A stretch of DNA of 63,738 nt, filler included, from Pelomyxa schiedti (Eukaryota; Protista; Evosea): NCBI GenBank assembly GCA_020536535.1. It is 6 parts of 6 records of this genome, joined end to end, with 100 filler letters (N's around TTAATTAATTAA, not from the genome) between each part and the next. Parts side by side here need not be neighbours in the genome. Positions count along the whole stretch, not along the records: positions 1 to 17,406 come from JAHLWZ010001129.1; positions 17,507 to 33,649 come from JAHLWZ010000683.1; positions 33,750 to 55,448 come from JAHLWZ010000063.1; positions 55,549 to 56,988 come from JAHLWZ010002503.1; positions 57,089 to 61,514 come from JAHLWZ010001595.1; 1 more part is not named here. One strand, 5' to 3'. The translations under genes and the position numbers were made by a program. Below the pieces are notes generated by a model. The model worked only from the letters and a program-made list of their open reading frames with translations. It made no database searches and was not told the DNA's origin. Positions 1 through 63,738 of this stretch are shown in pieces; the stretch's first letter is position 1, and each line of letters starts with the position of its first letter.

Positions 1-3000
1 AGTCCAAGCGGAAATGGAACTGTTGTTCAGACTCCGCCTTTGACTTTGGTGTCTTCCTCACCGATTTTGTTGTCAGTTGATTCTACGCATTCCAGCGCGG
101 CATCATCGCCAAGTGATTCTGCGAAAATGGGGAAGAATGAGGAAAGACTGAACGATGTAGGTGATGAACAGCCAGTGTTCATGGGCTTGGTTCCTCCACT
201 TCCTTTTTCTTTGAGTGAGCACTGTTTGCCACCTGATTTGCCTGAGCACTTTCTCCCTACTTCTCCATCGCCTCAGGAGTTACCTTTTGACGTTCTCCCT
301 CCTTCACCGGCACCGTCTCCTGTTCCATCGGCACGCTCTCCAACACCTTCTGCTGCCTTACTATGTAGTATGTCTGGGGGAAATAAATTTGCCCAGAGTA
401 CTTCATTGAGTGTATGCTTGCACATTTAATGAAAACAACTCATTGCCACTCAATCACTTGCATCACCATTTGCTGTATCGCAGCTTTAAGTCACTTAAAA
501 ACAGGAAGCAGAACAACGTGCCCTCATTTCGAAAGTTGCATCCCTCTTCAACCCGGTTTGTTCTTATTTTTTTTATACTTCTATCGTAACTGTACTCCCA
601 GGCTGATCCCAGAATACCACATTGCCAAAAAATAGCAAGAAATTGGCTATGTAGACTACACAGAGGTACTTTTCCCCTTCTTGATGTAGCACTCAGAGAA
701 GTATAGCGAGGAGGAATTTCCCTCCTAGAAAACCACCTTTTGTGAAACTTCTTTTTGCGGAAAGAACCCTGGTACGAAAATTACAGTTGCTTGTCCTACA
801 TTATGTTACACCCATCGAAAAGGGCCTGGCCAGTGTAATTTCCTTCATGCCGATATTTCCAGCTCACTTAAACAAGGAAACTATAACAAAAGCTGATATA
901 ACTAATCTATGTGGGGAAGCAAGACAATTTCTCAATCTGCACACAAAAATTCTTAGTAATTTCGAGGCTGTAAGGCACTTTTCTCTGCTTTCTTAAGTTG
1001 AACGCATGTAGCTTGTGGATAACTGGCCCTCTGTTGATGGGGTAGGCAATATTTTTGTGCAACTTGCTTTGAACAATGAGTTGCATGTGTATGGTATATG
1101 TGTCTTTTCCTTACGTGCTCGATCTCATTCTGAATAAAGGATCCTATGTTGCACACTCTCTTGTTCATGCTGATACACTTGAAAGACTTGAAAATACAGA
1201 TTCAGTATTCGCAGGCTGGCTCCAAGAGGTTTGAACATCATAATTATTCAACTTCTTATGGCACTAGACATATCTCAACTTGGGGGAAGATCTCTCTCTC
1301 AAGGAGTTACTTGAAGTTCCACTTAGTCACATACACTTATATGCTTCTATTCTCCAAGAGCTTATTGACGCCACACCGACTCATAGTCTTGATCTTTCAA
1401 CTCTTTATGAGGCAGAGTCGTATCTCCAGAAAGCTTGCACTGTGGGTACTTAATGTCTGTGCTGAGTTTAATTCTTTCTTGGCTTTTGTATTTTTTATTT
1501 TCTTGTTGTTACTGCGCAATGTCTTATCTTATCCCAATGTAGGTTGTTGCGGATGCAAAGACCAGAGCTATTGCTGTGAAAAATCTCTTTGAGGCAGTCT
1601 ACAAGTTTGGTGGCTACACATCAGTATGACTTTTATGTGCTTTTTAATTATAATTACCTCTGTTTAGAGCTTCCCTGCTGACCCAAAGCGGCAGTTGGTA
1701 GGGGACTTTGACTTCACCTCCCCCAAAAACAAGACACCATGGTAAGACAAGATTCTTCACATCATTAGTAACCTTCTCCAGGAAGGCATTTGTTTTCTCT
1801 GACCAGATCATCCTTGCATCACCTAAAAAAGATAAAAAAAGATGTGATACTTTTAAGCTGGAAGTAGCAATGAAATTCACCGATATTATGGATGTTGTGG
1901 AGGGACCTGGTGACATCTTGCTTATTTTGTCATTAGTTCTGTCATCCTACTGACTTATACAGATAGTCTATCTTTTACAGTCAGTTATATGAAAAAGCTG
2001 AAGCAGATATTCAAACTTGACTCGCCCACAAAAAAGAATATTGTTTACTCTACCATTCGCAGCAAGTTCGAAAAAATAAATGTATGTGCTTCTTGTAAAT
2101 AGCATCTCTGACTTCTTCCAGTGCAAAAGAAATGGTTTTCTTCATACTTTCTCTTACACTCAATTGACATGCATCAGTGTTTGGTGCCACTCTCAGCGAA
2201 CTTATCCATAGTGAGGACCGAGATGATATTGGCTATCCACTAGTACTTGAGCGTGGTCTTCAATTCCTCGAATCAAGTATCTGAAAGTCATTTTGTCTAG
2301 CTGTCAACACTCTCCTCTCTTTCTATCTTCTGGAGGACAGGAATTACCGTTGTTGGCCTATTCCGAGTTCCTGGACACAGTACAGATATAACAAGACTCC
2401 GAAAGCTTGTGCAAGGTTTCTCCTCTCAGACACTTCTTGTAACTTAATCTAAACCCAGATGATATAAACTTCAAGTTCTCTACAACAGATGATCCCTTTT
2501 CTGTGGGCTCCCTTGTGAAACTCTATTTACGAGAAATGGCTGAGCCACTGTTTCCATTCAATTGTTATGACTCTCTCCTTGCACTGCATGGCGTTGGTTA
2601 GCAAAATACTCTTTATGCTCTCTTATACGACTTCCCTTTTTCGCTTTGTTTTCTCACCCCACACAGCTCAGGCAGAGTTCCTTGAAGAAATGGGGATGGT
2701 ACTCCAAACGCTACCTGATCACCACAAAAAGACTCTGTTATACCTATCTGACTTTATGGTTAGAGTTTTTGCACACACGGCCACAAACAAAATGACCCGT
2801 ATGTGTTGTTATCTCCAAAAAGCAAACATTTCTACTTCACCCCCTTTTAAATTGTCTTACAATAATGTAAGCTCGGGCAATTGCTATTGTGATTGGACCC
2901 AATTTGTTACGCCCAGCCGTCGAAACCATGGACTCTGCTCTGGACATTCCCAAAGTCAATGGAATTGTAGCAAAGTACTTTGAAAATTATCCAGCACTCA

Positions 3001-3020
3001 GGCCTCTCCTGGATGAATAG
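1..3020 (+). CDS. Multi-exon RhoGEF (DH)-PH-RhoGAP protein, 5' end outside window
   Basis: Pro-rich N-terminus. DH helix 'KLLFAERTLVRKLQLLVLHYVTPIEKGL' (742). RhoGAP motifs 'VFGATLSEL..YPLVLERGLQFL', 'GLFRVPG', 'DPFSVGSLVKLYLREMAEPLF', 'TNKMT..AIVIGPNLLRP'. Stop TAG 3018-3020. Exons separated by short introns. Confidence 0.8.
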
Positions 3021-3120
3021 CCATTCACATTGGAAAAGCCCACTTACGGTTCTTTTGTTGTTTGTGTAATAAGTGCCGAGGCGGCATTGAGTGAAAAAAT
3101 TTTATGGAATCTTTGTTTTT

Positions 3121-6100
3121 TCAGCTTTTTAGTTCTTCTGCCATTAGGGCAACAAGCCTATTTCCTGCAGCGTTGTGCCTAAGAATGTTCTGAATTGTTG
3201 TTGCAACGTGCTTTGCTGCTGTCAAAGGATCCATACCCTAAAAATTGTAAAAAAGCAAAGGTTGTCTACTATCAAGAGTCGTACCTGGGCATAGATGTTG
3301 GAAACAACCGTGTATTCAAACTTCGGACCAGGATCGTCATTCCGATTCAACGCAACATCTGTGGAATATCAATAAAGGATAGAAAGTAAGAAAATTGCTC
3401 ACATGCTGACATACTCCTACTGGTTTCTAAAGAACCACCAGGCCGCTCACCAACAAGAATGCAAGTAATTCGGGAACCCACATATTTGCACACCTCTTCC
3501 ACTAATTTCACTCGTCCATAACGAACAACAATATGCGGAGCACAGAGGGAAATTCCAGCTGTATTGAGGTGGTTTTCAAGAAGGGGTAGGAACACTGGAA
3601 CATTGTAGTGTATAGCTTCGGCACTCAAGCCATCAGCAATCTTGTATTGGTCGGTGTTACAAATTTTTATCATGAAATGAATGGGATGACAAACAATTAT
3701 CTGCACATCTAGGTTCGACTTCAGAAGTTGTTGCTTAGAGCGTTCTGTGAGCTGAGCTCCCAATTTTGGATTTCTTAAATGAGTTTCTTTTGAAGTGGCA
3801 ATGGTCTCCAAGTGACAGAAGTGTGGTGGCGGAAACTTATTCATGTCCAGTTCGACCAAAACAGCGTCACGTGCAACTGTTCAGAGCTTTGTGAGTGTCT
3901 TTATCAAGGGGAAAAAAGGAAATTACGGGCTTCATTTGCTCTCACTTCAAGAGCAACGTCATTGGCAGGTCGAGGCCCGGAAGACTTAAAAAAAATAAGC
4001 CACTCGTCAAAAAAAAATCAAAAAAACCTAACCTGAAAACCATAGTTTTGTGGAAGATGAGCCTGCAGTGCAGTGAATTCTTCTTCTGACTTGCAGAATA
4101 TAAGAGGATTTCCCCAGTTTGGCCCTCGTTCTACTTCTCCATTCTGTTCTATTTGAGGCAAGAAATGGTTCAGTTCCGTGTAACCTCATTTAGCCGAAAT
4201 ATTCCTTTGTTTTCAGCCCAGGAACAAAATTCTGAAGAGTAACTCAGACTAAGTTGCCTAAACAGGTAGAAAAAACCTGGGGCAGGCTTAAGGCCATATG
4301 TCTCGCGTAAGGTTTGGTTATCATGCCCAGAAACATTAAAGTATGCCAGCATCCTATCACACCCTAGAAACTGCATTCATGTTAGTGGAAAACTTAAAAT
4401 ATTTTGGCTCACCACATCCATGTAAAAAGTTACACCAGCAGCAGTAAGGAGTTGGACAGCTATTTGTTGGCCCTCCCTGTCTGTTGCACAGTGGATAGTG
4501 AATCCTGGGTCCATACCCATTGGTAACCCCATGACTTTTCCGCAAAACAAGTCTTGAAGACAGGAAATCTATTTAAATCAGTTCAAACAGTGTGGTCAGG
4601 GTCGTACTTACCATTAATTGATGGTTATTGGCATGGGTCTCTGGCCCAATGAAACCAGTGACACTATTAACCATAAAAGGAGAGTATCGCCTTGCAAGGC
4701 CATAGGCAAGTGCCTCACATGTCATCATATCAATTCCATTATTGGCACCATAGCTGGAGGTGAGAGACTTTGTTAGTAAGCGTCAAAACTCGATCCCCGC
4801 AATTTATTTTGTAGGGGAGTTTTCTCACCTCACCTGACACAACTCCCTTGTCCAGTCTCAAAGTATAAAAAGTGTCTTGCTTCATTGGCAAGAGGGCCTT
4901 TTTCCTGCATCACCTCAAATGCTTGATCTAAAGGCTTATTAAGGACTAGTGTCAGGCTGGAGAGTAAGGTACCCACCAAGTAGTGCAACTGAGATCCCAA
5001 ATTCGTCTTGAATTGTTTTGTCAGTCCCTGCCAAACTTTGAAATAGGATCTCAACGGGATATCCTTGCTCAAGGCATTTCAATTGGGTTTTTATATGTCC
5101 AAGGGTGCAAATTTGAGTGGGGACTTGGAATTCCCGCCTGATGGAATCCAAAGTGAGGAGAATCTTGCCAACTCCTTCCACTGTGTCAATTGCCGGGTTA
5201 ACACCAAACATACAGTCCCCCATCCTGGAAAAGGATAGTTAGATTGTGCTAGCGGTGACAAAGGCAATACCCCATTGACAATCCAGTGTATGTAAGCAAT
5301 TTTATACCGTCTAAGTCATCGACAGGGTGATTTGGCTGTAATCTAGATGACAGGGTACCTGGTATCCCTATGCACGTTCGAGCCTGAGATTACAATAAAA
5401 ACGAACAATTTTAACAGATGAGGCAGTTACTTTGGTTGGACTTTTCAGTTTCTTGGAGACAAAAATTAATTCATGAATGTCCATCAATTTGGCAAGAGCT
5501 GCCACGTGAACCCCTGTTAGAGCCTTTCCAATTCTCAATATCTATCTTGGTTTTAAGGGAGAGCACTGTGTTACAAAGAAGTCACCTCCATTCCTGAACT
5601 CTTGAGAAAGTGATCTTTGAGGTTTCCCAGTGTCAAGTGTTTTATGGATTCATAAGTCGCTAGGTCAACATCGTAGTTCACCCGCATTACATCATCTATC
5701 TCCCTGTAAAGAGGGAATTACTTTCGACTGGAATAAGGTAAATAGAAGGCAAACCCATTGACATCCAGTAACGGGGTTTCATATATATGCTGCACAGTAA
5801 GATGTGAAAGGACTGACCGAGCTGCTTCTCTAAGTCTCTCATCTCTTACAGGAAACCTATTTATTACCAGTGATATTAAACGAAAAAAAGGGTGCATCCA
5901 AGGGAGAAAGAAAAAAAAAAAAGATTGAAGCTTTCACCTTGGCAGAGTGTCACCTTGTTTTGGTAAGTCAGCAGCAGTAAGTACCTCCTTCAGGTCCACA
6001 AACGAATACTCTCTTCCCTTCACACTTGACAGTTACCACAAGTTAACAGCCCCCCCACAGCCAAAAAAGAAACAGCCAAAACGTCAGTCACTCAACCAAC

Positions 6101-6469
6101 CAGTTGTGTCACACAGTAGTAGTGGCCGCCCCCCACGCCGCCGACGTCCGCCGCGACAGCCCCCCCCGACTCCCTGGGCCGCCCCTGCCCCAATGGCTCC
6201 TCCCCCGCCCGTGTCTGCGTCGGAGCCTGCGCCTGCACCTGCGAATGGGGCGGGGGCGAGGGCGGCGGCACTGGGATGTCCCGCAGCGGGGTCAGGGTGC
6301 GCCGGGGGCCCCCGGTCCCCGAACTGCACCTGCATGTTGTTGCGCTGCTGCTGGCCCCGTCGTTTGCCGCGAGTGTGGCAGCAGTAGCCCGCTCTGCTGC
6401 CGCCTCCTCCTCCATTGTTGTGGTCGTGCTCCCCGTTGCTGTTGCCGTTCCCCTGCTGGCCGTTGACAT
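3121..6469 (-). CDS. eutBC: Spliced ethanolamine ammonia-lyase, EutB (large)-EutC (small) subunit fusion
   Basis: EutB motifs 'YSFVDLKEVLTAADLPKQGD', 'GTLSSRLQPNHPVDDLDG', 'GDCMFGVNPA', 'FQSLAGT', 'LYFETGQGS', 'GFIGPETH', 'QDLFCGKVMGLPMG', 'SGHDNQTLRETYGLKPAP'. These are followed without a stop by EutC motifs 'ARDAV', 'LRNPKLGAQL', 'IADGLSAEA', 'VRYGRV', 'VGERPG', 'VVSNIY', ending ..LMAEELKS* at 3121. The first exon (ATG 6469) is inferred. Confidence 0.9.
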
Positions 6470-6535
6470 TTGCGACAATAATAATAAAAAACCAAACGGC
6501 GCCACGCACTCTGTTGAATCACTTTTCTTTATCCT

Positions 6536-7672
6536 TCAGCAGACGCGACGTAATGCACACTCTGTTAGCATTTTGAAGACAGGTATCCCAGAGAAATGTA
6601 TGACTTCAAAGTAGTGTGCCTTCGTGTCTTTCGGTTCCAAAATCACCAGGTCCTCTGCAAAAAACATGTTGGTGCCTTGCTCTTCTCTGCGGATGCAAAA
6701 CACGTGATCTCGTGCATGAACGCCATGCACCTCAACGCGGTGGTCACTGAACCAGGTGCACACGTAGTATGGGCCGCCAACTAGCCGTGTTTGGTTAGGA
6801 ACTACACCAGGGCGTGCTGTTCCTCGAGGCAATGGTGTCCTCTGGCCAGTTGTCAGGCACAACAGACCACCATTTTCAGACAGAAGCGCGTAGGCCATTC
6901 CCTTCCAGCACACAAGGCCGTCAACGTGCTCGTCGCCGTGGAGTACATCAGTAATTGGCCAAGGGCTCCCAATCAACCTCTGGTGTGCCAAGCTGGATTC
7001 CAGGTCGATCACCATCACACCCACCCCCTCTTCCTGTGCGACGACCAGCGAGCCGCTCTCTCTCCCCAGCGCCGCCGTGTGCACCTTCCACGGCAGGGCA
7101 ATGCCCTGCGCGGTCCTCACCTTCCCAGACTCGATCCCATCAAAGTTCCAGAGTGCCATCGTTGTCCCTTGGATGACCGCAGCCCAGCGCCTGTCGCTGT
7201 AGCACCTGGCATCTGCGTTGGGAATCTCCCAGTTGTCGCGGTCTGTGGCTTCTCTGCCGGTGTTGGTGTCAATCACACACAGCCGTGGGGGTCTCTTCAT
7301 GACTGTCACTCTGAGTACCAGTGCGTATCTTGTGTCGGCGGCGGCGGCGGGACCCACCCACCCTTGAAAAGCGAGGGCGATGTTGCAGCCAAGGTTGACA
7401 ATTGTGGGATGGCCGACAAGGCCGAGCGTCGGCGACACGCGGAACTTGACCCAGTGGTCGTTGTTCCAGCGGTATTTCCGGTCTTTGAGCTCCAAGACTA
7501 CGTTATGGGAAGGGAACACGATCCACTCACGGCCAATGACCGTCAACAACGAGGCCGAGAGGGACGACACCGGGCTGTGGCGACCACACCGTCCCACAAT
7601 GACGCCCACGCCGAGGGCGATGAACTGGCAGCGGGCGTAGGTTTGGTCCTTGATTGTTAGGGTCTGACGAGG
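6536..7672 (-). CDS. Intronless 'RCG..SP-box' family protein with beta-rich C-terminal domain (copy 1); start codon unresolved
   Basis: Open frame begins 'QTYARCQFIALGVGVIVGRCGRHSPVSSLSASLLTVIGREWIV', then 'FRVSPTLGLV' and a beta-rich body. The nearest ATG (7688) is one base out of frame. Confidence 0.6.
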   Translation of the reverse strand, partial: PRQTLTIKDQTYARCQFIALGVGVIVGRCGRHSPVSSLSASLLTVIGREWIVFPSHNVVLELKDRKYRWNNDHWVKFRVSPTLGLVGHPTIVNLGCNIALAFQGWVGPAAAADTRYALVLRVTVMKRPPRLCVIDTNTGREATDRDNWEIPNADARCYSDRRWAAVIQGTTMALWNFDGIESGKVRTAQGIALPWKVHTAALGRESGSLVVAQEEGVGVMVIDLESSLAHQRLIGSPWPITDVLHGDEHVDGLVCWKGMAYALLSENGGLLCLTTGQRTPLPRGTARPGVVPNQTRLVGGPYYVCTWFSDHRVEVHGVHARDHVFCIRREEQGTNMFFAEDLVILEPKDTKAHYFEVIHFSGIPVFKMLTECALRRVC

Positions 7673-7849
7673 AACTCGTCTTGATCATCTCGTTTTTTCG
7701 ACCGTGGGGGAGGTGGCGAGTAAGTGTGTGGTGTGGAGAGTTCTCAGTGTGGCTCCAGGTTTGTTTTTAGTGTCGAGGCAAGGAATTCCATGGGGGTCTA
7801 CCCTGGAATGATGAAGAGGAAAACAAGACTCAATCATTCGCAGGTTGAA

Positions 7850-10422
7850 ATGAGTGGAAGCAGCCACAACCCGAGTTCACCGGCACCACTGACGGGAAAT
7901 GCTCTCGTTGATTGCGTGGGAGCCATTGTGGCCGCCCTGGTCAATGCTTACGACACTGGTGACATCCCACTATTCTAAACAAAACTGTCTCTTCTTCTTT
8001 TTTTTTTTCCCCCATTAATTCTCCCCAAGGCGACGGGGATACGATGTCACGAAAGGGAGTGAGTAAGTTGAAATCTGCACTGGCAAATAAATTCGGATTG
8101 CCCACTGCTCCAAAGACTGTGGATGTCATTGCTGCCATTCCTGAAGTTCGTTTTGACAAATATGCTATGATAAACTTAGAGAGTAAGAGATAATAAATAC
8201 CTGTACTACAATGCTTTTTTGGGGAGGGAAATATAAAGCCAAAAACCAAAATCAACCACTGAATTCCTTAGGCCTACAAAGCTGGGTTGGTTCCCATTCT
8301 CAAAACCAAGCCAGTAAGAACTGCATCAGGAATTGTGGCTGTGGCCGTAATGTGCAAACCTCATCGGTGTCCACACATAGGTTTCATACCTTTTCTTGCA
8401 TAAAGAATGAATTCTCACTGTGTGCAAGTGCGAACTGGAATGGTGTGTGTATACTGCCCTGGAGGTCCCGACTCCGATTTTGAGTACAGTTCCCAGTCTT
8501 ACACTGGGTATGAGCCCACAAGTATGCGAGCAATACGTGCTCGATACGACCCCTTCTTACAAGCCAAGAACAGGCTTGATCAACTTAAGGTACCCCTACA
8601 TATCTGAAATGGGTACAGGATAATAATCACTGTATTTTTATTATTTTATTTGTGTAGCGTCTGGGACATGCAGTAGACAAAGTGGAGTACATTGTAATGG
8701 GCGGCACCTTTATGGCCTTGTCACAGGAGTATAGGTTTTTATCTGGTAAGATCTTGCTTGTCTGATCTCCAACCAGAGATAGCTTTATAATTAGCCTCCA
8801 TGATGCATTGAGTGGGCACATTTCTACAACTGTGGAAGAAGCTGTAAGATTTAGTGAGCAATCAGTTGTAAAGGTGAGTGTGGTTGGGTTTTTTGGTACT
8901 AACAAAGTTTTCCAGTGTGTTGGACTGACAATAGAAACTCGGCCAGATTGGTGTTCAAACAATCTTGTAAGAGATATGCTTCGATATGGTTGCACTAGAC
9001 TGGAAATTGGTGTTCAAGTATGTGAACCACGGATACTAAGCTGCACACTAAAAGCCTATGTACATTAGAGTGTGTATGACGATGTCCTGTTGGCAATGAA
9101 CCGTGGTCATACTGTTGCGACAGTAGTGGATTGCTTCCATAGATTACGTGATGCTGGATTCAAAATTGTGGCCCATATGATGCCAAACTTACCAGCTATG
9201 AATGAAGAAAGAGACATGTAGTTTCCTAGTCATCAACATCTACTTTCCCTGAGAATCCATAGAAATACCTTTGCCGAGCTTTTTGAAAACCCTGCTTACA
9301 GACCTGATGGTTGGTAGTTCCTTTCTGAAGGAAGCATTCTTAGAGCCCTTAGGAATGAAAGTCTATCCTTGCTTAGTCATGAGAGGAACTCAATTATTTG
9401 AAATGGCCAAGGTTGTCTTTCCTAGAAGAATTCATGCAAGGAAGGAGCTGATCTTATATAGACAGGTCAATACATTGGCTATTCTACCAGTACATTAGTT
9501 GATGTTCTTGCCAAAGCTCTTTGCCTTGTCCCCCCTTGGACGAGATTGTATACTTTCACTGTTTATTTATCGACTTGTTAATTTGTTGTTCAGGTATAGA
9601 ATTCAGCGAGATATTCCCATACCAGTAAGACTGGTTTTTTTTTTCCCCCTTCATTTTCCAACATTCAAATAGTTGGTGAGCAGTGGTGCTGAATCTGGAA
9701 ACCTGAGACAGTTGGTGTTTGCCAGAATGCAAGAAAATGGAGCCAAATGCCGTGATGTAAGGTATTTTTATGGACTTTTTTCGGGAAAAAACCTTGAGTT
9801 TCACTAAGTGAACCCTCAGAACTCGCGAGGTTGGTATACAGAGTATCCACCATAAGATTAATCCAAATGAAGTTGAGCTGATAAGGAGAGATTATTGCGC
9901 CTCGGAAGGGTATTTTTTACCTATTCCCTAATGTCATGCCATCTTACAGTAAACAGTTGGGAGACATTCCTGTCTTATGAAGATGTGCAACAAGGTAAAA
10001 AAAAAAAAAAAAAACATTTCCACGTTATTTATTTAACCAACGATTCCCAAGATATTTTGATTGGTATGCTGCGACTACGTAAACCCACACCATCAGCAGT
10101 GTGTTCCGAAATGCAACCCCCAAACAGCACATCTATAATTCGGGAGCTACATGTTTACGGGTCTGTGGTACCAATTCACAGCAGAGACCCCCGACAGTTC
10201 CAGGTACTTATGAAGTCCTTTTTTTCCCCCAACACTCAATTCTAACACAAAAAAAAGCATCAAGGCTACGGCACCCTTCTCATGGAAGAGGCAGAAAGAA
10301 TAGCACGAGAAGAGCACAAATCCACCAAGATACTCGTAATAAGCGGCGTTGGAACACGCCATTACTACATGAAGTTTGGCTTCAAACATGACGGACCATA
10401 TATGTCCAAACCTCTTGTATAA
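7850..10422 (+). CDS. ELP3: Elongator complex protein 3 (radical SAM + GNAT tRNA acetyltransferase), multi-exon
   Basis: '[20 protein letters not shown]', '[37 protein letters not shown]', '[10 protein letters not shown]', '[11 protein letters not shown]', 'CTRLEIGVQ', '[12 protein letters not shown]', '[17 protein letters not shown]', 'GPYMSKPLV*'. Confidence 0.97.
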
Positions 10423-10536
10423 GGGAAAAAAAGAAGCCTTATGATAATGAGTTCTATGTCACTTTTTAAAAATAGTTAAAAATTTTACAGTGATGTTGCT
10501 GCCAGTTGTGCTTGGCACAATGGCGTGGTGCCTTAT

Positions 10537-12926
10537 TCACAAGAGCTGAGGGAGAGGTAGAGTGGTAGTGCCGAGGGACAATGCATCATCTATTGTCACA
10601 AGTATCATGGGTGTCAGGGGGGATCCCCAACAGTCCGGTGGTTCTTGGCATAGTATTACAGTGTGTGACAGAAGTAACAGAGTGGGACAAGGAACCCCTC
10701 CTACTGTTACAGACAGCTTCTCCTTAAAGCCCCAGCCAAGAACGGCAAAGAAATCACGAGGTGAGTGGAGTCTTTTGACTGCAAATACAAAGTGATCTGG
10801 GAAAGTTGGGTGAGTTTGGGTGATTTTGATGAGATGCTTGAGACCTCCTTTCCCAGTCACCTTTGTCTGAGTTTTTTCACTTAGGATGGAGGAGCCAATA
10901 TCCTTATTTCCCTGTCCGGCTATCATCTTATTAGAAAGGGTGAGGGGGTAGGGGCCTTACGTAGTCCTGTGACAATTTTAAGTAAGGTATTATTCATCTT
11001 CACAGATGTAATAAGATCAGATGATCCTTCAGCAGTGTACAAATCTGTGCGTACGACTTGAGTTTGACTAGAAAAGTAGGTAAGAGGCATACATCGCGCA
11101 GCCAAGTATTGCAAACTAGTATTCAATATTATCATTTGATTAAGAAGGAGTGAATTGGATATTTCATGGTTATCTGTAATTGCCGAACGAAAAAAAAAGG
11201 TTAGAAACGAGAACATAACAAGAGAGAATAAGGAATCAGCAGAAACCGGAAATATCCAAGTGCTGTAGAACCTCCGCTCTCTGGAGCACTTCAGTTAGTG
11301 GCTGAAGGGCCTTGGGGGAGAGTTTTGTGCCTAGTCATTACATATGAGAAAGGATAGTATTGAAAAGTGTAATACATTCTAAGTTCACTCTCCTGAGAAC
11401 CTCATTTGAAGCAATAATTTTAGAGAGTGCTGTGGCCGCCTCGGTTCCAATTTCATTTCCTTGGAAACTTTACCGAAAAGATTAATTGAAAGGAGGGGTA
11501 CGAGCAAAATCGATTGCAATGAGTGTTTTGTTTGATTGTAAAACAGAGAACAATTGTTGTGATGCCTGTGCACTACTACCTTCAGTTAAGTCAGTGCCTA
11601 TTCATGATGTGGAGTGGCGTACCAACATCACTCATTACCAGTTCCCATATGCTCTGATTTGATGCCATCAAGTTCCCTATTTCTGCAACTCCGATTTCCC
11701 CAATGTCAGGATTTCCTGTTTTTTTAAAATTGTTGTTGTGTTAAAAAAAAAAAACCAATAGGTGAGATAAAAAAAATACAATGAACTACCAACCACACAA
11801 TGCCAAATTCAGAAGTGTTACATTCTTGGCAAGTGATCTCCCAACTTGCATTGCACCCGTTGCGCTGATACCAGTTCCTTAGTTCATTAAAGAAGGAAAA
11901 AAGGAGAGCAAAATAGTTGAATTTGCATACCACTAATATCCAGATATATTAGAGTGTTTTGAGTTTCCAAGGCTGCCATAATTGCACTAATGCCTTCATC
12001 TCCAATAGCCACGTTCCCTGCATTGGGATTAAGTATTTGTTTGCGAATACCCATGCCATACAGCCGATATCCAGTTGAAGGAGACGGGTATTGTTTAGAG
12101 TATGCGCTAAAGCTACCGCCCCAGCAGTATCAATAACATTTCCTGATACAATTGAGTGCAGGGTGAAGAATAATTGCATACCTCTGAGAATAAGCCGCAT
12201 AAGAGATGTATTGGTTTCGAGCATATTTGCAAGGGCAATTGCACCTTGAGATTTAATTCCAGTGTCTGTGTTTCAAATGAGGGAAGGGTAATAAATAGAC
12301 TCTCTCACTGGAAAGGACAAGACTGTGCAGAGTGGGTATGGACAGTGCTTTGGCTAGCATGGCTCCCTCATCTGATCCCGTACCAATCCACGGATTATCT
12401 TGATAATGTCAAATACTATTTAGTACAAAGGGTCAGTGGCATACAACTTAAATCGAGATATTGCAATCGGGTGTGCTCCTGTAACGCTAGCATTAAACGT
12501 TCCGCACTTTCCCAACCTATGGCATTCTCTACATGTAATATTAAAACGATTATAATCAGGACTCGAAGACTGCACCTTGTATTGCCAAGTGCTCCAGTGA
12601 AGTATTGACATGAAACCCCGTACACAATAACGATACGCCCTGATCCCCAAGGTAATTCCCTAGGTGAGTTTTAGCGAATTTGGCAGAGGGAAAACCATGC
12701 CAAATAGAAAAAAAGAGAGAGAGGGAGAAAAAAAAACCACAGTGGTGGATAGCAACAAGTACAGACCAATAAGAACGAGTTTACGCAATGGGCAGGATCT
12801 CCTGGACAGCGACAATGCGACGCCCGCCGCGGACATGCCGTCGACCGTGTCGCAACACGTGATGTCCGTGCTCACACTGGCCATCGACGCCAGCTCCCGT
12901 GACGCCCCTGTCACACGCCCAGACAT
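10537..12926 (-). CDS. RNI-like leucine-rich repeat protein with C-terminal IPT/TIG-like domain, multi-exon
   Basis: About one LRR per exon: 'NAIGWESAERLMLALQEHTRLQYLDLS', 'LETNTSLMRLILRG', 'NVIDTAGAVALAHTLNNTRLLQLDIG', 'LQRAEVLQHLDIS'. The last exon 'LGWGFKEKLSVTVGGVPC..ILCQEPP' matches the TIG pattern G.GF...V.VGG..C...I.C..P. Confidence 0.75.
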
Positions 12927-13452
12927 CGTCGTGCGCACTCACCAAGTTGGTTCTCCTAGTTTGGTTTCGTCGACCGGCGCGTTTTCAAGAAGCGAACAAG
13001 AAAATCTCGTTGTTGGAAGCTCTGGCAAATGACAATGGCCTTGTGATTGTCACCCACATGGAAGATCTGCACTGTCAGTTTGAGTCAAAGTCTCAAGCCT
13101 CCCGCAAGCACGTGGCTTAAATCATTTTACGTTTTGTAGTCTAATGTTGATCGGAGAGTCTGCAGGCTTTCTTCTCAGAGATTGATGCAAATTCACCTGG
13201 TAGGTAGCCTTGTCGCCCACATTGCCGTCTCTGAGTGGGGGTTCTCCAAGATCCCAGATTCCCGCTACGATTAAAAAAAAAATTAAAAAGGTTACATGTT
13301 AACATGACAGACAGCAGGGAAAAGGACGAACGAAGCATAACATATAAACAAACCAACAACCCGAACACACAACCGAGATCTATCGTTGCACAGTGACTGT
13401 GGTCACAAAGGCGTGCGGTCACCACTGCGCCAAGAGCAAGGAGTTCACCGCA

Positions 13453-14247
13453 ATGCTTCTTGGCGACGACGACAACGAGGAGGGGGCTTCTCAACACAAC
13501 GATGGCGCTCAAGATCTGCATGCGCAGCAAACGACAACTACAACCACGACGTCGGCGGCTGCTGCGTCGCCGAAACTCGCAACACCAACTTCCACGACTA
13601 CTACAACCACGTCGTCGGCGTCTGTCTCGGCGGTGACCATCAGCAACAATATCGAGAGCCCCAAGGAACTCGACGCTGGCAGTCTCAACAGTTCAGAACA
13701 AGGTAATTATGATCTACACTAACAGGCACACAGTAAATTGGTTTAGTTAATACGGACTCCCACGTCGCAGTTCCTGCTATCGCCGCTGGGACGGCATCCA
13801 CCACATCTGACGGATCAGCAATGTTGATTACGGTTACTATTAACTCTGAGGCCCGAGGTGCTATCGATTCTGACAATGATGGTGAACTTGGGAAGTGCGG
13901 TCGCACGCTGGCACATGTAATATGGGAATACGACAGCGTCCACAAGTACAGGGTCTGGCTTAAAATCAAAAGTCCCTACGTAGATTTTCATGGTGAGCAA
14001 ATGGCAACTAAGGCACACTTCTTTTTCTTTCTTACTAATGAACCCAAGAATGATAATACCACAATTCTTAATGTACACAGGTGACTTCAAACTTATACAC
14101 CAAAGCTGGAAAACCTGTCAAATTGCAGAAGACCCAGTTCCGCTTCAGCCGTTTTTCCTGGATCGGCGTTTTCCACGTCACGCACCTCACAACCCTACCA
14201 CATGTCATGACATTCCATGTCGAGCTGTGGAACGAGGAACAAGATGA
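13453..14247 (+). CDS. Hypothetical protein, 3 probable exons, Thr/Ser-rich N-terminus
   Basis: ATG 13453 'MLLGDDDNEEG..', GT-AG bounded ORF pieces 13453-13702, ~13771-13992 and ~14081-14247. No recognisable domain. Confidence 0.4.
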
Positions 14248-14659
14248 CTGAAACTGTTGTGTCTGGGAAAAAAAGCGGGCCCCTCACTCTTTTCAAAGAA
14301 TTTTTTTAGTCACCCCCTTTGTTTCCTTAACTGACACGGATGAGCACCAACACTAGGTTGGGTTAGTTGTTTGGGGCTGCGAGGGTACCCATTGGATATC
14401 AAGAACAGCTCAGTTTTCAAACACCAACAACACAGAAAACCAATCACCGGTGTGGCGTTTGGCTGGTTGTAGAGGGTTGTGTGTTGGGAAACGTGGCTCC
14501 GCTGGTGTAAGAGAGGCTTGTTGCTGTTGTGTGTTGTACCGTCGGTGCCAATCGATCCTCAAGCTCAATGTAACTCCACGAGTGGTCTGAAGGGGGGTGG
14601 GTAGGAGAACAGTCTGTGATGCTCTGACTCTGTGTGTGTTTTCAGGCGGCCCATATATG

Positions 14660-17400
14660 AATACTATTTAAAAAATGAGCACGGAGCTTCTCACCTTTTG
14701 GTGGTTTACATTCGGGGAACTTCTTGCTTTCTTTTTAGGTGAATATCTTCACACTTCACAGTGAATGCAGATTGTCCATCACTGGCTCATTGCAAAGACA
14801 GCAACTTTCCAACACCAAGGCACAACAGCAAGAATTATGCCGATAATACAAGCATACAACGAACTGTTGTGGAGGTTGAGAAGGCATACAATCCTCCAAG
14901 CCATGGTCACAGGGCTATTCAGCAGAGTCTTTCCAATCAAGATGTCAATGAATGTATGAAGTTGTGTCGGCAGTATTCTCTGGAAAATAGGAAAACTGTG
15001 AAGTGTAAAGATATTCACGAACAGAAAAACGCTTCAGTTTTCTTCGTATACCACTGAAGTGATTCTCCAATGCCAGAGTTGACAATGGCTTCAAATCATA
15101 TAGGACAATTGAGTACTTAGGCTCCAGAATTTTGGCAAGTCTTTCAAACCCATCAATTGTGATTCTTAATTGTTTCCACACAGCAGTTGTGCAGAATTTC
15201 TGCTGGGTTACTTTGAGGTTATCCTGGGAAACTTTGGTAATTGTCAACCCCTCAAAATAAAAATTTGCGGAATTCACAAATGCGCTCTTTTACAGGATCA
15301 TGAGTCCTCACAAAAAGGTTGTGCAGATTACTCATGTGACTGAAATACTCTATCACTAAGAAAGACTCAGAGGCACAGGCTTTTTCCTGAAAGAGGTATA
15401 AAATCTTGTATATCAGCTCAATCTCATGTGAGGCTTGGCGGTCACTAGGGAAAAGGATATCATAAGATGTACACTTTTCTGCTTCTTTGTTTGCTGCTAT
15501 AACAATATGCAAAGACTGCATTGTAAAAACCTCTCCCTTCTCTCCTTTTCTGATGAAGTAATTTAGCAAGTAATTCCGGAAGAGCTTCTCCATGTGAGAA
15601 ACATCATAGACGAATTCTAATGGTTGCTGCAATGCTTGCACCAGTGGGTCCATTAGATTGTCACAGGCTCCCTTATTCCACCCATCACTAGAGACCCACA
15701 GTGTTGGTATATCAGCCACTTTTAGTGCTTGCAATATCTGTAGTAAAACTTGCCTTATTTTTCTATTACTCATTCCACAAATAGGGATTTCGAAAATGCA
15801 TTCTTGTGCAGTGCCATTCCACGCAACCCAGGCAACCTACAGTATCTCTGAGGCAAGGCTAATCTCTGAACTGCTATCACTGTGTGGAGCCTCTGATGCA
15901 AAGGTATCTTCATTCACCGATTGAAAGTTGCTTATTTTTTCAATAGGGATACCTACCTGTGTAGACCCAATAAGCATCTGTAATGACGTATCCCTCCCTA
16001 GCCCTTTCCGCACTTCAACACCATCAAAGCTGATTCCACCGGGAAGAACTACACCCTTCACTTGTTTGAGGTGAGCTATCCTTTCCCATATTGCTGCATC
16101 ACTTGTACTGAAGTTCGGTGGTGTTATTCTTTTTTGTAGGCTACTGACTGAAGGTAGAGGAAGGCCCATTTTCTCTTTTGATGGTGGCAGGTGACCCCTA
16201 CTTCCTCCTGTTACATATCCGCGAATGAGTTCGTATCCAGTCTTTCCGCATATTGTATAAAGAACCTGACCCCAATTGATCATCTCTGCTGTATACCGGA
16301 TGTGTCTTCTGTCTTTCCGCTGCAGGTACTCAAGTAAAGACTTAACTAGTATCTCACAAAAGTTCAGGGACCCACGTTGGTACTCCAAATTCAGCACAGC
16401 AAGTAAGTCATGCACAAGACACTCTTTTGAAGTTCTATTTGCTAAGACTAGCTGGGTATGTTCAAGTTCCATTGTCAATGCATTACCTTTTTTTTTTGTA
16501 GTGGTTGCTTTTCCGATTCTAAAAGACTTGCCTTCGTTGCCAATCATGCCGTCAATAGCTTGTGTGTTCCTATCAGTACATGCCGTTTATTTTTACTTAC
16601 GTTAGTAATCATTGTGCCGGCCAACGTGAGTAAGATCTGTCTGTGCACTTATAAACTCGCCAATAGGGTTGGGGAACCACGATGTCAATGTGTCATCTAC
16701 AAGCACTGGATCAATATTTGGATACGTTTCGACGGTGGGTTGTACAACACCCACCCCCAGTATGGCATTCCCACTGCTGCACACCCTTCCTGTTATTATT
16801 TAGTTTTCTAAACTAAACTCTTGTAATTCTATTCAGGGTAGTGTCGGCACTCTCAGAAAGCCATTGTTGAATTTCATTTAATTTCTTTTGGTGCCTCTGC
16901 AGCGGCAATGTGGAGAATAAGTCATAACAGAAGAAAAAGGTACAAACAACTTGGGGAAGGTCTCAAGATCATTCCACACTGAAGTGTACAAGTCTGGTAC
17001 AGACCACGTTAATGTAAAAGCACTGGTATGAGCAGTAAAAGTGGAAGTAATAGGGATTCGTAGCCTTAAATGAGTCAATGAAGACTTAAAAGTATACAGA
17101 AATTAAACAATTGTAATTCTATTCAGGGCAGAGTATTATGAAGCAGCGGTTGAATGATGAACAACTTGTTTAGAATCACAAGATTGGTTGGTTGGGAATA
17201 TCCATTCCCCACTTTAGGCAAAATTGGGCTACGGACTCCACAGTGGACGCTGGGGGCAAACATTTTTTGGCGGTTGTCCTCCGGAGACTTCCCAGAAAAA
17301 CTTACAAAACGGGAAGGTCGGTGTGTGTTTTTTTTTCTTCTTTGCCGGATAGGTACCTCTTTCACCACCTTCCTGCGGGTAGTGACGTGGGCCGTTGTGG
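14660..17400 (-). mobile_element. Decayed P-element/THAP9-superfamily DNA transposon (transposase pseudogene)
   Basis: Motifs in order: 'RYTAEMINWG..LY..GKTGYELIR', 'LPLPSVSSL', 'ISFDGVEVRKGL', 'VSSDG', 'FVYDVSHMEKLFRNYLL', 'FPSDRQ', 'STLALENHFSGIRRK' (D..D..E triad and D(2)H motif). In-frame TAG at 15837, frameshift near 15260, further stops downstream. Termini not identified, so boundaries are approximate. Confidence 0.8.
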
Positions 17401-17406
17401 CGACAA

Positions 17407-17506
17407 NNNNNNNNNNNNNNNNNNNNNNNNNNNNNNNNNNNNNNNNNNNNTTAATTAATTAANNNNNNNNNNNNNNNNNNNNNNNNNNNNNNNNNNNNNN
17501 NNNNNN
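17407..17506. other. Artificial scaffold linker N44-TTAATTAATTAA-N44 (also 33650-33749, 55449-55548, 56989-57088, 61515-61614)
   Basis: Identical 100-nt spacer with a six-frame stop core occurs five times, and genes are truncated at it. Confidence 0.97.
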
Positions 17507-17571
17507 TTTTGTTTTGTTTTGTTAAGGGATATCCTTCCAGTACAAAGCCAGAAAAAGAAAAAAAAAGCAAT

Positions 17572-17627
17572 AACAAACAAACAAACAAACAAACAAACAA
17601 ACAAACAAACAAACAAACAAACAAACA
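17572..17627. repeat. (AAAC)n microsatellite, about 14 units, intronic
   Basis: Direct observation. Confidence 0.95.
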
Positions 17628-17654
17628 GGGAGGAAGGAGGGGCAGAGCCGGGGA

Positions 17655-17839
17655 CACACGTCGATATCCCAGCGCGATAACGTCAACAGGCGGTGGGCCT
17701 TGCGCGTGTCGTCCATGGACGTGATGGACTGGAACCGGGCTATCATCGTCATGCGGGCCTCGTCCAACGCCCCCTCCCCCTGCCCCCCATCATCATCGTC
17801 CCCCTGTCGCCCTGTGCTATCCCCCCGCTGTGATGACAT
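17655..17839 (-). CDS. First exon of a protein with N-terminal UBA-like domain (truncated by scaffold start)
   Basis: 'MIARFQSITSMDDTRKAHRLLTLSRWDID' fits the UBA-like pattern (I..F..IT.....A..LL....WD++) of FAF1/p47/TDP2/DCN1-type proteins. Confidence 0.65.
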
Positions 17840-17967
17840 TACTCCTCACTTTTATCGATCACACAGTAGATCCTCTCACACAAATCACAACACAACGAAG
17901 GGCAATGGGTGGCGGTACCCAACACATGGGAACAATTGAGCAATTGGCCCTTTGTAGGTGTTGTTTG

Positions 17968-19224
17968 TTAGCCCAAAAACGAGCTTCTAGGGTCCAATGT
18001 TACAAATTTGGAAGGAGGGAACGAGAGATTAAGGATTGCAATGGCTGTGCCAGACAATGCCTCAATCAGTGCGATCTTCCCATTTCCCTTACCTTTTTCT
18101 ACTTGCAGAGTAAACAGGAACCCTCTGCCAGCAGTGACCTGGAGAAACCTGGGCGACTCGGCAGTGCACAGCACCGTTCTCAGAGGTGCCCCGGGGTTGT
18201 TGCAATCCCACAGAGAGTACGCCCTAGTTATGAGGCTCCAAACGCAGAACAACGAGGAGCTTACTTGCCCCAGCTCCGTGCATTCCCAAGTGATATCGTG
18301 GACCCTTCCTGAGGTGGATTCCACCAGAGTGACTAGACCACCCGCCTCAACAACAAAAGACACATCCCCGCACCTCCCCCTCATCGCCAGTGCCTTGATT
18401 CCAGTCCCGTACCTCCAAGCGGTTTCGGTCCTTACCACAGTCGCCAGTATCTTGGAACGGTATGTGCTTCTCACATCAAACAGAGTGATTGCAATGCCGC
18501 CCAAACCAGAGGTCAGCACCATTGCCTCGTCTGGCACCATCCTGTTGAAGCACAAGTCGCTCCAACCAAGCAGGCCAGAGTTGTCATAACTTCCAGGAAT
18601 TGGTATCACGACCTGGTCGGAAAACGCGCCGCGCGTCGTTGTGCCCTCCCCTATCTCCCAAATCGACAGGGTGGTGTCTCCCCGAGAGTCCCTGTTGCAC
18701 ACCGCGAGCCAGCTCTCATTGAAGTAAGCCAAGGTGTGTCCCTTCCACGGCCCAGTCGGCGCGATACACCGGCCGAGGGGAGTGTCCTGCCAATCAACGT
18801 ACATCATGACCGTGTACTTGGGCTTGTAGATCTCGCTCAATCCGGCCCTGTGTGACACCATTCGCCGGAGCGGGTCCATAAGCCCGCAGCGGAGCTCGTG
18901 CGTGACGCTCAGGAGCAGCGGGGACACCCCCACAACGAGGAGGTAGCTGCAGGGCGCGACGTCGAAGACGAGGGCGAAGCGGGAGGCCGTGGCGAGGACG
19001 AGGTCGCGCCACAGGGACCCGCCGACGAGGGAGGGGACGGCGCACAGTGGGCGGGCTGGGCTGAGTGCCCCGCAGCGCGGGTGCGACGAGGCGGCCAGGG
19101 CCATGAACTGGGAGTGCGCGGTGGGGGCCGCCACCTCGACACGGGACCACAATGGGTCTCGTTTGTGGCTGGGCGAAGGATCAGCGGCAACGAGCCGTTG
19201 TTGCTGTGTGGTTGTGTCCGTCAT
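17968..19224 (-). CDS. Intronless 'HPRCG..SP-box' family protein (copy 2)
   Basis: ATG 19224. 'AHSQFMALAASSHPRCGALSPARPLCAVPSLVGGSLWRDLVL' ... 'GVSPLLLSVT' ... 'PDEA' ... 'QVSSSLFCVW..YSLWDCNN..PLR' ... 'EALSG'. Confidence 0.8.
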   Translation of the reverse strand: MTDTTTQQQRLVAADPSPSHKRDPLWSRVEVAAPTAHSQFMALAASSHPRCGALSPARPLCAVPSLVGGSLWRDLVLATASRFALVFDVAPCSYLLVVGVSPLLLSVTHELRCGLMDPLRRMVSHRAGLSEIYKPKYTVMMYVDWQDTPLGRCIAPTGPWKGHTLAYFNESWLAVCNRDSRGDTTLSIWEIGEGTTTRGAFSDQVVIPIPGSYDNSGLLGWSDLCFNRMVPDEAMVLTSGLGGIAITLFDVRSTYRSKILATVVRTETAWRYGTGIKALAMRGRCGDVSFVVEAGGLVTLVESTSGRVHDITWECTELGQVSSSLFCVWSLITRAYSLWDCNNPGAPLRTVLCTAESPRFLQVTAGRGFLFTLQVEKGKGNGKIALIEALSGTAIAILNLSFPPSKFVTLDPRSSFLG

Positions 19225-19366
19225 TTCTGTGAAGGGTGCGGAGGGATAAAAAAAAGATGCTACGGAAGAAAAAGGACTGAAGCGTCGAAGACGGCGATTT
19301 AGTGATGTGGGTTGGCAACAAGCGAACTGAGTCGAGTCCTTTTTGTTGTAATCTGTGTGTGTTTTT

Positions 19367-20250
19367 TTAGCCAATGAAAGAGCAGGACACATTGACCTCA
19401 AGAGCCCACTGTGAGATTGAAGGAGGGAATGAGACACGAAGAGTTGGTGTGCCAGATAATGCTTCAATCACTGTTAGAGTCCATGTCTTCTTTCGTCCAG
19501 ACTCCTTCTCCCTCTCCTGATGCAACTCGATCAGGAACCTCCTTGCTGCTGTGACCTGTAAAAAATTGGATGAATTCTCAGGGCTCCTCACAGTTCTCAG
19601 AGGTGCCTCTGTGTTGTTGCAATCCCACAGTGAATATGACTTGGATGTATAAACCACAACACGCAGAACACAGAGGAACTGATTTGACCCAGATATGTAG
19701 ACTCACCAGGGATCCTGTGGGCACTTCCAGTGGTAGCTTCCACCTGAAACACCCTGGAGGATTCGAAAAACGAAAGCCACTGAACCACATCTCCTCCTCA
19801 TCACCAATGCCTTGATTCCAAAATTCCCAAACCTACTCTCTGTTTGCACCTTCAACACAGTGACGAGGCTCTTGGATCACTGGTATAAACCACCAGTGAT
19901 CACCACTGCCTCGTCCGGATCCATCTTGTTGAAGCAGAAAGCATCAGAATCAGGGGCATCACTGCTAGCAATTGGCATGACAACCGGTCCCATTTCGACA
20001 CTCGGAAATGACTCTGAAGTTGTTGTTGTTTTCGACAAGCTCTCTCCTCCAATTTTCCATGGATTCCCCCTCAGGTTGCTTGTTATGCAACACGATCCAG
20101 TTCCCATTGAAGCACATACACATCCCCCCAATGGGGATCGTGTGTGGCACCCTCTGGTAAGGATTCCTGCCAATCGCCAAACATCAAGAAGGAAAACGGC
20201 GCAAAGCACCGGGAGATCCCAGTCCTGTGCGACACCATCACCCGGCTTGG
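19367..20250 (-). pseudogene. Frameshifted, 5'-truncated paralog of 21895-23151 (family copy 3)
   Basis: High nucleotide similarity to 21895-22820, with deletions splitting it across ORFs 19877-20209, 19597-19788 and 19367-19657. The N-terminal box is absent. Confidence 0.85.
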
Positions 20251-20520
20251 ACTCACACAGTATTCAGACACCAATGGACCTCCTCCGTTGCTGTCGTTCT
20301 CAACTGAAACGAGCCGTTGTTGCAGCATCTGCAAAATCTGATAATCAGAAGTGAAAGAGGGGGAGGTTGTACAGGATGTGTGCCGGGTCACAATGAGGCC
20401 AAGAAGTTTGCAGTGATGGTGAAAAGACAGGATGCATGCCACGGTGTATTTCTTGTCACTCGGGAAGCCACACCTCCGTTTCAATCAAAAACTTCACTTT
20501 TCTACGAACACCAATTGAAA

Positions 20521-21729
20521 ATGCACAAGGCACACAGCGGGGCCGTACAGGATTCGCAGTGGGCACTAGACCAAGTGTTGGCGCTGGTGACGGCGTCTCA
20601 CCCTCGTTGTGGCGCCCGCAGCCCCGCTCGCCACTTTGTGTCCCTGTCGCCGCTCGCCACCGCACCATTGTGGGACTGGTGCCTCCGCGATTCCGAGGTT
20701 GTTTTTGGTCTGGCGGCGTGGCACCAAAACCCCCTAATCGGGCCATTGTCGAGTTTCGTCACATTTGGGGTTTCGGCTGCGCTGATGGGAATCACCAGGG
20801 ACGTGAAGTTGCACGGCACCTGGAGCTTGTGGGACGCACAGGTGTTCCAGGCTGTTGTTGACCCACACCGCTTTGTTTATGTTTCGGAGGTAGACGGCCT
20901 CAGGTTCAGATTCTCGTTGATGAGCTTGCCTACTGGTGAAAGTCAATCCATGTTCACTGCACTTGATGGGGTGCTCTGTCATCAATCAAGTAGGAGGTGG
21001 TGGATACACTGCGGGTCAAGGGAAAGGCTGACAATTGTCAACTTGGAACAGCTTCCAAACCAACAGCACCAGTTCGACCCCGTCACAGTGGATATTCCTC
21101 AGTGTTACAAAGAACAAGCAGCCGACGGTGCGTTATCCTCTTCTGTCATGGGAATTATCTTCAGTTCTAAATTCCCTGATGAGGCACTGATTACTTTGGC
21201 TGCTGGGCTTCCAGTAACATCCACGTTCTTTCTCTTGATTGATGTCAACAGAACATACATATCAGGCAGAATAGCTCTGCTGAGCATGACCAAATGTGAT
21301 CTTGGACGAGGAGGCTTGGTATTACCACTCCTTGTGATGCACAAGGCCAATGGAAAGCACACTTTCATCTGCCACCAGGTGCAAAAACGAACCTATGGCC
21401 CTGCCATCGAACTTACAGAAGTTACAGGCACTACAAAGCAACTTGCCAGCCACGTGCGCGAAGTATCACAGCTGGGAACATTCTTGTTTTGCATTGCAAA
21501 GACTGATTCCACAGTTGAAGTCTGGGACTGCAGAAGTGCGGAGGGGTCTACACTGGTCAGGATCCTGGAGGCGAGGCCAAATGCCTCCCCTCTCGTTACT
21601 GCGCACTCAGGATTCTTGTTCCACAGACACAGGAGTCAACTTGTGGATTTGACTGACCCATTTGGCCGTTTCATTTGTACCATCACTTTACCCATAACAC
21701 CCAAATCTGTGGTCGTCACCTCATTCTGA
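20521..21729 (+). CDS. Intronless 'HPRCG..SP-box' family protein (copy 4)
   Basis: 'ALDQVLALVTASHPRCGARSPARHFVSLSPLATAPLWDWCLRDSEVVF' ... 'TFGVSAALMGITR' ... 'PDEA' ... 'SQLGTFLFCI..VWDC' ... 'SGFLFH'. Confidence 0.8.
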   Translation: MHKAHSGAVQDSQWALDQVLALVTASHPRCGARSPARHFVSLSPLATAPLWDWCLRDSEVVFGLAAWHQNPLIGPLSSFVTFGVSAALMGITRDVKLHGTWSLWDAQVFQAVVDPHRFVYVSEVDGLRFRFSLMSLPTGESQSMFTALDGVLCHQSSRRWWIHCGSRERLTIVNLEQLPNQQHQFDPVTVDIPQCYKEQAADGALSSSVMGIIFSSKFPDEALITLAAGLPVTSTFFLLIDVNRTYISGRIALLSMTKCDLGRGGLVLPLLVMHKANGKHTFICHQVQKRTYGPAIELTEVTGTTKQLASHVREVSQLGTFLFCIAKTDSTVEVWDCRSAEGSTLVRILEARPNASPLVTAHSGFLFHRHRSQLVDLTDPFGRFICTITLPITPKSVVVTSF

Positions 21730-21812
21730 ATGGAAGGGTTTTTCCTATTATTTTTTCTTTCTTATTTTTGTTTTTACCCTGTTTTTGAACTCCACCCCGC
21801 TGTAAAAAAGGA

Positions 21813-21878
21813 CCGGAACACTGTAGTTTTCGTGTCATCGCCCAGTCTCGGCGGTCTGGTGTTTTTTTTCTTCAGCCA
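21813..21878. repeat. Partial (one-arm) copy of the MITE-like element at 57307-57451
   Basis: 'ccggaacactgtagttttcgtgtcatcgcccagtctcggcggtctggtgttttttttcttcagcca' aligns with 57387-57451. Confidence 0.75.
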
Positions 21879-21894
21879 ATAATATAATGTATTT

Positions 21895-23151
21895 TTATTC
21901 TGTGAATGAGCAGGACTCGTTAATCTCAAGGTTGCACTGTGAGATTGAAGGAGGGAATGAGACATGAAAAGTTTCTGTACCAGACAGTGCTTCAATCACT
22001 GTTAGAGTCCATGTCTTCTTTGTTCCATACTCCTTCTCCCTCTCCTGATGCACTGTGATGAAGAACCCCCTTCCGACTGTGACCTTGAAAAAAGTTGAGG
22101 AATCCTCAAAAATCCTCAGAGGTGCCTCTGTGTTGTTGCAATCCCACAGTGAATACGACCTGGAATTGAAGAACCACATGCAGAATACAGAGGAACTGAT
22201 TTGACCCAGATATGTGCACCCACTACAGATCCTAGTGGCACTTCCCGTTTGGGATTCCACTTGAAAAACACCCTGGATGAGCTGAACAACGAAAACCACT
22301 GAACCACACATCCTTCTCATCACCAATGACTTGATTCCAAAAGTCCCAAACCTCCCCTCTGTTTCCATCTTCAACACAGTGACGAGGCTCTTGGATTCGT
22401 GTGTATTTCGCATATCGATCAAAGTGAACGAAGTGCGGTCAGTTCTGGTATCACCAGTAATCACCACTGCCTCGTCTGGATCCATCTTGTTGAAGCAGAA
22501 AGCATCAGAATAAGGCTTACCACCCCAAGAAATTGGCATGACAAATGGCTCCATTTCAACACTTGGAAATCCCTCTGAACTTGTTGTTGTCAACAAGCTC
22601 TCTCCTCCAATTTTCCAAATTGACAGAGTGGACTCTCCCTCAGATTGCTTGTTGTGCAACACGATCCAGTTCCCATTGAAGTACATACACATTCCCCCAG
22701 TGGGGATCGTGTGTGGCACCCTCTGGTAAGGAGATTCCTGCCAATCGCCAAACATCAAGAAGGAACACGGCGCGAAGCACCGGGAGATCCCAGTCCTGTG
22801 CGACACCATCTGCCGGCTTGGCCTCAGCGGCCCCCATCGAGCGTCGTGCGTGACGCTCAGGAGCAGCGGGGACACCCCCACAACGAGGAGGTAGTGGTCG
22901 GTACCCACGGCCACCACGAGGGCGAATCGAGTGGCCGTCGCGAGCACGAAGTCGCGCCACAGGGACCCGCCGACGAGGGAGGGGACGGCGCACAGTGGGC
23001 GGGCTGGGCTGAGTGCCCCGCAGCGCGGGTGCGACGAGGCGGCCAGGGCCATGAACTGGGAGTGTGCAGTGGTGGCGAACACACAAGATTCTGGACCAAT
23101 GGTGTCATCATTACCGACAGGGACAAGCCGGCTTGTTTCTTGTTGTTGCAT
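21895..23151 (-). CDS. Intronless 'HPRCG..SP-box' family protein (copy 5)
   Basis: Same N-terminal box as copy 2, then 'CFNKMDPDEAVVI', 'QISSSVFCMW..YSLWDCNNTEAPLR', 'EALSG'. Confidence 0.8.
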   Translation of the reverse strand: MQQQETSRLVPVGNDDTIGPESCVFATTAHSQFMALAASSHPRCGALSPARPLCAVPSLVGGSLWRDFVLATATRFALVVAVGTDHYLLVVGVSPLLLSVTHDARWGPLRPSRQMVSHRTGISRCFAPCSFLMFGDWQESPYQRVPHTIPTGGMCMYFNGNWIVLHNKQSEGESTLSIWKIGGESLLTTTSSEGFPSVEMEPFVMPISWGGKPYSDAFCFNKMDPDEAVVITGDTRTDRTSFTLIDMRNTHESKSLVTVLKMETEGRFGTFGIKSLVMRRMCGSVVFVVQLIQGVFQVESQTGSATRICSGCTYLGQISSSVFCMWFFNSRSYSLWDCNNTEAPLRIFEDSSTFFKVTVGRGFFITVHQEREKEYGTKKTWTLTVIEALSGTETFHVSFPPSISQCNLEINESCSFTE

Positions 23152-23440
23152 CACCGATGCGATGTTTCTGGGAAACCCTTATAAGGGCGGTTTCACATAA
23201 AACATCCATTCAATTGGTTTGATGTCTCGAGTAGTGCCGCGGTGCACGCGGTCGACAACGAAAAACCAAGCGGCTGCGGCGGCCGCTGCTGCCACTCGCG
23301 TAGATCTTATATCTTTGTTTTTATGATTTTGAAAATTTTTTTTTCTCAAATTTTATGTTTGCAAACACACACAACAACAGAGGCAACCCAGTACACCATT
23401 GAGGTTGTTGTTGTTGTCACCAGCTGGTGTGGGTACTCCT

Positions 23441-25972
23441 ATGGCCTTCAAATCAAAGTTCAGGCAAGTAGGCGACCCTGCGTTGATGTCACCATCACAA
23501 CCACCTCAACCAACACCACTACCTGTTGATGGCGAAGGTGGCCCTGCTCCAACTGCAAAAGGTAGGCTACATATTAATATGTATTAATAAAAACCTTGGT
23601 TCATGAGTACAACTGACCGTTTGTTTACCCCAGGAAAAGTTCCCAAAGCGAGCACAAAAACGAACCGGGTGTTACATTTTGATTCCGATACAGACTCTTC
23701 AGAGAGTAGAAAGAGAAAAGCAAGTGATTCAGATGGAGATAACGACTCTGGCTCTCGTAAGACAAAACACAGTGACTCTTCCAGCTCTCGCCAGGTGAGT
23801 ACCACAGACAGTGGAGAAGAGGAAAAGGAAAAAGAGCCTGTGGAAAGTAGTTCCAGCGACAGGGAGTCACAGAGTGATGACAGTGACTCCGACAAAGCAA
23901 GCGATTCAGAAAGTGGTTCCACGGCCAGTACTGCAAGCAGTGACCATAATAGAGTACTAAAGCGCTCTGTGAAGCCGGCCAAGAAAACAGTTTTGACTAG
24001 AAAGACACTCAAAAAGCCAGCAGCAAATACCGTTAAACCAACGGCACCCCAGAAGGTTATGGCAAAGACCAGATCTAAAGTCATTAAATCATCCAGCTCT
24101 GCTTCATCATCTGATACCTCTGCACATTCTTCCAGTTCTTCCTCACACTCAAAGTCCTCTTCTTCCGCCTCATCGTCTCCGGAATTAAAAGGAGGTAAGG
24201 GAAGAAATCTTGTATCCCATGCAAGCAAACCACCAACGAAAAGCAAAGCCACTGTCTCTAGGACAGGCTCACAAACGACTCATTCACCTCTGAAAGCGGA
24301 AAGAGCAGTTTCGATCGAAACAAACTCCACTGCTTCATCCAAGAATTTACCCAACAATGCAGCCAAGCCACCCAAAAATATGGAAGTCTTTGCTCAACAA
24401 CTTGGGAAAGGAAAGCATGGCACAGTGACTGTAATCTCTTCTGTGGAGAATGAATTGAAGGCTACTCCTTTTGTTTGATTAACTAAGCTAAACATTTCCC
24501 AGAAATTTGCTCTTAAGACTCAAGTCATTCGCAGCCCACATAATGTCAATGACGCTTCCTACCGTGAGTGGAGAGTGTTTGGAAGGCTTGCAGTCCTCGC
24601 TCAACGCCACATGTGCTTCAACTTTGTACTTCTAGTAGACTGGTTTAAAGTGAAGCGGCAACAGCAGTTCATCTCTTTTGTTCTAGAGCTGGCTGATGTG
24701 GTTCGTTGAACAGGCCCCATTCTTGTGATTTACTCCTTACCATAGCCACTGAGTGATGTGAAGACATTACCCCTTTTATCTTATCAGCAAATTTGCTTTC
24801 AACTCGTTTGGGCGATTTATATTGCACAAAAGGAGACCGAATTTGTATGAGTTTTTGGTACGGGAAAACCTTTCTAAATGCCTTCTATAGGTGCACTGGT
24901 ATTTCAAGAATTTACTACCTCCGTCCCAATGGAGCTCATCACTTTCACAGGGACCTGCACTCAGGCAACATTCTTCTTAAAAAGCAACCCGATACCCTCT
25001 TCAAGTACAAAGACCGGAAAGGCAACACTTGGTACACTTCAGGTTGGGTTGTGAAGGTACTCAGTGATTACTGCCACTAAGATTAACACCATTAAGATCA
25101 CTGATTTTGGACTATCGCGAATAAAGATGGAGAATGGAGAAATCATTTTCAATCGGAAGCAACCATTCTCAGAAGTGTTCAAAAGAGATGAGGATATTGA
25201 AAGTATTTTGAGGGATCTGTCTAAAATTTCGGTAGCTTCTCTGGTTGGCGTATGGATCTGATCTGAAACAGATATCAGAGTGGGAGAATAAGACCTCTGA
25301 CCAAGCTGTACTAACAAGCTTTAAGAAGGCCTTGCGGAAAGCAGCGCTTTCAGGCTCGCTTTATGTGAGTACTCTCCATTATATTCACGTTCCCACAAAG
25401 TTGTGTAGAAAGTTCTCATGCACGAATTCTTTGAACCCTTGCATTCCAAGCCAGAAAATTTCACCAGTAACATGAAAATAACAGTTTCCGAAGAAGGTTA
25501 CGCTAGCCCACAGAAAATAATCCCCGCGTCCACCTCCCACAAGTCAAACACAACCACAACAACCGCATCCGCTCTCAACAACTCACCCATGAAAAAGCCC
25601 ACCAAAAACAACACTGCCGGTACCACAAACAATCCCCCAACACCAAAAACGCCACAAACACCCAAATCACCCACTAAAACCACCAAAATACCCGCAACAC
25701 CATCAACAAGCAACAACAAAACCACTACAGCCAATAAACCACCAACGGCATCATCATCCAAAACACACAACAAGGAGCCACCAGAAACTCCCTCAACTCC
25801 AGCCTCAGACGAACAATCCCAATCCCAATCATCCTCATCCTCATCAACACCATCCCCTAAGCCAAAGCCCAAGTCAAAACCGAAACCAAAAACAGCAACC
25901 ACTACAAAATCCAACAACAAATCACCGGCAAAGAAACCCACAGCAAAGTCCCCAACCAAGAAGAGAACCTAA
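23441..25972 (+). CDS. Haspin-like Ser/Thr protein kinase with Ser/Lys-rich N- and C-terminal tails, multi-exon
   Basis: 'LGKGKHGTV', 'FALK', 'NFVLL', 'QICFQLVWAIYIAQKETEF-VH-WDLHSGNILL', 'KITDFGLSRI'. Compare haspin 'A(E)..L.FEHRDLHWGNVL' and 'DY(T)LSR'. No APE motif seen. Confidence 0.75.
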
Positions 25973-26093
25973 ATAGCACCCTGTTTTTTCTAATTAATTC
26001 TATCCTCTTCCGCTAACATCGAAAAAAGGCGAAAAGGAGAAAGAAAAAAAAGAGACCAATCAGTCCCGGTTGACGAAACTCGATGGTACCAAA

Positions 26094-26185
26094 CCCCCTG
26101 CCCCCCATCATCATCGTCCCCCTGTCGCCCTGTGCTATCCCCCCGCTGTGATGACATTACTCCTCACTTTTATCGATCACACAGT
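26094..26185. repeat. 92-bp exact duplicate of 17776-17867 next to a 10-N gap
   Basis: Direct sequence identity. Confidence 0.9.
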
Positions 26186-26255
26186 NNNNNNNNNNCCCCC
26201 CCCCCCCCCCCCCCCCCCCCTCCCCCCGCAGCGCCACACCGAAACTAACAACATT

Positions 26256-27140
26256 ATGGTACGTCCCTCCCATAATCCCAAACAAAAACAGCACAACGCC
26301 GCCGCCGCGCACCAAGTCCCAGCCGCACACCAGCCGCACAAGCTGACGGCCGACGTCTTTGTACGCCACGACGTCGCGGCGCTCCGGGCGTGGCTGGACA
26401 CGCAGCCGCCGGGCGAGAGGCGCAAGGGCCTCGTCGACCGCACGCACGTGCTGCCCAACAAGACCGCGCTGCACCTCGCCTGCGAGTCCTGCGACCTCGA
26501 CATGGTCCGCCTGCTCGTGCTCGGCGCCCCCGACGGCTCGGACGGCGGCGCCCGCGCCGACCCCGACGCCCGCTCGTCGCCGCTGCCGCCCCTGCGCGTC
26601 GCCGTCGGCAGGCAGCGGCCCGACATCGTCGCCGCGCTCCTCGAGGCCGGCGCCGACGCGAACCGCCGCGGCGCCGACGGCCTGACCCCTTTCTTCTTGG
26701 CGTGCGCCAACGGCAACGAGAAGATCGTCGAGGCGCTGCTCCCCCGCGCCGACCCCAACGCGGTGCTCGTCGTGCCGCAGAACTCGATCTACGCGCCCAT
26801 CCCATCATCCACTCCCACAGGCTCCTCGTCTACGTCAAAGGGAGCTGCAGCAGCCACCGGCAGCGCGTTCGGCGTGGCGTGCTGCAACGGCTGCATCAAG
26901 GTCGTCGGGCTGCTCCTGGACCGCGGCGCGGCGGATCCCACAATCCGGTACCTCGGGGAGACTCCGCTAACATTAGCACAGCGGTGGCACCCGCAGGTGG
27001 CGACGTTGATCAAGCGGCACCTGTGGAAGCCCGTTGGGGCACTGGCCGTTGCCATGCACCGACGAGCGGGGGCTGCATCTCCTGCTCGTGGGATGTCATC
27101 ATTCCTGCTGCAGCACATCGCATTCTACTTGCTGATATGA
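26256..27140 (+). CDS. Intronless ankyrin-repeat protein with C-terminal 'H.R.G..SP' box
   Basis: ANK repeats 'KTALHLAC..DLDMVRLLV', 'PPLRVAV..DIVAALLEAGADAN', 'GLTPFFLACANGNEKIVEALL', 'GETPLTLA'. The C-terminus is 'VGALAVAMHRRAGAASPARGMSSFLLQHIAFYLLI*'. Confidence 0.85.
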   Translation: MVRPSHNPKQKQHNAAAAHQVPAAHQPHKLTADVFVRHDVAALRAWLDTQPPGERRKGLVDRTHVLPNKTALHLACESCDLDMVRLLVLGAPDGSDGGARADPDARSSPLPPLRVAVGRQRPDIVAALLEAGADANRRGADGLTPFFLACANGNEKIVEALLPRADPNAVLVVPQNSIYAPIPSSTPTGSSSTSKGAAAATGSAFGVACCNGCIKVVGLLLDRGAADPTIRYLGETPLTLAQRWHPQVATLIKRHLWKPVGALAVAMHRRAGAASPARGMSSFLLQHIAFYLLI

Positions 27141-27662
27141 TTCACTGGTGTGTATTATAGGTTTATATGTATAAAGTTTATTTTTAAAGTGTTAAATTGG
27201 TTCCGATTGTTCTGGGTTTTTTTCTATTTGGTTTATTGACTGTCATTTTATATGCATGTGATACTTATTTAAGTGGTTTACTATGTAATGGGGTTTTTCC
27301 GGGTCTGTGCACCTTTTACTGACTTACGTTCATGTTACAGAATTTCTTATGAACATGTGAGTGGTTGTTGAATGACTACACACAAATTGGCCAGTCAAAC
27401 ACTCCGGTACTCAAATCAAGATACTGCCGGGAACGCAACGCGGAAAATACTGTAAACCACTACTCCACAAGGGCACACACAAACTGACAGAGAGAATATT
27501 TGGTGTATATGTATGTTTGGCGGAATCTCCCTGGCACAATGTTGTGTTGTTGTGTAGAGGCTTCATGTTCAAAAAAAAAAATTTCTTTTATTGAATTGGG
27601 CATATCAGTCAAAAGAATGATAGCCCGCATAAATTGAGTCTGTTCTGAGCAGGTTGGTGTTG

Positions 27663-30439
27663 CTAGCTGAAAATTGTGCTGTAGTTGGATATGAGAGTCT
27701 GGACAGTGGTGTTTGAACTGGCAACATCACTGAGTGCCTTGAGGCGCTCCTGTAGTGTCACATCGGCAGGGGGCCTCTCCCCTGGTGCGAGGGGTTCCCT
27801 GGGCCTCCACATTAGGCACGGTCCGAGTACAATGGCAATGTTCTCTGTAGTCATAAGGTTCACTTCGCTTTCCTTTTGTATGTCCACGGCAAGTTTCAGT
27901 ACCGCATGTAGAAGCACCCTGCGTTGCAAGTTGTGAGGGAAAAACTTGCTGGGGAAAAGGGATTTCCACATACTGGTGGTCTTCGGGCAGTTTGGAGGTA
28001 AGGGTTCTGATGGCTTCCCATTTCTTTGGACCAGGTTCCATTGCTGGAAATGAGGTGTGATGAAGTAGTAGGTGGTACAGGTAAATGGGGGTAAGTTTGG
28101 GTTACATACGGTTAAGGTTTATCCAGTCCTCGAACATGCTGGAAGGTATTGTGGGCTCCGGCAATTCCCTCAGGTAGTACCTAAATCCGTTAGAATTCGA
28201 CTTCTTTTCCGGAGTTGAACTTCAGTAACGAAGCTACAGTGTGTGGATCAGTGGTCATAGTGGCAAGTGGTGCAGAAACTCTGTTGTTGTATGCACGTTT
28301 GAGTGCTTCAAGCTCACTGTGGGTCGGGGATAATCTCAGAATACCCTGTACAGTTAGACCTAGAGTGGAAATCAGAGAAATTCCTGTTGGATAGAAGTAA
28401 CCTTTTTCGCGGAGATAGGTCAAACAATCAGATACGATCAAGGGAAGGTCAGGAAGAACTTGGTTTGGTGCGGATACCTTGGGTGGGTGAGGGGGTGAGG
28501 ATGTAGGTGAAAGTTCACCTGGGGGATGGGGAGGTGGTGCGCTTGGGGGTGGGGTGGGAGGTGTGGAAGCCGGTTTGGCTGGAGTAGGTAGAGAACTTGT
28601 TGCGCTGTCAACGTTGGTGTGTGACGGAGCGGTTGTGGGCGTGGTGGTATTACTACTTTGTGTTGTGGTTGAAGTTGAAACTGTTGACAAGGGTTTTGTT
28701 GGTGTTGAGGAAGAAAAGTGCAGGGCATCTGCACGGGCCCTGGCCTCGAGAACTGCATACTCAAGTGGGGCACCAAATATTGGCTTCCTGTTACTGTCAG
28801 TGGAACTATTTGGGAATTAGAATCAGAAAAGAGTCCAATGTCAAACTTACACAAGAACAGATGGTGGAACTGTGAGTGATACTGGCAGCATTTCAGAAAG
28901 AACGGCAAGAGATTTTACATAGGTCTAAGGTTGTTATTTCGGATTTTCTGACAATAATTTGGTAGTACCAATTTCTTCCAGAATTTTTGGGATACAAATG
29001 GTCGGAAGAGACTAAAAATCATTTTTAGCCACGAAGTCGCATCAACGATATACAGTAATTTGAGGTTCTTTTTGTACCTGCCCGATATTATAAAGGATCA
29101 ATAGATTGGACACATACTTCCGATTGAATAATGTATATACTTTTTTTAACCAAGAGAAAGTCGGGTAATTGTCGGGTGACATCTGCCATCATAATAAACA
29201 CGAAAACCTGGAACTTCTTTCCATACGTTGGTGTGAATGTATACTACAACAAATTCAGAAGAGACAATGGAGTCCATTGTCCGAATACAAAATAGTAATA
29301 TCTCGTGGAGAGGAAATCTTAATACCGTTAGAGCGGAGGGAATTTTTGCCAAGTGTTACTTTTTTGCAGGAAGCTTGGATCCAATTATAACTACAACAGG
29401 CCTGCTTTCCTTATCAAGTCCTGTGAGTTCAATCACATCGTAAACATACGACAGTCAACATACCTGATTGGTACAAAAAACCGAGTTTCTCCATTTCAGA
29501 GAAGTCCTGGGTTCGGGCTATTTCAAGAAGGTTTTGATATTCTGTATCAGAGGCACTTTGCAGCTTTTGTGGAGCGCCAGAAGACAGAGCGGACACGGAG
29601 GCAGAAGAAGGTGGAGTTGGAGGGGGCTGTACCGGGCGAGGCATTGCCATTGAGTCTAAAGTTGTGAAGCATTAGAGTTGGGAGTAATTGAGATACATCA
29701 TACTGCGGTTCTTGTTTGGTGGTGCGGGTACAGGCCGGGTTGGAACCTGGTGTTTTGGCCGTGGTGGCAGCGCTGCCGCAGTCACTGGCGGCGACTTTGA
29801 GGGACTCGGAGGTTCCACTGAATTGTTCGATTTCATCACAGCTTGCTCCTCAGATTTGGTACACTGTGTTGTGCTGGTTCCGTCCCCTAAGGGTGTCCCC
29901 TTTGCTTCGACCTTCTCCTTTGGTGCACTTTCCACAGAAGCAACAACATCCACCCCTGATTCCTCCTCAGTGTTGTTAATTCCACGTGTTCCTTCACCAC
30001 TCACAGAACAAGTACTGCTAGTATTGCTTGTACTAATACAAGCAGAGTCAGTTTCCACACATGCAGTTTGGGGAATTCGCAGTTGCCCGTCCCCGCATTT
30101 CGCAGCAGTGACGTCATCGCCTCCTTCGTCGTCGCCTCCGGGCTCGTCGGCGTCGTCGCCGGGCTTGTCGTCCCTGTGCAGTGCAACCACTTCCCTGATC
30201 ACCGCGTCGATGGGGTGCTCGTCGACGCACACGCCGGAGCCCTCGCGCTCGTCGGACTCGAGCAGCGCCTCGAGCAGCCGGGACCTGGACGTGGACTCCC
30301 GCACCCTGTTGCTGGGCAACGACGGCGGATTGTCGGACGCGGCGCTAGGGGGAGGCGTGGCTACGGCGGCGCAGCTGTTTCCGCTTTTGGCGCTGCTCGT
30401 TGTGGCTGGCGCGTCCGAACCGGCATCCCTGCTGCTCAT
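27663..30439 (-). CDS. BCH/CRAL-TRIO + RhoGAP protein (ARHGAP1/p50RhoGAP-like architecture), multi-exon
   Basis: BCH: 'ARTQDFSEMEKLGFLY', 'DKESRPVVVI', 'MDSIVSSEFVVVYIHT', 'WLKKVY..RKYKKNLKLLYIV..RPFVSQKFWKKL'. GAP: 'LPLIVSDCLTYL', 'QGILRLS', 'DPHTVASLLK-YYLRELPEP', 'NLMTTENIAIVLGPCLM'. Confidence 0.88.
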
Positions 30440-30542
30440 TTTTAGCAGAACGTCGATCAAACAAAGTTTTCAATGAAAACGGTCTTGTTTATGAGACAGA
30501 ACATACTTACATTGGCACACAATTTTGCAGTGTGAGTGTGAT

Positions 30543-31541
30543 TTAGGGACCATGAAGACGGATGAGTGTGCGGCAAATGCGTTCAAAGAGCTTGGTGACA
30601 TTGGCACCGCTTTTGGCACTGCATTCAAAGAACAAGGGCTGGATTGTGCCACGGGTTTCTGGGAATGTATCACGTAGGAATGCCTCGGCTTTTGAGGAAT
30701 TCACGGCTCTCTGGCTTTCAAGGTCTGATTTGCTCCCAACAAGAACAAGCAACAAGTTATTGTTGGGGGTACATACTTTGAGCTCATTGGCCCACCTTTG
30801 GGCCACTTGGAAAGATTCCTTTTGAGAATGTTAGTTTACAACTGAGTGTTGAATAAATACACACTACGCTTGTAATATCATACACTGAAGAAGGAAAAAG
30901 AAAAAAGAAGTAAGTGTTAAGCCCCAAATAGAAACACAAAGAGAGTGACACCTACAATGGCAACCGCATCTAAGTTTGAGTGAGCAATAAAGTTACAAAT
31001 CGGGACTTACTGTTGTACCACGAAGGGCGCAGGGGTGTTAGGAACCTGCGGTCACCTTTACTGAGTGAGTAACTCTTATTTTTGAGAAATATCATTTTTA
31101 TATATTATATTATTAGATAATATCGACCGTGGTCAGAATCCCATATCTATCAGAAGTTAGTAACAGAACAGTGGGCACTGTTAACCTCAAGTTTCATTGT
31201 GCGCGAATCAACAGTAGCACGATGAATCTGATATGCCGGCCTATTGAGTTTAACAATTAATCAACGAAAAGATGGCAGGGGCGGGTGGGGGAGGGCCTCA
31301 CTCACCCTACAAGTGAAGTAGGCGTCTCAACAAAGCGGCCGTCGTGAACGTAACAGTCAATGAGGTGTGTTTTACCGGACCCGGGGTGCCCATGCACGGC
31401 AACTTTAATGCCAGTGTCCAGCCTACTTGGCCCATCCAAACGCGGCGGCTCTTGTGTCACACACATCACATTAGTGTAAGTTGGTTGGCCTGGCCAGGCC
31501 ACAGAAGGAAACATACCACTGTATGATGACGATACACCCAT
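30543..31541 (-). CDS. Atypical Rab-family small GTPase (Rab5/21-like features), multi-exon with micro-exons
   Basis: P-loop 'GHPGSGKT', 'IWDSDHG', 'AIV-VYDIT', 'WANELK', 'LVGSKSDLE', 'FFECSAKSGANV'. N-terminal MGVSSS, no C-terminal Cys. Confidence 0.85.
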
Positions 31542-31614
31542 CTTCCCCCCGGAACTAACGGATTATTTTCGAGCGTTGTGGAATCAAAAAATTGTTGATA
31601 ATTTCCTTATCTAT

Positions 31615-31743
31615 CAACAAGTTATTGTAAGGGGTACATACTTTGAGCTCATTGGCCCACACTGTGCCCTTCGTGGCACAGTGCAGTAAGTCCTGATTTG
31701 TGGGCACTTTGAACCTCAATTTTCACTGTGTGAGAATGCAAGT
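31615..31743. pseudogene. Scrambled remnant of the adjacent Rab gene
   Basis: 31615-31660 matches 30750-30795. 31665-31701 matches 30995-31029 inverted. 31700-31743 matches 31171-31214. Confidence 0.75.
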
Positions 31744-31750
31744 GGTTCCA

Positions 31751-31981
31751 TCAACCAAAAAAATGCGTTTTTATGTAATGTGGGCCAATGTTGTTATTCC
31801 CAGGCAACAGTTGGGTGAGTTGTCTCACGTGGGTTGTCAGAATCTGTAAACTGGGCATGACAACATCCACTTGGTACCGCTCTGAAACCTGGATGTTGAC
31901 TGAGTGAGATTTGGAAACGAAAACCACTGACCTGGAATCCAAGACTTTGAGCAACGGGTGTGTCATGTCATGTGTGTTGCG

Positions 31982-32015
<34 letters not shown>

Positions 32016-33649
32016 TTCAGAGTTAAAACTGGTGAATAAAAGGGAACAGATACAGCAGCACACACGTTTCCATAATAACTCCTGCATGAGAACTCCCGGT
32101 TCTTCTCACATGCTTCACACAAGTCATAGTCATTGCACACCTTTGGCTCACTTCAGTCTTTTTCGAGATTATTGTGGTGGGATGGAGACACACCAAGCAC
32201 TTCCAGTTGATTCCCTTGCAGCTCCCCATGCATTTAGAACCTTTCCCGTCACATGAGGCACCTCGCGGATTGTTTCCGCGCCGACCGGGGGGATGCAAGT
32301 CATTCTCAGGAACAACCACCTCCCAGAATTTTGAGTGCTCGTGATCGAGCGGTCCTGCTTTTCGGCAAGTGGAACATATTTTGTAACTCTCACATTCAGA
32401 GCACTGTTTGCAATAAATGGGGGTCAGTCAGATTCATTCATTGATTGTGAGAGCATGAATGAAAACCTGATACTGAACTTCACCAAAGGGTCCGGCACAC
32501 ACACTGCAAATTCCGGCATGAATTGAATGTGATGGGTGAAGTCTGAGGTTCGGTTGGGTCCACCTGAAAGGTGTGGACACTTTTGCCATGAGATGGGTTC
32601 TGTCGTCAAAGAGAAAAGAGTGAGAGATGGGGTGGCAGAAAAAGACGTCGACGAACCTCGGGTGATGAGATTCACAGTTTTCACACAAATAAACATCATT
32701 GCAATGAAGGCACTTGAAGAAAACTTCCATTGGAAATGCATTGCAATGGTCACAACCNNNNNNNNNNNNNNNNNNNNNNNNNNNNNNNNNNNNNNNNNNN
32801 NNNNNNNNNNNNNNNNNNNNNNNNNNNNNNNNNNNNNNNNNNNNNNNNNNNNNNNNNGTCGACGAACCTCGGGTGATGAGATTCACAGTTTTCACACAAA
32901 TAAACATCATTGCAATGAAGGCACTTGAAGAAAACTTCCATTGGAAATGCATTGCAATGGTCACAACCTCTGGGATGATTTGTGAAGATGGGAATGGCAA
33001 TAAAAGAGGGGATAGAACTGTCGGTTTCTTACATGTGAGAAACATCGAAAAATATCTTCTCCCACCAAGAAGCATCGTTGCGACCTGTCGGGAGAACAAT
33101 TCTGCTGTGTGAATATGCAACCACAACTTCTGCAATTTTGGATGGAGGTGCAGCTGGTTCTTCTTCTTCAGGATCCGGTTGTGTTTCTGCTGGCTGAACA
33201 GCAACTGTGACAGCAGGAGCGGTGGGAGCAGTGACTGCCGTGGAGGGATCAGTTACCACGGATCCTATTGCACCAACCGCGTTATTTGCGGAAGGCGAAG
33301 GTGCAGGTGTTTGTTTGTCTCCACCGGTGGATGAAGTCCCATCATCATCCTTGGTTGTTGTTGTTGTTCCTGTTGGAGCTTCTTCTGTTGTTGTTGTTGT
33401 TGCTGTTTTTGCTGTTGTTGTTGCGGCGGCGGCGGCTTCTTCAGCGAGTCTCTGCCTTTCAGCCTCCGCAGCGACTTGCTTCTCCATCCTCTCGGCTCTC
33501 CTCTTTGCCCTCAGCCCCCTCTCAATCACGACCCTCTGCCTTTCCTTCTCGTCCTCGATTGCCTTGGCCTCGGCAGCAGCCTTCTCCCTCGCGGCGGCCT
33601 TCTCGGCCTCCAACGCGGCCATCTGCTCCGGCGTCATCTCGTCAGGCAC
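31751..33649 (-). CDS. ZZ-type zinc-finger protein (at least two ZZ-like fingers) with coiled-coil N-terminal part, 5' truncated
   Basis: 'CDHCNAFPMEVFFKCLHCNDVYLCENCE..H...THLMAK' and 'SCDG..C..INWKCL-CNDYDLCEACE..HDMTHPLLK'. Confidence 0.75.
31983..32014. repeat. (TG)n microsatellite, intronic
   Basis: Direct observation. Confidence 0.95.
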
Positions 33650-33749
33650 NNNNNNNNNNNNNNNNNNNNNNNNNNNNNNNNNNNNNNNNNNNNTTAATTA
33701 ATTAANNNNNNNNNNNNNNNNNNNNNNNNNNNNNNNNNNNNNNNNNNNN

Positions 33750-34223
33750 CGAGTTGAGCTTGTATTTGTCAGCTGCGGTGTTGCTGTTGTAGAGCGACAC
33801 AGCCCTATGCAGGTCACACTCCACGCCCACGCCGTGCTGGTGGCACCACCCGAGCCGCGCAATGGCCCCGTTGTCGCCCAAGTCGGCAGCCATGGTCCAC
33901 GCCGACACCGCCTTGTCCACGTCGCGGTGGGGATTGTGAGACACCCCATTCTCATCAACAACAACAACGCCGCCGCCGCCGCCGCTGGAGCCACAACCAC
34001 CACCATCAGTTCCGTTGTAGTACTCGCGACCAATGAGGAACAGGCCCTGGCCATCATGTGCCATGCGGTACCAGTGCTGTGCCTGGTCCAGGTTCTTGGC
34101 CACTCCACGTCTGCTGTGGTGGTGACACCGGGCCAGTTGATACATGGCGTTGGTGTCTCCGGTGTTGGCCTTCTCGACTAGGGAACCTATGCCGTCAACG
34201 TTCTGTTTCTGCAGTGCGTCCAT
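33750..34223 (-). CDS. Sel1-like repeat protein, 3' truncated by scaffold end
   Basis: 'GDTNAMYQLARCH..GVAKNLDQAQHWYRMA', 'RDVDKAVSAWTMAADLGDNGAIARLGWCHQHGVGVECDLHRAVSLY'. Confidence 0.88.
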
Positions 34224-34347
34224 TAGCGTTTCTGAACGTTTGATTTTTTGATCACGAGAAGAAAGTAAAAAGCTTGTTACTTTACACATCGCTTAGACAC
34301 GTAGTCTTTCTACAAATTTCTGTTAAATCTGGTGCACATTACACTTT

Positions 34348-37300
34348 TTACACACCAAGGAACACAAGGATGTACACTATGAAAAGAAAAATGAATGCAG
34401 CGATGGCCATTTTGTGCCTGAACCACGTGAGGTCATACGTGGGGTAATTCCGTCGTAGAATCTGTTGTGAGGTGCTCCCAAGACGCAGGAGCACCACGAA
34501 CCTGTCATACCAAATAATCAACCCCACAATTGTCACAAGTATTCCAAGACCCTGTGTTTGTGATCAGTTTATTGTTGTGTTTTTATTCTGTAGAGTGTGC
34601 TGAACTTGGTGGTGTGGAGTGGAGGAAGAAATAAGAGCAAACCAGGGAGTTCCGGTTGTCAGGTTCCTTCAGTTTGTATTTGCTGAACAGGAACGTTGAG
34701 GCCATCATCACAGTGGAAGCCACAGCCAGGAAAATCGGGTTCGGATGTGTCTGCTCATTTGGAGTGTGAGTAGTTGTGGCTTTTGTTTCGTTTGGCATGT
34801 ACAATTGATCGGAAGAAGCAAATCCACTCGGATGGAAAAGGTATTGTTCCCACAATCAGAATGGAAATTGGGAACCAGTACCACATGTTCTTCTGCCAGA
34901 ATTCTGTGAATTGGATGATTTAGGCTTGAAGAAAAAAGAACAACCTTGGTTCCAAGTGAAAACACATAAAGAATAAATGACACTATCATTGAAAACTGTT
35001 GCGTTTGTTAGTGATTCACAGTGTGTCCAACCTTCTGAGGAAAGGGGTTTTTTTTTACCATGACAGATGTTCCAAAGTAGTTTTGTTCCGCCGGCCAGAG
35101 TGCGCAGTTGTTGTCAGTCTCCTTGCGTGGAATGCTCAGGCACTTTCCAAGTAAAAGGATAGTCACAATAACTCCAACAACTCCAAGTGAATTCCTCACA
35201 GAGGCCAACACTTTGGAGTCATAACTGTATTCCATTATGGCACTCTGTTTGATGAAGAATCCCAACCACTGGAATTTACCTAGGTCACAAATGGAAAGTG
35301 CATGGAAGTGTGCGAGACAGACCTTGTGGTGCCAAAAATAACACCACCAGCAACGTGCCACATCTCTTGGAGACCACCTTGTGCTTTAGTGAGAATTTCC
35401 TTTGGGAGAGACATGAGGAAGAGAAGAGATGAACCATTTATCATGAATCAATGGATTGTATGTTGGGACATCACCTTGTTCAGGCAGAGGAACACGCCCT
35501 TTTTTCCTCATCACCCAAAGGAACTTCACCTTGGAGTTTCTGCAAAACTTTTCAGGTGGTGTTGTTGACCATGTTTTCAGTGCCTCCATTTCAGAGGTTC
35601 TAAATCTTGTTGCCTTTTTCCACTCTTTTTTCCCCTCTTGAGGAATGTTGTTATCCTGATATTCCATTGTGTTCTTCACTGCATTGCGAATTGTTTCTCT
35701 GTGATTGAGATGAGGAGAAAATAGCAAATGATTTGAGAGGAACCAACTTGATGTGGGGAATCCAAACAGAATCATCAGCTGACAATTGCCTGCGCCAGAC
35801 TGTGCAAACTTGACTGCACGAGAGGCAATCCTTCCCACACAAAAGGGTGATCCCACAATGCTGTTTAAAAAGTTGTTGAGATGATGTGCGTGGAAGGAGG
35901 ATGCGAGAACACACTGTTGTGAAAGCACACACAAGTCTGAGAGCCAGTGCACTCGTTTGAAGGTTCGCACAATTCAGAGGATCTTCGTTGGTGCACACTT
36001 CAATTGAATGTTTAAAACTTTGAAACGGCCTGGATTGCTGGGATGGTTGTTGACAGGCTGGCACTTCTTCTTCTTGTTGTTGTTTATCGAGTGATATTGA
36101 TTGTTTTGTGAGTTCTAGTTGAAGTTTTATCTTGTCCTCCAATTCCTCTCCACTTGCTGGAATCGTGACAAGCTCATCCAAACACACTGAAGTTGTGTTC
36201 TGCTGTGGGANNNNNNNNNNNNNNNNNNNNNNNNNNNNNNNNNNNNNNNNNNNNNNNNNNNNNNNNNNNNNNNNNNNNNNNNNNNNNNNNNNNNNNNNNN
36301 NNNNNNNNNNAGTGATATTGATTGTTTTGTGAGTTCTAGTTGAAGTTTTATCTTGTCCTCCAATTCCTCTCCACTTGCTGGAATCGTGACAAGCTCATCC
36401 AAACACACTGAAGTTGTGTTCTGCTGTGGGAATGCCAGGAATTGTTTGGAAACAGTTATTATGAGGAACAGTAAGACTTGTTGTTGCTTGGAATACTTGC
36501 CTGGCTTGTGAAATTGTTATGGCATCCTTCAAGAAAGACAAAAATGTCATGGTGGCCATTGCTCTCAGCAATCTCACTTGGGGTGTCACCACAGAAATCA
36601 CGGAGGGTCGGGTTTGCATTGCCTGCGTCATTGGTTGTTAAGAGGGAAAAAAGACAACAGAGAGAAGACAATACAGTTTTGAACAAGCACTTTCACAACA
36701 AAGAGATGGCCCCGAAACGCAGCCCGTGCAAGAGGTGTCTGCCAGAAATTATCACGGAGATTGACATCGGCATGATACTGTTTGACAAGTATGTATGCAA
36801 GGTATGCGTGTCCTCTGTGTGGATGAACCGGGGTTAAAACTTTTTTTGTGGTGAAAAAACGCAGAAGAATGTGCATACAAAGCACATGCAAGGTGCAATG
36901 GTGACATGCCACTGCCCTCCTCTGTAACGTTTACATCACAGTGGCACTCGTCAATCAAGTATCTTGTGGTCTTCACGTATCCTCTCTTGCATGCAATGTG
37001 CAAAGGGTACAAACCTGTGAGGTTGCTGAGGGATGAAAAAAGAAAAAAAAACAAGCAGGAAACTGAAGGATTCCATAGCAAAAGCAAGAAGAATATCCAG
37101 GTACACACCATCGAGGTAGGGGCGTGTGACCCAAGTGGGGTCATCCTCAGTCATAATCCTCGGTATCGCGTCGGTGTATTCCAGGAAGCACTCACTGCTA
37201 ACCTTGGCCAACGCAGCCCTGAGGCTGTTGCGAATCGCCTTGACCCGGTCCGCAGCCACCACCGCCACCTCTGGCTTTGTTTCAGCCATTCCTCTGGGCT

Positions 37301-37862
37301 CCAAATGCACCGGTGATTCCGAACTCGACCGCGATTCCGACGACGAGCGACCCGCTCCCCCAGCCCCAGCCCCAGGCCCCCTCCTCGCCCTCGCCCTGGA
37401 TCTCCATCCTCTTCCCGTTGCTGTCGAAGTTGTACATGTCGCTGTTGTTGTTGTTGTGGTGGTTGTGGTGCTTGTGGTCGGGGACGGGGTTGGCGATGGT
37501 GATGGCGACGGGGATGGAGATCGGGATGAAGGTGGCGAAGCAGAGGGGGACGAAGACGGGGATGGGGATGGGGACGAGGATGAGGCTGAAGAAGGCGGGG
37601 AGATGGAGACTACAGCGGTGGCGGTCGAGGGGGGAGCCAACGGCGACGGATCCACGTCGCCGTCGGAATCGGAACAATGGGCGTGGTGGTCGTGGTGGTC
37701 GTGATCATGGCCATGATCGCCAGGCTGGTGGTGGAACGCAGACGTTGTTGCTTGAGGAGGAGCTAGCGGCGGTTGGTGGTGTCCCAGCTCAACGTCATTG
37801 ACTTGGTCATGGCGCCACCACCCGCCGCCCCTGGTCGACCTTGTGGAAATCGTCGATGTCAT
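34348..37862 (-). CDS. Ankyrin-repeat protein with C-terminal multi-pass transmembrane region, multi-exon
   Basis: ANK: 'LYPLHIACKRGYVKTTRYLI', 'GMSPLHLAC', 'QTPLARAAFRGHLFVVKVL', 'GDTPSEIAESNGH'. Several hydrophobic segments at 34348-35250. Internal gap duplication at 36211. Confidence 0.72.
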
Positions 37863-38252
37863 TTGTCACACCTCAACGGAAAGTGAATCAAAAACTGTGT
37901 GTTGGCAGAAAAATCACCCCTTGGTGTCCCAGTGGCCCAGTCTTGTATAGTATTTTTCCCGATGAGCACTTCAAGCCAACAGAGGACCCAGACCGTTAAC
38001 TTGTGTATGCAGTTGTCTTCATCATATCTGTTTTGTTTTTTTTTTGACGTGGTAGTAGTGCAACTCACACCAAACTCAGTACCGGCAAAGCCTGGGAACT
38101 GCTCTCGCCATTAAGAAGAAGTTCCCCACACTGGCGTTCTGCTTGTGGTGGCTGGACAACCATAAAGTTACCAAGTACTTGCTAACACTCAAGAACCTGC
38201 AGGAATGAGAAAAAATTCATTTTTTTTTTTTTTTGAAGGGAACTGTTTAGAG

Positions 38253-39894
38253 TCAAGAGAGTAGAGGGAGAGTGTACTGAACAAACACATCCTCGTCGTG
38301 GAGCCAGTCGGCGTGCTGCATGCGGTTGAGTGTGATTCTGTGAAGCCGGTCTGTCTGGTCCAGTGTCCGCAGGCCGAAGGTATCCCCTGTGTAGAATGCC
38401 TGCTGTGACATGTCCACTCGGTTGTACTCCTCGTCGTAGTAGTCGAATAGCTCCGCATACCACGGCGTGATGAACAGGTCTGCGTGGAGTGAGTGAGCGA
38501 TATAGTGTTAATTATTCTCATAATTGTGAAGCTGGTGCGTTGGTGTGTTGCAGCATTTTTTAGTTAAAATGAAAAGAAAATAAATTTTAGGCTAGATAGG
38601 AGGGTGGACCACCTTCGGGTGAGGCGAAAAGGGTGATGTTACCGACTTGTAAGAAGTGGGATTTATACACTAGGATGCCGTTAGAATGCGGTTTGGCAAT
38701 GAAGAAGGAGTTTTCAACTATCAGACGAGTCGGATTCTACAAGATTATCTAGTACTGGAAGAAAGGAGTTCCCTTCAAGGAACATGTCGTAATATGGGGA
38801 CCTCCAGAAATTGGCAACACTGTCGACGTTTTATGCCATTAGCACCGAGAAGAGGACATCAAACCTCCATGTATTTTGCATGATATCAGTGTAAAGAATC
38901 TCAGTTAAGAATTCCGCAGTAACATTTTCTATCCACCACTTTGGTGGTACATCAGGGATGCCGTAGCTGTATTGTAAGTTTAACTCAAGTTCATTTTGCG
39001 TCATTTGCATACTATCCTCCCTGAATCACCATCAGTAATAATTACGACCCGGAAATTGGATAAACCTGGACCCCAGCGTAGCTCACATACTGATCCACGT
39101 GGTGATCCATTTGTTCCAACAAGCAGCGCATAATCAAACCTCCTAGAGACTGTGAAATAAAATTAATCTCAATTCAGGTGACCTTGAGAATGCCCAATCC
39201 AGTGATACCCCTCAGCAAAAGATTCATTTCCATCAACGATAGAGGAAATTAAATCGGCTATCTCACCAAGCTGAACCCACAAGGGCTATAAGACAACAAG
39301 TTAACAAAAGGTCTACCACTCAGTCTGTTAGAACTAACCTTATTCGATTCCAGAGAGTTGTTGATATCCAGGGGAACCGTAATCTGTCCTGGTTATTTGT
39401 AAAAAAAACTGGAATGGGCATTTTTCCATCGATTGTATCGTTTCACCAATTAAAAAAAATTCAACAATGTAAAAAAGATCCACACTGACCAGGGTGGTAA
39501 GTTGCCAACCACTTCACGTGATCGTCCCAGTCGTGGTATGTTCCCGACGTCGACGAGAACCCGATCCCGTGCATCATCAACACTGGNNNNNNNNNNNNNN
39601 NNNNNNNNNNNNNNNNNNNNNNNNNNNNNNNNNNNNNNNNNNNNNNNNNNNNNNNNNNNNNNNNNNNNNNNNNNNNNNNNNNNNNNAATGTAAAAAAGAT
39701 CCACACTGACCAGGGTGGTAAGTTGCCAACCACTTCACGTGATCGTCCCAGTCGTGGTATGTTCCCGACGTCGACGAGAACCCGATCCCGTGCATCATCA
39801 ACACTGGTTTATACCCCCAACACCGTCCTCCCATAATCCCTAATGTTACTACAATCGTTACCACTGCCACCGCGTTCGCTCTCATTGAACCCAT
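38253..39894 (-). CDS. Palmitoyl-protein thioesterase (PPT1/PPT2 family), secreted/lysosomal, multi-exon
   Basis: Signal peptide, then 'YKPVLMMHGI', nucleophile 'IGHSQ-GGLIMR', 'ITPW..ELFDYY', 'FYTGDTFGLRTLD', 'HADW..VFVQYTLPLLS*'. Confidence 0.9.
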
Positions 39895-40032
39895 TCGCCT
39901 CGTGACCGTTGGGGGGAAAAAATCAACGAGATCTCCTCTTGATCACATCAATGTGGCGGACCCTCACAACAAGCGCATTCCATTATGCGTACGTTGCACA
40001 TAACAGGAACAAGAAAGAAAGAAAAATGATTG

Positions 40033-41250
40033 TCAAATGAAGGCAGCAGCACTAACACGAAGAGTGCCATAACGAAATGACAGTGTGGCAATGATGCGTG
40101 TTGATGATGAAGCATACACCTCGACGCAGCTCTCTTGCTCAGAAATTTGACGTTTGTGGAAGATGAACTCGGGGAATTGCACCACCCTCTGATCTGAATC
40201 ACGCCTGGCACTGATGACTCTCACTGGTGCAGAGGTGTTGTTGCAGTCCCAGATTCCAGAAGAGCCATCAATCTTTGTGATGCAAAACAGGGAGGAACTC
40301 AGCTGTGACAGGGTCTGCACTTGACTGGAAATTTTGGAAATCTCACCCACAGTCTCCACAACTTCATGAACTGTCCTGCCTCTGAGATCTTCCACTACAA
40401 AGAAGGACCGCTCTCCAGTAGATTTCTTCATGAAAATGAAGTACTCAATATCGCCTTGGATTTGAAGACACTTGGTGGAGCTCAACACAGCCAGCTTCTT
40501 TGTTCTGTATGTTGTCTCAACGTCAATCACCACAAGGCAGTTGAATTTCCTATCTGGTTGACACACAAACAACACTGCTTCATCAGGAATCCCTATGCTG
40601 AATGAAACTCCACACCACCTTAGGTTTTCCTCTTGAATTGAGGAAATATCAATTCCAACCTTGTCAAAGCTCGTGGTGCTGATTCCACAACCGGCACCCA
40701 TAATCAGGCGCACGATGGTCATTTTGCCAGGTTTCTCACAGTGCACCCACCACTTTTTGTTTCCGCTGCGTGCACTCAGCAGACCAGTTCGCCAACTAGT
40801 CGTAAGCAATAGTTGATTCTGCTGAGTAACAACGTCAACCAGTGAGAAGTCGAATGTGTCTTCTGTTTCCTGTGGGACAATGACGAGGGATGGGCTTATG
40901 GGAATTGGCATGCCAAGCACAACTGGGCTCCAGGGCCAGTGGTTGTGCAACTTGAACTCCCTTGTGACTCCCATAAGTGCACACGACACTCCGAATGTGA
41001 AGTAGCACAAACAGCTACTGAGCCGAACTTGTCTCGACAGCGCAACTGAAACAGCAAATACAACTTCCGAGTCGTGGAGGCACCAGTCCCACAATGGTGC
41101 CGTTGCTAGGGGAGGCAGGGACACGAAGTGGCGCGCGGGGCTCGACACACCACACCGATTGTGGGACGCCATGACGAGGGCATGGAGTTGTTGTCGTGCA
41201 CGGAGCGACACCTTCACCTCTGATATCGAAGGGTTTGTTCGGCCGATCAT
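40033..41250 (-). CDS. Intronless 'H.RCG..SP-box' family protein (copy 6)
   Basis: 'ARQQLHALVMASHNRCGVSSPARHFVSLPPLATAPLWDWCLHDSEVVF' ... 'TFGVSCALMGVTR' ... 'PDEA' ... 'SQLSSSLFCI..IWDCNNTSAPVR'. Confidence 0.8.
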   Translation of the reverse strand: MIGRTNPSISEVKVSLRARQQLHALVMASHNRCGVSSPARHFVSLPPLATAPLWDWCLHDSEVVFAVSVALSRQVRLSSCLCYFTFGVSCALMGVTREFKLHNHWPWSPVVLGMPIPISPSLVIVPQETEDTFDFSLVDVVTQQNQLLLTTSWRTGLLSARSGNKKWWVHCEKPGKMTIVRLIMGAGCGISTTSFDKVGIDISSIQEENLRWCGVSFSIGIPDEAVLFVCQPDRKFNCLVVIDVETTYRTKKLAVLSSTKCLQIQGDIEYFIFMKKSTGERSFFVVEDLRGRTVHEVVETVGEISKISSQVQTLSQLSSSLFCITKIDGSSGIWDCNNTSAPVRVISARRDSDQRVVQFPEFIFHKRQISEQESCVEVYASSSTRIIATLSFRYGTLRVSAAAFI

Positions 41251-41405
41251 TCGCCTAATTCAGATCCTGACACTTTTCCTTTTTAAGCAAATTTGTGGGA
41301 AATGGCAACCGGTGCCCCACCCAGCGACGACTCCGCGCGTTCGAGGGGCTCGATCGCCGCCAACAACAACAACCACGGACGCCGCCGCGGCGGCACGTCG
41401 GCAGG

Positions 41406-42763
41406 ATGGTCGCCGTCGCGGCACCCCCGACTACATCGACTGCAACCACAGCATCAACAGCAGAAACAAAGCTAACGGCCACACCTCCTCCTCCTCCTCC
41501 CAGGACGAGGCCGTGGACTACGGCGAGGGACCAAGTTGGGGCGCTGGCCCTCGGGGCGCACCCTCGCTGCGGGGCGATGTGCCCACTTGCGCTTATTACG
41601 GCGGCTGCGACGAATTATGGGAGTGCGGCGGCCGCCGCGGGTGGCGGCGGCGATGGGACCCTGGCTCTGAGGCTGCTGTGGGAGTGGCTGATTGACAACT
41701 CAAGGCTATACTGCGTGAGGGTGGGAACTGGAGGGGGGGGCCTTATGTTGTCATCACGTTCGGTGTGTCCTTGGTTCTGCTGACACTCACGCATGGCGCG
41801 ATGTGGTGGGCTGAGCGGGGTGCCGAGGGGATACTGTGCTCAAGCCGGGACTACTTGGTGAAGCACAGGTATCAGGTGAGTGGGTTCCTGCAGGACAGGG
41901 TAACTGGCCAGAGGATCCAGTTGCTGGATGAGGCCTATTTTGATCGTTCCAGTACCACCTTTGCCACAACTGGGAAGTGGCTTGTGTTTTGGGACCAAAC
42001 TGCAAGGGAGATGATTGTTGTTGAGATACCAAAGAAGAACAGTGCTGGTCCAACTGCATTCAAGGCTCCAACAGTGGTGTCAATGGGTGCCACTGTCAGT
42101 AGGAAGTTGACTCACTGTCTACCTCAGTTTTCCAGTTTCGACGAAGACCTGCTTTTACTATTGTTCTTTTCTCCTTACAACTTGTGTGAGATTATATTGG
42201 TGGACCTTGTGCGAACGTGTTCATCCAAGACATTGGCGGTTCTGAGTTCCACTGTTCCAAGACTGGAGGACTTGCACATCCCAAATTATCAGGATTTGGT
42301 CAGGCTTTATTTTGTTGTCACACAAGAGAGTGGTGCTCGTGCATTTATCACTGAGGGTTATGTTTCCGATGCATCCGAGATCATTGCCATTGAGGAGGGA
42401 ACTGGCAAGTTGAAAAGGCCATGTCAAACACTTGGAGCACGTGCTCCTCTGTCATGGTGTCGTTCACAACAGCTGAACAAATCACAATTCTGTGCTTTTG
42501 GATCAGAAAGTGAGTATGAAGTGTGGGATGTCGATGACTCCACCAAACCAGTGAGGACACAGAAATTCCGTGGTGCCTTCCCCAAATTGGGTTTTGTTGA
42601 AGGTGGTCTGCTGTTCCAACCAGGTGAAGGTGAATCCACAAAGGAGATACAGGTCACTGAAGAATGCACCGGTGCCCACATTGTCACATTCAGGTTGTTC
42701 AGGCCCCTCGGTTGCTTCGGTGCTCACTCTTCTTTTGCTATCTCCGGCACTACAAGAATTTGA
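41406..42763 (+). CDS. Intronless 'HPRCG-box' family gene (copy 7) with a frameshift in a G8 tract
   Basis: 'ARDQVGALALGAHPRCGAMCP..LRLLWEWLI' in one frame. After G8 (41733-41740), 'PYVVITFGVSLVLLTLT' ... 'QLNKSQFCAF..YEVWDV..KPVR' ... 'GGLLF' continues in another frame. Confidence 0.75.
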
Positions 42764-43054
42764 TCTTTTCGTGTTCGGAAATTCATTTGCAGCGAAAAGT
42801 GGGCAGACGATCATTAATCACCGTACCAGAAAAGTCAAAACAAAAGACACGCAGCGTTGGGCTCCGTCTGCGCCACGATTTCCGGTAAGTCTTTCTGTTT
42901 GGTGTTTCTTTCCAAAATGATTTTATTTATTATGGCGGGCCGGGTGACACTCACCACCAACTTGTTCCCCTTTTTTCGTAGGCGACAGGAGGAAATCCGA
43001 ACTGAACACAACACACAAACAACGAAAACAAAGCTCAACACCCACCAACCCACA

Positions 43055-46000
43055 ATGTCGTTGTCTTCCCTCTCCTCCATCTCTACGCCCTCCACGGCTA
43101 CACTACCAGCACCACCAGCAGCAGCAGTAACCACCACCACGATCACCACCACCACAACATTGCAACCCCACGACGCCGCGGCGTGCGACGCCGACGCGGA
43201 CACGGGCAGCGACAGCGGCCGCGACTCGCCACTGTCGCCAATCCCGGCGTCGACGCCAACCCCAACCCCCACGACGGGCACCACGCCAAACGCGGCCAGG
43301 AGGCCTGCTCCCCATCACCCCGGCCAACACCCCGCAACCCCCGCCGCCCCCGACCCCCCGGGCCAAATGGGTGCCGGCGTGCCAGCTTCGCCATCGCCTT
43401 CGCACACGCACTCGCCGTCGCAGTCGCTGGCGCAGTCTCTGTCAGTTTCTCCCAGCTCATCCACCACACTGTCGATCATGATGGGCGGCGGCGGCGCTGC
43501 TGCTGCTGCTCATGGTGGTGGTGGCGGCGGTAATGGCCACGGCCACGGCCACGGCCACGCGAGCGAACTGGGCAAAGAGCTGTCGGTGCCGCCTGTGACC
43601 GCGACGCCGCCGACGCCGCCTGCCCCACCCACTCCCTCGCCGTCGCTGTCCCCTCTGTTTCCTCAGCCGCAATATGTTGCTCATGTGCATAAGCTGAGAA
43701 GCAAGACACCGACTAGGGTCGGGGCCGCGAGGATTGTGCTGGCGGCCCTGGCCAAGTTGTTCGCACTGGAGAGGGAGAGGTCCGCTCCGGCTCCGCCGAA
43801 ACCCAACAACCGCATCGATGGAATCGTTGAAGAACCTTCTCCAAGTCCACTTTCTGTGCACACACATTTGAGGTCGACGCAGAAATCCGCTTCTTCACAG
43901 GAGTTGTCGTCTTCCCATAAGAATAGCAGGTCATCGAGAAGCGCGGCCTCATCACATTCCCATCGCACTCATTCCCACTCGCCATCCCCGAAGTCTGAGC
44001 AACTCTTGGATGGAAGCGCGGCACCCCCACTCCCAAGCACGGCGGTGCCTCCTGCTACCAATTCTACTTTTTGTACACCCCATTCCCATTCTCACACCCA
44101 CCACCACATCACCTTAAAACCACTTAACAATACTGTAAATACAACCCCTGAAACACTGCCTCCTCCATCCTCACCTTTTCCGACTGATAAGACCCCATCA
44201 CCTGTAGTTTTAGAGCCACTTTCTCCGGAAGGTAATTCCTCTTTACAGTAATTCCACCCACAATGTAATTCTTGCTAGTATTTTGCACAATAGAACAATG
44301 GGAAAAACGATTACTGAAAAAGGTCAAGCACCATCTCAAAAAAAAGTATTCTAAACCTATTAAACCTTACCATCTTATTCCATGAAGCACTGAAGACACG
44401 ATCATTTCGGAAAAGGAGCACTCTGAATTAATTGACGAATTCGTTTCTTCCCTCGGCTCACTTTGTCCCAAATCAAAGTCATCTGAGGTAGTAAGTGAGG
44501 CACAGTCTACTGATATTCAAGAACCCAGTCCAACTGGGATATCTCCCCCACCCAAGTGCGACTCTGATAAAAATATTGCCAGCCGGCTTGCTTGTGAAAT
44601 TCTTATAAAATTTCTCAAGTACCTGACAGAATCTCTCTTTCCATCCTACATGTTTCATGCTCTTTCCTCTCTTCCAAATTGTGTGTACTTCAACTTGAGT
44701 CTCTTTTGTTCATATAGTTTTAGCCAATCACAACCGAGAAGAAATTGGTGCTCTGAGAATAATGATCAATTCTCTTTCCACTTGCAATTCCAAACTTGTT
44801 ACTGAATTACCTTCATTTTTGGCATCATTTCCTACTGGTCACCCTCTAGCGTATTGCCTTTGGTCATCCTTTGAAAGTGTATGTAGGGAGCGCAAGAAAT
44901 CTTCATTTTAATAGCCAAAGGTACTGATATGGGCACCAGAGTCCCGCATTGGCAGTGCTGAGGAGATGAAAAGAGTAAGGAACTTGAAATTGGATGAATG
45001 GTTATGCACCACATTAGTCAGTAACATTGATAAAATACAATCGGTCTGAATCCTTACTTGAATACTGCTGGAAGTTAACCTCAGTAGGAAAAACCATCGA
45101 AATTGCACTGTAAGCCTGAAAAAGGAATTCTCAAAGCATCTCTCTTGAGTGAGTGCATAGGTGTTGGATCAGAGACTATTCCTAAAGTAATTCTTCAGGT
45201 GAAATAAATTTAATGCCTCACAGAATAGTATTGTTATTGCACACGATATAGACTGCCAGAACCACACATACTTAATTGGAGGACAAGATATCCCTCACCT
45301 ATGGATAGATTGTACCAACATAGGCCTATTATTTCCTGATGGTCCGGTAAGTACAGGCCGTTTAACGACTGATTAATCATAATCAGGTATATATATACTC
45401 TCCAAGCCCTTCCCCTTCCCCTCCAACATCTCCTTCACCGACTCGACGAGGATTTCAGCCTAATTCCGGCAACGATATGGGTGGTTCTGTCTCAGGCTCT
45501 ACATATGGGTCATGTTCATCATCAAATAGCAGTGGAAGCTTTGGCGGAAGCAGCAGTGGTGGCAGTATAGGGAGTATTGGTGGGAGTAGCAGTAGCAGTG
45601 GAGTGGTGAGTGCCGAGCTGCTCCTGGGTTCCAAAAAGGCACCTACACTTATACCACCTCCAAACGGGAACACAGTTTCATCTGCCACAGCTCTACTTTC
45701 ACCTGCTAAACCAAACAACTCTCATTTTCCGACTCTTCCTGTACTACCACCAACCCAATTTTCACATCGTGCTGGTACCAGACACGGTTCACTACGGGCT
45801 CCTCCACCTTCATCAATTCCACCCCCAGCAGCATTCCCTCCACCTCCGTCTTTTCCAACTGCTTCTCCACACATTGCAACACCTCCATCTCTGGATTCCA
45901 CAACAGCTCGGGTGCAAGCTGTTCCAGGTACACCAGCTCTTACTCCACCACCAACACGCTCAGCGTTGACTTTATTGATGGCACAATCTATTAATCCCCC

Positions 46001-49000
46001 AAAACCTGATGAGTCTCACTCAGAGAGTCCATCCCCAGCACTTCCAGGCCCTCCTCCAGTCCAAGCTATTCTGTCTGCAACTATGTTGAAAACACCTACA
46101 GCTCCCCCTCCATCAACATCATCAGATTCCACACAATATGCTGATGCGACTTCCCTTGTTCCTGTGCCATTGAAGTGTGTAGCCACGAATAGTCTTCCAA
46201 CTGCTTCCTCCACCGTTCGGCCATGCAGACAATCTGTGTCAGCCACTTCTCTTCTTACCATCGGTCCTCCTGCCGCAAATTTCCCGCCTCCCCCATTGCC
46301 GCTTCCAGTTCAAGATCAGCCCCCACAGAGAATTAACCACCTAAAACCATCCCCATCACCACCTCCACACAGCAGGGGTTCGTCATCTCCATCCCCGCGA
46401 TCTCGTTCCATATCTCCTCCACCCCCACCACTCCCTCCCATGCCAAATGTACCATGGGTTAAGCAACTACCAGCGACACAGCAGGCACAGCTCCCACTCA
46501 TGCTCTCAATGAGAAAGAAAGCAGTTGATGAACTATGCGCCACTGAAACCATATACCTAGAAAAGCTGAATATAAGTAAGAGTAATTTCCAATACTTAAT
46601 CGTTCACACCTATATTTAGTTGTTTCCCTTGTGTATCACCCACTTTGCAGAGATCGCGAAATATCTCTTTCTGGAGCTGAGATGCTATCAATATTCTGTA
46701 ACATCACCCTTTTACGGGATTATCACAAAAGGTAGACTTTTCTACCTACACGACGGATAGTGAATTAAGTCCCATTAAGATTTAAGAAGGCATTAGAGCA
46801 CCGATTAAAAGTTTGGAACGAAAGTTGCACGTTAGGCGACATTTTCTTACAAGTTTGTATTTATTCATCCACCTTCAAACCAACTTTTCCTAGGCTAAGT
46901 GGCTTATTTTCTATAAAGTACCTCTTTCCCTGTGAAATAAAAGCGAATTTAAACTTTCCATGTCAATAGCATTTTGCAAATAATTTTGATGGAATGAGAA
47001 ATACCATTGCCATGTGCAAGCAAAAGCTATCGACATTCAGTGACTTTCTTAAAGTATTTGAGTTCAATAAACCTGTAAACGCACACTATTTCAGGAATTA
47101 GAGTTCCGTGATATACTGCAGTACCAAAATGTGGAGGGAATGATGATCTCGCTCATTCAAAGGATGCCCAGATGTATGTCAAACGGGAATTGTTACTGGC
47201 TAATTCTTTCAGATATTCTTCTCATTGAGGAGCTAATTAAAAATACACCAAGTACTCATCCTGACCGCCTTCTACTGGAAGGGGCCCTGCAACATTTGAG
47301 ACAAGCTGCTGAATATACCAACACTCAACAAAGGACACCCACAACCCAGGCTCAGCTCCAAAATTTGGAAGACACTATTCATGGACTTCCCATTCAGCTT
47401 ACTGGGCCCCCCTCTGAGGCAGATAGGAAAGGGGACGATGAAACATCCATAAGACAATCGGGATGGAGGGGAATTGGGGGTGTTCCTCGCGCAGTCTTAC
47501 ATAATGGAGAGCTCAATGTGGGTGGCAAGAGATCTAATGTTTGGCTACTTACAGACTTACGTAAAATCCTCATACTCCCTGACTAAACTAACAAAAAAAA
47601 GTCATTGTCACAGGATCTGCTGTACGTAATGGCAAGTTGAACTTGCATCACATTTTCAGTCTTGCCTCTATATCTTTCCCTGGTTTTGATTCCCCTTCTA
47701 CTGCACCAGCTTTCGGTGCTTGTCCTGTTTCCTCTGGCCCTGCTGCACTGAGCCTTGGAGTTGGTGCCTCACTTGGTGGATTGGGGATTGCAAGCGCTAC
47801 TCCTCCTCCAGCGAAGAAATCAAAAACCTTTACTCTAAATACCATGTCTGGGCTACTGATGTTTAAGACTAACAGTGCGGAAGAGTGTGATGTATGGGTG
47901 CAAAAAATTCAAAATGCACTGCAAAAAGTGAAGGCTGCAATGAAATCTTCACCCAAGGTGAGAAAATCCTTATCGTTTCTTGGAACTCATTTCTAACAAG
48001 GTTTGCATTGACCCAAGTGATATGGCAAACAGAGTGGCGGTTTTGGCCTGCTTACATACATCTGAAGCAAAGTACCTGAAGAATCTGGAATTTATTTTCC
48101 AAGTAAGAACACACGTAAAATGCCAATTAACCAGAGCAAGGTCTTCCTATCGAAACCTCTGTGTGCTTTGAAAGCTCACAGAAAGAAGAAAGTATTGTGT
48201 AATTTCTGTCATATAATAAAGGAGCACCAAATGTACCCCTTTTTTTACTTTAATACTTGGGATAACTTGGTAAATAAGGTTTTTAGAGCACATTGACCAG
48301 AGTATACAATCTTGGGATGATGACCTTTATATAGATTTGCTTCCTTCAATACCTGTATCTAGGTCGCACTCTTTCTTTTTATTCACCCAAAACAGTCCAG
48401 ATTCAAAAAGGTGTACAAAGTCTATTTCAAGTTCCGTTTTGGCGGTTTTCTCGAAATTCTGCACTCTCCTGCTTATCTAGAATATATCAATGTAGTATCT
48501 TTCTTTCGTTTCTTTTCATCATTGATTTATCTCCTAGGCGCCAGATAACGAACCTCCAAATGCCACACCTGACATTTGTACATTAAAGCCCGACACCAGA
48601 GGCAGAAGGAGAACGCACTCAACAGATCACTCACAAAGTCTTGAACCTCCTACTTTCCCAGCGACTCAGGAAACTGTACTAAGCTGGCTGGATAAACCTC
48701 TCAAACGATTACAGGAGTATTATTTGATGTCTCAAGTATTACCCCATTTTGTCAACAAGAATCCTGACCACAATCAAAGGATGTGTTCGACCACTCATAC
48801 TCCAAGAGTAAAGACTACGAGCCCCTGCACGATATGCTCGTAACCATGCATTCATTTCTCACCAAAACTGCTTCCCATTGCCCTGACGGTACTATCACCC
48901 CGATCCCACCTCCATCACCCATGGTCCAGGCTGAGCAAAGTAACAGTCCCGACAACAAAGTTTCGCCACCTCCGCCGACCCCACTGACTCTTTCAGCGAA

Positions 49001-49781
49001 AGCAATCCTCAACAGTAAAATCTCACCTCCGCCATCATCGGTACCCCCTCCCTTAACCATTCCACCTCCGCCATCGCTGGCTTCAGATATAATTTCCCCG
49101 GCCACGAAGCGCCGGTTCACGGCCTCGCCGCCGTGCACGCCGCCCGTTCCTCCCCCGAGCGAATCAAACAACCAGTCGCCCTCCCCACCACTCACCACGG
49201 CCCTCTCCGTTCCCAGCTGTACAGTAGCCATAGCCCGCGGAATCAGCCCCAAGACACACTCCCTGATTCCACCACCCAATTCCATCCCCCCGCCACCATC
49301 AGCGATTCCAACACCACCAACACCAACAACCACAACAACTACTACTACCACCACTAGCACAATACTGCTACTGTCACCAACCACGGGTGCCCGGACCTCA
49401 CCCTCAACATCACCATCATGCATCACCCCCGCATCGGCGATCCCACCACCGCCACCATCGTGCAATCCCTCGCACATTCCCCCGCCGCCGAGCACCGTGG
49501 TGAGAATTCCAATTCCACCCCCGCCGGGCCTCCCGACGCCCATCCCATCGCCCCACCACTCATCATCATCATCATCATCGAAACAAGGTGGTGGTGGTGG
49601 TGGTGGTGGTTCCACCACTGACCCGCCACCGCCATTCCGGGAGTCAACACTGATTCCGCCTCCACCCACACCCGGTACCAGCATCAGCAGCGGCGGGGGT
49701 GGCGGGGGGGCTGTTCTATCCGCGGCGGCGCTGCTTCTGGGCCCAACCCCGAACCACCACTCCCCCTCTAAAAGCACCTGA
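43055..49781 (+). CDS. Large Pro-rich Rho regulator: degenerate RhoGAP-like domain + DH-PH + second DH, multi-exon
   Basis: GAP-like 'LIKFLKYLTESLFP..LRIMINSL'. DH1 'RKKAVDELCATETIYLEKL..IFCNI..LGDIFL..LIQRMPRYILLIEELIKNTPSTHPD'. PH 'VWLLTDL..WVQKIQNAL'. DH2 'LHTSEAKYLKNL..WLDKPLKRLQEY'. Stop 49781. Confidence 0.8.
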
Positions 49782-49901
49782 TATTGTAAAAAAGCCGTTC
49801 CACAATACTCGGAATCAAAGCTACAAAGTACATGCATGTCGGACGACGACCAGGAAGACGCACTTATGTTTTGTTGGCACCCACGGTAACAAGTAAAAGA
49901 G

Positions 49902-50411
49902 GGAGCCTTTCTTTTGTTTGTTTGTGGCCTATCTGCTTAAAAATGTGTACAACCATAGAAGGAGCCAGGCAAGACAGACCAGGAGCAAAATCCCTGTTGG
50001 CACTCCTCGTCTACTCTTCCTTTTACACTTGGGGTCGACATAGTTCAGGCAGCGCAGTTGTGTCTCAGGGTCAAGGTGAAATTCCCAGGATACAGTCCGA
50101 GAACTTGTGGAAATTGATGGAATCAGCCAGCGCAGGGTTTCAAAATCAAGGAATCTCGGAATCACTCCCACGTAAGGCTTGGGGGCTATACACTGATAAT
50201 ATGCACAGCCATTCGAGTCTATCAAATTGGCGCGTATGAAGAGTCTATAGCCAGTAAGCCAGTGCCCGTTATTGACGGTTGCCCACAGCGTCAAAACGTG
50301 TGTAACAAGGTTGAGCTCCCACTTCACTGTGGCGGAGCGTCCTGGTTCTGGCTTAGGCCATTGATAAGTATCCGAAATTGTGTGAGAAAATGCGGGGTTA
50401 CGACAGAGAAT
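49902..50411 (-). repeat. Near-identical duplicate of the 3' end of the 52750-54974 gene (52724-53232)
   Basis: Direct alignment with scattered substitutions. Confidence 0.88.
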
Positions 50412-50511
50412 NNNNNNNNNNNNNNNNNNNNNNNNNNNNNNNNNNNNNNNNNNNNNNNNNNNNNNNNNNNNNNNNNNNNNNNNNNNNNNNNNNNNNNNNN
50501 NNNNNNNNNNN

Positions 50512-51220
50512 CCCGAGCGAATCAAACAACCAGTCGCCCTCCCCACCACTCACCACGGCCCTCTCCGTTCCCAGCTGTACAGTAGCCATAGCCCGCGGAA
50601 TCAGCCCCAAGACACACTCCCTTATTCCACCACCCAATTCCATCCCCCCTCCACCATCAGCGATTCCAACACCAACAACCACAACAACAACAACTACTAC
50701 TACCACCACTAGCACGATACTGCTACTGTCACCAACCACGGGTGCCCGGACCTCACCCTCGGCATCACCATCATGCATCACCCCCGCATCGGCGATCCCA
50801 CCACCGCCACTATCGTGCAATCCCTCGCACATTCCCCCGCCGCCGAGCACCGTGGTGAGAATTCCAATTCCACCCCCGCCGGCCCTCCCGACGCCCATCC
50901 CATCGCCCCACCACTCATCATCATCATCATCGAAACAAGGTGGTTCCACCACTGACCCGCCACCGCCATTCCGGGAGTCAACACTGATTCCGCCTCCACC
51001 CACACCCGGCACAACGACGAGTACCAGTACCAGCATCAGCATCAGCAGCGGCTGCGGGGGTGGCGGGGGGGCTGTTCTATCCGCGGCGGCGCTGCTTCTG
51101 GGCCCAACCCCAACCCCGAACCACCACTCCCCCTCTAAAAGCACCTGACATTGTAAAAAAGCCGTTCCACAATACTCGGAACCAAAGCTACAAAGTACAG
51201 GCATGTCGGACCAGGAAGAC
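50512..51220 (+). repeat. Near-identical duplicate of the 3' end of the RhoGEF gene (49154-49857), probably a second haplotype
   Basis: Same 'PSESNNQ..HHSPSKST*' with indels in poly-Thr/Gly tracts, immediately after a 100-N gap. Confidence 0.85.
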
Positions 51221-52453
51221 GACGCCGTGTCGGCAAGCAAGAGGCCGCGGTGTACAGCAGCAATAAACAGCAGCGACCAAAGCACGGCACAAGGGGGGCA
51301 GGGGCGGAGGGCCTAAACCGGCCTGTGGGACCCAGGGTGGTGCCTGCCCCACGCCGACGTGCCCATCCCACAACGAGGCCCCAGGGCTGGACCAGCGACG
51401 TGTGCCGACATCGACATCGACTGCGACCCGCCAGCCGCCCGAGGGGTACAGTGGCAGGGTCAGGGGGAGGGGCTTCTTACATGTACAATTTGGCGGCTGC
51501 CATCGACAAGGTGCACCTGTGTGTGTGCGCGTGCGTGCATACATCTATGATGTGCTGCGTTGGAATTTGGCTGTGTGGGATTGACTTGTGGGAATGCCCC
51601 AGGCCGGTGCGGACATTACCAAGGGAGTGGACACGCTGGTAAAATTCATGAAGCTGCGCGTTGACAATCTTCTTGAGGAGAGGCGTGCCTCTTGAGCGAT
51701 GTATCAAAGACCCACGAGGTTGTGCCACTATTTTTCAAACCACTGCTAACTCAAGTCAATTAGGAGTCCTTCGAACACCTTAAACTTCACAACTCAATTC
51801 TTTGACAACAAAACAGAAGGTAAATAGTTCACCAATATCGCAACTCATTTCTTTCAGGTTTTTCTTCCTACAGTGAGAATAGAATCAATATTTCAAGGCT
51901 CTTGTGGTGCCATTTCAGTTGTCAGAGGTGTGTGCATGTGCATGGGCTGAGGTTGAATTAATTTAACGTCGATAAGGCAAACACATCCTGGACATTCCCT
52001 GTGCCGTTTTGCGGATTGTCGTCTCGTACCTTCCACAGGATTCATTCCAGAGGCGTTTTAGCGGGGGCCGGGATTTCCGGAAGGTTGCAGAAACCTCCAG
52101 TAAGTAGTCGCCCATAATTCAATGACCAACATTTTACAGTCCTTGAAAGTTTCGCTTCATGTTGGATGATTTCCGAGTTGACTGCACAGGGTTTCTCAGA
52201 ATCCACCTCTCCTGTGAAGAGTATCGGTAAGGGTAAGCTCAAGACACCCCTGGCAGACATCAATTTCAAGGCAATAGTAAAGTCACCAGCATCATCCAGC
52301 CCTCATATCACTGTAACAATTGCAGTTCGCAAGATAAAAATGGGACACCTTTTCCCTGTGAAATTGGGCTTGGACCTGGCCGGCTACCAAAAACGCTACT
52401 TCACAGTGCAGCCTAAGCAAATGAGAGATATCTCCCTTGGCAAAATGCACTAG
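51203..52453 (+). pseudogene. Possible degraded multi-exon gene present in only one of the two copies
   Basis: ATG 'MSDQEDDAVSASKRPR', GT-AG bounded fragments and ORF 52166-52453, interrupted by stops. Confidence 0.3.
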
Positions 52454-52749
52454 ACGGCAACATACAGATGATAGCAACAATTGAGAGTATCAACCAGGAA
52501 TAGCCATTTCATATCCAACAACACAACCATACACCCGTGGAAACAAAGGCCCTGTTGGAGAAATAGCGGGAAAAAAAATTAAATTTCTCAGTCTTTTTTG
52601 ACGGGAAAATTATGCATGGGGATGCAAAGAGATATGTCACTCTTTTACTTGTTACCGTGGGTGCCAACAAAACATAAGTGCGTAGTATGACGGAGATGGA
52701 ACGGGTGGGTGATTATTATTAGTGAGCCTTTCTTTTGTTTGTTTGTGGC

Positions 52750-54974
52750 CTATTTGCTTAAAAATGTGTACAACCATAGAAGGAGCCAGGCAAAACAAAC
52801 CAGGAGCAAAATCCCTGTTGGCACTCCTCGTCTACTTTTCCTTTTACACTTAAAGCGGACATAGTTCAGGCAGCGCAGTTGTGTCTCAGGGTCAAGTGGA
52901 AATTCCCAGAATACAGTCCGGGAACTTGTGGAAATTGATGGAATCAGCCAGCGCAGGGTTTCAAAATCAAGGAATCTCGGAATCACTCCCACGTAAGGCT
53001 TGGGGGCTATACACTGATAATATGCACAGCCATTTGAGTCTATCAAATTGGCGCGTATGAAGAGTCTATAGCCAGTAAGCCAGTGCCCGTTATTGACGGT
53101 TGCCCACAGCTTCAAAACGTGTGTAACAAGGTTGAGCTCCCACTTCACTGTGGCGGAGCGTCCTGGTTCTGGCTTAGGCCATTGATAAGTATCCGAAATT
53201 GTGTGAGAAAATGCGGGGTTACGACAGAGAATNNNNNNNNNNNNNNNNNNNNNNNNNNNNNNNNNNNNNNNNNNNNNNNNNNNNNNNNNNNNNNNNNNNN
53301 NNNNNNNNNNNNNNNNNNNNNNNNNNNNNNNNTCAAAACGTGTGTAACAAGGTTGAGCTCCCACTTCACTGTGGCGGAGCGTCCTGGTTCTGGCTTAGGC
53401 CATTGATAAGTATCCGAAATTGTGTGAGAAAATGCGGGGTTACGACAGAGAATATCTGGTGACCAAGGTTAATGATTTTGTGGGGAACAAGCTTGAGTAC
53501 AAACGGCGGTGGGGTTCAGCAAGTTTTCTTAGTTGCTTTTCTTTTTCCTCCAACGATTGTTCCACCTCTTGGGTGTATTTTAAATTCAGAGCGGTAACTG
53601 CCATTTGGTTGACTTGGAGAACGCCCGATTTCTCGCTTACAGCTTCAGGGAAACTCGCCTGAACATCCTTTATCGAGGTTAGGTTCAATATAGCCAATTT
53701 ATAACAACCTGGGCCATCACACCAATATGTTTTTCCGTCTCCCCAGGGTACGAAAACTTGCATACTGGTAAATGCCGAAGTCGAGATGATACATCCTGTT
53801 CCATTGTGTGTACGTTTTCTTTTCTTCTTGAATCGGAAAGAGTATAATAGTTTTTAGCATATGCATTTGTGCAATGAAATTCCGAAACGCTGGATTTGGT
53901 TAGAGACTTCCAAAGGAGGGGTAACTCACTATTCGCTTTCACATTGACAAAAAGAGGGATACGGAAGTTGAGGGTTTGTGCACGGGGATGGGGTTTCTTC
54001 TTGACGGGTAGTGCTATGTATGGAAGGAAGATCGGAGTCGACACACTGAGTAGTGGGCTGAGGGTCACCCGGATTACCAAGAATATCCTCAAATGTAGAA
54101 GGATATTCAAAAAGTAGAGGCAGAGGTGATGGCCCGGTAGTAACAGGAGTTGCAGTGTTCAGTGCCGGCACTGCCAAGGGAGGCGGTTGCGTTGGCCCAC
54201 TATATCCCCCACCCAATCCCATAGCCGGAGGTGCCCCATTGTACAGGGGAGGTCGAATTGTAATTACACCTGCACCGGGACCGGGACTAGCATAGTTAGC
54301 AGTGAGTGTAGTAGTACTCGTGCTTGTCTGGTTGTAGCCACCACCATATGCAGTGGTGCAGCTACATTCGCCATCCCACGCAGCGCTTTGCCGTCCGTCC
54401 ACAGCAGCCGACAGAGGGACAACAGTGTCGACGACTAGGCAGCTACTTGCACCGGCTGAACTGTTAGTAGTGGCACTCGTGGTTGTAATGGCGGTAGTAC
54501 TAGTACTGGTATGAGCACGGGCACCGGTACCGTCTGTTCGAACTATCTTACGGGGTCTTTTGGCGGAGTGGTTTCCCCTCTTCTTAGCTCGAAAACCGTG
54601 GNNNNNNNNNNNNNNNNGGTTGTAATGGCGGTAGTACTAGTACTGGTATGAGCACGGGCACCGGTACCGTCTGTTCGAACTATCTTACGGGGTCTTTTGG
54701 CGGAGTGGTTTCCCCTCTTCTTAGCTCGAAAACCGTGGCGGTCGCGGTGCGTCTGCCTCTTTTTGTGCGGCGTTAGGCAGTTCTCGCAGCCTTTTTCTTT
54801 GCAGTACCAGACAACGCAGTCAGGGTGGAGGACCATGCACTCAGCTAAATTCGATGTCTTACCGGTGCCATAATCGTCCGTGATGTTGTGCTTTGTGCAC
54901 TTGTATGTGCCATCGGGTACCTTATTCGTCTCATCTTCTTCATCATCATCACCATCATCATCATCATCAGACAT
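52750..54974 (-). CDS. Hypothetical protein with acidic N-terminus, Cys/His (possible Zn-finger) region, basic NLS-like stretch and Pro/Thr linker
   Basis: 'MSDDDDDG..YKCTKH..ECMVLHPDCVVWYCKEKGCENCLTPHKKRQTHRDRH..AKKR..KRPRK', continuing through ORFs 53929-54402, 53440-53763 and 52750-53232. Confidence 0.5.
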
Positions 54975-55183
54975 GTCTCGTGTTTCAACTTTGAAAAATC
55001 TTCCGGTAAGAAAAACCAAAAATACAAAGAAGGGGAAAAAATGGGTATTACACAGGTATTTCAAACGACGTTGGGTATTACACCAGAGGGGATTTATATA
55101 CTCAACAAAACTACAAGAAGTACAACAAACCCGGTCAACAACAGCAGACACAAACAAAAAAGTAAGCTTCAAAACAAACAAAC

Positions 55184-55448
55184 ATGGCCACAAGGCTTAC
55201 ATGCCCTTCATGCCACAAACTTGTTGCTGAACTTGTGGACAAATCACTGCACGTGCACGGAAACATGGAGATGGGCGACACCTGGAAATGTGGGGACTGC
55301 CATGTTCCCTTGACTGGCAGCACTGGTACCACGGCCGCACTTGGCGGCGTCGACCTTGTACCCGGCGACTGGCTCAAGACTGAAAGCCCCTATGGAGACC
55401 TCTACTACCACCATTTCATCTACGTCGGCAACGGCCAGTTCGTGAGCA
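55184..55448 (+). CDS. LRAT/NC-domain (permuted NlpC/P60) protein with N-terminal CxxC..CxxC module, truncated by scaffold end
   Basis: 'LVPGDWLKT..LYYHHFIYVGNGQFV' fits LRAT 'PGD+I....Y.H..IYVG.G.V', preceded by 'CPSC' and 'CGDC'. Confidence 0.65.
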
Positions 55449-55549
55449 NNNNNNNNNNNNNNNNNNNNNNNNNNNNNNNNNNNNNNNNNNNNTTAATTAA
55501 TTAANNNNNNNNNNNNNNNNNNNNNNNNNNNNNNNNNNNNNNNNNNNNA

Positions 55550-56560
55550 GTGGCCCAGAGGTCGTCGTCAGAGGCAAATCCCCCCTGGTTCCACAACAAC
55601 ACCCCCAATGCTGCAACAGCCCCAATCATCCCAACCCAACCAAAATTCAAGCAAATCAGGCCCGGACTATGCCACTTTGGCTGCTTTATCCAAAATCCAT
55701 GCTCCATATCAAATGAATGAAGAAATCATGGCCAAATACTGTATGAAGACCTTATGTATTACTTTTTCTCCCCAAACTCACAATCAACAGGTTTTTTTGA
55801 CAACAACGAAATCAATTTCACGATCCCTGTTTCTCCGGAACATCCTCCTGCACACGCTATTATCGTCTTGACGCACACCCAATTTGAGTCACACCCACCT
55901 CCATTCTCACCAAGTGCTGCCCGCATCCCACCCGGAGGCCCAACCGGCTGGAAACTACGCGGGTGGATTACTGGTGCGGAATGGAGGGCTTTGGGCGGGT
56001 GTCGCACTCCAAATCCCCCCCAATTGTCAAGCTCGAAATTTGTGACTGTGCGCAATCCATGAGTGGCCCAGAGGTCGTCGTCAGAGGCAAATTCCGCCCG
56101 GTTCCACAGCAGCACCCCCAATGCTGCAACAGCCCCAATCATCCCAACCCAACCAAAATTCAAGCAAATCAGGCCCGGACTATGTTGGCCATCCGAAATT
56201 CATGCTGCTCCGGGTGATTTTATTCCAAGTTCGGACTCCGGCCAAATACTGTATGATGACCTTTGTACTTTTTCTCCCCAAACTCACAATCAACAGTTTT
56301 TTTTTTGACAACAACGACATCAATTTCACGATCCCTGATTCCCCGGAACATCCTCCTGCGCACGCTATTATTGTCTTGACACACACCCCCCAACATGAGT
56401 TGCACCCACCTCCATTCTCACCAAGTGCCGCCCGCATTCCAGCCGGAGGCCCAACCGGCTGGAAACCCCCCCGCGGGTGGATTACTGGTGCAGAATGGAG
56501 GGCTTTGGGCGGGTGTAACTCGTTGGGGCTCTAAATCCCCCCCCAATTGTCAAGCGCGGA
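55550..56560. repeat. Two imperfect tandem copies of a ~513-bp unit
   Basis: 'gtggcccagaggtcgtcgtcagaggcaaat' at 55550 and 56063, with colinear similarity over about 500 bp. Confidence 0.85.
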
Positions 56561-57306
56561 ATCTGGAACCGCACGCAGTTGCGCAACCTCCGAAAAGCAG
56601 CAACAGAACCCCATCACCACCAATGCAGGTCAGTTGCATCCACATCCACAGTCATCACCAGTGCCGTGTCACCATGCACGTTTCTGCACCACCAGTGCCC
56701 ACAACTCACACACTCACACCACTCACACACCAACATCGAATCATCATTGTAACCAGTACCAGTACTACAACTACAACACCTCCTGCAATCACTTTTCTTT
56801 TTTTTCGATTTTTTGTTGTTGCCGGTAGATTGGAGTGCACCCTAACTCCAAAAATTTCCCAATTTGCGCGTCAAATCCGAACCAAAGTGAGCCTCCAAAT
56901 TGCTTAACTAGTGCACACTTTGGACAAAGTGGAGGGATTTCAAAGTGGCACCGCTTTGAGCATTCTCAAATTGGGCACAAATTGGGGANNNNNNNNNNNN
57001 NNNNNNNNNNNNNNNNNNNNNNNNNNNNNNNNTTAATTAATTAANNNNNNNNNNNNNNNNNNNNNNNNNNNNNNNNNNNNNNNNNNNNAAAGTGCTCGAG
57101 GGGTGATGTTTGATCGGTGCTGATGGACAAAAGCCGGCGGTTACTCGATGTCAGTGGACGATGCTTTTTGAAAAAAACTAAACTGTCGTCGTAGTTCTTA
57201 AATTGCCAGCTAGATCAACTGATCAACTGATCAAAGTGGAAAAAGTTGATCTTGATCACCCGCATTTCGAGAAAGCGTTTCCTGTGAATAGACCGATAAC
57301 GACAAT

Positions 57307-57451
57307 TGGCAGAATAAAAAAAACACCAGACCGCCGATACTGAGCTACGATACTGCTATTTTATGGCAATAACATAATCAACAGCCCGGAACGCTGTCAT
57401 TTTCGTTATCATCGCTCAGGATCGGCGGTCTGGTGTTTTTTTATTCTGCCA
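57307..57451. mobile_element. MITE-like element, ~145 bp with ~45-bp terminal inverted repeats
   Basis: Left arm 'tggcagaataaaaaaaacaccagaccgccgatactgagc' is nearly the reverse complement of right arm 'gctcaggatcggcggtctggtgtttttttattctgcca'. A second partial copy lies at 21813-21878. Confidence 0.65.
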
Positions 57452-57506
57452 CCAGCATTAATGCAGTTCACCTCCCTGCAAAGGGGTAGAAAAACCCGGT
57501 GAGATC

Positions 57507-59005
57507 TCACGGGTTAGCGTGCTTGTAGGCGCCCGAGTCAAACAGGAATCTTGGGGGGTTCACAACAAATTCACCAACACAAAACCCTGATACACCATCG
57601 TGCACTTTGAACCTCACTTCGTTTGCGTGATTGTCACTCACCTCATCGTCAATGTGATGTGCTGTGGAAACAATGAGCCCTGTGGAGGAACTTGCACATG
57701 CCCACGTGCATGGAACACACAGTGTTGGCTCATCCAGAGTGGTTCCAGTCTGATACACCCGGAATTCTGTGATTGTATCACGTGATGCAACCGTCGCGTG
57801 CCTCTTTCCAACTGGGGTGACATTGCTTGATGGTGGGAAATATGGCCCTTTGGTGGTGGTGCCTTCAACAATGAGGAACGGCGATGAACTCAGTTGGTGG
57901 AGAGTGCACAGGCTCCCATCAGGCATCCACATGACACTGCACACCGATGGCTCATTGCGCGCAATCTGTGACATCACGACCAGCTTCTGTGCCCTGAAGG
58001 TAGCCTCCAGGTCAATGAGAATGGCAGTGGACCCCAACTGGCTCCCAGTATCATTCCTGCCGCCATCAACACACACTGCAATTACGTCATTACACCAAGG
58101 CAAGAACTGAGGCCTCCCCCCGAAGAGTTCTGAACCACGAAGGCGAACCTCTGGCCTTTGAGGCTCTCCACCAACGACCTTCCACAAACGAGCCTCCTGT
58201 TGCTCAGGAAAGAACAACACAATCCACTTCCCATTGCACCTCCATCTGCTCGTGAACTCGCTCCCACAATCCCGCATGTCGCCAGACCAGAGCTTCCGCG
58301 AGGTGGAAATTGCGTCGTGGTCAAGAGCCCACCCAACCCTCCCACAATTCACAACGCGGCACTCCGCACCCCAACTTTGGAGGTTGACGGATGCCACTAG
58401 AACTGTGGCTTGTCCTGGGCTTCCACACACTTCCTTCGTCCCAAAGCACGTGAACCAGGAGGGGTGTCCCACAATCCCAAGCGTCGGAGACACACTCACG
58501 CACAGAAAGCAGTGTCCCGACCCACAATCCTCAGGTCGCCTCTCGGACTCTCTCCTGCGTTCCCTCTCGTAATCGAGGAAGGGGCGCCTGAACGGGAGTT
58601 GGAAAACAGCAGATCTTTCAGGCCTGAGGACCCAGTCCTCAGCCCACGACCGAAACAATGAGGGAGACCGGCACCACTGCGCCATCGCGGATGATGGGAC
58701 NNNNNNNNNNNNNNNNNNNNNNNNNNNNNNNNNNNNNNNNNNNNNNNNNNNNNNNNNNNNNNNNNNNNNNNNNNNNNNNNNNNNNNNNNNNNNNNNNNNN
58801 AGGGGCGCCTGAACGGGAGTTGGAAAACAGCAGATCTTTCAGGCCTGAGGACCCAGTCCTCAGCCCACGACCGAAACAATGAGGGAGACCGGCACCACTG
58901 CGCCATCGCGGATGATGGGACTAGCGACCCCACCACGGCCGCGCAGCCAACCGCCATCACTTGTGCCTTCCCTGTTGTTGTCGTAGTAGCACCACTCGTT
59001 GTCAT
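57507..59005 (-). CDS. Intronless family protein with divergent box (copy 8); contains an assembly gap/duplication at 58701-58920
   Basis: 'GKAQVMAVGCAAV..SSAMAQWCRSPSLFRSWAEDWVL' ... 'VSVSPTLGIV' ... 'CNGKWIVL' ... 'LIDLEATFRAQKLVVMS' ... 'GLI..VHDGVSG'. Confidence 0.7.
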
Positions 59006-59251
59006 TCGTTGGTTTTTTTTCTTTTTTGGGTGCTTCTCAGTTCTTCTGGTGACTCTTCATCGTCCTCATCCTCGTCGAACTGGGCTCATTCTTTCCAGAC
59101 CCCATGACAGCGGTGATCACGCGGTCACTTACACTGCATGATGCTCCAGTGCCTGCCTCATGTGTTCCTTCTCCCCTCATTTTCCAGAAGCTGTTTGTTT
59201 GCACACAACTTGTCTAGTTCCCCGAAAAAGAGATCCCACCAAAAGATCGGG

Positions 59252-61100
59252 GATGGCTGCTGCCACTACTACCACCTCAATGGCGACACCGACAGCGTCG
59301 TCGTCGCCGACGTCTGCAGCTCGCCGTAGTGGAGGCGGCGATCGTGGTGGGGGCACTGTTGTGATAACAATCGGCGATGACGGAGCCCAAGCCGCGTGCC
59401 ACTTGATATCCCACGTACTTGCTCGTGCACCTTTTTTTTTTTTTTCGTTTTTTTGGTTTGACTCCACTTGCGGAACTGTACATTATGGGCTGTTTGCCGT
59501 TCTCAGCCATTTAACACTAGTTAGAAAACATCGCCGAACTTTAACAAGCACACACGTGGGGATAGGATTTTGGAGAAGGTAGTCACAATCAGGGGTGCAG
59601 CACCACATCAGGTTTGAACTCTTGCGGGTTTTCATTTGTTGTTGGTACTGACACCTGCCACAGTATGTCATGTTTCCGAAATATTCTTGCGTCGCATGGA
59701 AACCGGTTCCAAGGCCACACCACGATTCATTACGAGTGCCCGCAGTTGGAGATTATTTATGTAGAGGTTGGATACTGTAGCTATTTTCCTTTTTTGATGG
59801 GGCTAGGGTCGCCCGAAAACTTTGATAGCACTGGTGCTGCTGGCATGCGCCTTTTATATGTGTGGCCAATTATTTCAGTAATGAAAGAATTTACAACTTA
59901 AAAGGAGTACGGAAAAATCATGCGCCAGTGCTTGATTTGTTGTCAACAGTACAATGACTCCTCTGAATATATCATAGAAGCAATAGAAGCAATGGAAAAA
60001 AATCTCACGGATCACATTAAAGAGAACAACGAAAATATGTACGTATTTGTGAAAAACGAACAGCAGTACGCCACACTCTTGGTAAACTACGAAAAAACAT
60101 TTACCGCTTACTGTAACTCCTTACAAGTATTCCACTCGTTCCTTACGTAACCACTAAAGTGAATACTCCAGAGAGCGAACAAGGAGGACACAGGAAACAA
60201 TTATGTTTTTGCGATGGACTTTTTCGTGAGGACATTCCCAAGGAGATCAGGAGCCATAAATCACCACGCACCATTACGGTACACATAAGAACCCACTTAA
60301 TAAGCGGCGGACTAACGATATTGGCAGTTGTAATGTTATTTTGGAATCATTTGCCAACTGCAAACAAATATACGACCAGTGGTACGGTATGAATGACTGA
60401 CTACTGGCAAGATTCCTGACGTTTCTTAATTCCATTTAGATTTCGAAATACTTCAGACCACTCCAGAAAAGCCTGTACAGTCTTTCTCTGAAAATCTCCC
60501 GAAGGTGTACAAAGAGGCATGCTCCGCTGTTGAACTTGCAAATACTGCCAAAAACCGGTGGGACATTCTGATTGCTCATTTCCGCCAAATCAATAGTCTG
60601 TACTCGCACGCTCTTGCTTCAGGAGAATGTGCTGGTGGTTGTTCCTACAATAGGTTATTGGACCATCAGAATAAAACTTTGGCTCACATGAAGAAACACC
60701 AAGACAATTTTGATTTGCCCTCAACCTCTCCGCAACCCCAATCTCTCCCGCCACAAGTGGCTCCGCTTTCTCCGGAGTCAATGGGACCAACCCCTGTCAT
60801 GTCTACACCGGCACCACCTCCACTTTTGCCACCGGCCCCAATTCCCCCCTTGCCTATATTACCAAGTCACCCAAGTATAAGTATTCCATGGGTGGACCTG
60901 CTTCAGGTTTGCCAAACCCTGAAATAACCTCTAACTACTAATTTTCGACCAGGACACAACCAGCCGCTTTGAGTCCTGTTTAACATTCCTTCACCAAAAT
61001 GAAACGCAACAACAACCAGCTAGTTCAGAACCCACAATTCTCGGATCTTTCCCGGTCACGGAACCCCCACCGTGCATGATGACATCCATCACCGTGCAAA
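59252..61100 (+). CDS. Multi-exon hypothetical protein, weakly DH-like helical region and Pro-rich tail
   Basis: GT-AG bounded ORF pieces, 'YATLLVNYEKTF', 'ILQTTPEKP', Pro-rich 60720-60900. Both ends approximate. Confidence 0.4.
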
Positions 61101-61220
61101 AATATTTAACAATACCACCCCTTGGCCTTTCTCTCACTCCAAGCGCTCAATACCTTCTCAGGCACTAATTTAAAAGACAAGTGAAAGTTCTTTTGGTTTT
61201 TTTCTCATAATAATTCGAGT

Positions 61221-61514
61221 TTATGACAAACAGCATTCAGTCCTTCTTCCTCTTCTGGGGGGAGGGTCCATCAACACTCCAAATTTGTTGGCTTCACGCA
61301 GAATCTCAATGAATGCATTGCGCACATTATTCCCTGTTTTGGCTGACACCTCCCTGTGAAAGAAAGGCAAAAATGTAAGAAGAAGGAACTTACGGTAACA
61401 GAAGGGGGGGATTAGACACAAAAAGGGCATGGAGCATGACTTGGCAAACGCAGCCGCTTCCATGAAAGTGACTTGCCTGTCTTGTTCCAGGTCGGATTTG
61501 TTCCCTACAAGAAC
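61221..61514 (-). CDS. Ras-family small GTPase, C-terminal part (5' truncated)
   Basis: 'VLVGNKSDLEQDRQV', 'EVSAKTGNNV', polybasic 'RRGRR' and CaaX-like 'CCLS*'. Confidence 0.85.
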   Translation of the reverse strand, partial: VLVGNKSDLEQDRQVTFMEAAAFAKSCSMPFLCLIPPFCYRKFLLLTFLPFFHREVSAKTGNNVRNAFIEILREANKFGVLMDPPPRRGRRTECCLS

Positions 61515-63738
61515 NNNNNNNNNNNNNNNNNNNNNNNNNNNNNNNNNNNNNNNNNNNNTTAATTAATTAANNNNNNNNNNNNNNNNNNNNNNNNNNNNNN
61601 NNNNNNNNNNNNNNCCTGTGAGTTTGTCACGGCGACCCACGTTGGCCAAGCTGGTGCGTCGAAACCAAAAGTCCACGAAAGCAGGGTGCCGGCGCAGGTT
61701 GCAAATCCTTGGCAGCCCATGCGGAAGTGCAACCGACATGAGACTGGGGTACAAGCAAAGGCTGCGGCCGGTACACATAACCCCCTTTTATTCTTCGTAG
61801 CATCAGACCCATCATTAGATTCCCCAGCTGGATTTATTTTTGTGTACCAATCTTCGTGGTCGTGCTAGCATAGAGTATGTTTGTGTATTCTGTCTACTGC
61901 ATGAGACACTCATCTCTGATCCTCCTTCAGAGCTCTTCTTAAGAAAAACTGAAAATCAAAAAGTACCGCGCTGCGTTCCGTTCACTGTGCGTCGCGCGTA
62001 GTATCAGCTCATGTACGACGGCGTCGAGTCGTTGTTGTGATATGGTGAAGTGAATGACGCGTATGGGTGTCGATGTGCTGTTGTAGGTTGATGTGTTCGG
62101 CGTTCAGAGGTGCTTTTTTTTTTTTTTCGAGTATAGGCATGTGAAATGTTAATTAGGACTTAACATGCAATAGCACATTATGGCTATGAGCATCATCATC
62201 GCAGACCTCTTGCGGCTGCAACATGTTATGCATGAATTCGTTCTGATGCATACTCAGTATGCATGAATGAATGATGTATGAGTCTAACTGAATGCAGGTG
62301 TTGGATTTGATTCGTTATTTTGAGCTTGTGGACTCACTTGGTTGACAACGTTGCAAAGAGATGCCTTATTTCCTTGCAGGGCCGAAATGCAGTCATTGCA
62401 AGTGAGTTCCTTATTTTGCAGTGAACTTGAGCTTAGACTTGCTTGCAGGTTGCTTCTACGTCCAGGTATGCCTTCCTGTTGTCTTCCAGATGGCTAATTA
62501 CATTGCAGAAGCCTCGAAATGATGTGCAAAGCCTTGTAGAAGTATTGTCTTGTAAGTCCAGAATCAGTGCTGTTCTATATCTGACTTCTGACAGAACTCC
62601 GATGGTGACTTGCCACTTCGTTCTGCAGTTGTTGGGATGCTGTCTTCTCATTGCAGTGATTGGATGATCTCCTTGAAATCTGTGCTGCCAGGTTTCAGCT
62701 TGGATGAATTGCAAGCATGAATTGTTCCAAGGTATGGTTCCTTCCCATAGGATGATTCTTTACTCATGGCGAAAGTAGCAAAGGTTGCTGCTATTGCTGA
62801 CTGCTCCTTGCTTGTGCAGATTGAATGCTCTAGTATGCCTTGAGCTTGCTGATGTGCTTCGCTTGCGTTTGCCAAATCAGGTTTACTCCTAACCTTCGTA
62901 TCATTTTCTGATGATGCCACTAGGTGCCATTTCCTTGGTGTTGCCGATGATATGCTTGCTGCACTCAGCTGATCTGATTTGAACAGTGTCCGCCTTGAGC
63001 ACTTGCAAAATGTCTGTTTAGTTCAATATCGCGAGATGTTGGGGAGCTCCCATGAAGGCACACCTTCTGAGGGCACCCTTCCCTAAGGTTGACACAGTGT
63101 GACAAAGTAATTCCATTACTAACGATATCTCAGATAGTGCGACATAATCCAGAGGGTTCTGGAATGTCCCTGTGTGCAGAAATGTGAAATAGGTTCAGCA
63201 ATGCTTGTTTTTTTAAAATCGAATAGACTTACAAATCTTTCAGCTTTGACAAAACCGATTTTATGACAATTCTAAAAGTGGAAATTGATATGTATCTTTG
63301 TAGCTGATCAGTGTGCACAGACTGAGTGCAACCAAAACATTAGTAGGTACATATTCCTCACTTGGAATGATAATATATATCATTACTATTCTGAAAATTC
63401 CTACATATCATAGAGTGAAATTCAATAATCTCAATAGCCATTAACTGAGCACATTAGCAAATAATAAAACGCAAATACAAGCCAACAAAGTGATAAATAC
63501 AACCGAAATGAATTGAAATCAAGTTGTATTAATCATACATAGCTTGGATGATTTCCGAGCTTCGATTCTGCATATATAGCATTCCCGCGTTTGCAGGTTG
63601 TTGTATGCACGATTCCAATAATTTTCGTACTAAGCCTGTTGCAGGATGCATGCTACCAGTGTCCCGAAAATGTCCGCATCAGTCCCGGTATTCTCCTCCA
63701 GAGTGCGGCTTGCGCAAGCGATTCCGCAGTATCACCAG

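Follow-up and report, generated by a model that had tools for sequence, protein, structure and literature searches.

A probable single-chain ethanolamine ammonia-lyase of bacterial ancestry encoded by an intron-rich nuclear gene of Pelomyxa schiedti

Coding segments resembling both components of ethanolamine ammonia-lyase, EutB and EutC, follow one another on a 17.4-kb scaffold of P. schiedti, which raises the questions of whether this anaerobic amoeba possesses a spliced, single-chain form of an enzyme dependent on adenosylcobalamin (AdoCbl), where such a fusion arose and what it may do. The locus lies in a window of 63,738 nucleotides (the whole stretch of DNA that was analysed, made of six joined parts of this genome with filler between them), and the original prediction regarded it as a bacterial enzyme fused and domesticated in a eukaryote after an old lateral transfer. 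As judged from sequence comparisons, this nuclear gene probably encodes a single-chain AdoCbl-dependent ethanolamine ammonia-lyase whose ancestors belong to a bacterial subfamily with the two parts already fused.

On the minus strand, positions 6469-3121 resolve into 18 exons and 17 introns that yield one frame of 817 amino acids, bounded in the curated model by a predicted ATG at 6469-6467 (another candidate ATG lies at 6415) and a TGA at 3123-3121, so that its ends coincide with the originally proposed 3121-6469 (Table 1). Introns are 41-83 nt long, all 17 are canonical GT-AG, in line with the many GT-AG introns anticipated, and a frame-keeping GT-AG solution exists at each of the 17 junctions. 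Along the 817-aa frame, EutB is followed by a conserved linker and EutC, and a Pfam scan of the minus-strand exon ORFs placed the two domains in collinear order, with exon ORFs matching EutB profile PF06751 at positions 101-426 in order and one exon ORF matching EutC profile PF05985 (E 2.2e-26). With deposited protein as query, the corresponding values are E 7.6e-118 for PF06751 and E 5.5e-49 for PF05985 (P0001; profile positions 2-234 of 235), and exon 7 matches 3abo_A with E 4.5e-16. The claim that EutB and EutC share one reading path without a stop is confirmed by a spliced frame with collinear Pfam domains. Independently of the curated model, spliced alignment to a bacterial guide, Sorangium P0012, recovered exons 3-15 exactly and exon 2 save its 5' end. 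The joined 817-aa model served as the basis of the alignment, trees and residue checks, and database searches were queried with a single exon or with deposited proteins P0001 or P0177.

Comparison with paralogues in the same genome bears on two junctions. Between exons 1 and 2, an earlier choice of 6097|6010, a possible alternative, was replaced by 6101|6017, which is preferred since a conserved Gly is then retained and the intron falls where the paralogue on contig C899 has one. After exon 3, an 18-nt intron was dropped in favour of a GTTTGC donor common to C899. The frame of exon 1 is backed by its motif and hairpin, for which Sorangium P0012, P0151 and the paralogue P0177 have homologous sequence, and exon 8 by conservation of its protein in both paralogues, spliced alignment to a bacterial homologue and GT-AG borders on either side. 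The linker contains GPNWGNP in exon 13, YGFQ at the end of this exon and GPRPAND in exon 14, and is kept in the two paralogues as well as in single-chain enzymes of bacteria. Its originally quoted form was right for GPNWGNP..YGF, which is real and conserved, and wrong for VARDAV, since a split codon joins exon 14 to ARDAV of exon 15 and the junction reads ...NEA-L-ARDAV. In place of the low-complexity extension of ~120 aa first suggested, the N-terminal region comprises ~57 residues before the bacterial-type motif plus a roughly 41-residue insert.

Table 1. Exons of the EutB-EutC gene model, with positions counted along the window.
Exon	Position	Strand	Residues (aa)	Content
1	6101..6469	-	1-123	Predicted ATG; low-complexity N-terminal stretch; TPLRDIPVPPP motif (aa 60, bacterial-type); 41-aa insert; first strand of EutB N-terminal hairpin; GC 72%
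2	5938..6017	-	124-150	Pfam EutB domain begins (YSFVDL, aa 127)
3	5755..5856	-	150-184	EutB; weak GTTTGC donor, same junction in C899
4	5586..5703	-	184-223	EutB
5	5431..5541	-	224-260	EutB
6	5271..5383	-	261-298	EutB; SRLQPN, Arg274/Gln276 = E. coli R160/Q162
7	4977..5224	-	298-381	EutB; GVNPAID, Asn307 = N193
8	4834..4927	-	381-412	EutB; YFETGQGS, Glu404 = E287
9	4612..4753	-	412-459	EutB; subfamily signature GFIGPETH
10	4413..4568	-	460-511	EutB; MGMDPGF, Asp479 = D362
11	4277..4370	-	512-543	C-terminal part of EutB
12	4185..4231	-	543-558	EutB end
13	4033..4143	-	559-595	Inter-domain linker (GPNWGNP ... YGFQ), also in bacterial single-chain enzymes
14	3927..3984	-	596-615	EutC core begins (GPRPAND)
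15	3695..3876	-	615-675	EutC
16	3403..3640	-	676-755	EutC (ADGLSAEA, VGERPGG)
17	3285..3358	-	755-779	EutC
18	3121..3237	-	780-817	EutC C-terminus (AAGNRL); TGA stop 3123-3121

Fusion within a eukaryote is contradicted by bacteria, in which single chains built in this way, with the linker and the N-terminal motif, are widespread. This bacterial single-chain EutB-EutC subfamily, with proteins of about 720-790 aa, is very large (in one search, 7,780 of the 8,000 candidates that were scored reached E <= 1e-30), and a single chain of ~730 aa is found in thousands of bacteria, such as Sorangium sp. So ce128 (WP_438040763.1, P0012), Pseudomonas sp. Fl4BN1 (P0200), Desulfospira joergensenii (P0189) and members from Hyphomicrobium, Methylocystis and Planctomycetaceae. 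We know of no assayed member, and no biochemical characterisation of the bacterial subfamily was found. The Pelomyxa gene shares with it the domain order, the linker RGPNWGNP...YGF..AGPRPAN, the N-terminal L-x-x-I-x-V-P-x-P motif and the signatures GFIGPETH, LQD.F.GK and DRMLAYF, at an identity of 51-54% across the whole enzyme part. In contrast, neither the N-terminal low-complexity stretch nor the insert of 41 aa is present in bacterial members, which also have Ala or Ser where the Pelomyxa gene has Asp479. Bacterial single-chain genes have no introns and directly follow eutA, which adjoins them in all six contexts inspected, whereas the Pelomyxa gene has 17 introns and an unrelated Pelomyxa ORF upstream. 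A phylogeny that included bacterial EutBC sequences places the gene within the single-chain subfamily, and this clade, with the three Pelomyxa genes, is separated from canonical-type sequences with 100/100 support. The Pelomyxa genes branch outside every sampled bacterial member (their monophyly being weakly supported, 77/32), so that the tree points to no donor lineage. The nearest bacterial identity is only about 54%.

Bacterial ancestry, as first supposed, is supported by the searches, in all of which the other members of the family are bacterial. No eukaryotic copies outside Pelomyxa were found in two word-index searches with deposited Pelomyxa proteins, in which, besides Pelomyxa, only bacterial names occur among the best 120 matches, and the main text of the Mastigamoeba genome paper does not mention ethanolamine ammonia-lyase. 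Short EutB-like proteins P0002, P0006, P0008 and P0013, located on long contigs and considered as exon fragments, are actually genes with frameshifts that belong to bacterial contigs from metagenomes and are surrounded by eutA, mraZ and his genes. P0005, which adjoins ELMO-domain ORFs on an AT-rich contig, is intronless and truncated, overlaps eutA and most likely originates from a bacterial symbiont assembly.

The canonical enzyme (EC 4.3.1.7; PDB 3ABO), known from E. coli and Salmonella, has the same two Pfam domains distributed over two chains instead of one, with ~38% identity to EutB and ~30% to EutC. The substrate-binding residues of E. coli EutB, Arg160, Gln162, Asn193, Glu287 and Asp362, are all identical here (5/5: R274, Q276, N307, E404 and D479), and F329, M392 and L402 are likewise kept. 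As had been noted, the model has intact copies of SRLQPN, at residue 273, and of YFETGQGS, at residue 402. Among columns invariant in 38 bacterial sequences, 78 of 79 are kept, the lone exception lying in an alignment gap, as are 165 of 178 subfamily-invariant columns, so the catalytic site looks intact at the level of sequence. For P0177, a paralogue that is intact, the structure predicted by AlphaFold (pLDDT 87) superposes on both 3ABO chains, with TM 0.94 for 3abo_A and 0.79-0.81 for 3abo_B/D. Absent from the Pelomyxa enzyme are the first ~80 residues of E. coli EutC, which include the microcompartment-targeting peptide and in whose place the linker is found. Neither shell genes nor eutA were seen.

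Another difference from the canonical enzyme concerns the NCBIfam models, against which the enzyme part of P0001, P0177 and two bacterial single-chain proteins scored 384-446 bits for EutB (NF011649; curated cut-off 554) and 138-157 bits for the EutC equivalog (NF003971; curated cut-off 230), which places the whole single-chain subfamily outside the curated equivalog. Such scores speak for an alternative in which the protein is a true AdoCbl radical lyase with a physiological substrate other than ethanolamine, possibly a different amino alcohol or ethanolamine bearing an N-substituent; members of the single-chain subfamily would then be functional paralogues of EutBC and not its equivalents. 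Similarly, the operon of Pseudomonas sp. Fl4BN1 holds a single-chain gene together with a canonical eutB-eutC pair, arguing against redundancy, and on a Desulfospira-type contig the single-chain gene follows an OpuAC-type ABC importer. The position of Asp362 is also telling, since none of the 33 aligned bacterial members has Asp there (Ala in 31, Ser in two), and in a motif count Ala occurred 112 times and Asp in no bacterial sequence. However, the studied gene and its C801 paralogue keep Asp as in the canonical enzyme (C899 has Ala), the other substrate-binding residues are kept, and some bacterial contexts are ethanolamine-like, with genes for EutA, EutH, an aldehyde dehydrogenase and a permease for amino acids. 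A different substrate is therefore considered unlikely, and ethanolamine is retained as the probable one.

Three paralogous loci are present in the P. schiedti genome, including those on contigs C801 and C899. These are conserved at the protein level with unalignable introns, and their dN is 0.33-0.45 with saturated dS, for which reason no dN/dS ratio is given. Two paralogues have 14-15 intron positions in common and the third shares none, so that intron gain after the transfer was heavy: with no position shared between the two paralogue lineages, at least 34 introns would have been inserted independently into a bacterial gene that had none at first. The proposed old transfer implies that the gene has long resided in a eukaryotic genome, and this is shown by its 17 introns, by the age of the three paralogues with their saturated dS and by a GC content like that of the host.

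With respect to cofactor supply, the search for a cobalamin adenosyltransferase was successful: a PduO/MMAB-type gene with an intron is present at C850. Published gene lists contain the B12-dependent MetH and aldehyde dehydrogenases for P. schiedti, and cobalamin-synthesis genes for two of its endosymbionts, Ca. Methanoregula pelomyxae and a Ca. Syntrophus. The adenosyltransferase and these two endosymbiont lists support the adenosylcobalamin handling that the original prediction implied. Of the expected EutA/MeaB-like helpers, EutA had no match in the genome, whose assembly is about 82-85% BUSCO-complete (PMC8887013), with either the PF06277 profile or a Sorangium EutA protein query, and the sole MeaB match adjoins a methylmalonyl-CoA-mutase-like gene on a different contig. 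A search for MMACHC, run without a positive control, likewise gave no match.

The missing EutA match, the omission of the catalytic segment from the deposited protein model and possible errors in a genome obtained from amplified single cells could all be accommodated by a decaying or silent relic kept by chance, or by only one of the three paralogues being functional with the studied copy inactive. This has a low probability in view of the unbroken 817-codon spliced frame with 17 of 17 canonical splice sites, the near-complete retention of invariant columns reported above, and exons that are conserved, while introns are not, relative to a paralogue with saturated dS. A functional enzyme accordingly remains the preferred reading.

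The gene is already deposited as KAH3732714.1, a 1144-aa protein annotated as ethanolamine ammonia-lyase, in a model that looks wrong: an unrelated upstream ORF is merged in, exon 1 is read in another frame, and the catalytic YFETGQGS segment is omitted, most of exon 8 being missing. The deposited annotation is said to have been refined with transcript data, and since the catalytic part of exon 8 is missing from such a model, an mRNA that is mis-spliced or spliced in an alternative way may exist. Were KAH3732714.1 correct, a Pelomyxa-specific domain of ~360 aa would be fused ahead of EutBC, and in its favour the deposited model joins the two through a canonical intron, transcript data were used by the annotation pipeline, and the TGA of the upstream ORF is in frame with exon 1, just 23 codons before the ATG. 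However, this ORF has its own stop, only 66 nt before the putative ATG, and belongs to a family of >120 stand-alone intronless copies with matches reaching the ORF end; neither other paralogue has such a front domain; and in the frame that the deposited model uses through 6171-6509, the hairpin strand and N-terminal motif are missing, whose presence in bacterial enzymes and paralogue P0177 favours the other frame of exon 1. It is thus very unlikely that the fused protein is the true product. As the deposited model would hide the catalytic motif, its correction is of practical value.

A eukaryotic setting in which contamination is unlikely, as originally asserted, is confirmed by a RhoGAP-domain gene ~100 bp past the stop on the opposite strand and, upstream, a member of the Pelomyxa-specific ORF family with >120 copies; with such flanks, the gene is not regarded as contamination. 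Although the culture was polyxenic, the DNA was whole-genome amplified and the EutBC-bearing contig C801 is an artificial palindrome, the notion of bacterial contamination or an assembly chimera with no amoebal gene has a negligible chance of being right, given 17 spliceosomal-type introns interrupting the coding sequence, eukaryotic genes on either side on a single 17.4-kb scaffold, GC3 of 44% similar to the surroundings and a best bacterial identity of only about 54%.

The explanation we favour is that an already fused gene was transferred, that 17 spliceosomal introns and a putative disordered extension at the N-terminus were added to it later, and that it is now one member of an old set of three paralogues. 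The product would consist of an EutB TIM-barrel, the conserved linker and an EutC cobalamin-side domain, and by analogy with the E. coli enzyme it would form oligomers with AdoCbl bound where EutB and EutC meet. The Co-C bond would then break homolytically, generating a 5'-deoxyadenosyl radical that takes hydrogen from C1 of ethanolamine; the amino group would migrate, and acetaldehyde and ammonia would be released. As the protein lacks the N-terminus that targets E. coli EutC to microcompartments, this reaction is predicted to proceed outside any such structure. Imported B12 would be converted to AdoCbl by the amoeba's own PduO/MMAB-type adenosyltransferase, and acetaldehyde would be handled by its aldehyde and alcohol dehydrogenases. 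We conjecture that B12 comes from endosymbionts or prey and ethanolamine from digested phospholipid, much as the original prediction had prey phosphatidylethanolamine being used and cobalamin possibly supplied by symbionts. A fuller scheme, held only tentatively, is that P. schiedti operates a microcompartment-free and possibly EutA-free AdoCbl ethanolamine lyase pathway with three diverged isoenzymes, fed with B12 by its methanogen and Syntrophus endosymbionts. Observations that go against the favoured explanation are that no EutA was found, that the deposited model lacks the catalytic segment and that the subfamily scores below the NCBIfam cut-offs.

A 2009 survey of 160 eukaryotic genomes recorded only MetH, methylmalonyl-CoA mutase and class II ribonucleotide reductase as B12-dependent enzymes (PMC2667541). 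A literature search, including work after that survey, found no paper on ethanolamine ammonia-lyase in a eukaryote, and the enzyme is unmentioned in those main texts and text supplements of published metabolic work on the Pelomyxa consortium that were searched. It resembles the three known eukaryotic B12 enzymes in depending on externally made cobalamin, P. schiedti also having MetH and a mutase-like gene, and differs from them in enzyme family and reaction. Because the ancestor was without introns, intron gains can be dated and counted directly through the three paralogues, and the family would provide a clean natural record of intron gain. If the enzyme works, ethanolamine ammonia-lyase would be a fourth B12-dependent enzyme family in eukaryotes, where three are generally credited, and B12 dependence would take on a wider meaning for anaerobic protists with B12-making symbionts. 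If the endosymbiont-fed pathway is true, it would constitute a concrete vitamin-for-substrate link within the consortium.

Pfam matches to EutB and then EutC lie collinearly on short open segments of the minus strand running from 6469 to 3121, and the same segments were matched by tblastn with the E. coli EutB and EutC queries (K-12 record). Enumeration of every frame-preserving GT...AG interval for each adjacent pair of segments revealed a canonical GT-AG solution at every exon junction, and the resulting curated model comprises 817 codons (ATG at 6469, TGA at 3123-3121) with introns of 41-83 nt (mean 53). As an annotation-independent check, a custom protein-to-genome spliced aligner guided by a bacterial single-chain homologue from Sorangium (P0012) placed exons 3 to 15 at identical coordinates and recovered exon 2 with an identical 3' end. 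Confidence in the model is lowest for its start codon and its first junction. Exons 12-15 carry EutB into EutC without a stop. The original prediction of a single reading path interrupted by many GT-AG introns was thus correct in its coordinates and quoted motifs, since the curated model reproduces its start, its stop and the unbroken EutB-EutC frame. One of the structural features of this gene is a 41-residue Gly/Ala/Gln-rich insert (6171-6297, minus strand; aa 74-114) that separates the conserved N-terminal motif from the first strand of EutB, and which is missing from both paralogues and all bacterial sequences and contains an in-frame 69-nt GT...AG interval that could be an unrecognised intron.

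Features of the predicted lyase locus, of candidate cobalamin-related genes in P. schiedti and of a probably bacterial contig
Feature	Sequence	Position	Strand	Structure
Curated lyase model	JAHLWZ010001129.1 (C1129)	6469-3121	minus	18 exons, 17 GT-AG introns
Upstream neighbour ORF	JAHLWZ010001129.1 (C1129)	6539-7609, TGA 6536-6538	minus	intronless, 357 codons, GC 52-61%
PduO/MMAB-type ATP:cob(I)alamin adenosyltransferase	C850	45441-46024	minus	at least two exons
Methylmalonyl-CoA-mutase-like segment and MeaB-like G-protein segment	C939	1287-1697 and 3490-3657	minus	introns between
EutB-containing, probably bacterial contig (L031)	JBEBWU010000113.1	207-6080		BtuF-like binding protein, EutA, single-chain-type EutB, truncated just past 'MYF', ~700 bp AT-rich spacer, ELMO-domain ORFs

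A query with exon 7 against protein representatives retrieved a 100% identical 1144-aa protein, KAH3732714.1, named in GenBank 'ethanolamine ammonia-lyase [Pelomyxa schiedti]'. It derives from an assembly of 52.4 Mb in 5337 scaffolds, obtained from whole-genome-amplified single cells and annotated by Augustus, PASA and EVM (PMC8887013). Contamination, considered unlikely from the outset, can be rejected given the eukaryotic flanks, namely a RhoGAP-domain gene with introns on the opposite strand, ending about 100 bp past the lyase stop, and the upstream ORF, which has no Pfam match and whose family counts more than 120 matches in the P. schiedti genome, many in tandem (e.g. C1002, C1073, C1419, C621). 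Farther along the window, an ORF at 10537-10926 (minus) weakly matches the IPT/TIG domain (E 4.7e-5), and other long ORFs at 15252-16547 (minus) have no family match.

When KAH3732714.1 was mapped back onto the window, three probable errors emerged in the deposited model. Firstly, the upstream ORF of the multicopy family is joined to the enzyme by splicing, although this ORF has a stop codon of its own and the related copies are free-standing frames of about 375-430 codons; the TGA of the ORF shares the frame of exon 1 and lies 23 codons ahead of the lyase ATG, which as a one-in-three chance event was given no weight. Secondly, 6171-6509 is read in a different frame from that first proposed. 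Several frames are open in this stretch of 64-72% GC, but only the frame proposed originally yields the TPLRDIPVPPP motif and a hairpin strand, both of which can be aligned to the N-terminal ends of the bacterial enzymes and the C801 paralogue. Thirdly, the deposited protein lacks 25 residues encoded at 4836-4910 (minus), YFETGQGS among them, and no GT-AG pair or other standard splice sites were found for its junction there. Both paralogues conserve this segment in their protein sequence, and the bacterial-guided spliced alignment includes it; its omission could stem from faulty annotation, from an artefact of reverse transcription or from a rare isoform.

As a word-index query, the enzyme part of KAH3732714.1 retrieved 1,088 proteins at E <= 1e-20 and the deposited protein of the C801 paralogue (P0177) 7,780 at E <= 1e-30, each among 8,000 scored candidates. 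The best matches are of 708-795 aa, contain both Pfam domains and are 50-57% identical to the query, with named sources of single-chain matches including Pseudomonas, Hyphomicrobium, Methylocystis, Desulfobulbaceae, Desulfospira, Planctomycetaceae, Pirellulaceae, Neisseria and Sorangium. Like the Pelomyxa gene, these bacterial proteins contain the linker and the N-terminal motif as well as GFIGPETH and other signatures, features that separate the single-chain subfamily from canonical EutB. Judged from these sequences, the EutB-EutC fusion is bacterial in origin, and its making in the eukaryote is not supported. In all six bacterial contexts inspected, eutA directly precedes the single-chain gene, with a permease, EutH or aldehyde dehydrogenase also present in some. 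In Pseudomonas sp. Fl4BN1 (GCA_009908285.1, L034, 1521-10478), one operon encodes aldehyde dehydrogenase, EutH, EutA and single-chain EutBC, followed by canonical EutB and EutC, and this coexistence suggests different roles for the two lyase types. The substrate of the subfamily should not be taken for granted, since its members score below the NCBIfam curated cut-offs for both EutB and EutC and bacterial members carry Ala (31/33) or Ser (2/33) at the position of Asp362; the canonical Asp occurs in the window gene and in the copy on C801, whereas C899 has Ala. A 6.4-kb AT-rich contig (31% GC) of GCA_040391985.1, L031, is probably a decaying operon of an intracellular bacterium with eukaryote-like genes; its transfer into a eukaryote is a less probable reading.

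The prediction of intact active-site motifs held when the curated model was aligned to nine bacterial single-chain enzymes together with EutB and EutC of E. coli. Arg160, Gln162, Asn193, Glu287 and Asp362 (E. coli numbering), the substrate-binding residues of the 3ABO structure, are all retained, likewise Phe329, Met392 and Leu402, as are 78 of the 79 columns invariant across 38 bacterial sequences and 165 of the 178 invariant within the single-chain subfamily. Between the window gene and the C899 paralogue dN is 0.33, with dS saturated and introns wholly unalignable, which points to long purifying selection. The predicted fold of the intact deposited paralogue P0177 has a mean pLDDT of 87 and superimposes on the E. 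coli alpha chain with TM 0.94 (rmsd 2.0 Å) and on the beta chain with TM 0.79-0.81. Disorder is predicted for the low-complexity tails at both ends of P0177.

Three EutBC loci are present in the P. schiedti genome, on C1129 (the window gene), C899 (18 exons in the model built here) and C801 (18 exons confirmed). Two copies on C801 were rejected in favour of one locus because this contig (139,094 bp) is a perfect inverted duplicate, in which position x corresponds to 139083-x and a compared stretch of 7.9 kb was 100% identical, most likely a multiple-displacement-amplification chimera. A maximum-likelihood tree (LG+C20 PMSF, 43 rows) split the single-chain subfamily from canonical-type sequences with 100/100 support and placed C1129 and C899 as sisters (100/99), joined weakly by C801 (77/32), with the sampled bacteria as the sister group of the Pelomyxa genes (73/89); no donor lineage can be named from these 43 rows. 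C1129 and C899 have 14-15 of 17 intron positions in common, in the same phase, while not one of the 17 in C801 recurs in the other two. Descending from an intronless bacterial gene, the family gained at least about 34 introns, and the C801 lineage split off before any surviving intron arose.

Regarding cobalamin supply, the expected adenosyltransferase was located on C850 as a gene with an intron, with no entry in the published metabolic table as far as searched. Among the anticipated helper proteins, a MeaB-like segment was found on C939, whereas EutA was not found in the incomplete assembly with either the Pfam family or a bacterial EutA protein. Contig C939 gave no match to a B12-binding domain. 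The pair of segments on it may represent an IcmF-like fused AdoCbl mutase and, if so, would add a further adenosylcobalamin enzyme to P. schiedti, for which a B12-dependent methionine synthase is reported (PMC8887013). Aldehyde dehydrogenases are in the published list for the amoeba, and the supplements of the consortium paper include cobalamin-synthesis and corrinoid adenosyltransferase genes for Ca. Syntrophus pelomyxae and CbiB for Ca. Methanoregula pelomyxae.

Known eukaryotic B12 enzymes were limited to MetH, methylmalonyl-CoA mutase and class II ribonucleotide reductase in a 2009 survey (PMC2667541). A full-text literature search found no report of ethanolamine ammonia-lyase in a eukaryote or amoeba, nor is it mentioned in the main text or text-searchable supplements of the genome and consortium Pelomyxa papers. 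The gene itself, already named as such, is not new to GenBank. Archamoebae are well known to have acquired genes of anaerobic metabolism laterally. What the present locus adds is a corrected gene model, a record of introns and an uncharacterised bacterial subfamily.

Follow-up and report, generated by a model that had tools for sequence, protein, structure and literature searches.

A candidate half-F-box receptor module for SCF ligases on an expanded propeller family of Pelomyxa schiedti

Introduction

What does a short conserved box do for a family of proteins whose bodies vary, and to which cellular machine does it connect them? The question arises in a window of 63,738 nucleotides (the whole stretch of DNA that was analysed), which consists of six scaffolds of Pelomyxa schiedti (GCA_020536535.1) joined end to end, with separators at 17407, 33650, 55449, 56989, and 61515. 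A preliminary description had seen in it an expanded family of single-exon loci with a portable box, and had proposed an F-box/SOCS-like adaptor system. Here we argue that the box is probably a half-F-box through which receptors join SCF ligases, a module that Pelomyxa has expanded by birth and death.

Results

The family in the window

The window holds eight homologous loci on four of the six scaffolds, as described previously. With 23 relatives from outside the window we built a box profile, which, searched against a six-frame translation, matches the loci at 40033, 20521, 21895, 17968, 6536, and 41406 (E 5e-29 to 7e-8), the best unrelated frame reaching E 0.036. A family profile recovers the locus at 57507, which was not a seed (E 2.6e-22), and also matches pieces of the pseudogene at 19367. 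Seven boxes had been counted before. Since the box at 57507 stays below significance (profile E 0.19–0.25), six are clear, one is degenerate, and one locus is without a box. Three of the eight loci are broken, and four hold stop-free reading frames of 405–474 codons.

Reading frame and profile both identify an intact box and propeller gene in copy 2 (17968–19224, minus strand, box at 18985–19140), copy 4 (20521–21729, plus strand, box at 20551–20691), and copy 6 (40033–41250, box at 41065–41223), whose strand we correct to minus. Copy 5 (21895–23151, minus strand, box at 22939–23079), for which an AlphaFold2 model was made, likewise has an intact box and body. In copy 1 (6536–7684, minus strand), profiles find a box of the IVGRCG subtype (about 7502–7657) and a propeller body; no in-frame ATG occurs until downstream of the box, the ATG at 7688 being in another frame. 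Without an in-frame ATG before its box, copy 1 is probably either a pseudogene or a gene with a spliced 5′ end.

Two loci are pseudogenes. Copy 3 (19367–20255, minus strand), already recognised as one, has lost its box and carries several indels in an alignment to copy 5, with which its long blocks share 80–96% identity. Copy 7 (41406–42763, plus strand) had been overlooked as a pseudogene: its box (41511–41696, with an Ala/Gly insert) and its body lie in different frames. A G-run near 41732 breaks the frame, and further indels occur in the DNA contigs of both sequencing runs, the lesions differing between the two. Copy 8 (57507–59005, minus strand), the distant member with the degenerate box, was identified by the family profile; a scaffold gap splits it, and the 121-nt overlap duplicated at this gap is an assembly artefact.

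Contigs from RNA runs (one study, contigs only) span 17983–18725 of copy 2 and 40044–40664 of copy 6 without gaps, while a neighbouring gene shows GT-AG joints of 40–45 nt in the same runs. Together with the four stop-free reading frames this supports the single-exon structure claimed earlier, except perhaps for the 5′ end of copy 1. That the genome around these loci is intron-dense also holds, with a mean of 7.43 introns per gene given in PMC8887013. Copies 3, 4, and 7 and the greater part of copy 5 have no such cover, and contigs of this kind cannot show absence.

An expanded family with a constrained box

Databases contain at least 124 relatives of the family, and all named relatives that we checked are from Pelomyxa, which agrees with the lineage expansion proposed earlier. 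Two further candidates, P0082 and P0084, were repeat-driven false matches and were left out of this count. Profile searches show the body to be homologous across the family. It was assigned to no Pfam family; among 133 relatives there was one weak match to KIB1-4. The AlphaFold2 model of copy 5 is of middling quality (pTM 0.57, pLDDT 60). Compared with known folds, its body finds propellers in the top VIA rows (best Z 14.4, rmsd 5.3, 290 aligned residues) and mostly propellers in the top Foldseek rows (best E 7e-7). Blade number aside, the body is thus predicted to be a multi-bladed beta-propeller of four-stranded blades.

In two paralogue pairs, the box-versus-body comparison envisaged previously gave a dN/dS of 0.19 for the box and of 0.47 and 0.57 for the body. 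The box is far more constrained than the body and is under purifying selection, and the Pelomyxa family has expanded with pseudogenes among its members.

One could also argue that such a family is the cargo or debris of mobile elements and has no cellular role. The loci are intronless, dispersed, and in three of eight cases broken, and an inverted-repeat element lies downstream of two of the eight: one arm of the repeated element (21832–21878) sits just past the stop of copy 5, and an element of 145 nt that has long inverted repeats at its termini and TG...CA ends (57307–57451) lies about 55 nt past the stop of copy 8. However, the box is under purifying selection, RNA-run contigs cover two copies, no transposase family was matched in the 133 proteins, and the same box occurs in other lineages. 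We regard this explanation as extremely improbable; mobility could account for the spread of the family without removing its function.

Form, partners, and distribution of the box

The inventory of boxes was incomplete. A ninth lies at the C-terminus of an ankyrin-repeat gene (26256–27140, plus strand; box at 27009–27137, profile E 3e-5), whose stop comes right after the box helix; an RNA-run contig over 26912–27146 skips a GT-AG intron downstream of this stop. That the box is portable, as claimed before, is therefore visible within the window itself. GC3 is high in the boxes, and we considered this as a box-specific trait. We rejected the idea in favour of a general 5′ effect because the ankyrin gene has a lower GC3 at its 3′ box.

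The general form of the box is HxRLGxxSP, often at the C-terminus, and the Pelomyxa propeller family reads RCG. Modelled alone, the copy 6 box reaches pLDDT 87, and the 45-residue box is predicted to have two long helices, between which lie first the HxR(L/C)GxxSP loop and then a short helix. No Pfam family matches the box, which bears out the absence of a named domain noted earlier. The F-box clan found none of 10 window proteins (E<=1), and F-box models none of 133 relatives (E<=0.05) or 52 box segments (E<=10). The SOCS_box and VHL-box models did not match the window proteins, the same relatives and segments, or the metagenome loci, and PRANC was absent from the Pfam scans of relatives and metagenome loci. 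Searching PDB sequences with the box profile returned just designed armadillo repeats and Mre11. With a 53-residue helical model of the box, the best VIA match had Z 4.3 (rmsd 2.2, 44 aligned residues), and in neither PDB nor BFVD did Foldseek give a match at E<=0.001. Fold searches with such a model cannot discriminate; they listed no F-box or SOCS box, which excludes neither. Literature searches found no paper joining Pelomyxa and F-box, and unrelated matches only for the HPRLG motif.

Elsewhere the box is found on either the N- or the C-terminal side of ankyrin, Kelch, RCC1, WD40, LRR-like, and PQQ-like domains, a partner set that supports its being a module of cullin-ligase receptors. Partners atypical of receptors also occur (actin, helicase, fibrillarin-like). 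The box had been described from Pelomyxa; it is not specific to that genus, and was found in metagenomes, giant-virus contigs, Dependentiae (5, 5, and 14 copies in three genomes), and Rickettsiales. It was present at all 14 genome loci (10 genomes) and at 118 of 120 metagenome loci obtained by motif scans. One box-bearing contig also carries a giant-virus capsid gene, for which neither the box-rich contigs of G002 nor the virus record G011 gave a match. The strict box pattern had no match in IMG/VR; narrower queries there recovered G011 and, in addition, one other giant-virus bin. In a tblastn search of phages with an ankyrin-box protein, only the ankyrin repeats matched.

Is the box F-box-like?

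Aligned with a profile of 26 F-box sequences, the canonical (non-Pelomyxa) box matches 21 columns on helix 1 (probability 35–46%, E 2–4e-4), a score reached by none of 100 column shuffles. The match is weak and falls on the second half of the box, against the helix-1 pattern LPxE(I/L)LxxI. F-box helices 2–3 have no counterpart, the first half of the box failing to align with them, and the best-conserved box residues sit in the half without an F-box equivalent. Judged by these profiles, the F-box offers no equivalent of the first helix and the HxRLG loop. In 36 of the 110 reading frames from metagenomes, a stop follows the SP motif within 20 residues; some of these are exon or contig ends. A circularly permuted F-box, with the first helix in the role of helices 2–3, found no support (E 0.56–0.59) and was rejected; a literature search for F-box circular permutation with Skp1 gave an unrelated match only.

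No alignment to the F-box profile was obtained for the Pelomyxa propeller-type boxes themselves (E 0.26–0.75 for 133 boxes together and for three subgroups), so the F-box link is transitive. It passes through the canonical form, to which the Pelomyxa type is, by profile alignment, homologous (98%, E 2e-13).

This leaves room for the idea that only the canonical box still serves SCF ligases, the Pelomyxa propeller-type copies having drifted towards another conserved partner, self-assembly, or capping of the propeller. In the Pelomyxa subfamily the F-box-like half has been reshaped by inserts and an added Trp, with loss of the F-box alignment, and the strongly kept positions are Q-x-x-A-L and RCG. 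On the other hand, the box still aligns with the canonical form over 41 columns, and the box-plus-propeller layout recurs outside Pelomyxa with Kelch and PQQ-like propellers. We think such drift quite unlikely.

Gene context and the choice of adaptor

Which adaptor would the box engage? Two gene contexts bear on this. The virus record G011 (58% complete) came up in a scan for Skp1 motifs that made no use of the box. In it, seven co-oriented tandem ankyrin-box genes precede Skp1, the last ending 31 nt before it; the record has 13 box matches, in a variant without the His, and no F-box-like match. Another Skp1-bearing record, G012, shows the reverse, with seven F-box-like matches and no box. A box lies within 1.5 kb of a real viral Skp1 at one of seven loci. 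In the metagenome contig L120, a box, cullin repeat 1, and Skp1_POZ pieces follow each other in one frame-broken gene, the break lying between box and cullin. The cullin piece matches Pfam Cullin at E 1.4e-6 and the Skp1_POZ pieces at E 0.005 and 0.001, their PDB matches being Skp1 in 24 of 24 cases. Skp1 was seen at one of 120 metagenome box loci. Both links are single cases outside Pelomyxa. As the adaptor genes beside the box are Skp1 in both, they point to Skp1 as the adaptor, in preference to Elongin C or DDB1. Five box-bearing genomes gave no Skp1_POZ match, and 64 genomes no SOCS box, in searches whose controls matched nothing either and which therefore carry no weight. A predicted complex of the copy 6 box with P0157, an amoebozoan-type Skp1 that is not Pelomyxa's own, scored 0.02 in a run made without alignments or folded controls, and so speaks neither for nor against binding.

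The box might instead be a divergent SOCS/VHL-type module on Elongin C with Cul2 or Cul5, or a direct binder of the cullin N-terminus, its first helix serving as BC-box helix and its last as cullin box. The modelled order of long helix, short helix, and helix would suit this, and for the cullin segment of L120, Cul2 is a closer match (E 8e-4) than Cul1 (E 0.1–1). ASB proteins resemble the box both in helix order and in its frequent position after ankyrin repeats. Yet SOCS_box went unmatched, both adjacent adaptor genes are Skp1, and the conserved positions, compared by eye in tables of 143, 64, and 96 boxes, do not fit the BC-box pattern (A/P/S/T)LxxxCxxx(I/L/V). We consider this alternative unlikely.

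A helical hairpin followed by a propeller is also the layout of DCAFs, and the helix-loop-helix could dock on DDB1, with the propeller recruiting substrates to a Cul4 ligase. But the box often stands C-terminal to ankyrin repeats without any propeller, WDxR is not conserved (most rows read WDCN, and one of 14 WDCR), and the gene context points to Skp1. A DCAF-like role is very unlikely. The F-box/SOCS-like adaptor proposed at the outset is supported by the cullin-receptor partner set and, through homologues outside Pelomyxa, by the Skp1 contexts; the box is neither a Pfam F-box nor a Pfam SOCS box.

Discussion

If the box is a half-F-box module, it would dock its protein onto Skp1 and the cullin, and the SCF ubiquitin ligase would receive a separate target through each propeller. 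Helix 1 of the F-box contacts both Skp1 and cullin repeat 1 in the SCF structure. The second long helix of the box may play that role, the new first helix and loop replacing the missing helices 2–3. Pelomyxa would hold the box fixed while its propellers diversify, and bacteria and viruses that infect protists may carry the box to tap the host's ligase. F-box proteins favour the same hosts as the box-bearing bacteria and viruses, according to PMC4209131. A role of the family in host–microbe conflict, as suggested previously, is something we can only infer.

A more far-reaching version is less likely, and we offer it tentatively. The HxRLG box would be a separate, unnamed class of cullin-ligase receptor, half F-box and half a new helix-loop gripping Skp1 or the cullin, widespread in microbial eukaryotes and copied by giant viruses and intracellular bacteria. 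In Pelomyxa, gene conversion would keep it uniform as a fixed plug, carried by more than 100 fast-changing propellers that police symbionts and parasites.

Should the half-F-box reading prove correct, a single short profile would be enough to give a ligase role to more than 100 hypothetical proteins of Pelomyxa, and likewise to many ankyrin proteins in Dependentiae, Rickettsiales, and giant viruses that are so far unexplained. A receptor box missed by Pfam would change the counts of SCF receptors in protists. The box would also test whether Skp1 can be engaged by F-box helix 1 with a different partner helix, and the family would be a candidate system by which an amoeba that hosts several symbionts controls foreign or own proteins.

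Among known systems, F-box-WD40, F-box-Kelch, and plant F-box/KIB1-4 proteins of SCF ligases are alike in their short helical N-terminal box and variable propeller, in large lineage-specific expansion with pseudogenes, and in the helix-1-like segment of the canonical box. The Pelomyxa family differs in lacking a Pfam F-box match and a counterpart of helices 2–3, in the extra helix and HxR(L/C)GxxSP loop before the helix-1-like segment, and in a propeller that belongs to no Pfam family.

Ankyrin repeats with a C-terminal, cut-down box are found in the ANK-PRANC proteins of poxviruses and Orientia and in the ankyrin proteins A682L/A607R of chloroviruses, which also encode a Skp1 (A039L) (PMC7019647). 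The box genes of G011 and of bacteria share this layout. The HxRLG half is not known to be part of the ANK-PRANC or the chlorovirus motifs.

The three-helix SOCS box (PMC2741574) of ASB ankyrin proteins and the VHL-box proteins, which act with Elongin B/C and Cul2/Cul5, also offer a three-helix box often C-terminal to ankyrin repeats; here, by contrast, there is no SOCS_box match and no BC-box pattern, and the linked adaptor genes are Skp1. Finally, Parachlamydiaceae, bacteria associated with amoebae, have expanded F-box and BTB proteins (PMC4209131), which resemble the present family in the birth and death of box-plus-repeat proteins. There, recognised F-box and BTB domains have expanded in bacteria, whereas here an unnamed box has expanded in the amoeba itself.

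Results

All eight homologous loci claimed in the preliminary description are real (copies 1, 6536..7684, minus; 2, 17968..19224, minus; 3, 19367..20255, minus; 4, 20521..21729, plus; 5, 21895..23151, minus; 6, 40033..41250, minus; 7, 41406..42763, plus; 8, 57507..59005, minus). A profile of the box, a motif of about 45 residues with an HxR(L/C)GxxSP loop, was built from 23 relatives, all from outside the window. Across the window, which joins six scaffolds, it finds six copies at E 5e-29 to 7e-8 (best unrelated frame 0.036), and the family profile also recovers copy 8 (E 2.6e-22) and pseudogene copy 3. Boxes had been reported at seven loci; six are clear by profile, while copy 8 has a degenerate one. 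Three loci (copies 1, 3 and 7) are broken, the indels of copy 7 not being the same in the two DNA runs, and four copies have long stop-free frames. RNA contigs run unbroken over stretches of copies 2 and 6, and the same data show short GT-AG joints in neighbouring genes. The four runs used, all in the form of contigs, stem from one study. According to the genome paper, genes carry 7.43 introns on average (PMC8887013).

Copies 6 and 7 stand head to head about 155 nt apart (41250-41406), with several indels there between the window and run X1. Public annotation (P0002, P0010, P0016, P0017, P0060, P0103) merges copy 2 with pseudogene copy 3 and removes an intron from the open frame of copy 4. In it, relatives are also joined to kinase, E2, RasGAP or Sel1 domains; many of these gene models are probably wrong.

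The proposed lineage expansion is borne out. Copy 5 as query returned eight proteins, all Pelomyxa schiedti hypothetical proteins, and with the box profile 136 of 1.84 billion cluster representatives score at E<=0.001. By family profile the body is present in 124 of 138 gathered proteins, a count that is a floor since the database is clustered at 50%; of the remaining 14, two are false hits, one is a fragment and 11 have other layouts. Source names are Pelomyxa in 8/8, 18/20 (two without a name) and 10/10 sampled relatives. In the suggested comparison of body and box, dN/dS from pairwise counts is lower in the box (0.19 in both pairs tested) than in the body (0.47 and 0.57). This constraint, together with the RNA cover on copies 2 and 6, makes it very improbable that the family is mobile debris. 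Between copies 2 and 5, dS is 0.10 across 47 box codons and about 1.0 across 275 body codons, small numbers that suggest conversion of the box.

An AlphaFold2 model (14-row alignment; pLDDT 60, pTM 0.57) has helices up to residue 70 and then strands. Fold comparison of this predicted body, where a propeller had been suspected, returns propellers of many kinds with none standing out (best Z 14.4, rmsd 5.3, 290 aligned). The box modelled alone (pLDDT 87) has helices at 3-19, 31-34 and 38-52, with a loop after the first.

The box is portable. It ends an ankyrin gene in the window (26256-27140), where an RNA-run contig spans box and stop; among the cluster representatives it accompanies ankyrin repeats in five and precedes Kelch repeats in one. 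Scanning GTDB genomes for the motif turned up 14 loci in 10 genomes, and all 14 are true boxes. They lie in Dependentiae, Rickettsiales, a Coxiella-named bin and some apparently misbinned contigs, one of which also bears a giant-virus capsid gene. Its bacterial distribution is patchy: 4/121 genomes of the Dependentiae phylum (up to 14 copies) and 3/201 of the Rickettsiales order. The metagenome scan gave at least 120 loci, with the box in 118 of the 120 matches listed. Partners in 86 frames scanned include ankyrin, RCC1, WD40, RING, PQQ-like, actin and helicase, and in many frames the partner part matches no family. A profile from 42 non-Pelomyxa boxes alone ranks the seven boxes of the window first (E 6e-6 to 0.38).

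Several layouts deserve mention. L079:112-1629 and L093 carry a full actin domain with the box fused N-terminally; in L124:99-1487 and L194 a single frame encodes ankyrin repeats, the box and a RING finger. Two boxes and ubiquitin-like LRGG ends occur in stop-free frames of more than 1300 residues (L010, L012, L039, L089), possibly a eukaryote's mobile element within a bacterial bin. The Methylococcus-named bin G002 (L007, L045, L051, L053, L056) holds 14 small proteins with the box at the end, on contigs that look viral or eukaryotic.

At 57307-57451 lies an element of 145 nt whose terminal inverted repeats are long (folding z-score -12), and one arm of it occurs at 21832-21878, each just past the stop of a family gene. 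The arm draws a pile-up of many contigs, so the element is a genomic repeat; target duplications were not seen. Exact 121-nt duplications flanking scaffold gaps (36090-36431, 39466-39807, 53112-53453, 54481-54738, 58580-58921) are assembly artefacts. By eye, two frames at 15252-16547 (minus) resemble a decayed P-element-type transposase, and an exon at 3347-3844 (minus) likewise resembles the small subunit of ethanolamine ammonia-lyase, a bacterial-type enzyme. Proline-rich exons are duplicated at 48800-53500, with 120-300-nt repeats and two near-identical gene segments.

Discussion

The preliminary description could not assign the box to a named domain, and indeed no Pfam family matches it, the standard F-box included. 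Against a profile of 26 F-box-like segments from Dependentiae, the second half of the canonical (non-Pelomyxa) box aligns weakly to F-box helix 1 (probability 46%, E 2e-4; above 100/100 column shuffles), the first half finds no counterpart, and many copies stop directly after the last helix. These sequence tests place the box outside the F-box and SOCS families, yet its build is that of half an F-box preceded by a new segment. Taken by themselves, the propeller-type boxes of Pelomyxa gave no alignment to the F-box profile, as would be expected had the Pelomyxa copies drifted to another use; we consider this unlikely, since Pelomyxa-type and canonical boxes are linked at 98% in profile comparison. 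We found no description of the box in a literature search that covered few subscription journals.

Two gene contexts, reached by different routes, point to Skp1 as the adaptor. The first came from a Skp1 motif scan of IMG/VR (11 loci, real Skp1 in seven). In the giant-virus-like record G011 (58% complete, no capsid gene matched), seven ankyrin genes in the same orientation, which together hold eight variant boxes, end 31 nt before a Skp1 gene that appears to contain an intron (L075:3808-9817). G011 shows 13 matches to the box and none of F-box-like type, whereas G012, also with Skp1, has seven F-box-like matches and no box. The second is metagenome locus L120 (2372-3675), which reads ATG, box, break (a one-base frame break or a 29-nt intron), cullin repeat 1 and Skp1_POZ pieces to the contig end. 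Parts of these three kinds share one interface in SCF. This one apparent gene is possibly a natural single-chain SCF fragment or decoy.

Counted against Skp1 is that each link is a single case and neither is in Pelomyxa; no such link appeared within the DNA examined at the other six of the seven real viral Skp1 loci or at 119 of the 120 metagenome loci listed. The L120 cullin piece is closer to Cul2 than to Cul1, which one could also read as the box binding Elongin C, or a cullin directly. As both contexts name Skp1, we give this reading a small chance, a little above that of drift; docking on DDB1 seems highly improbable. On balance, we think it probable that the box works through Skp1: its last helix would contact Skp1 and cullin in the manner of F-box helix 1, the first helix and loop would stand in for F-box helices 2-3, and the propeller would pick the targets.

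Such a system would have known parallels. Chloroviruses encode ankyrin proteins with cut-down C-terminal boxes together with a viral Skp1 (PMC7019647). The family itself has a parallel in the expansions of amoeba-associated bacteria (PMC4209131, PMC6561590, PMC4776705).
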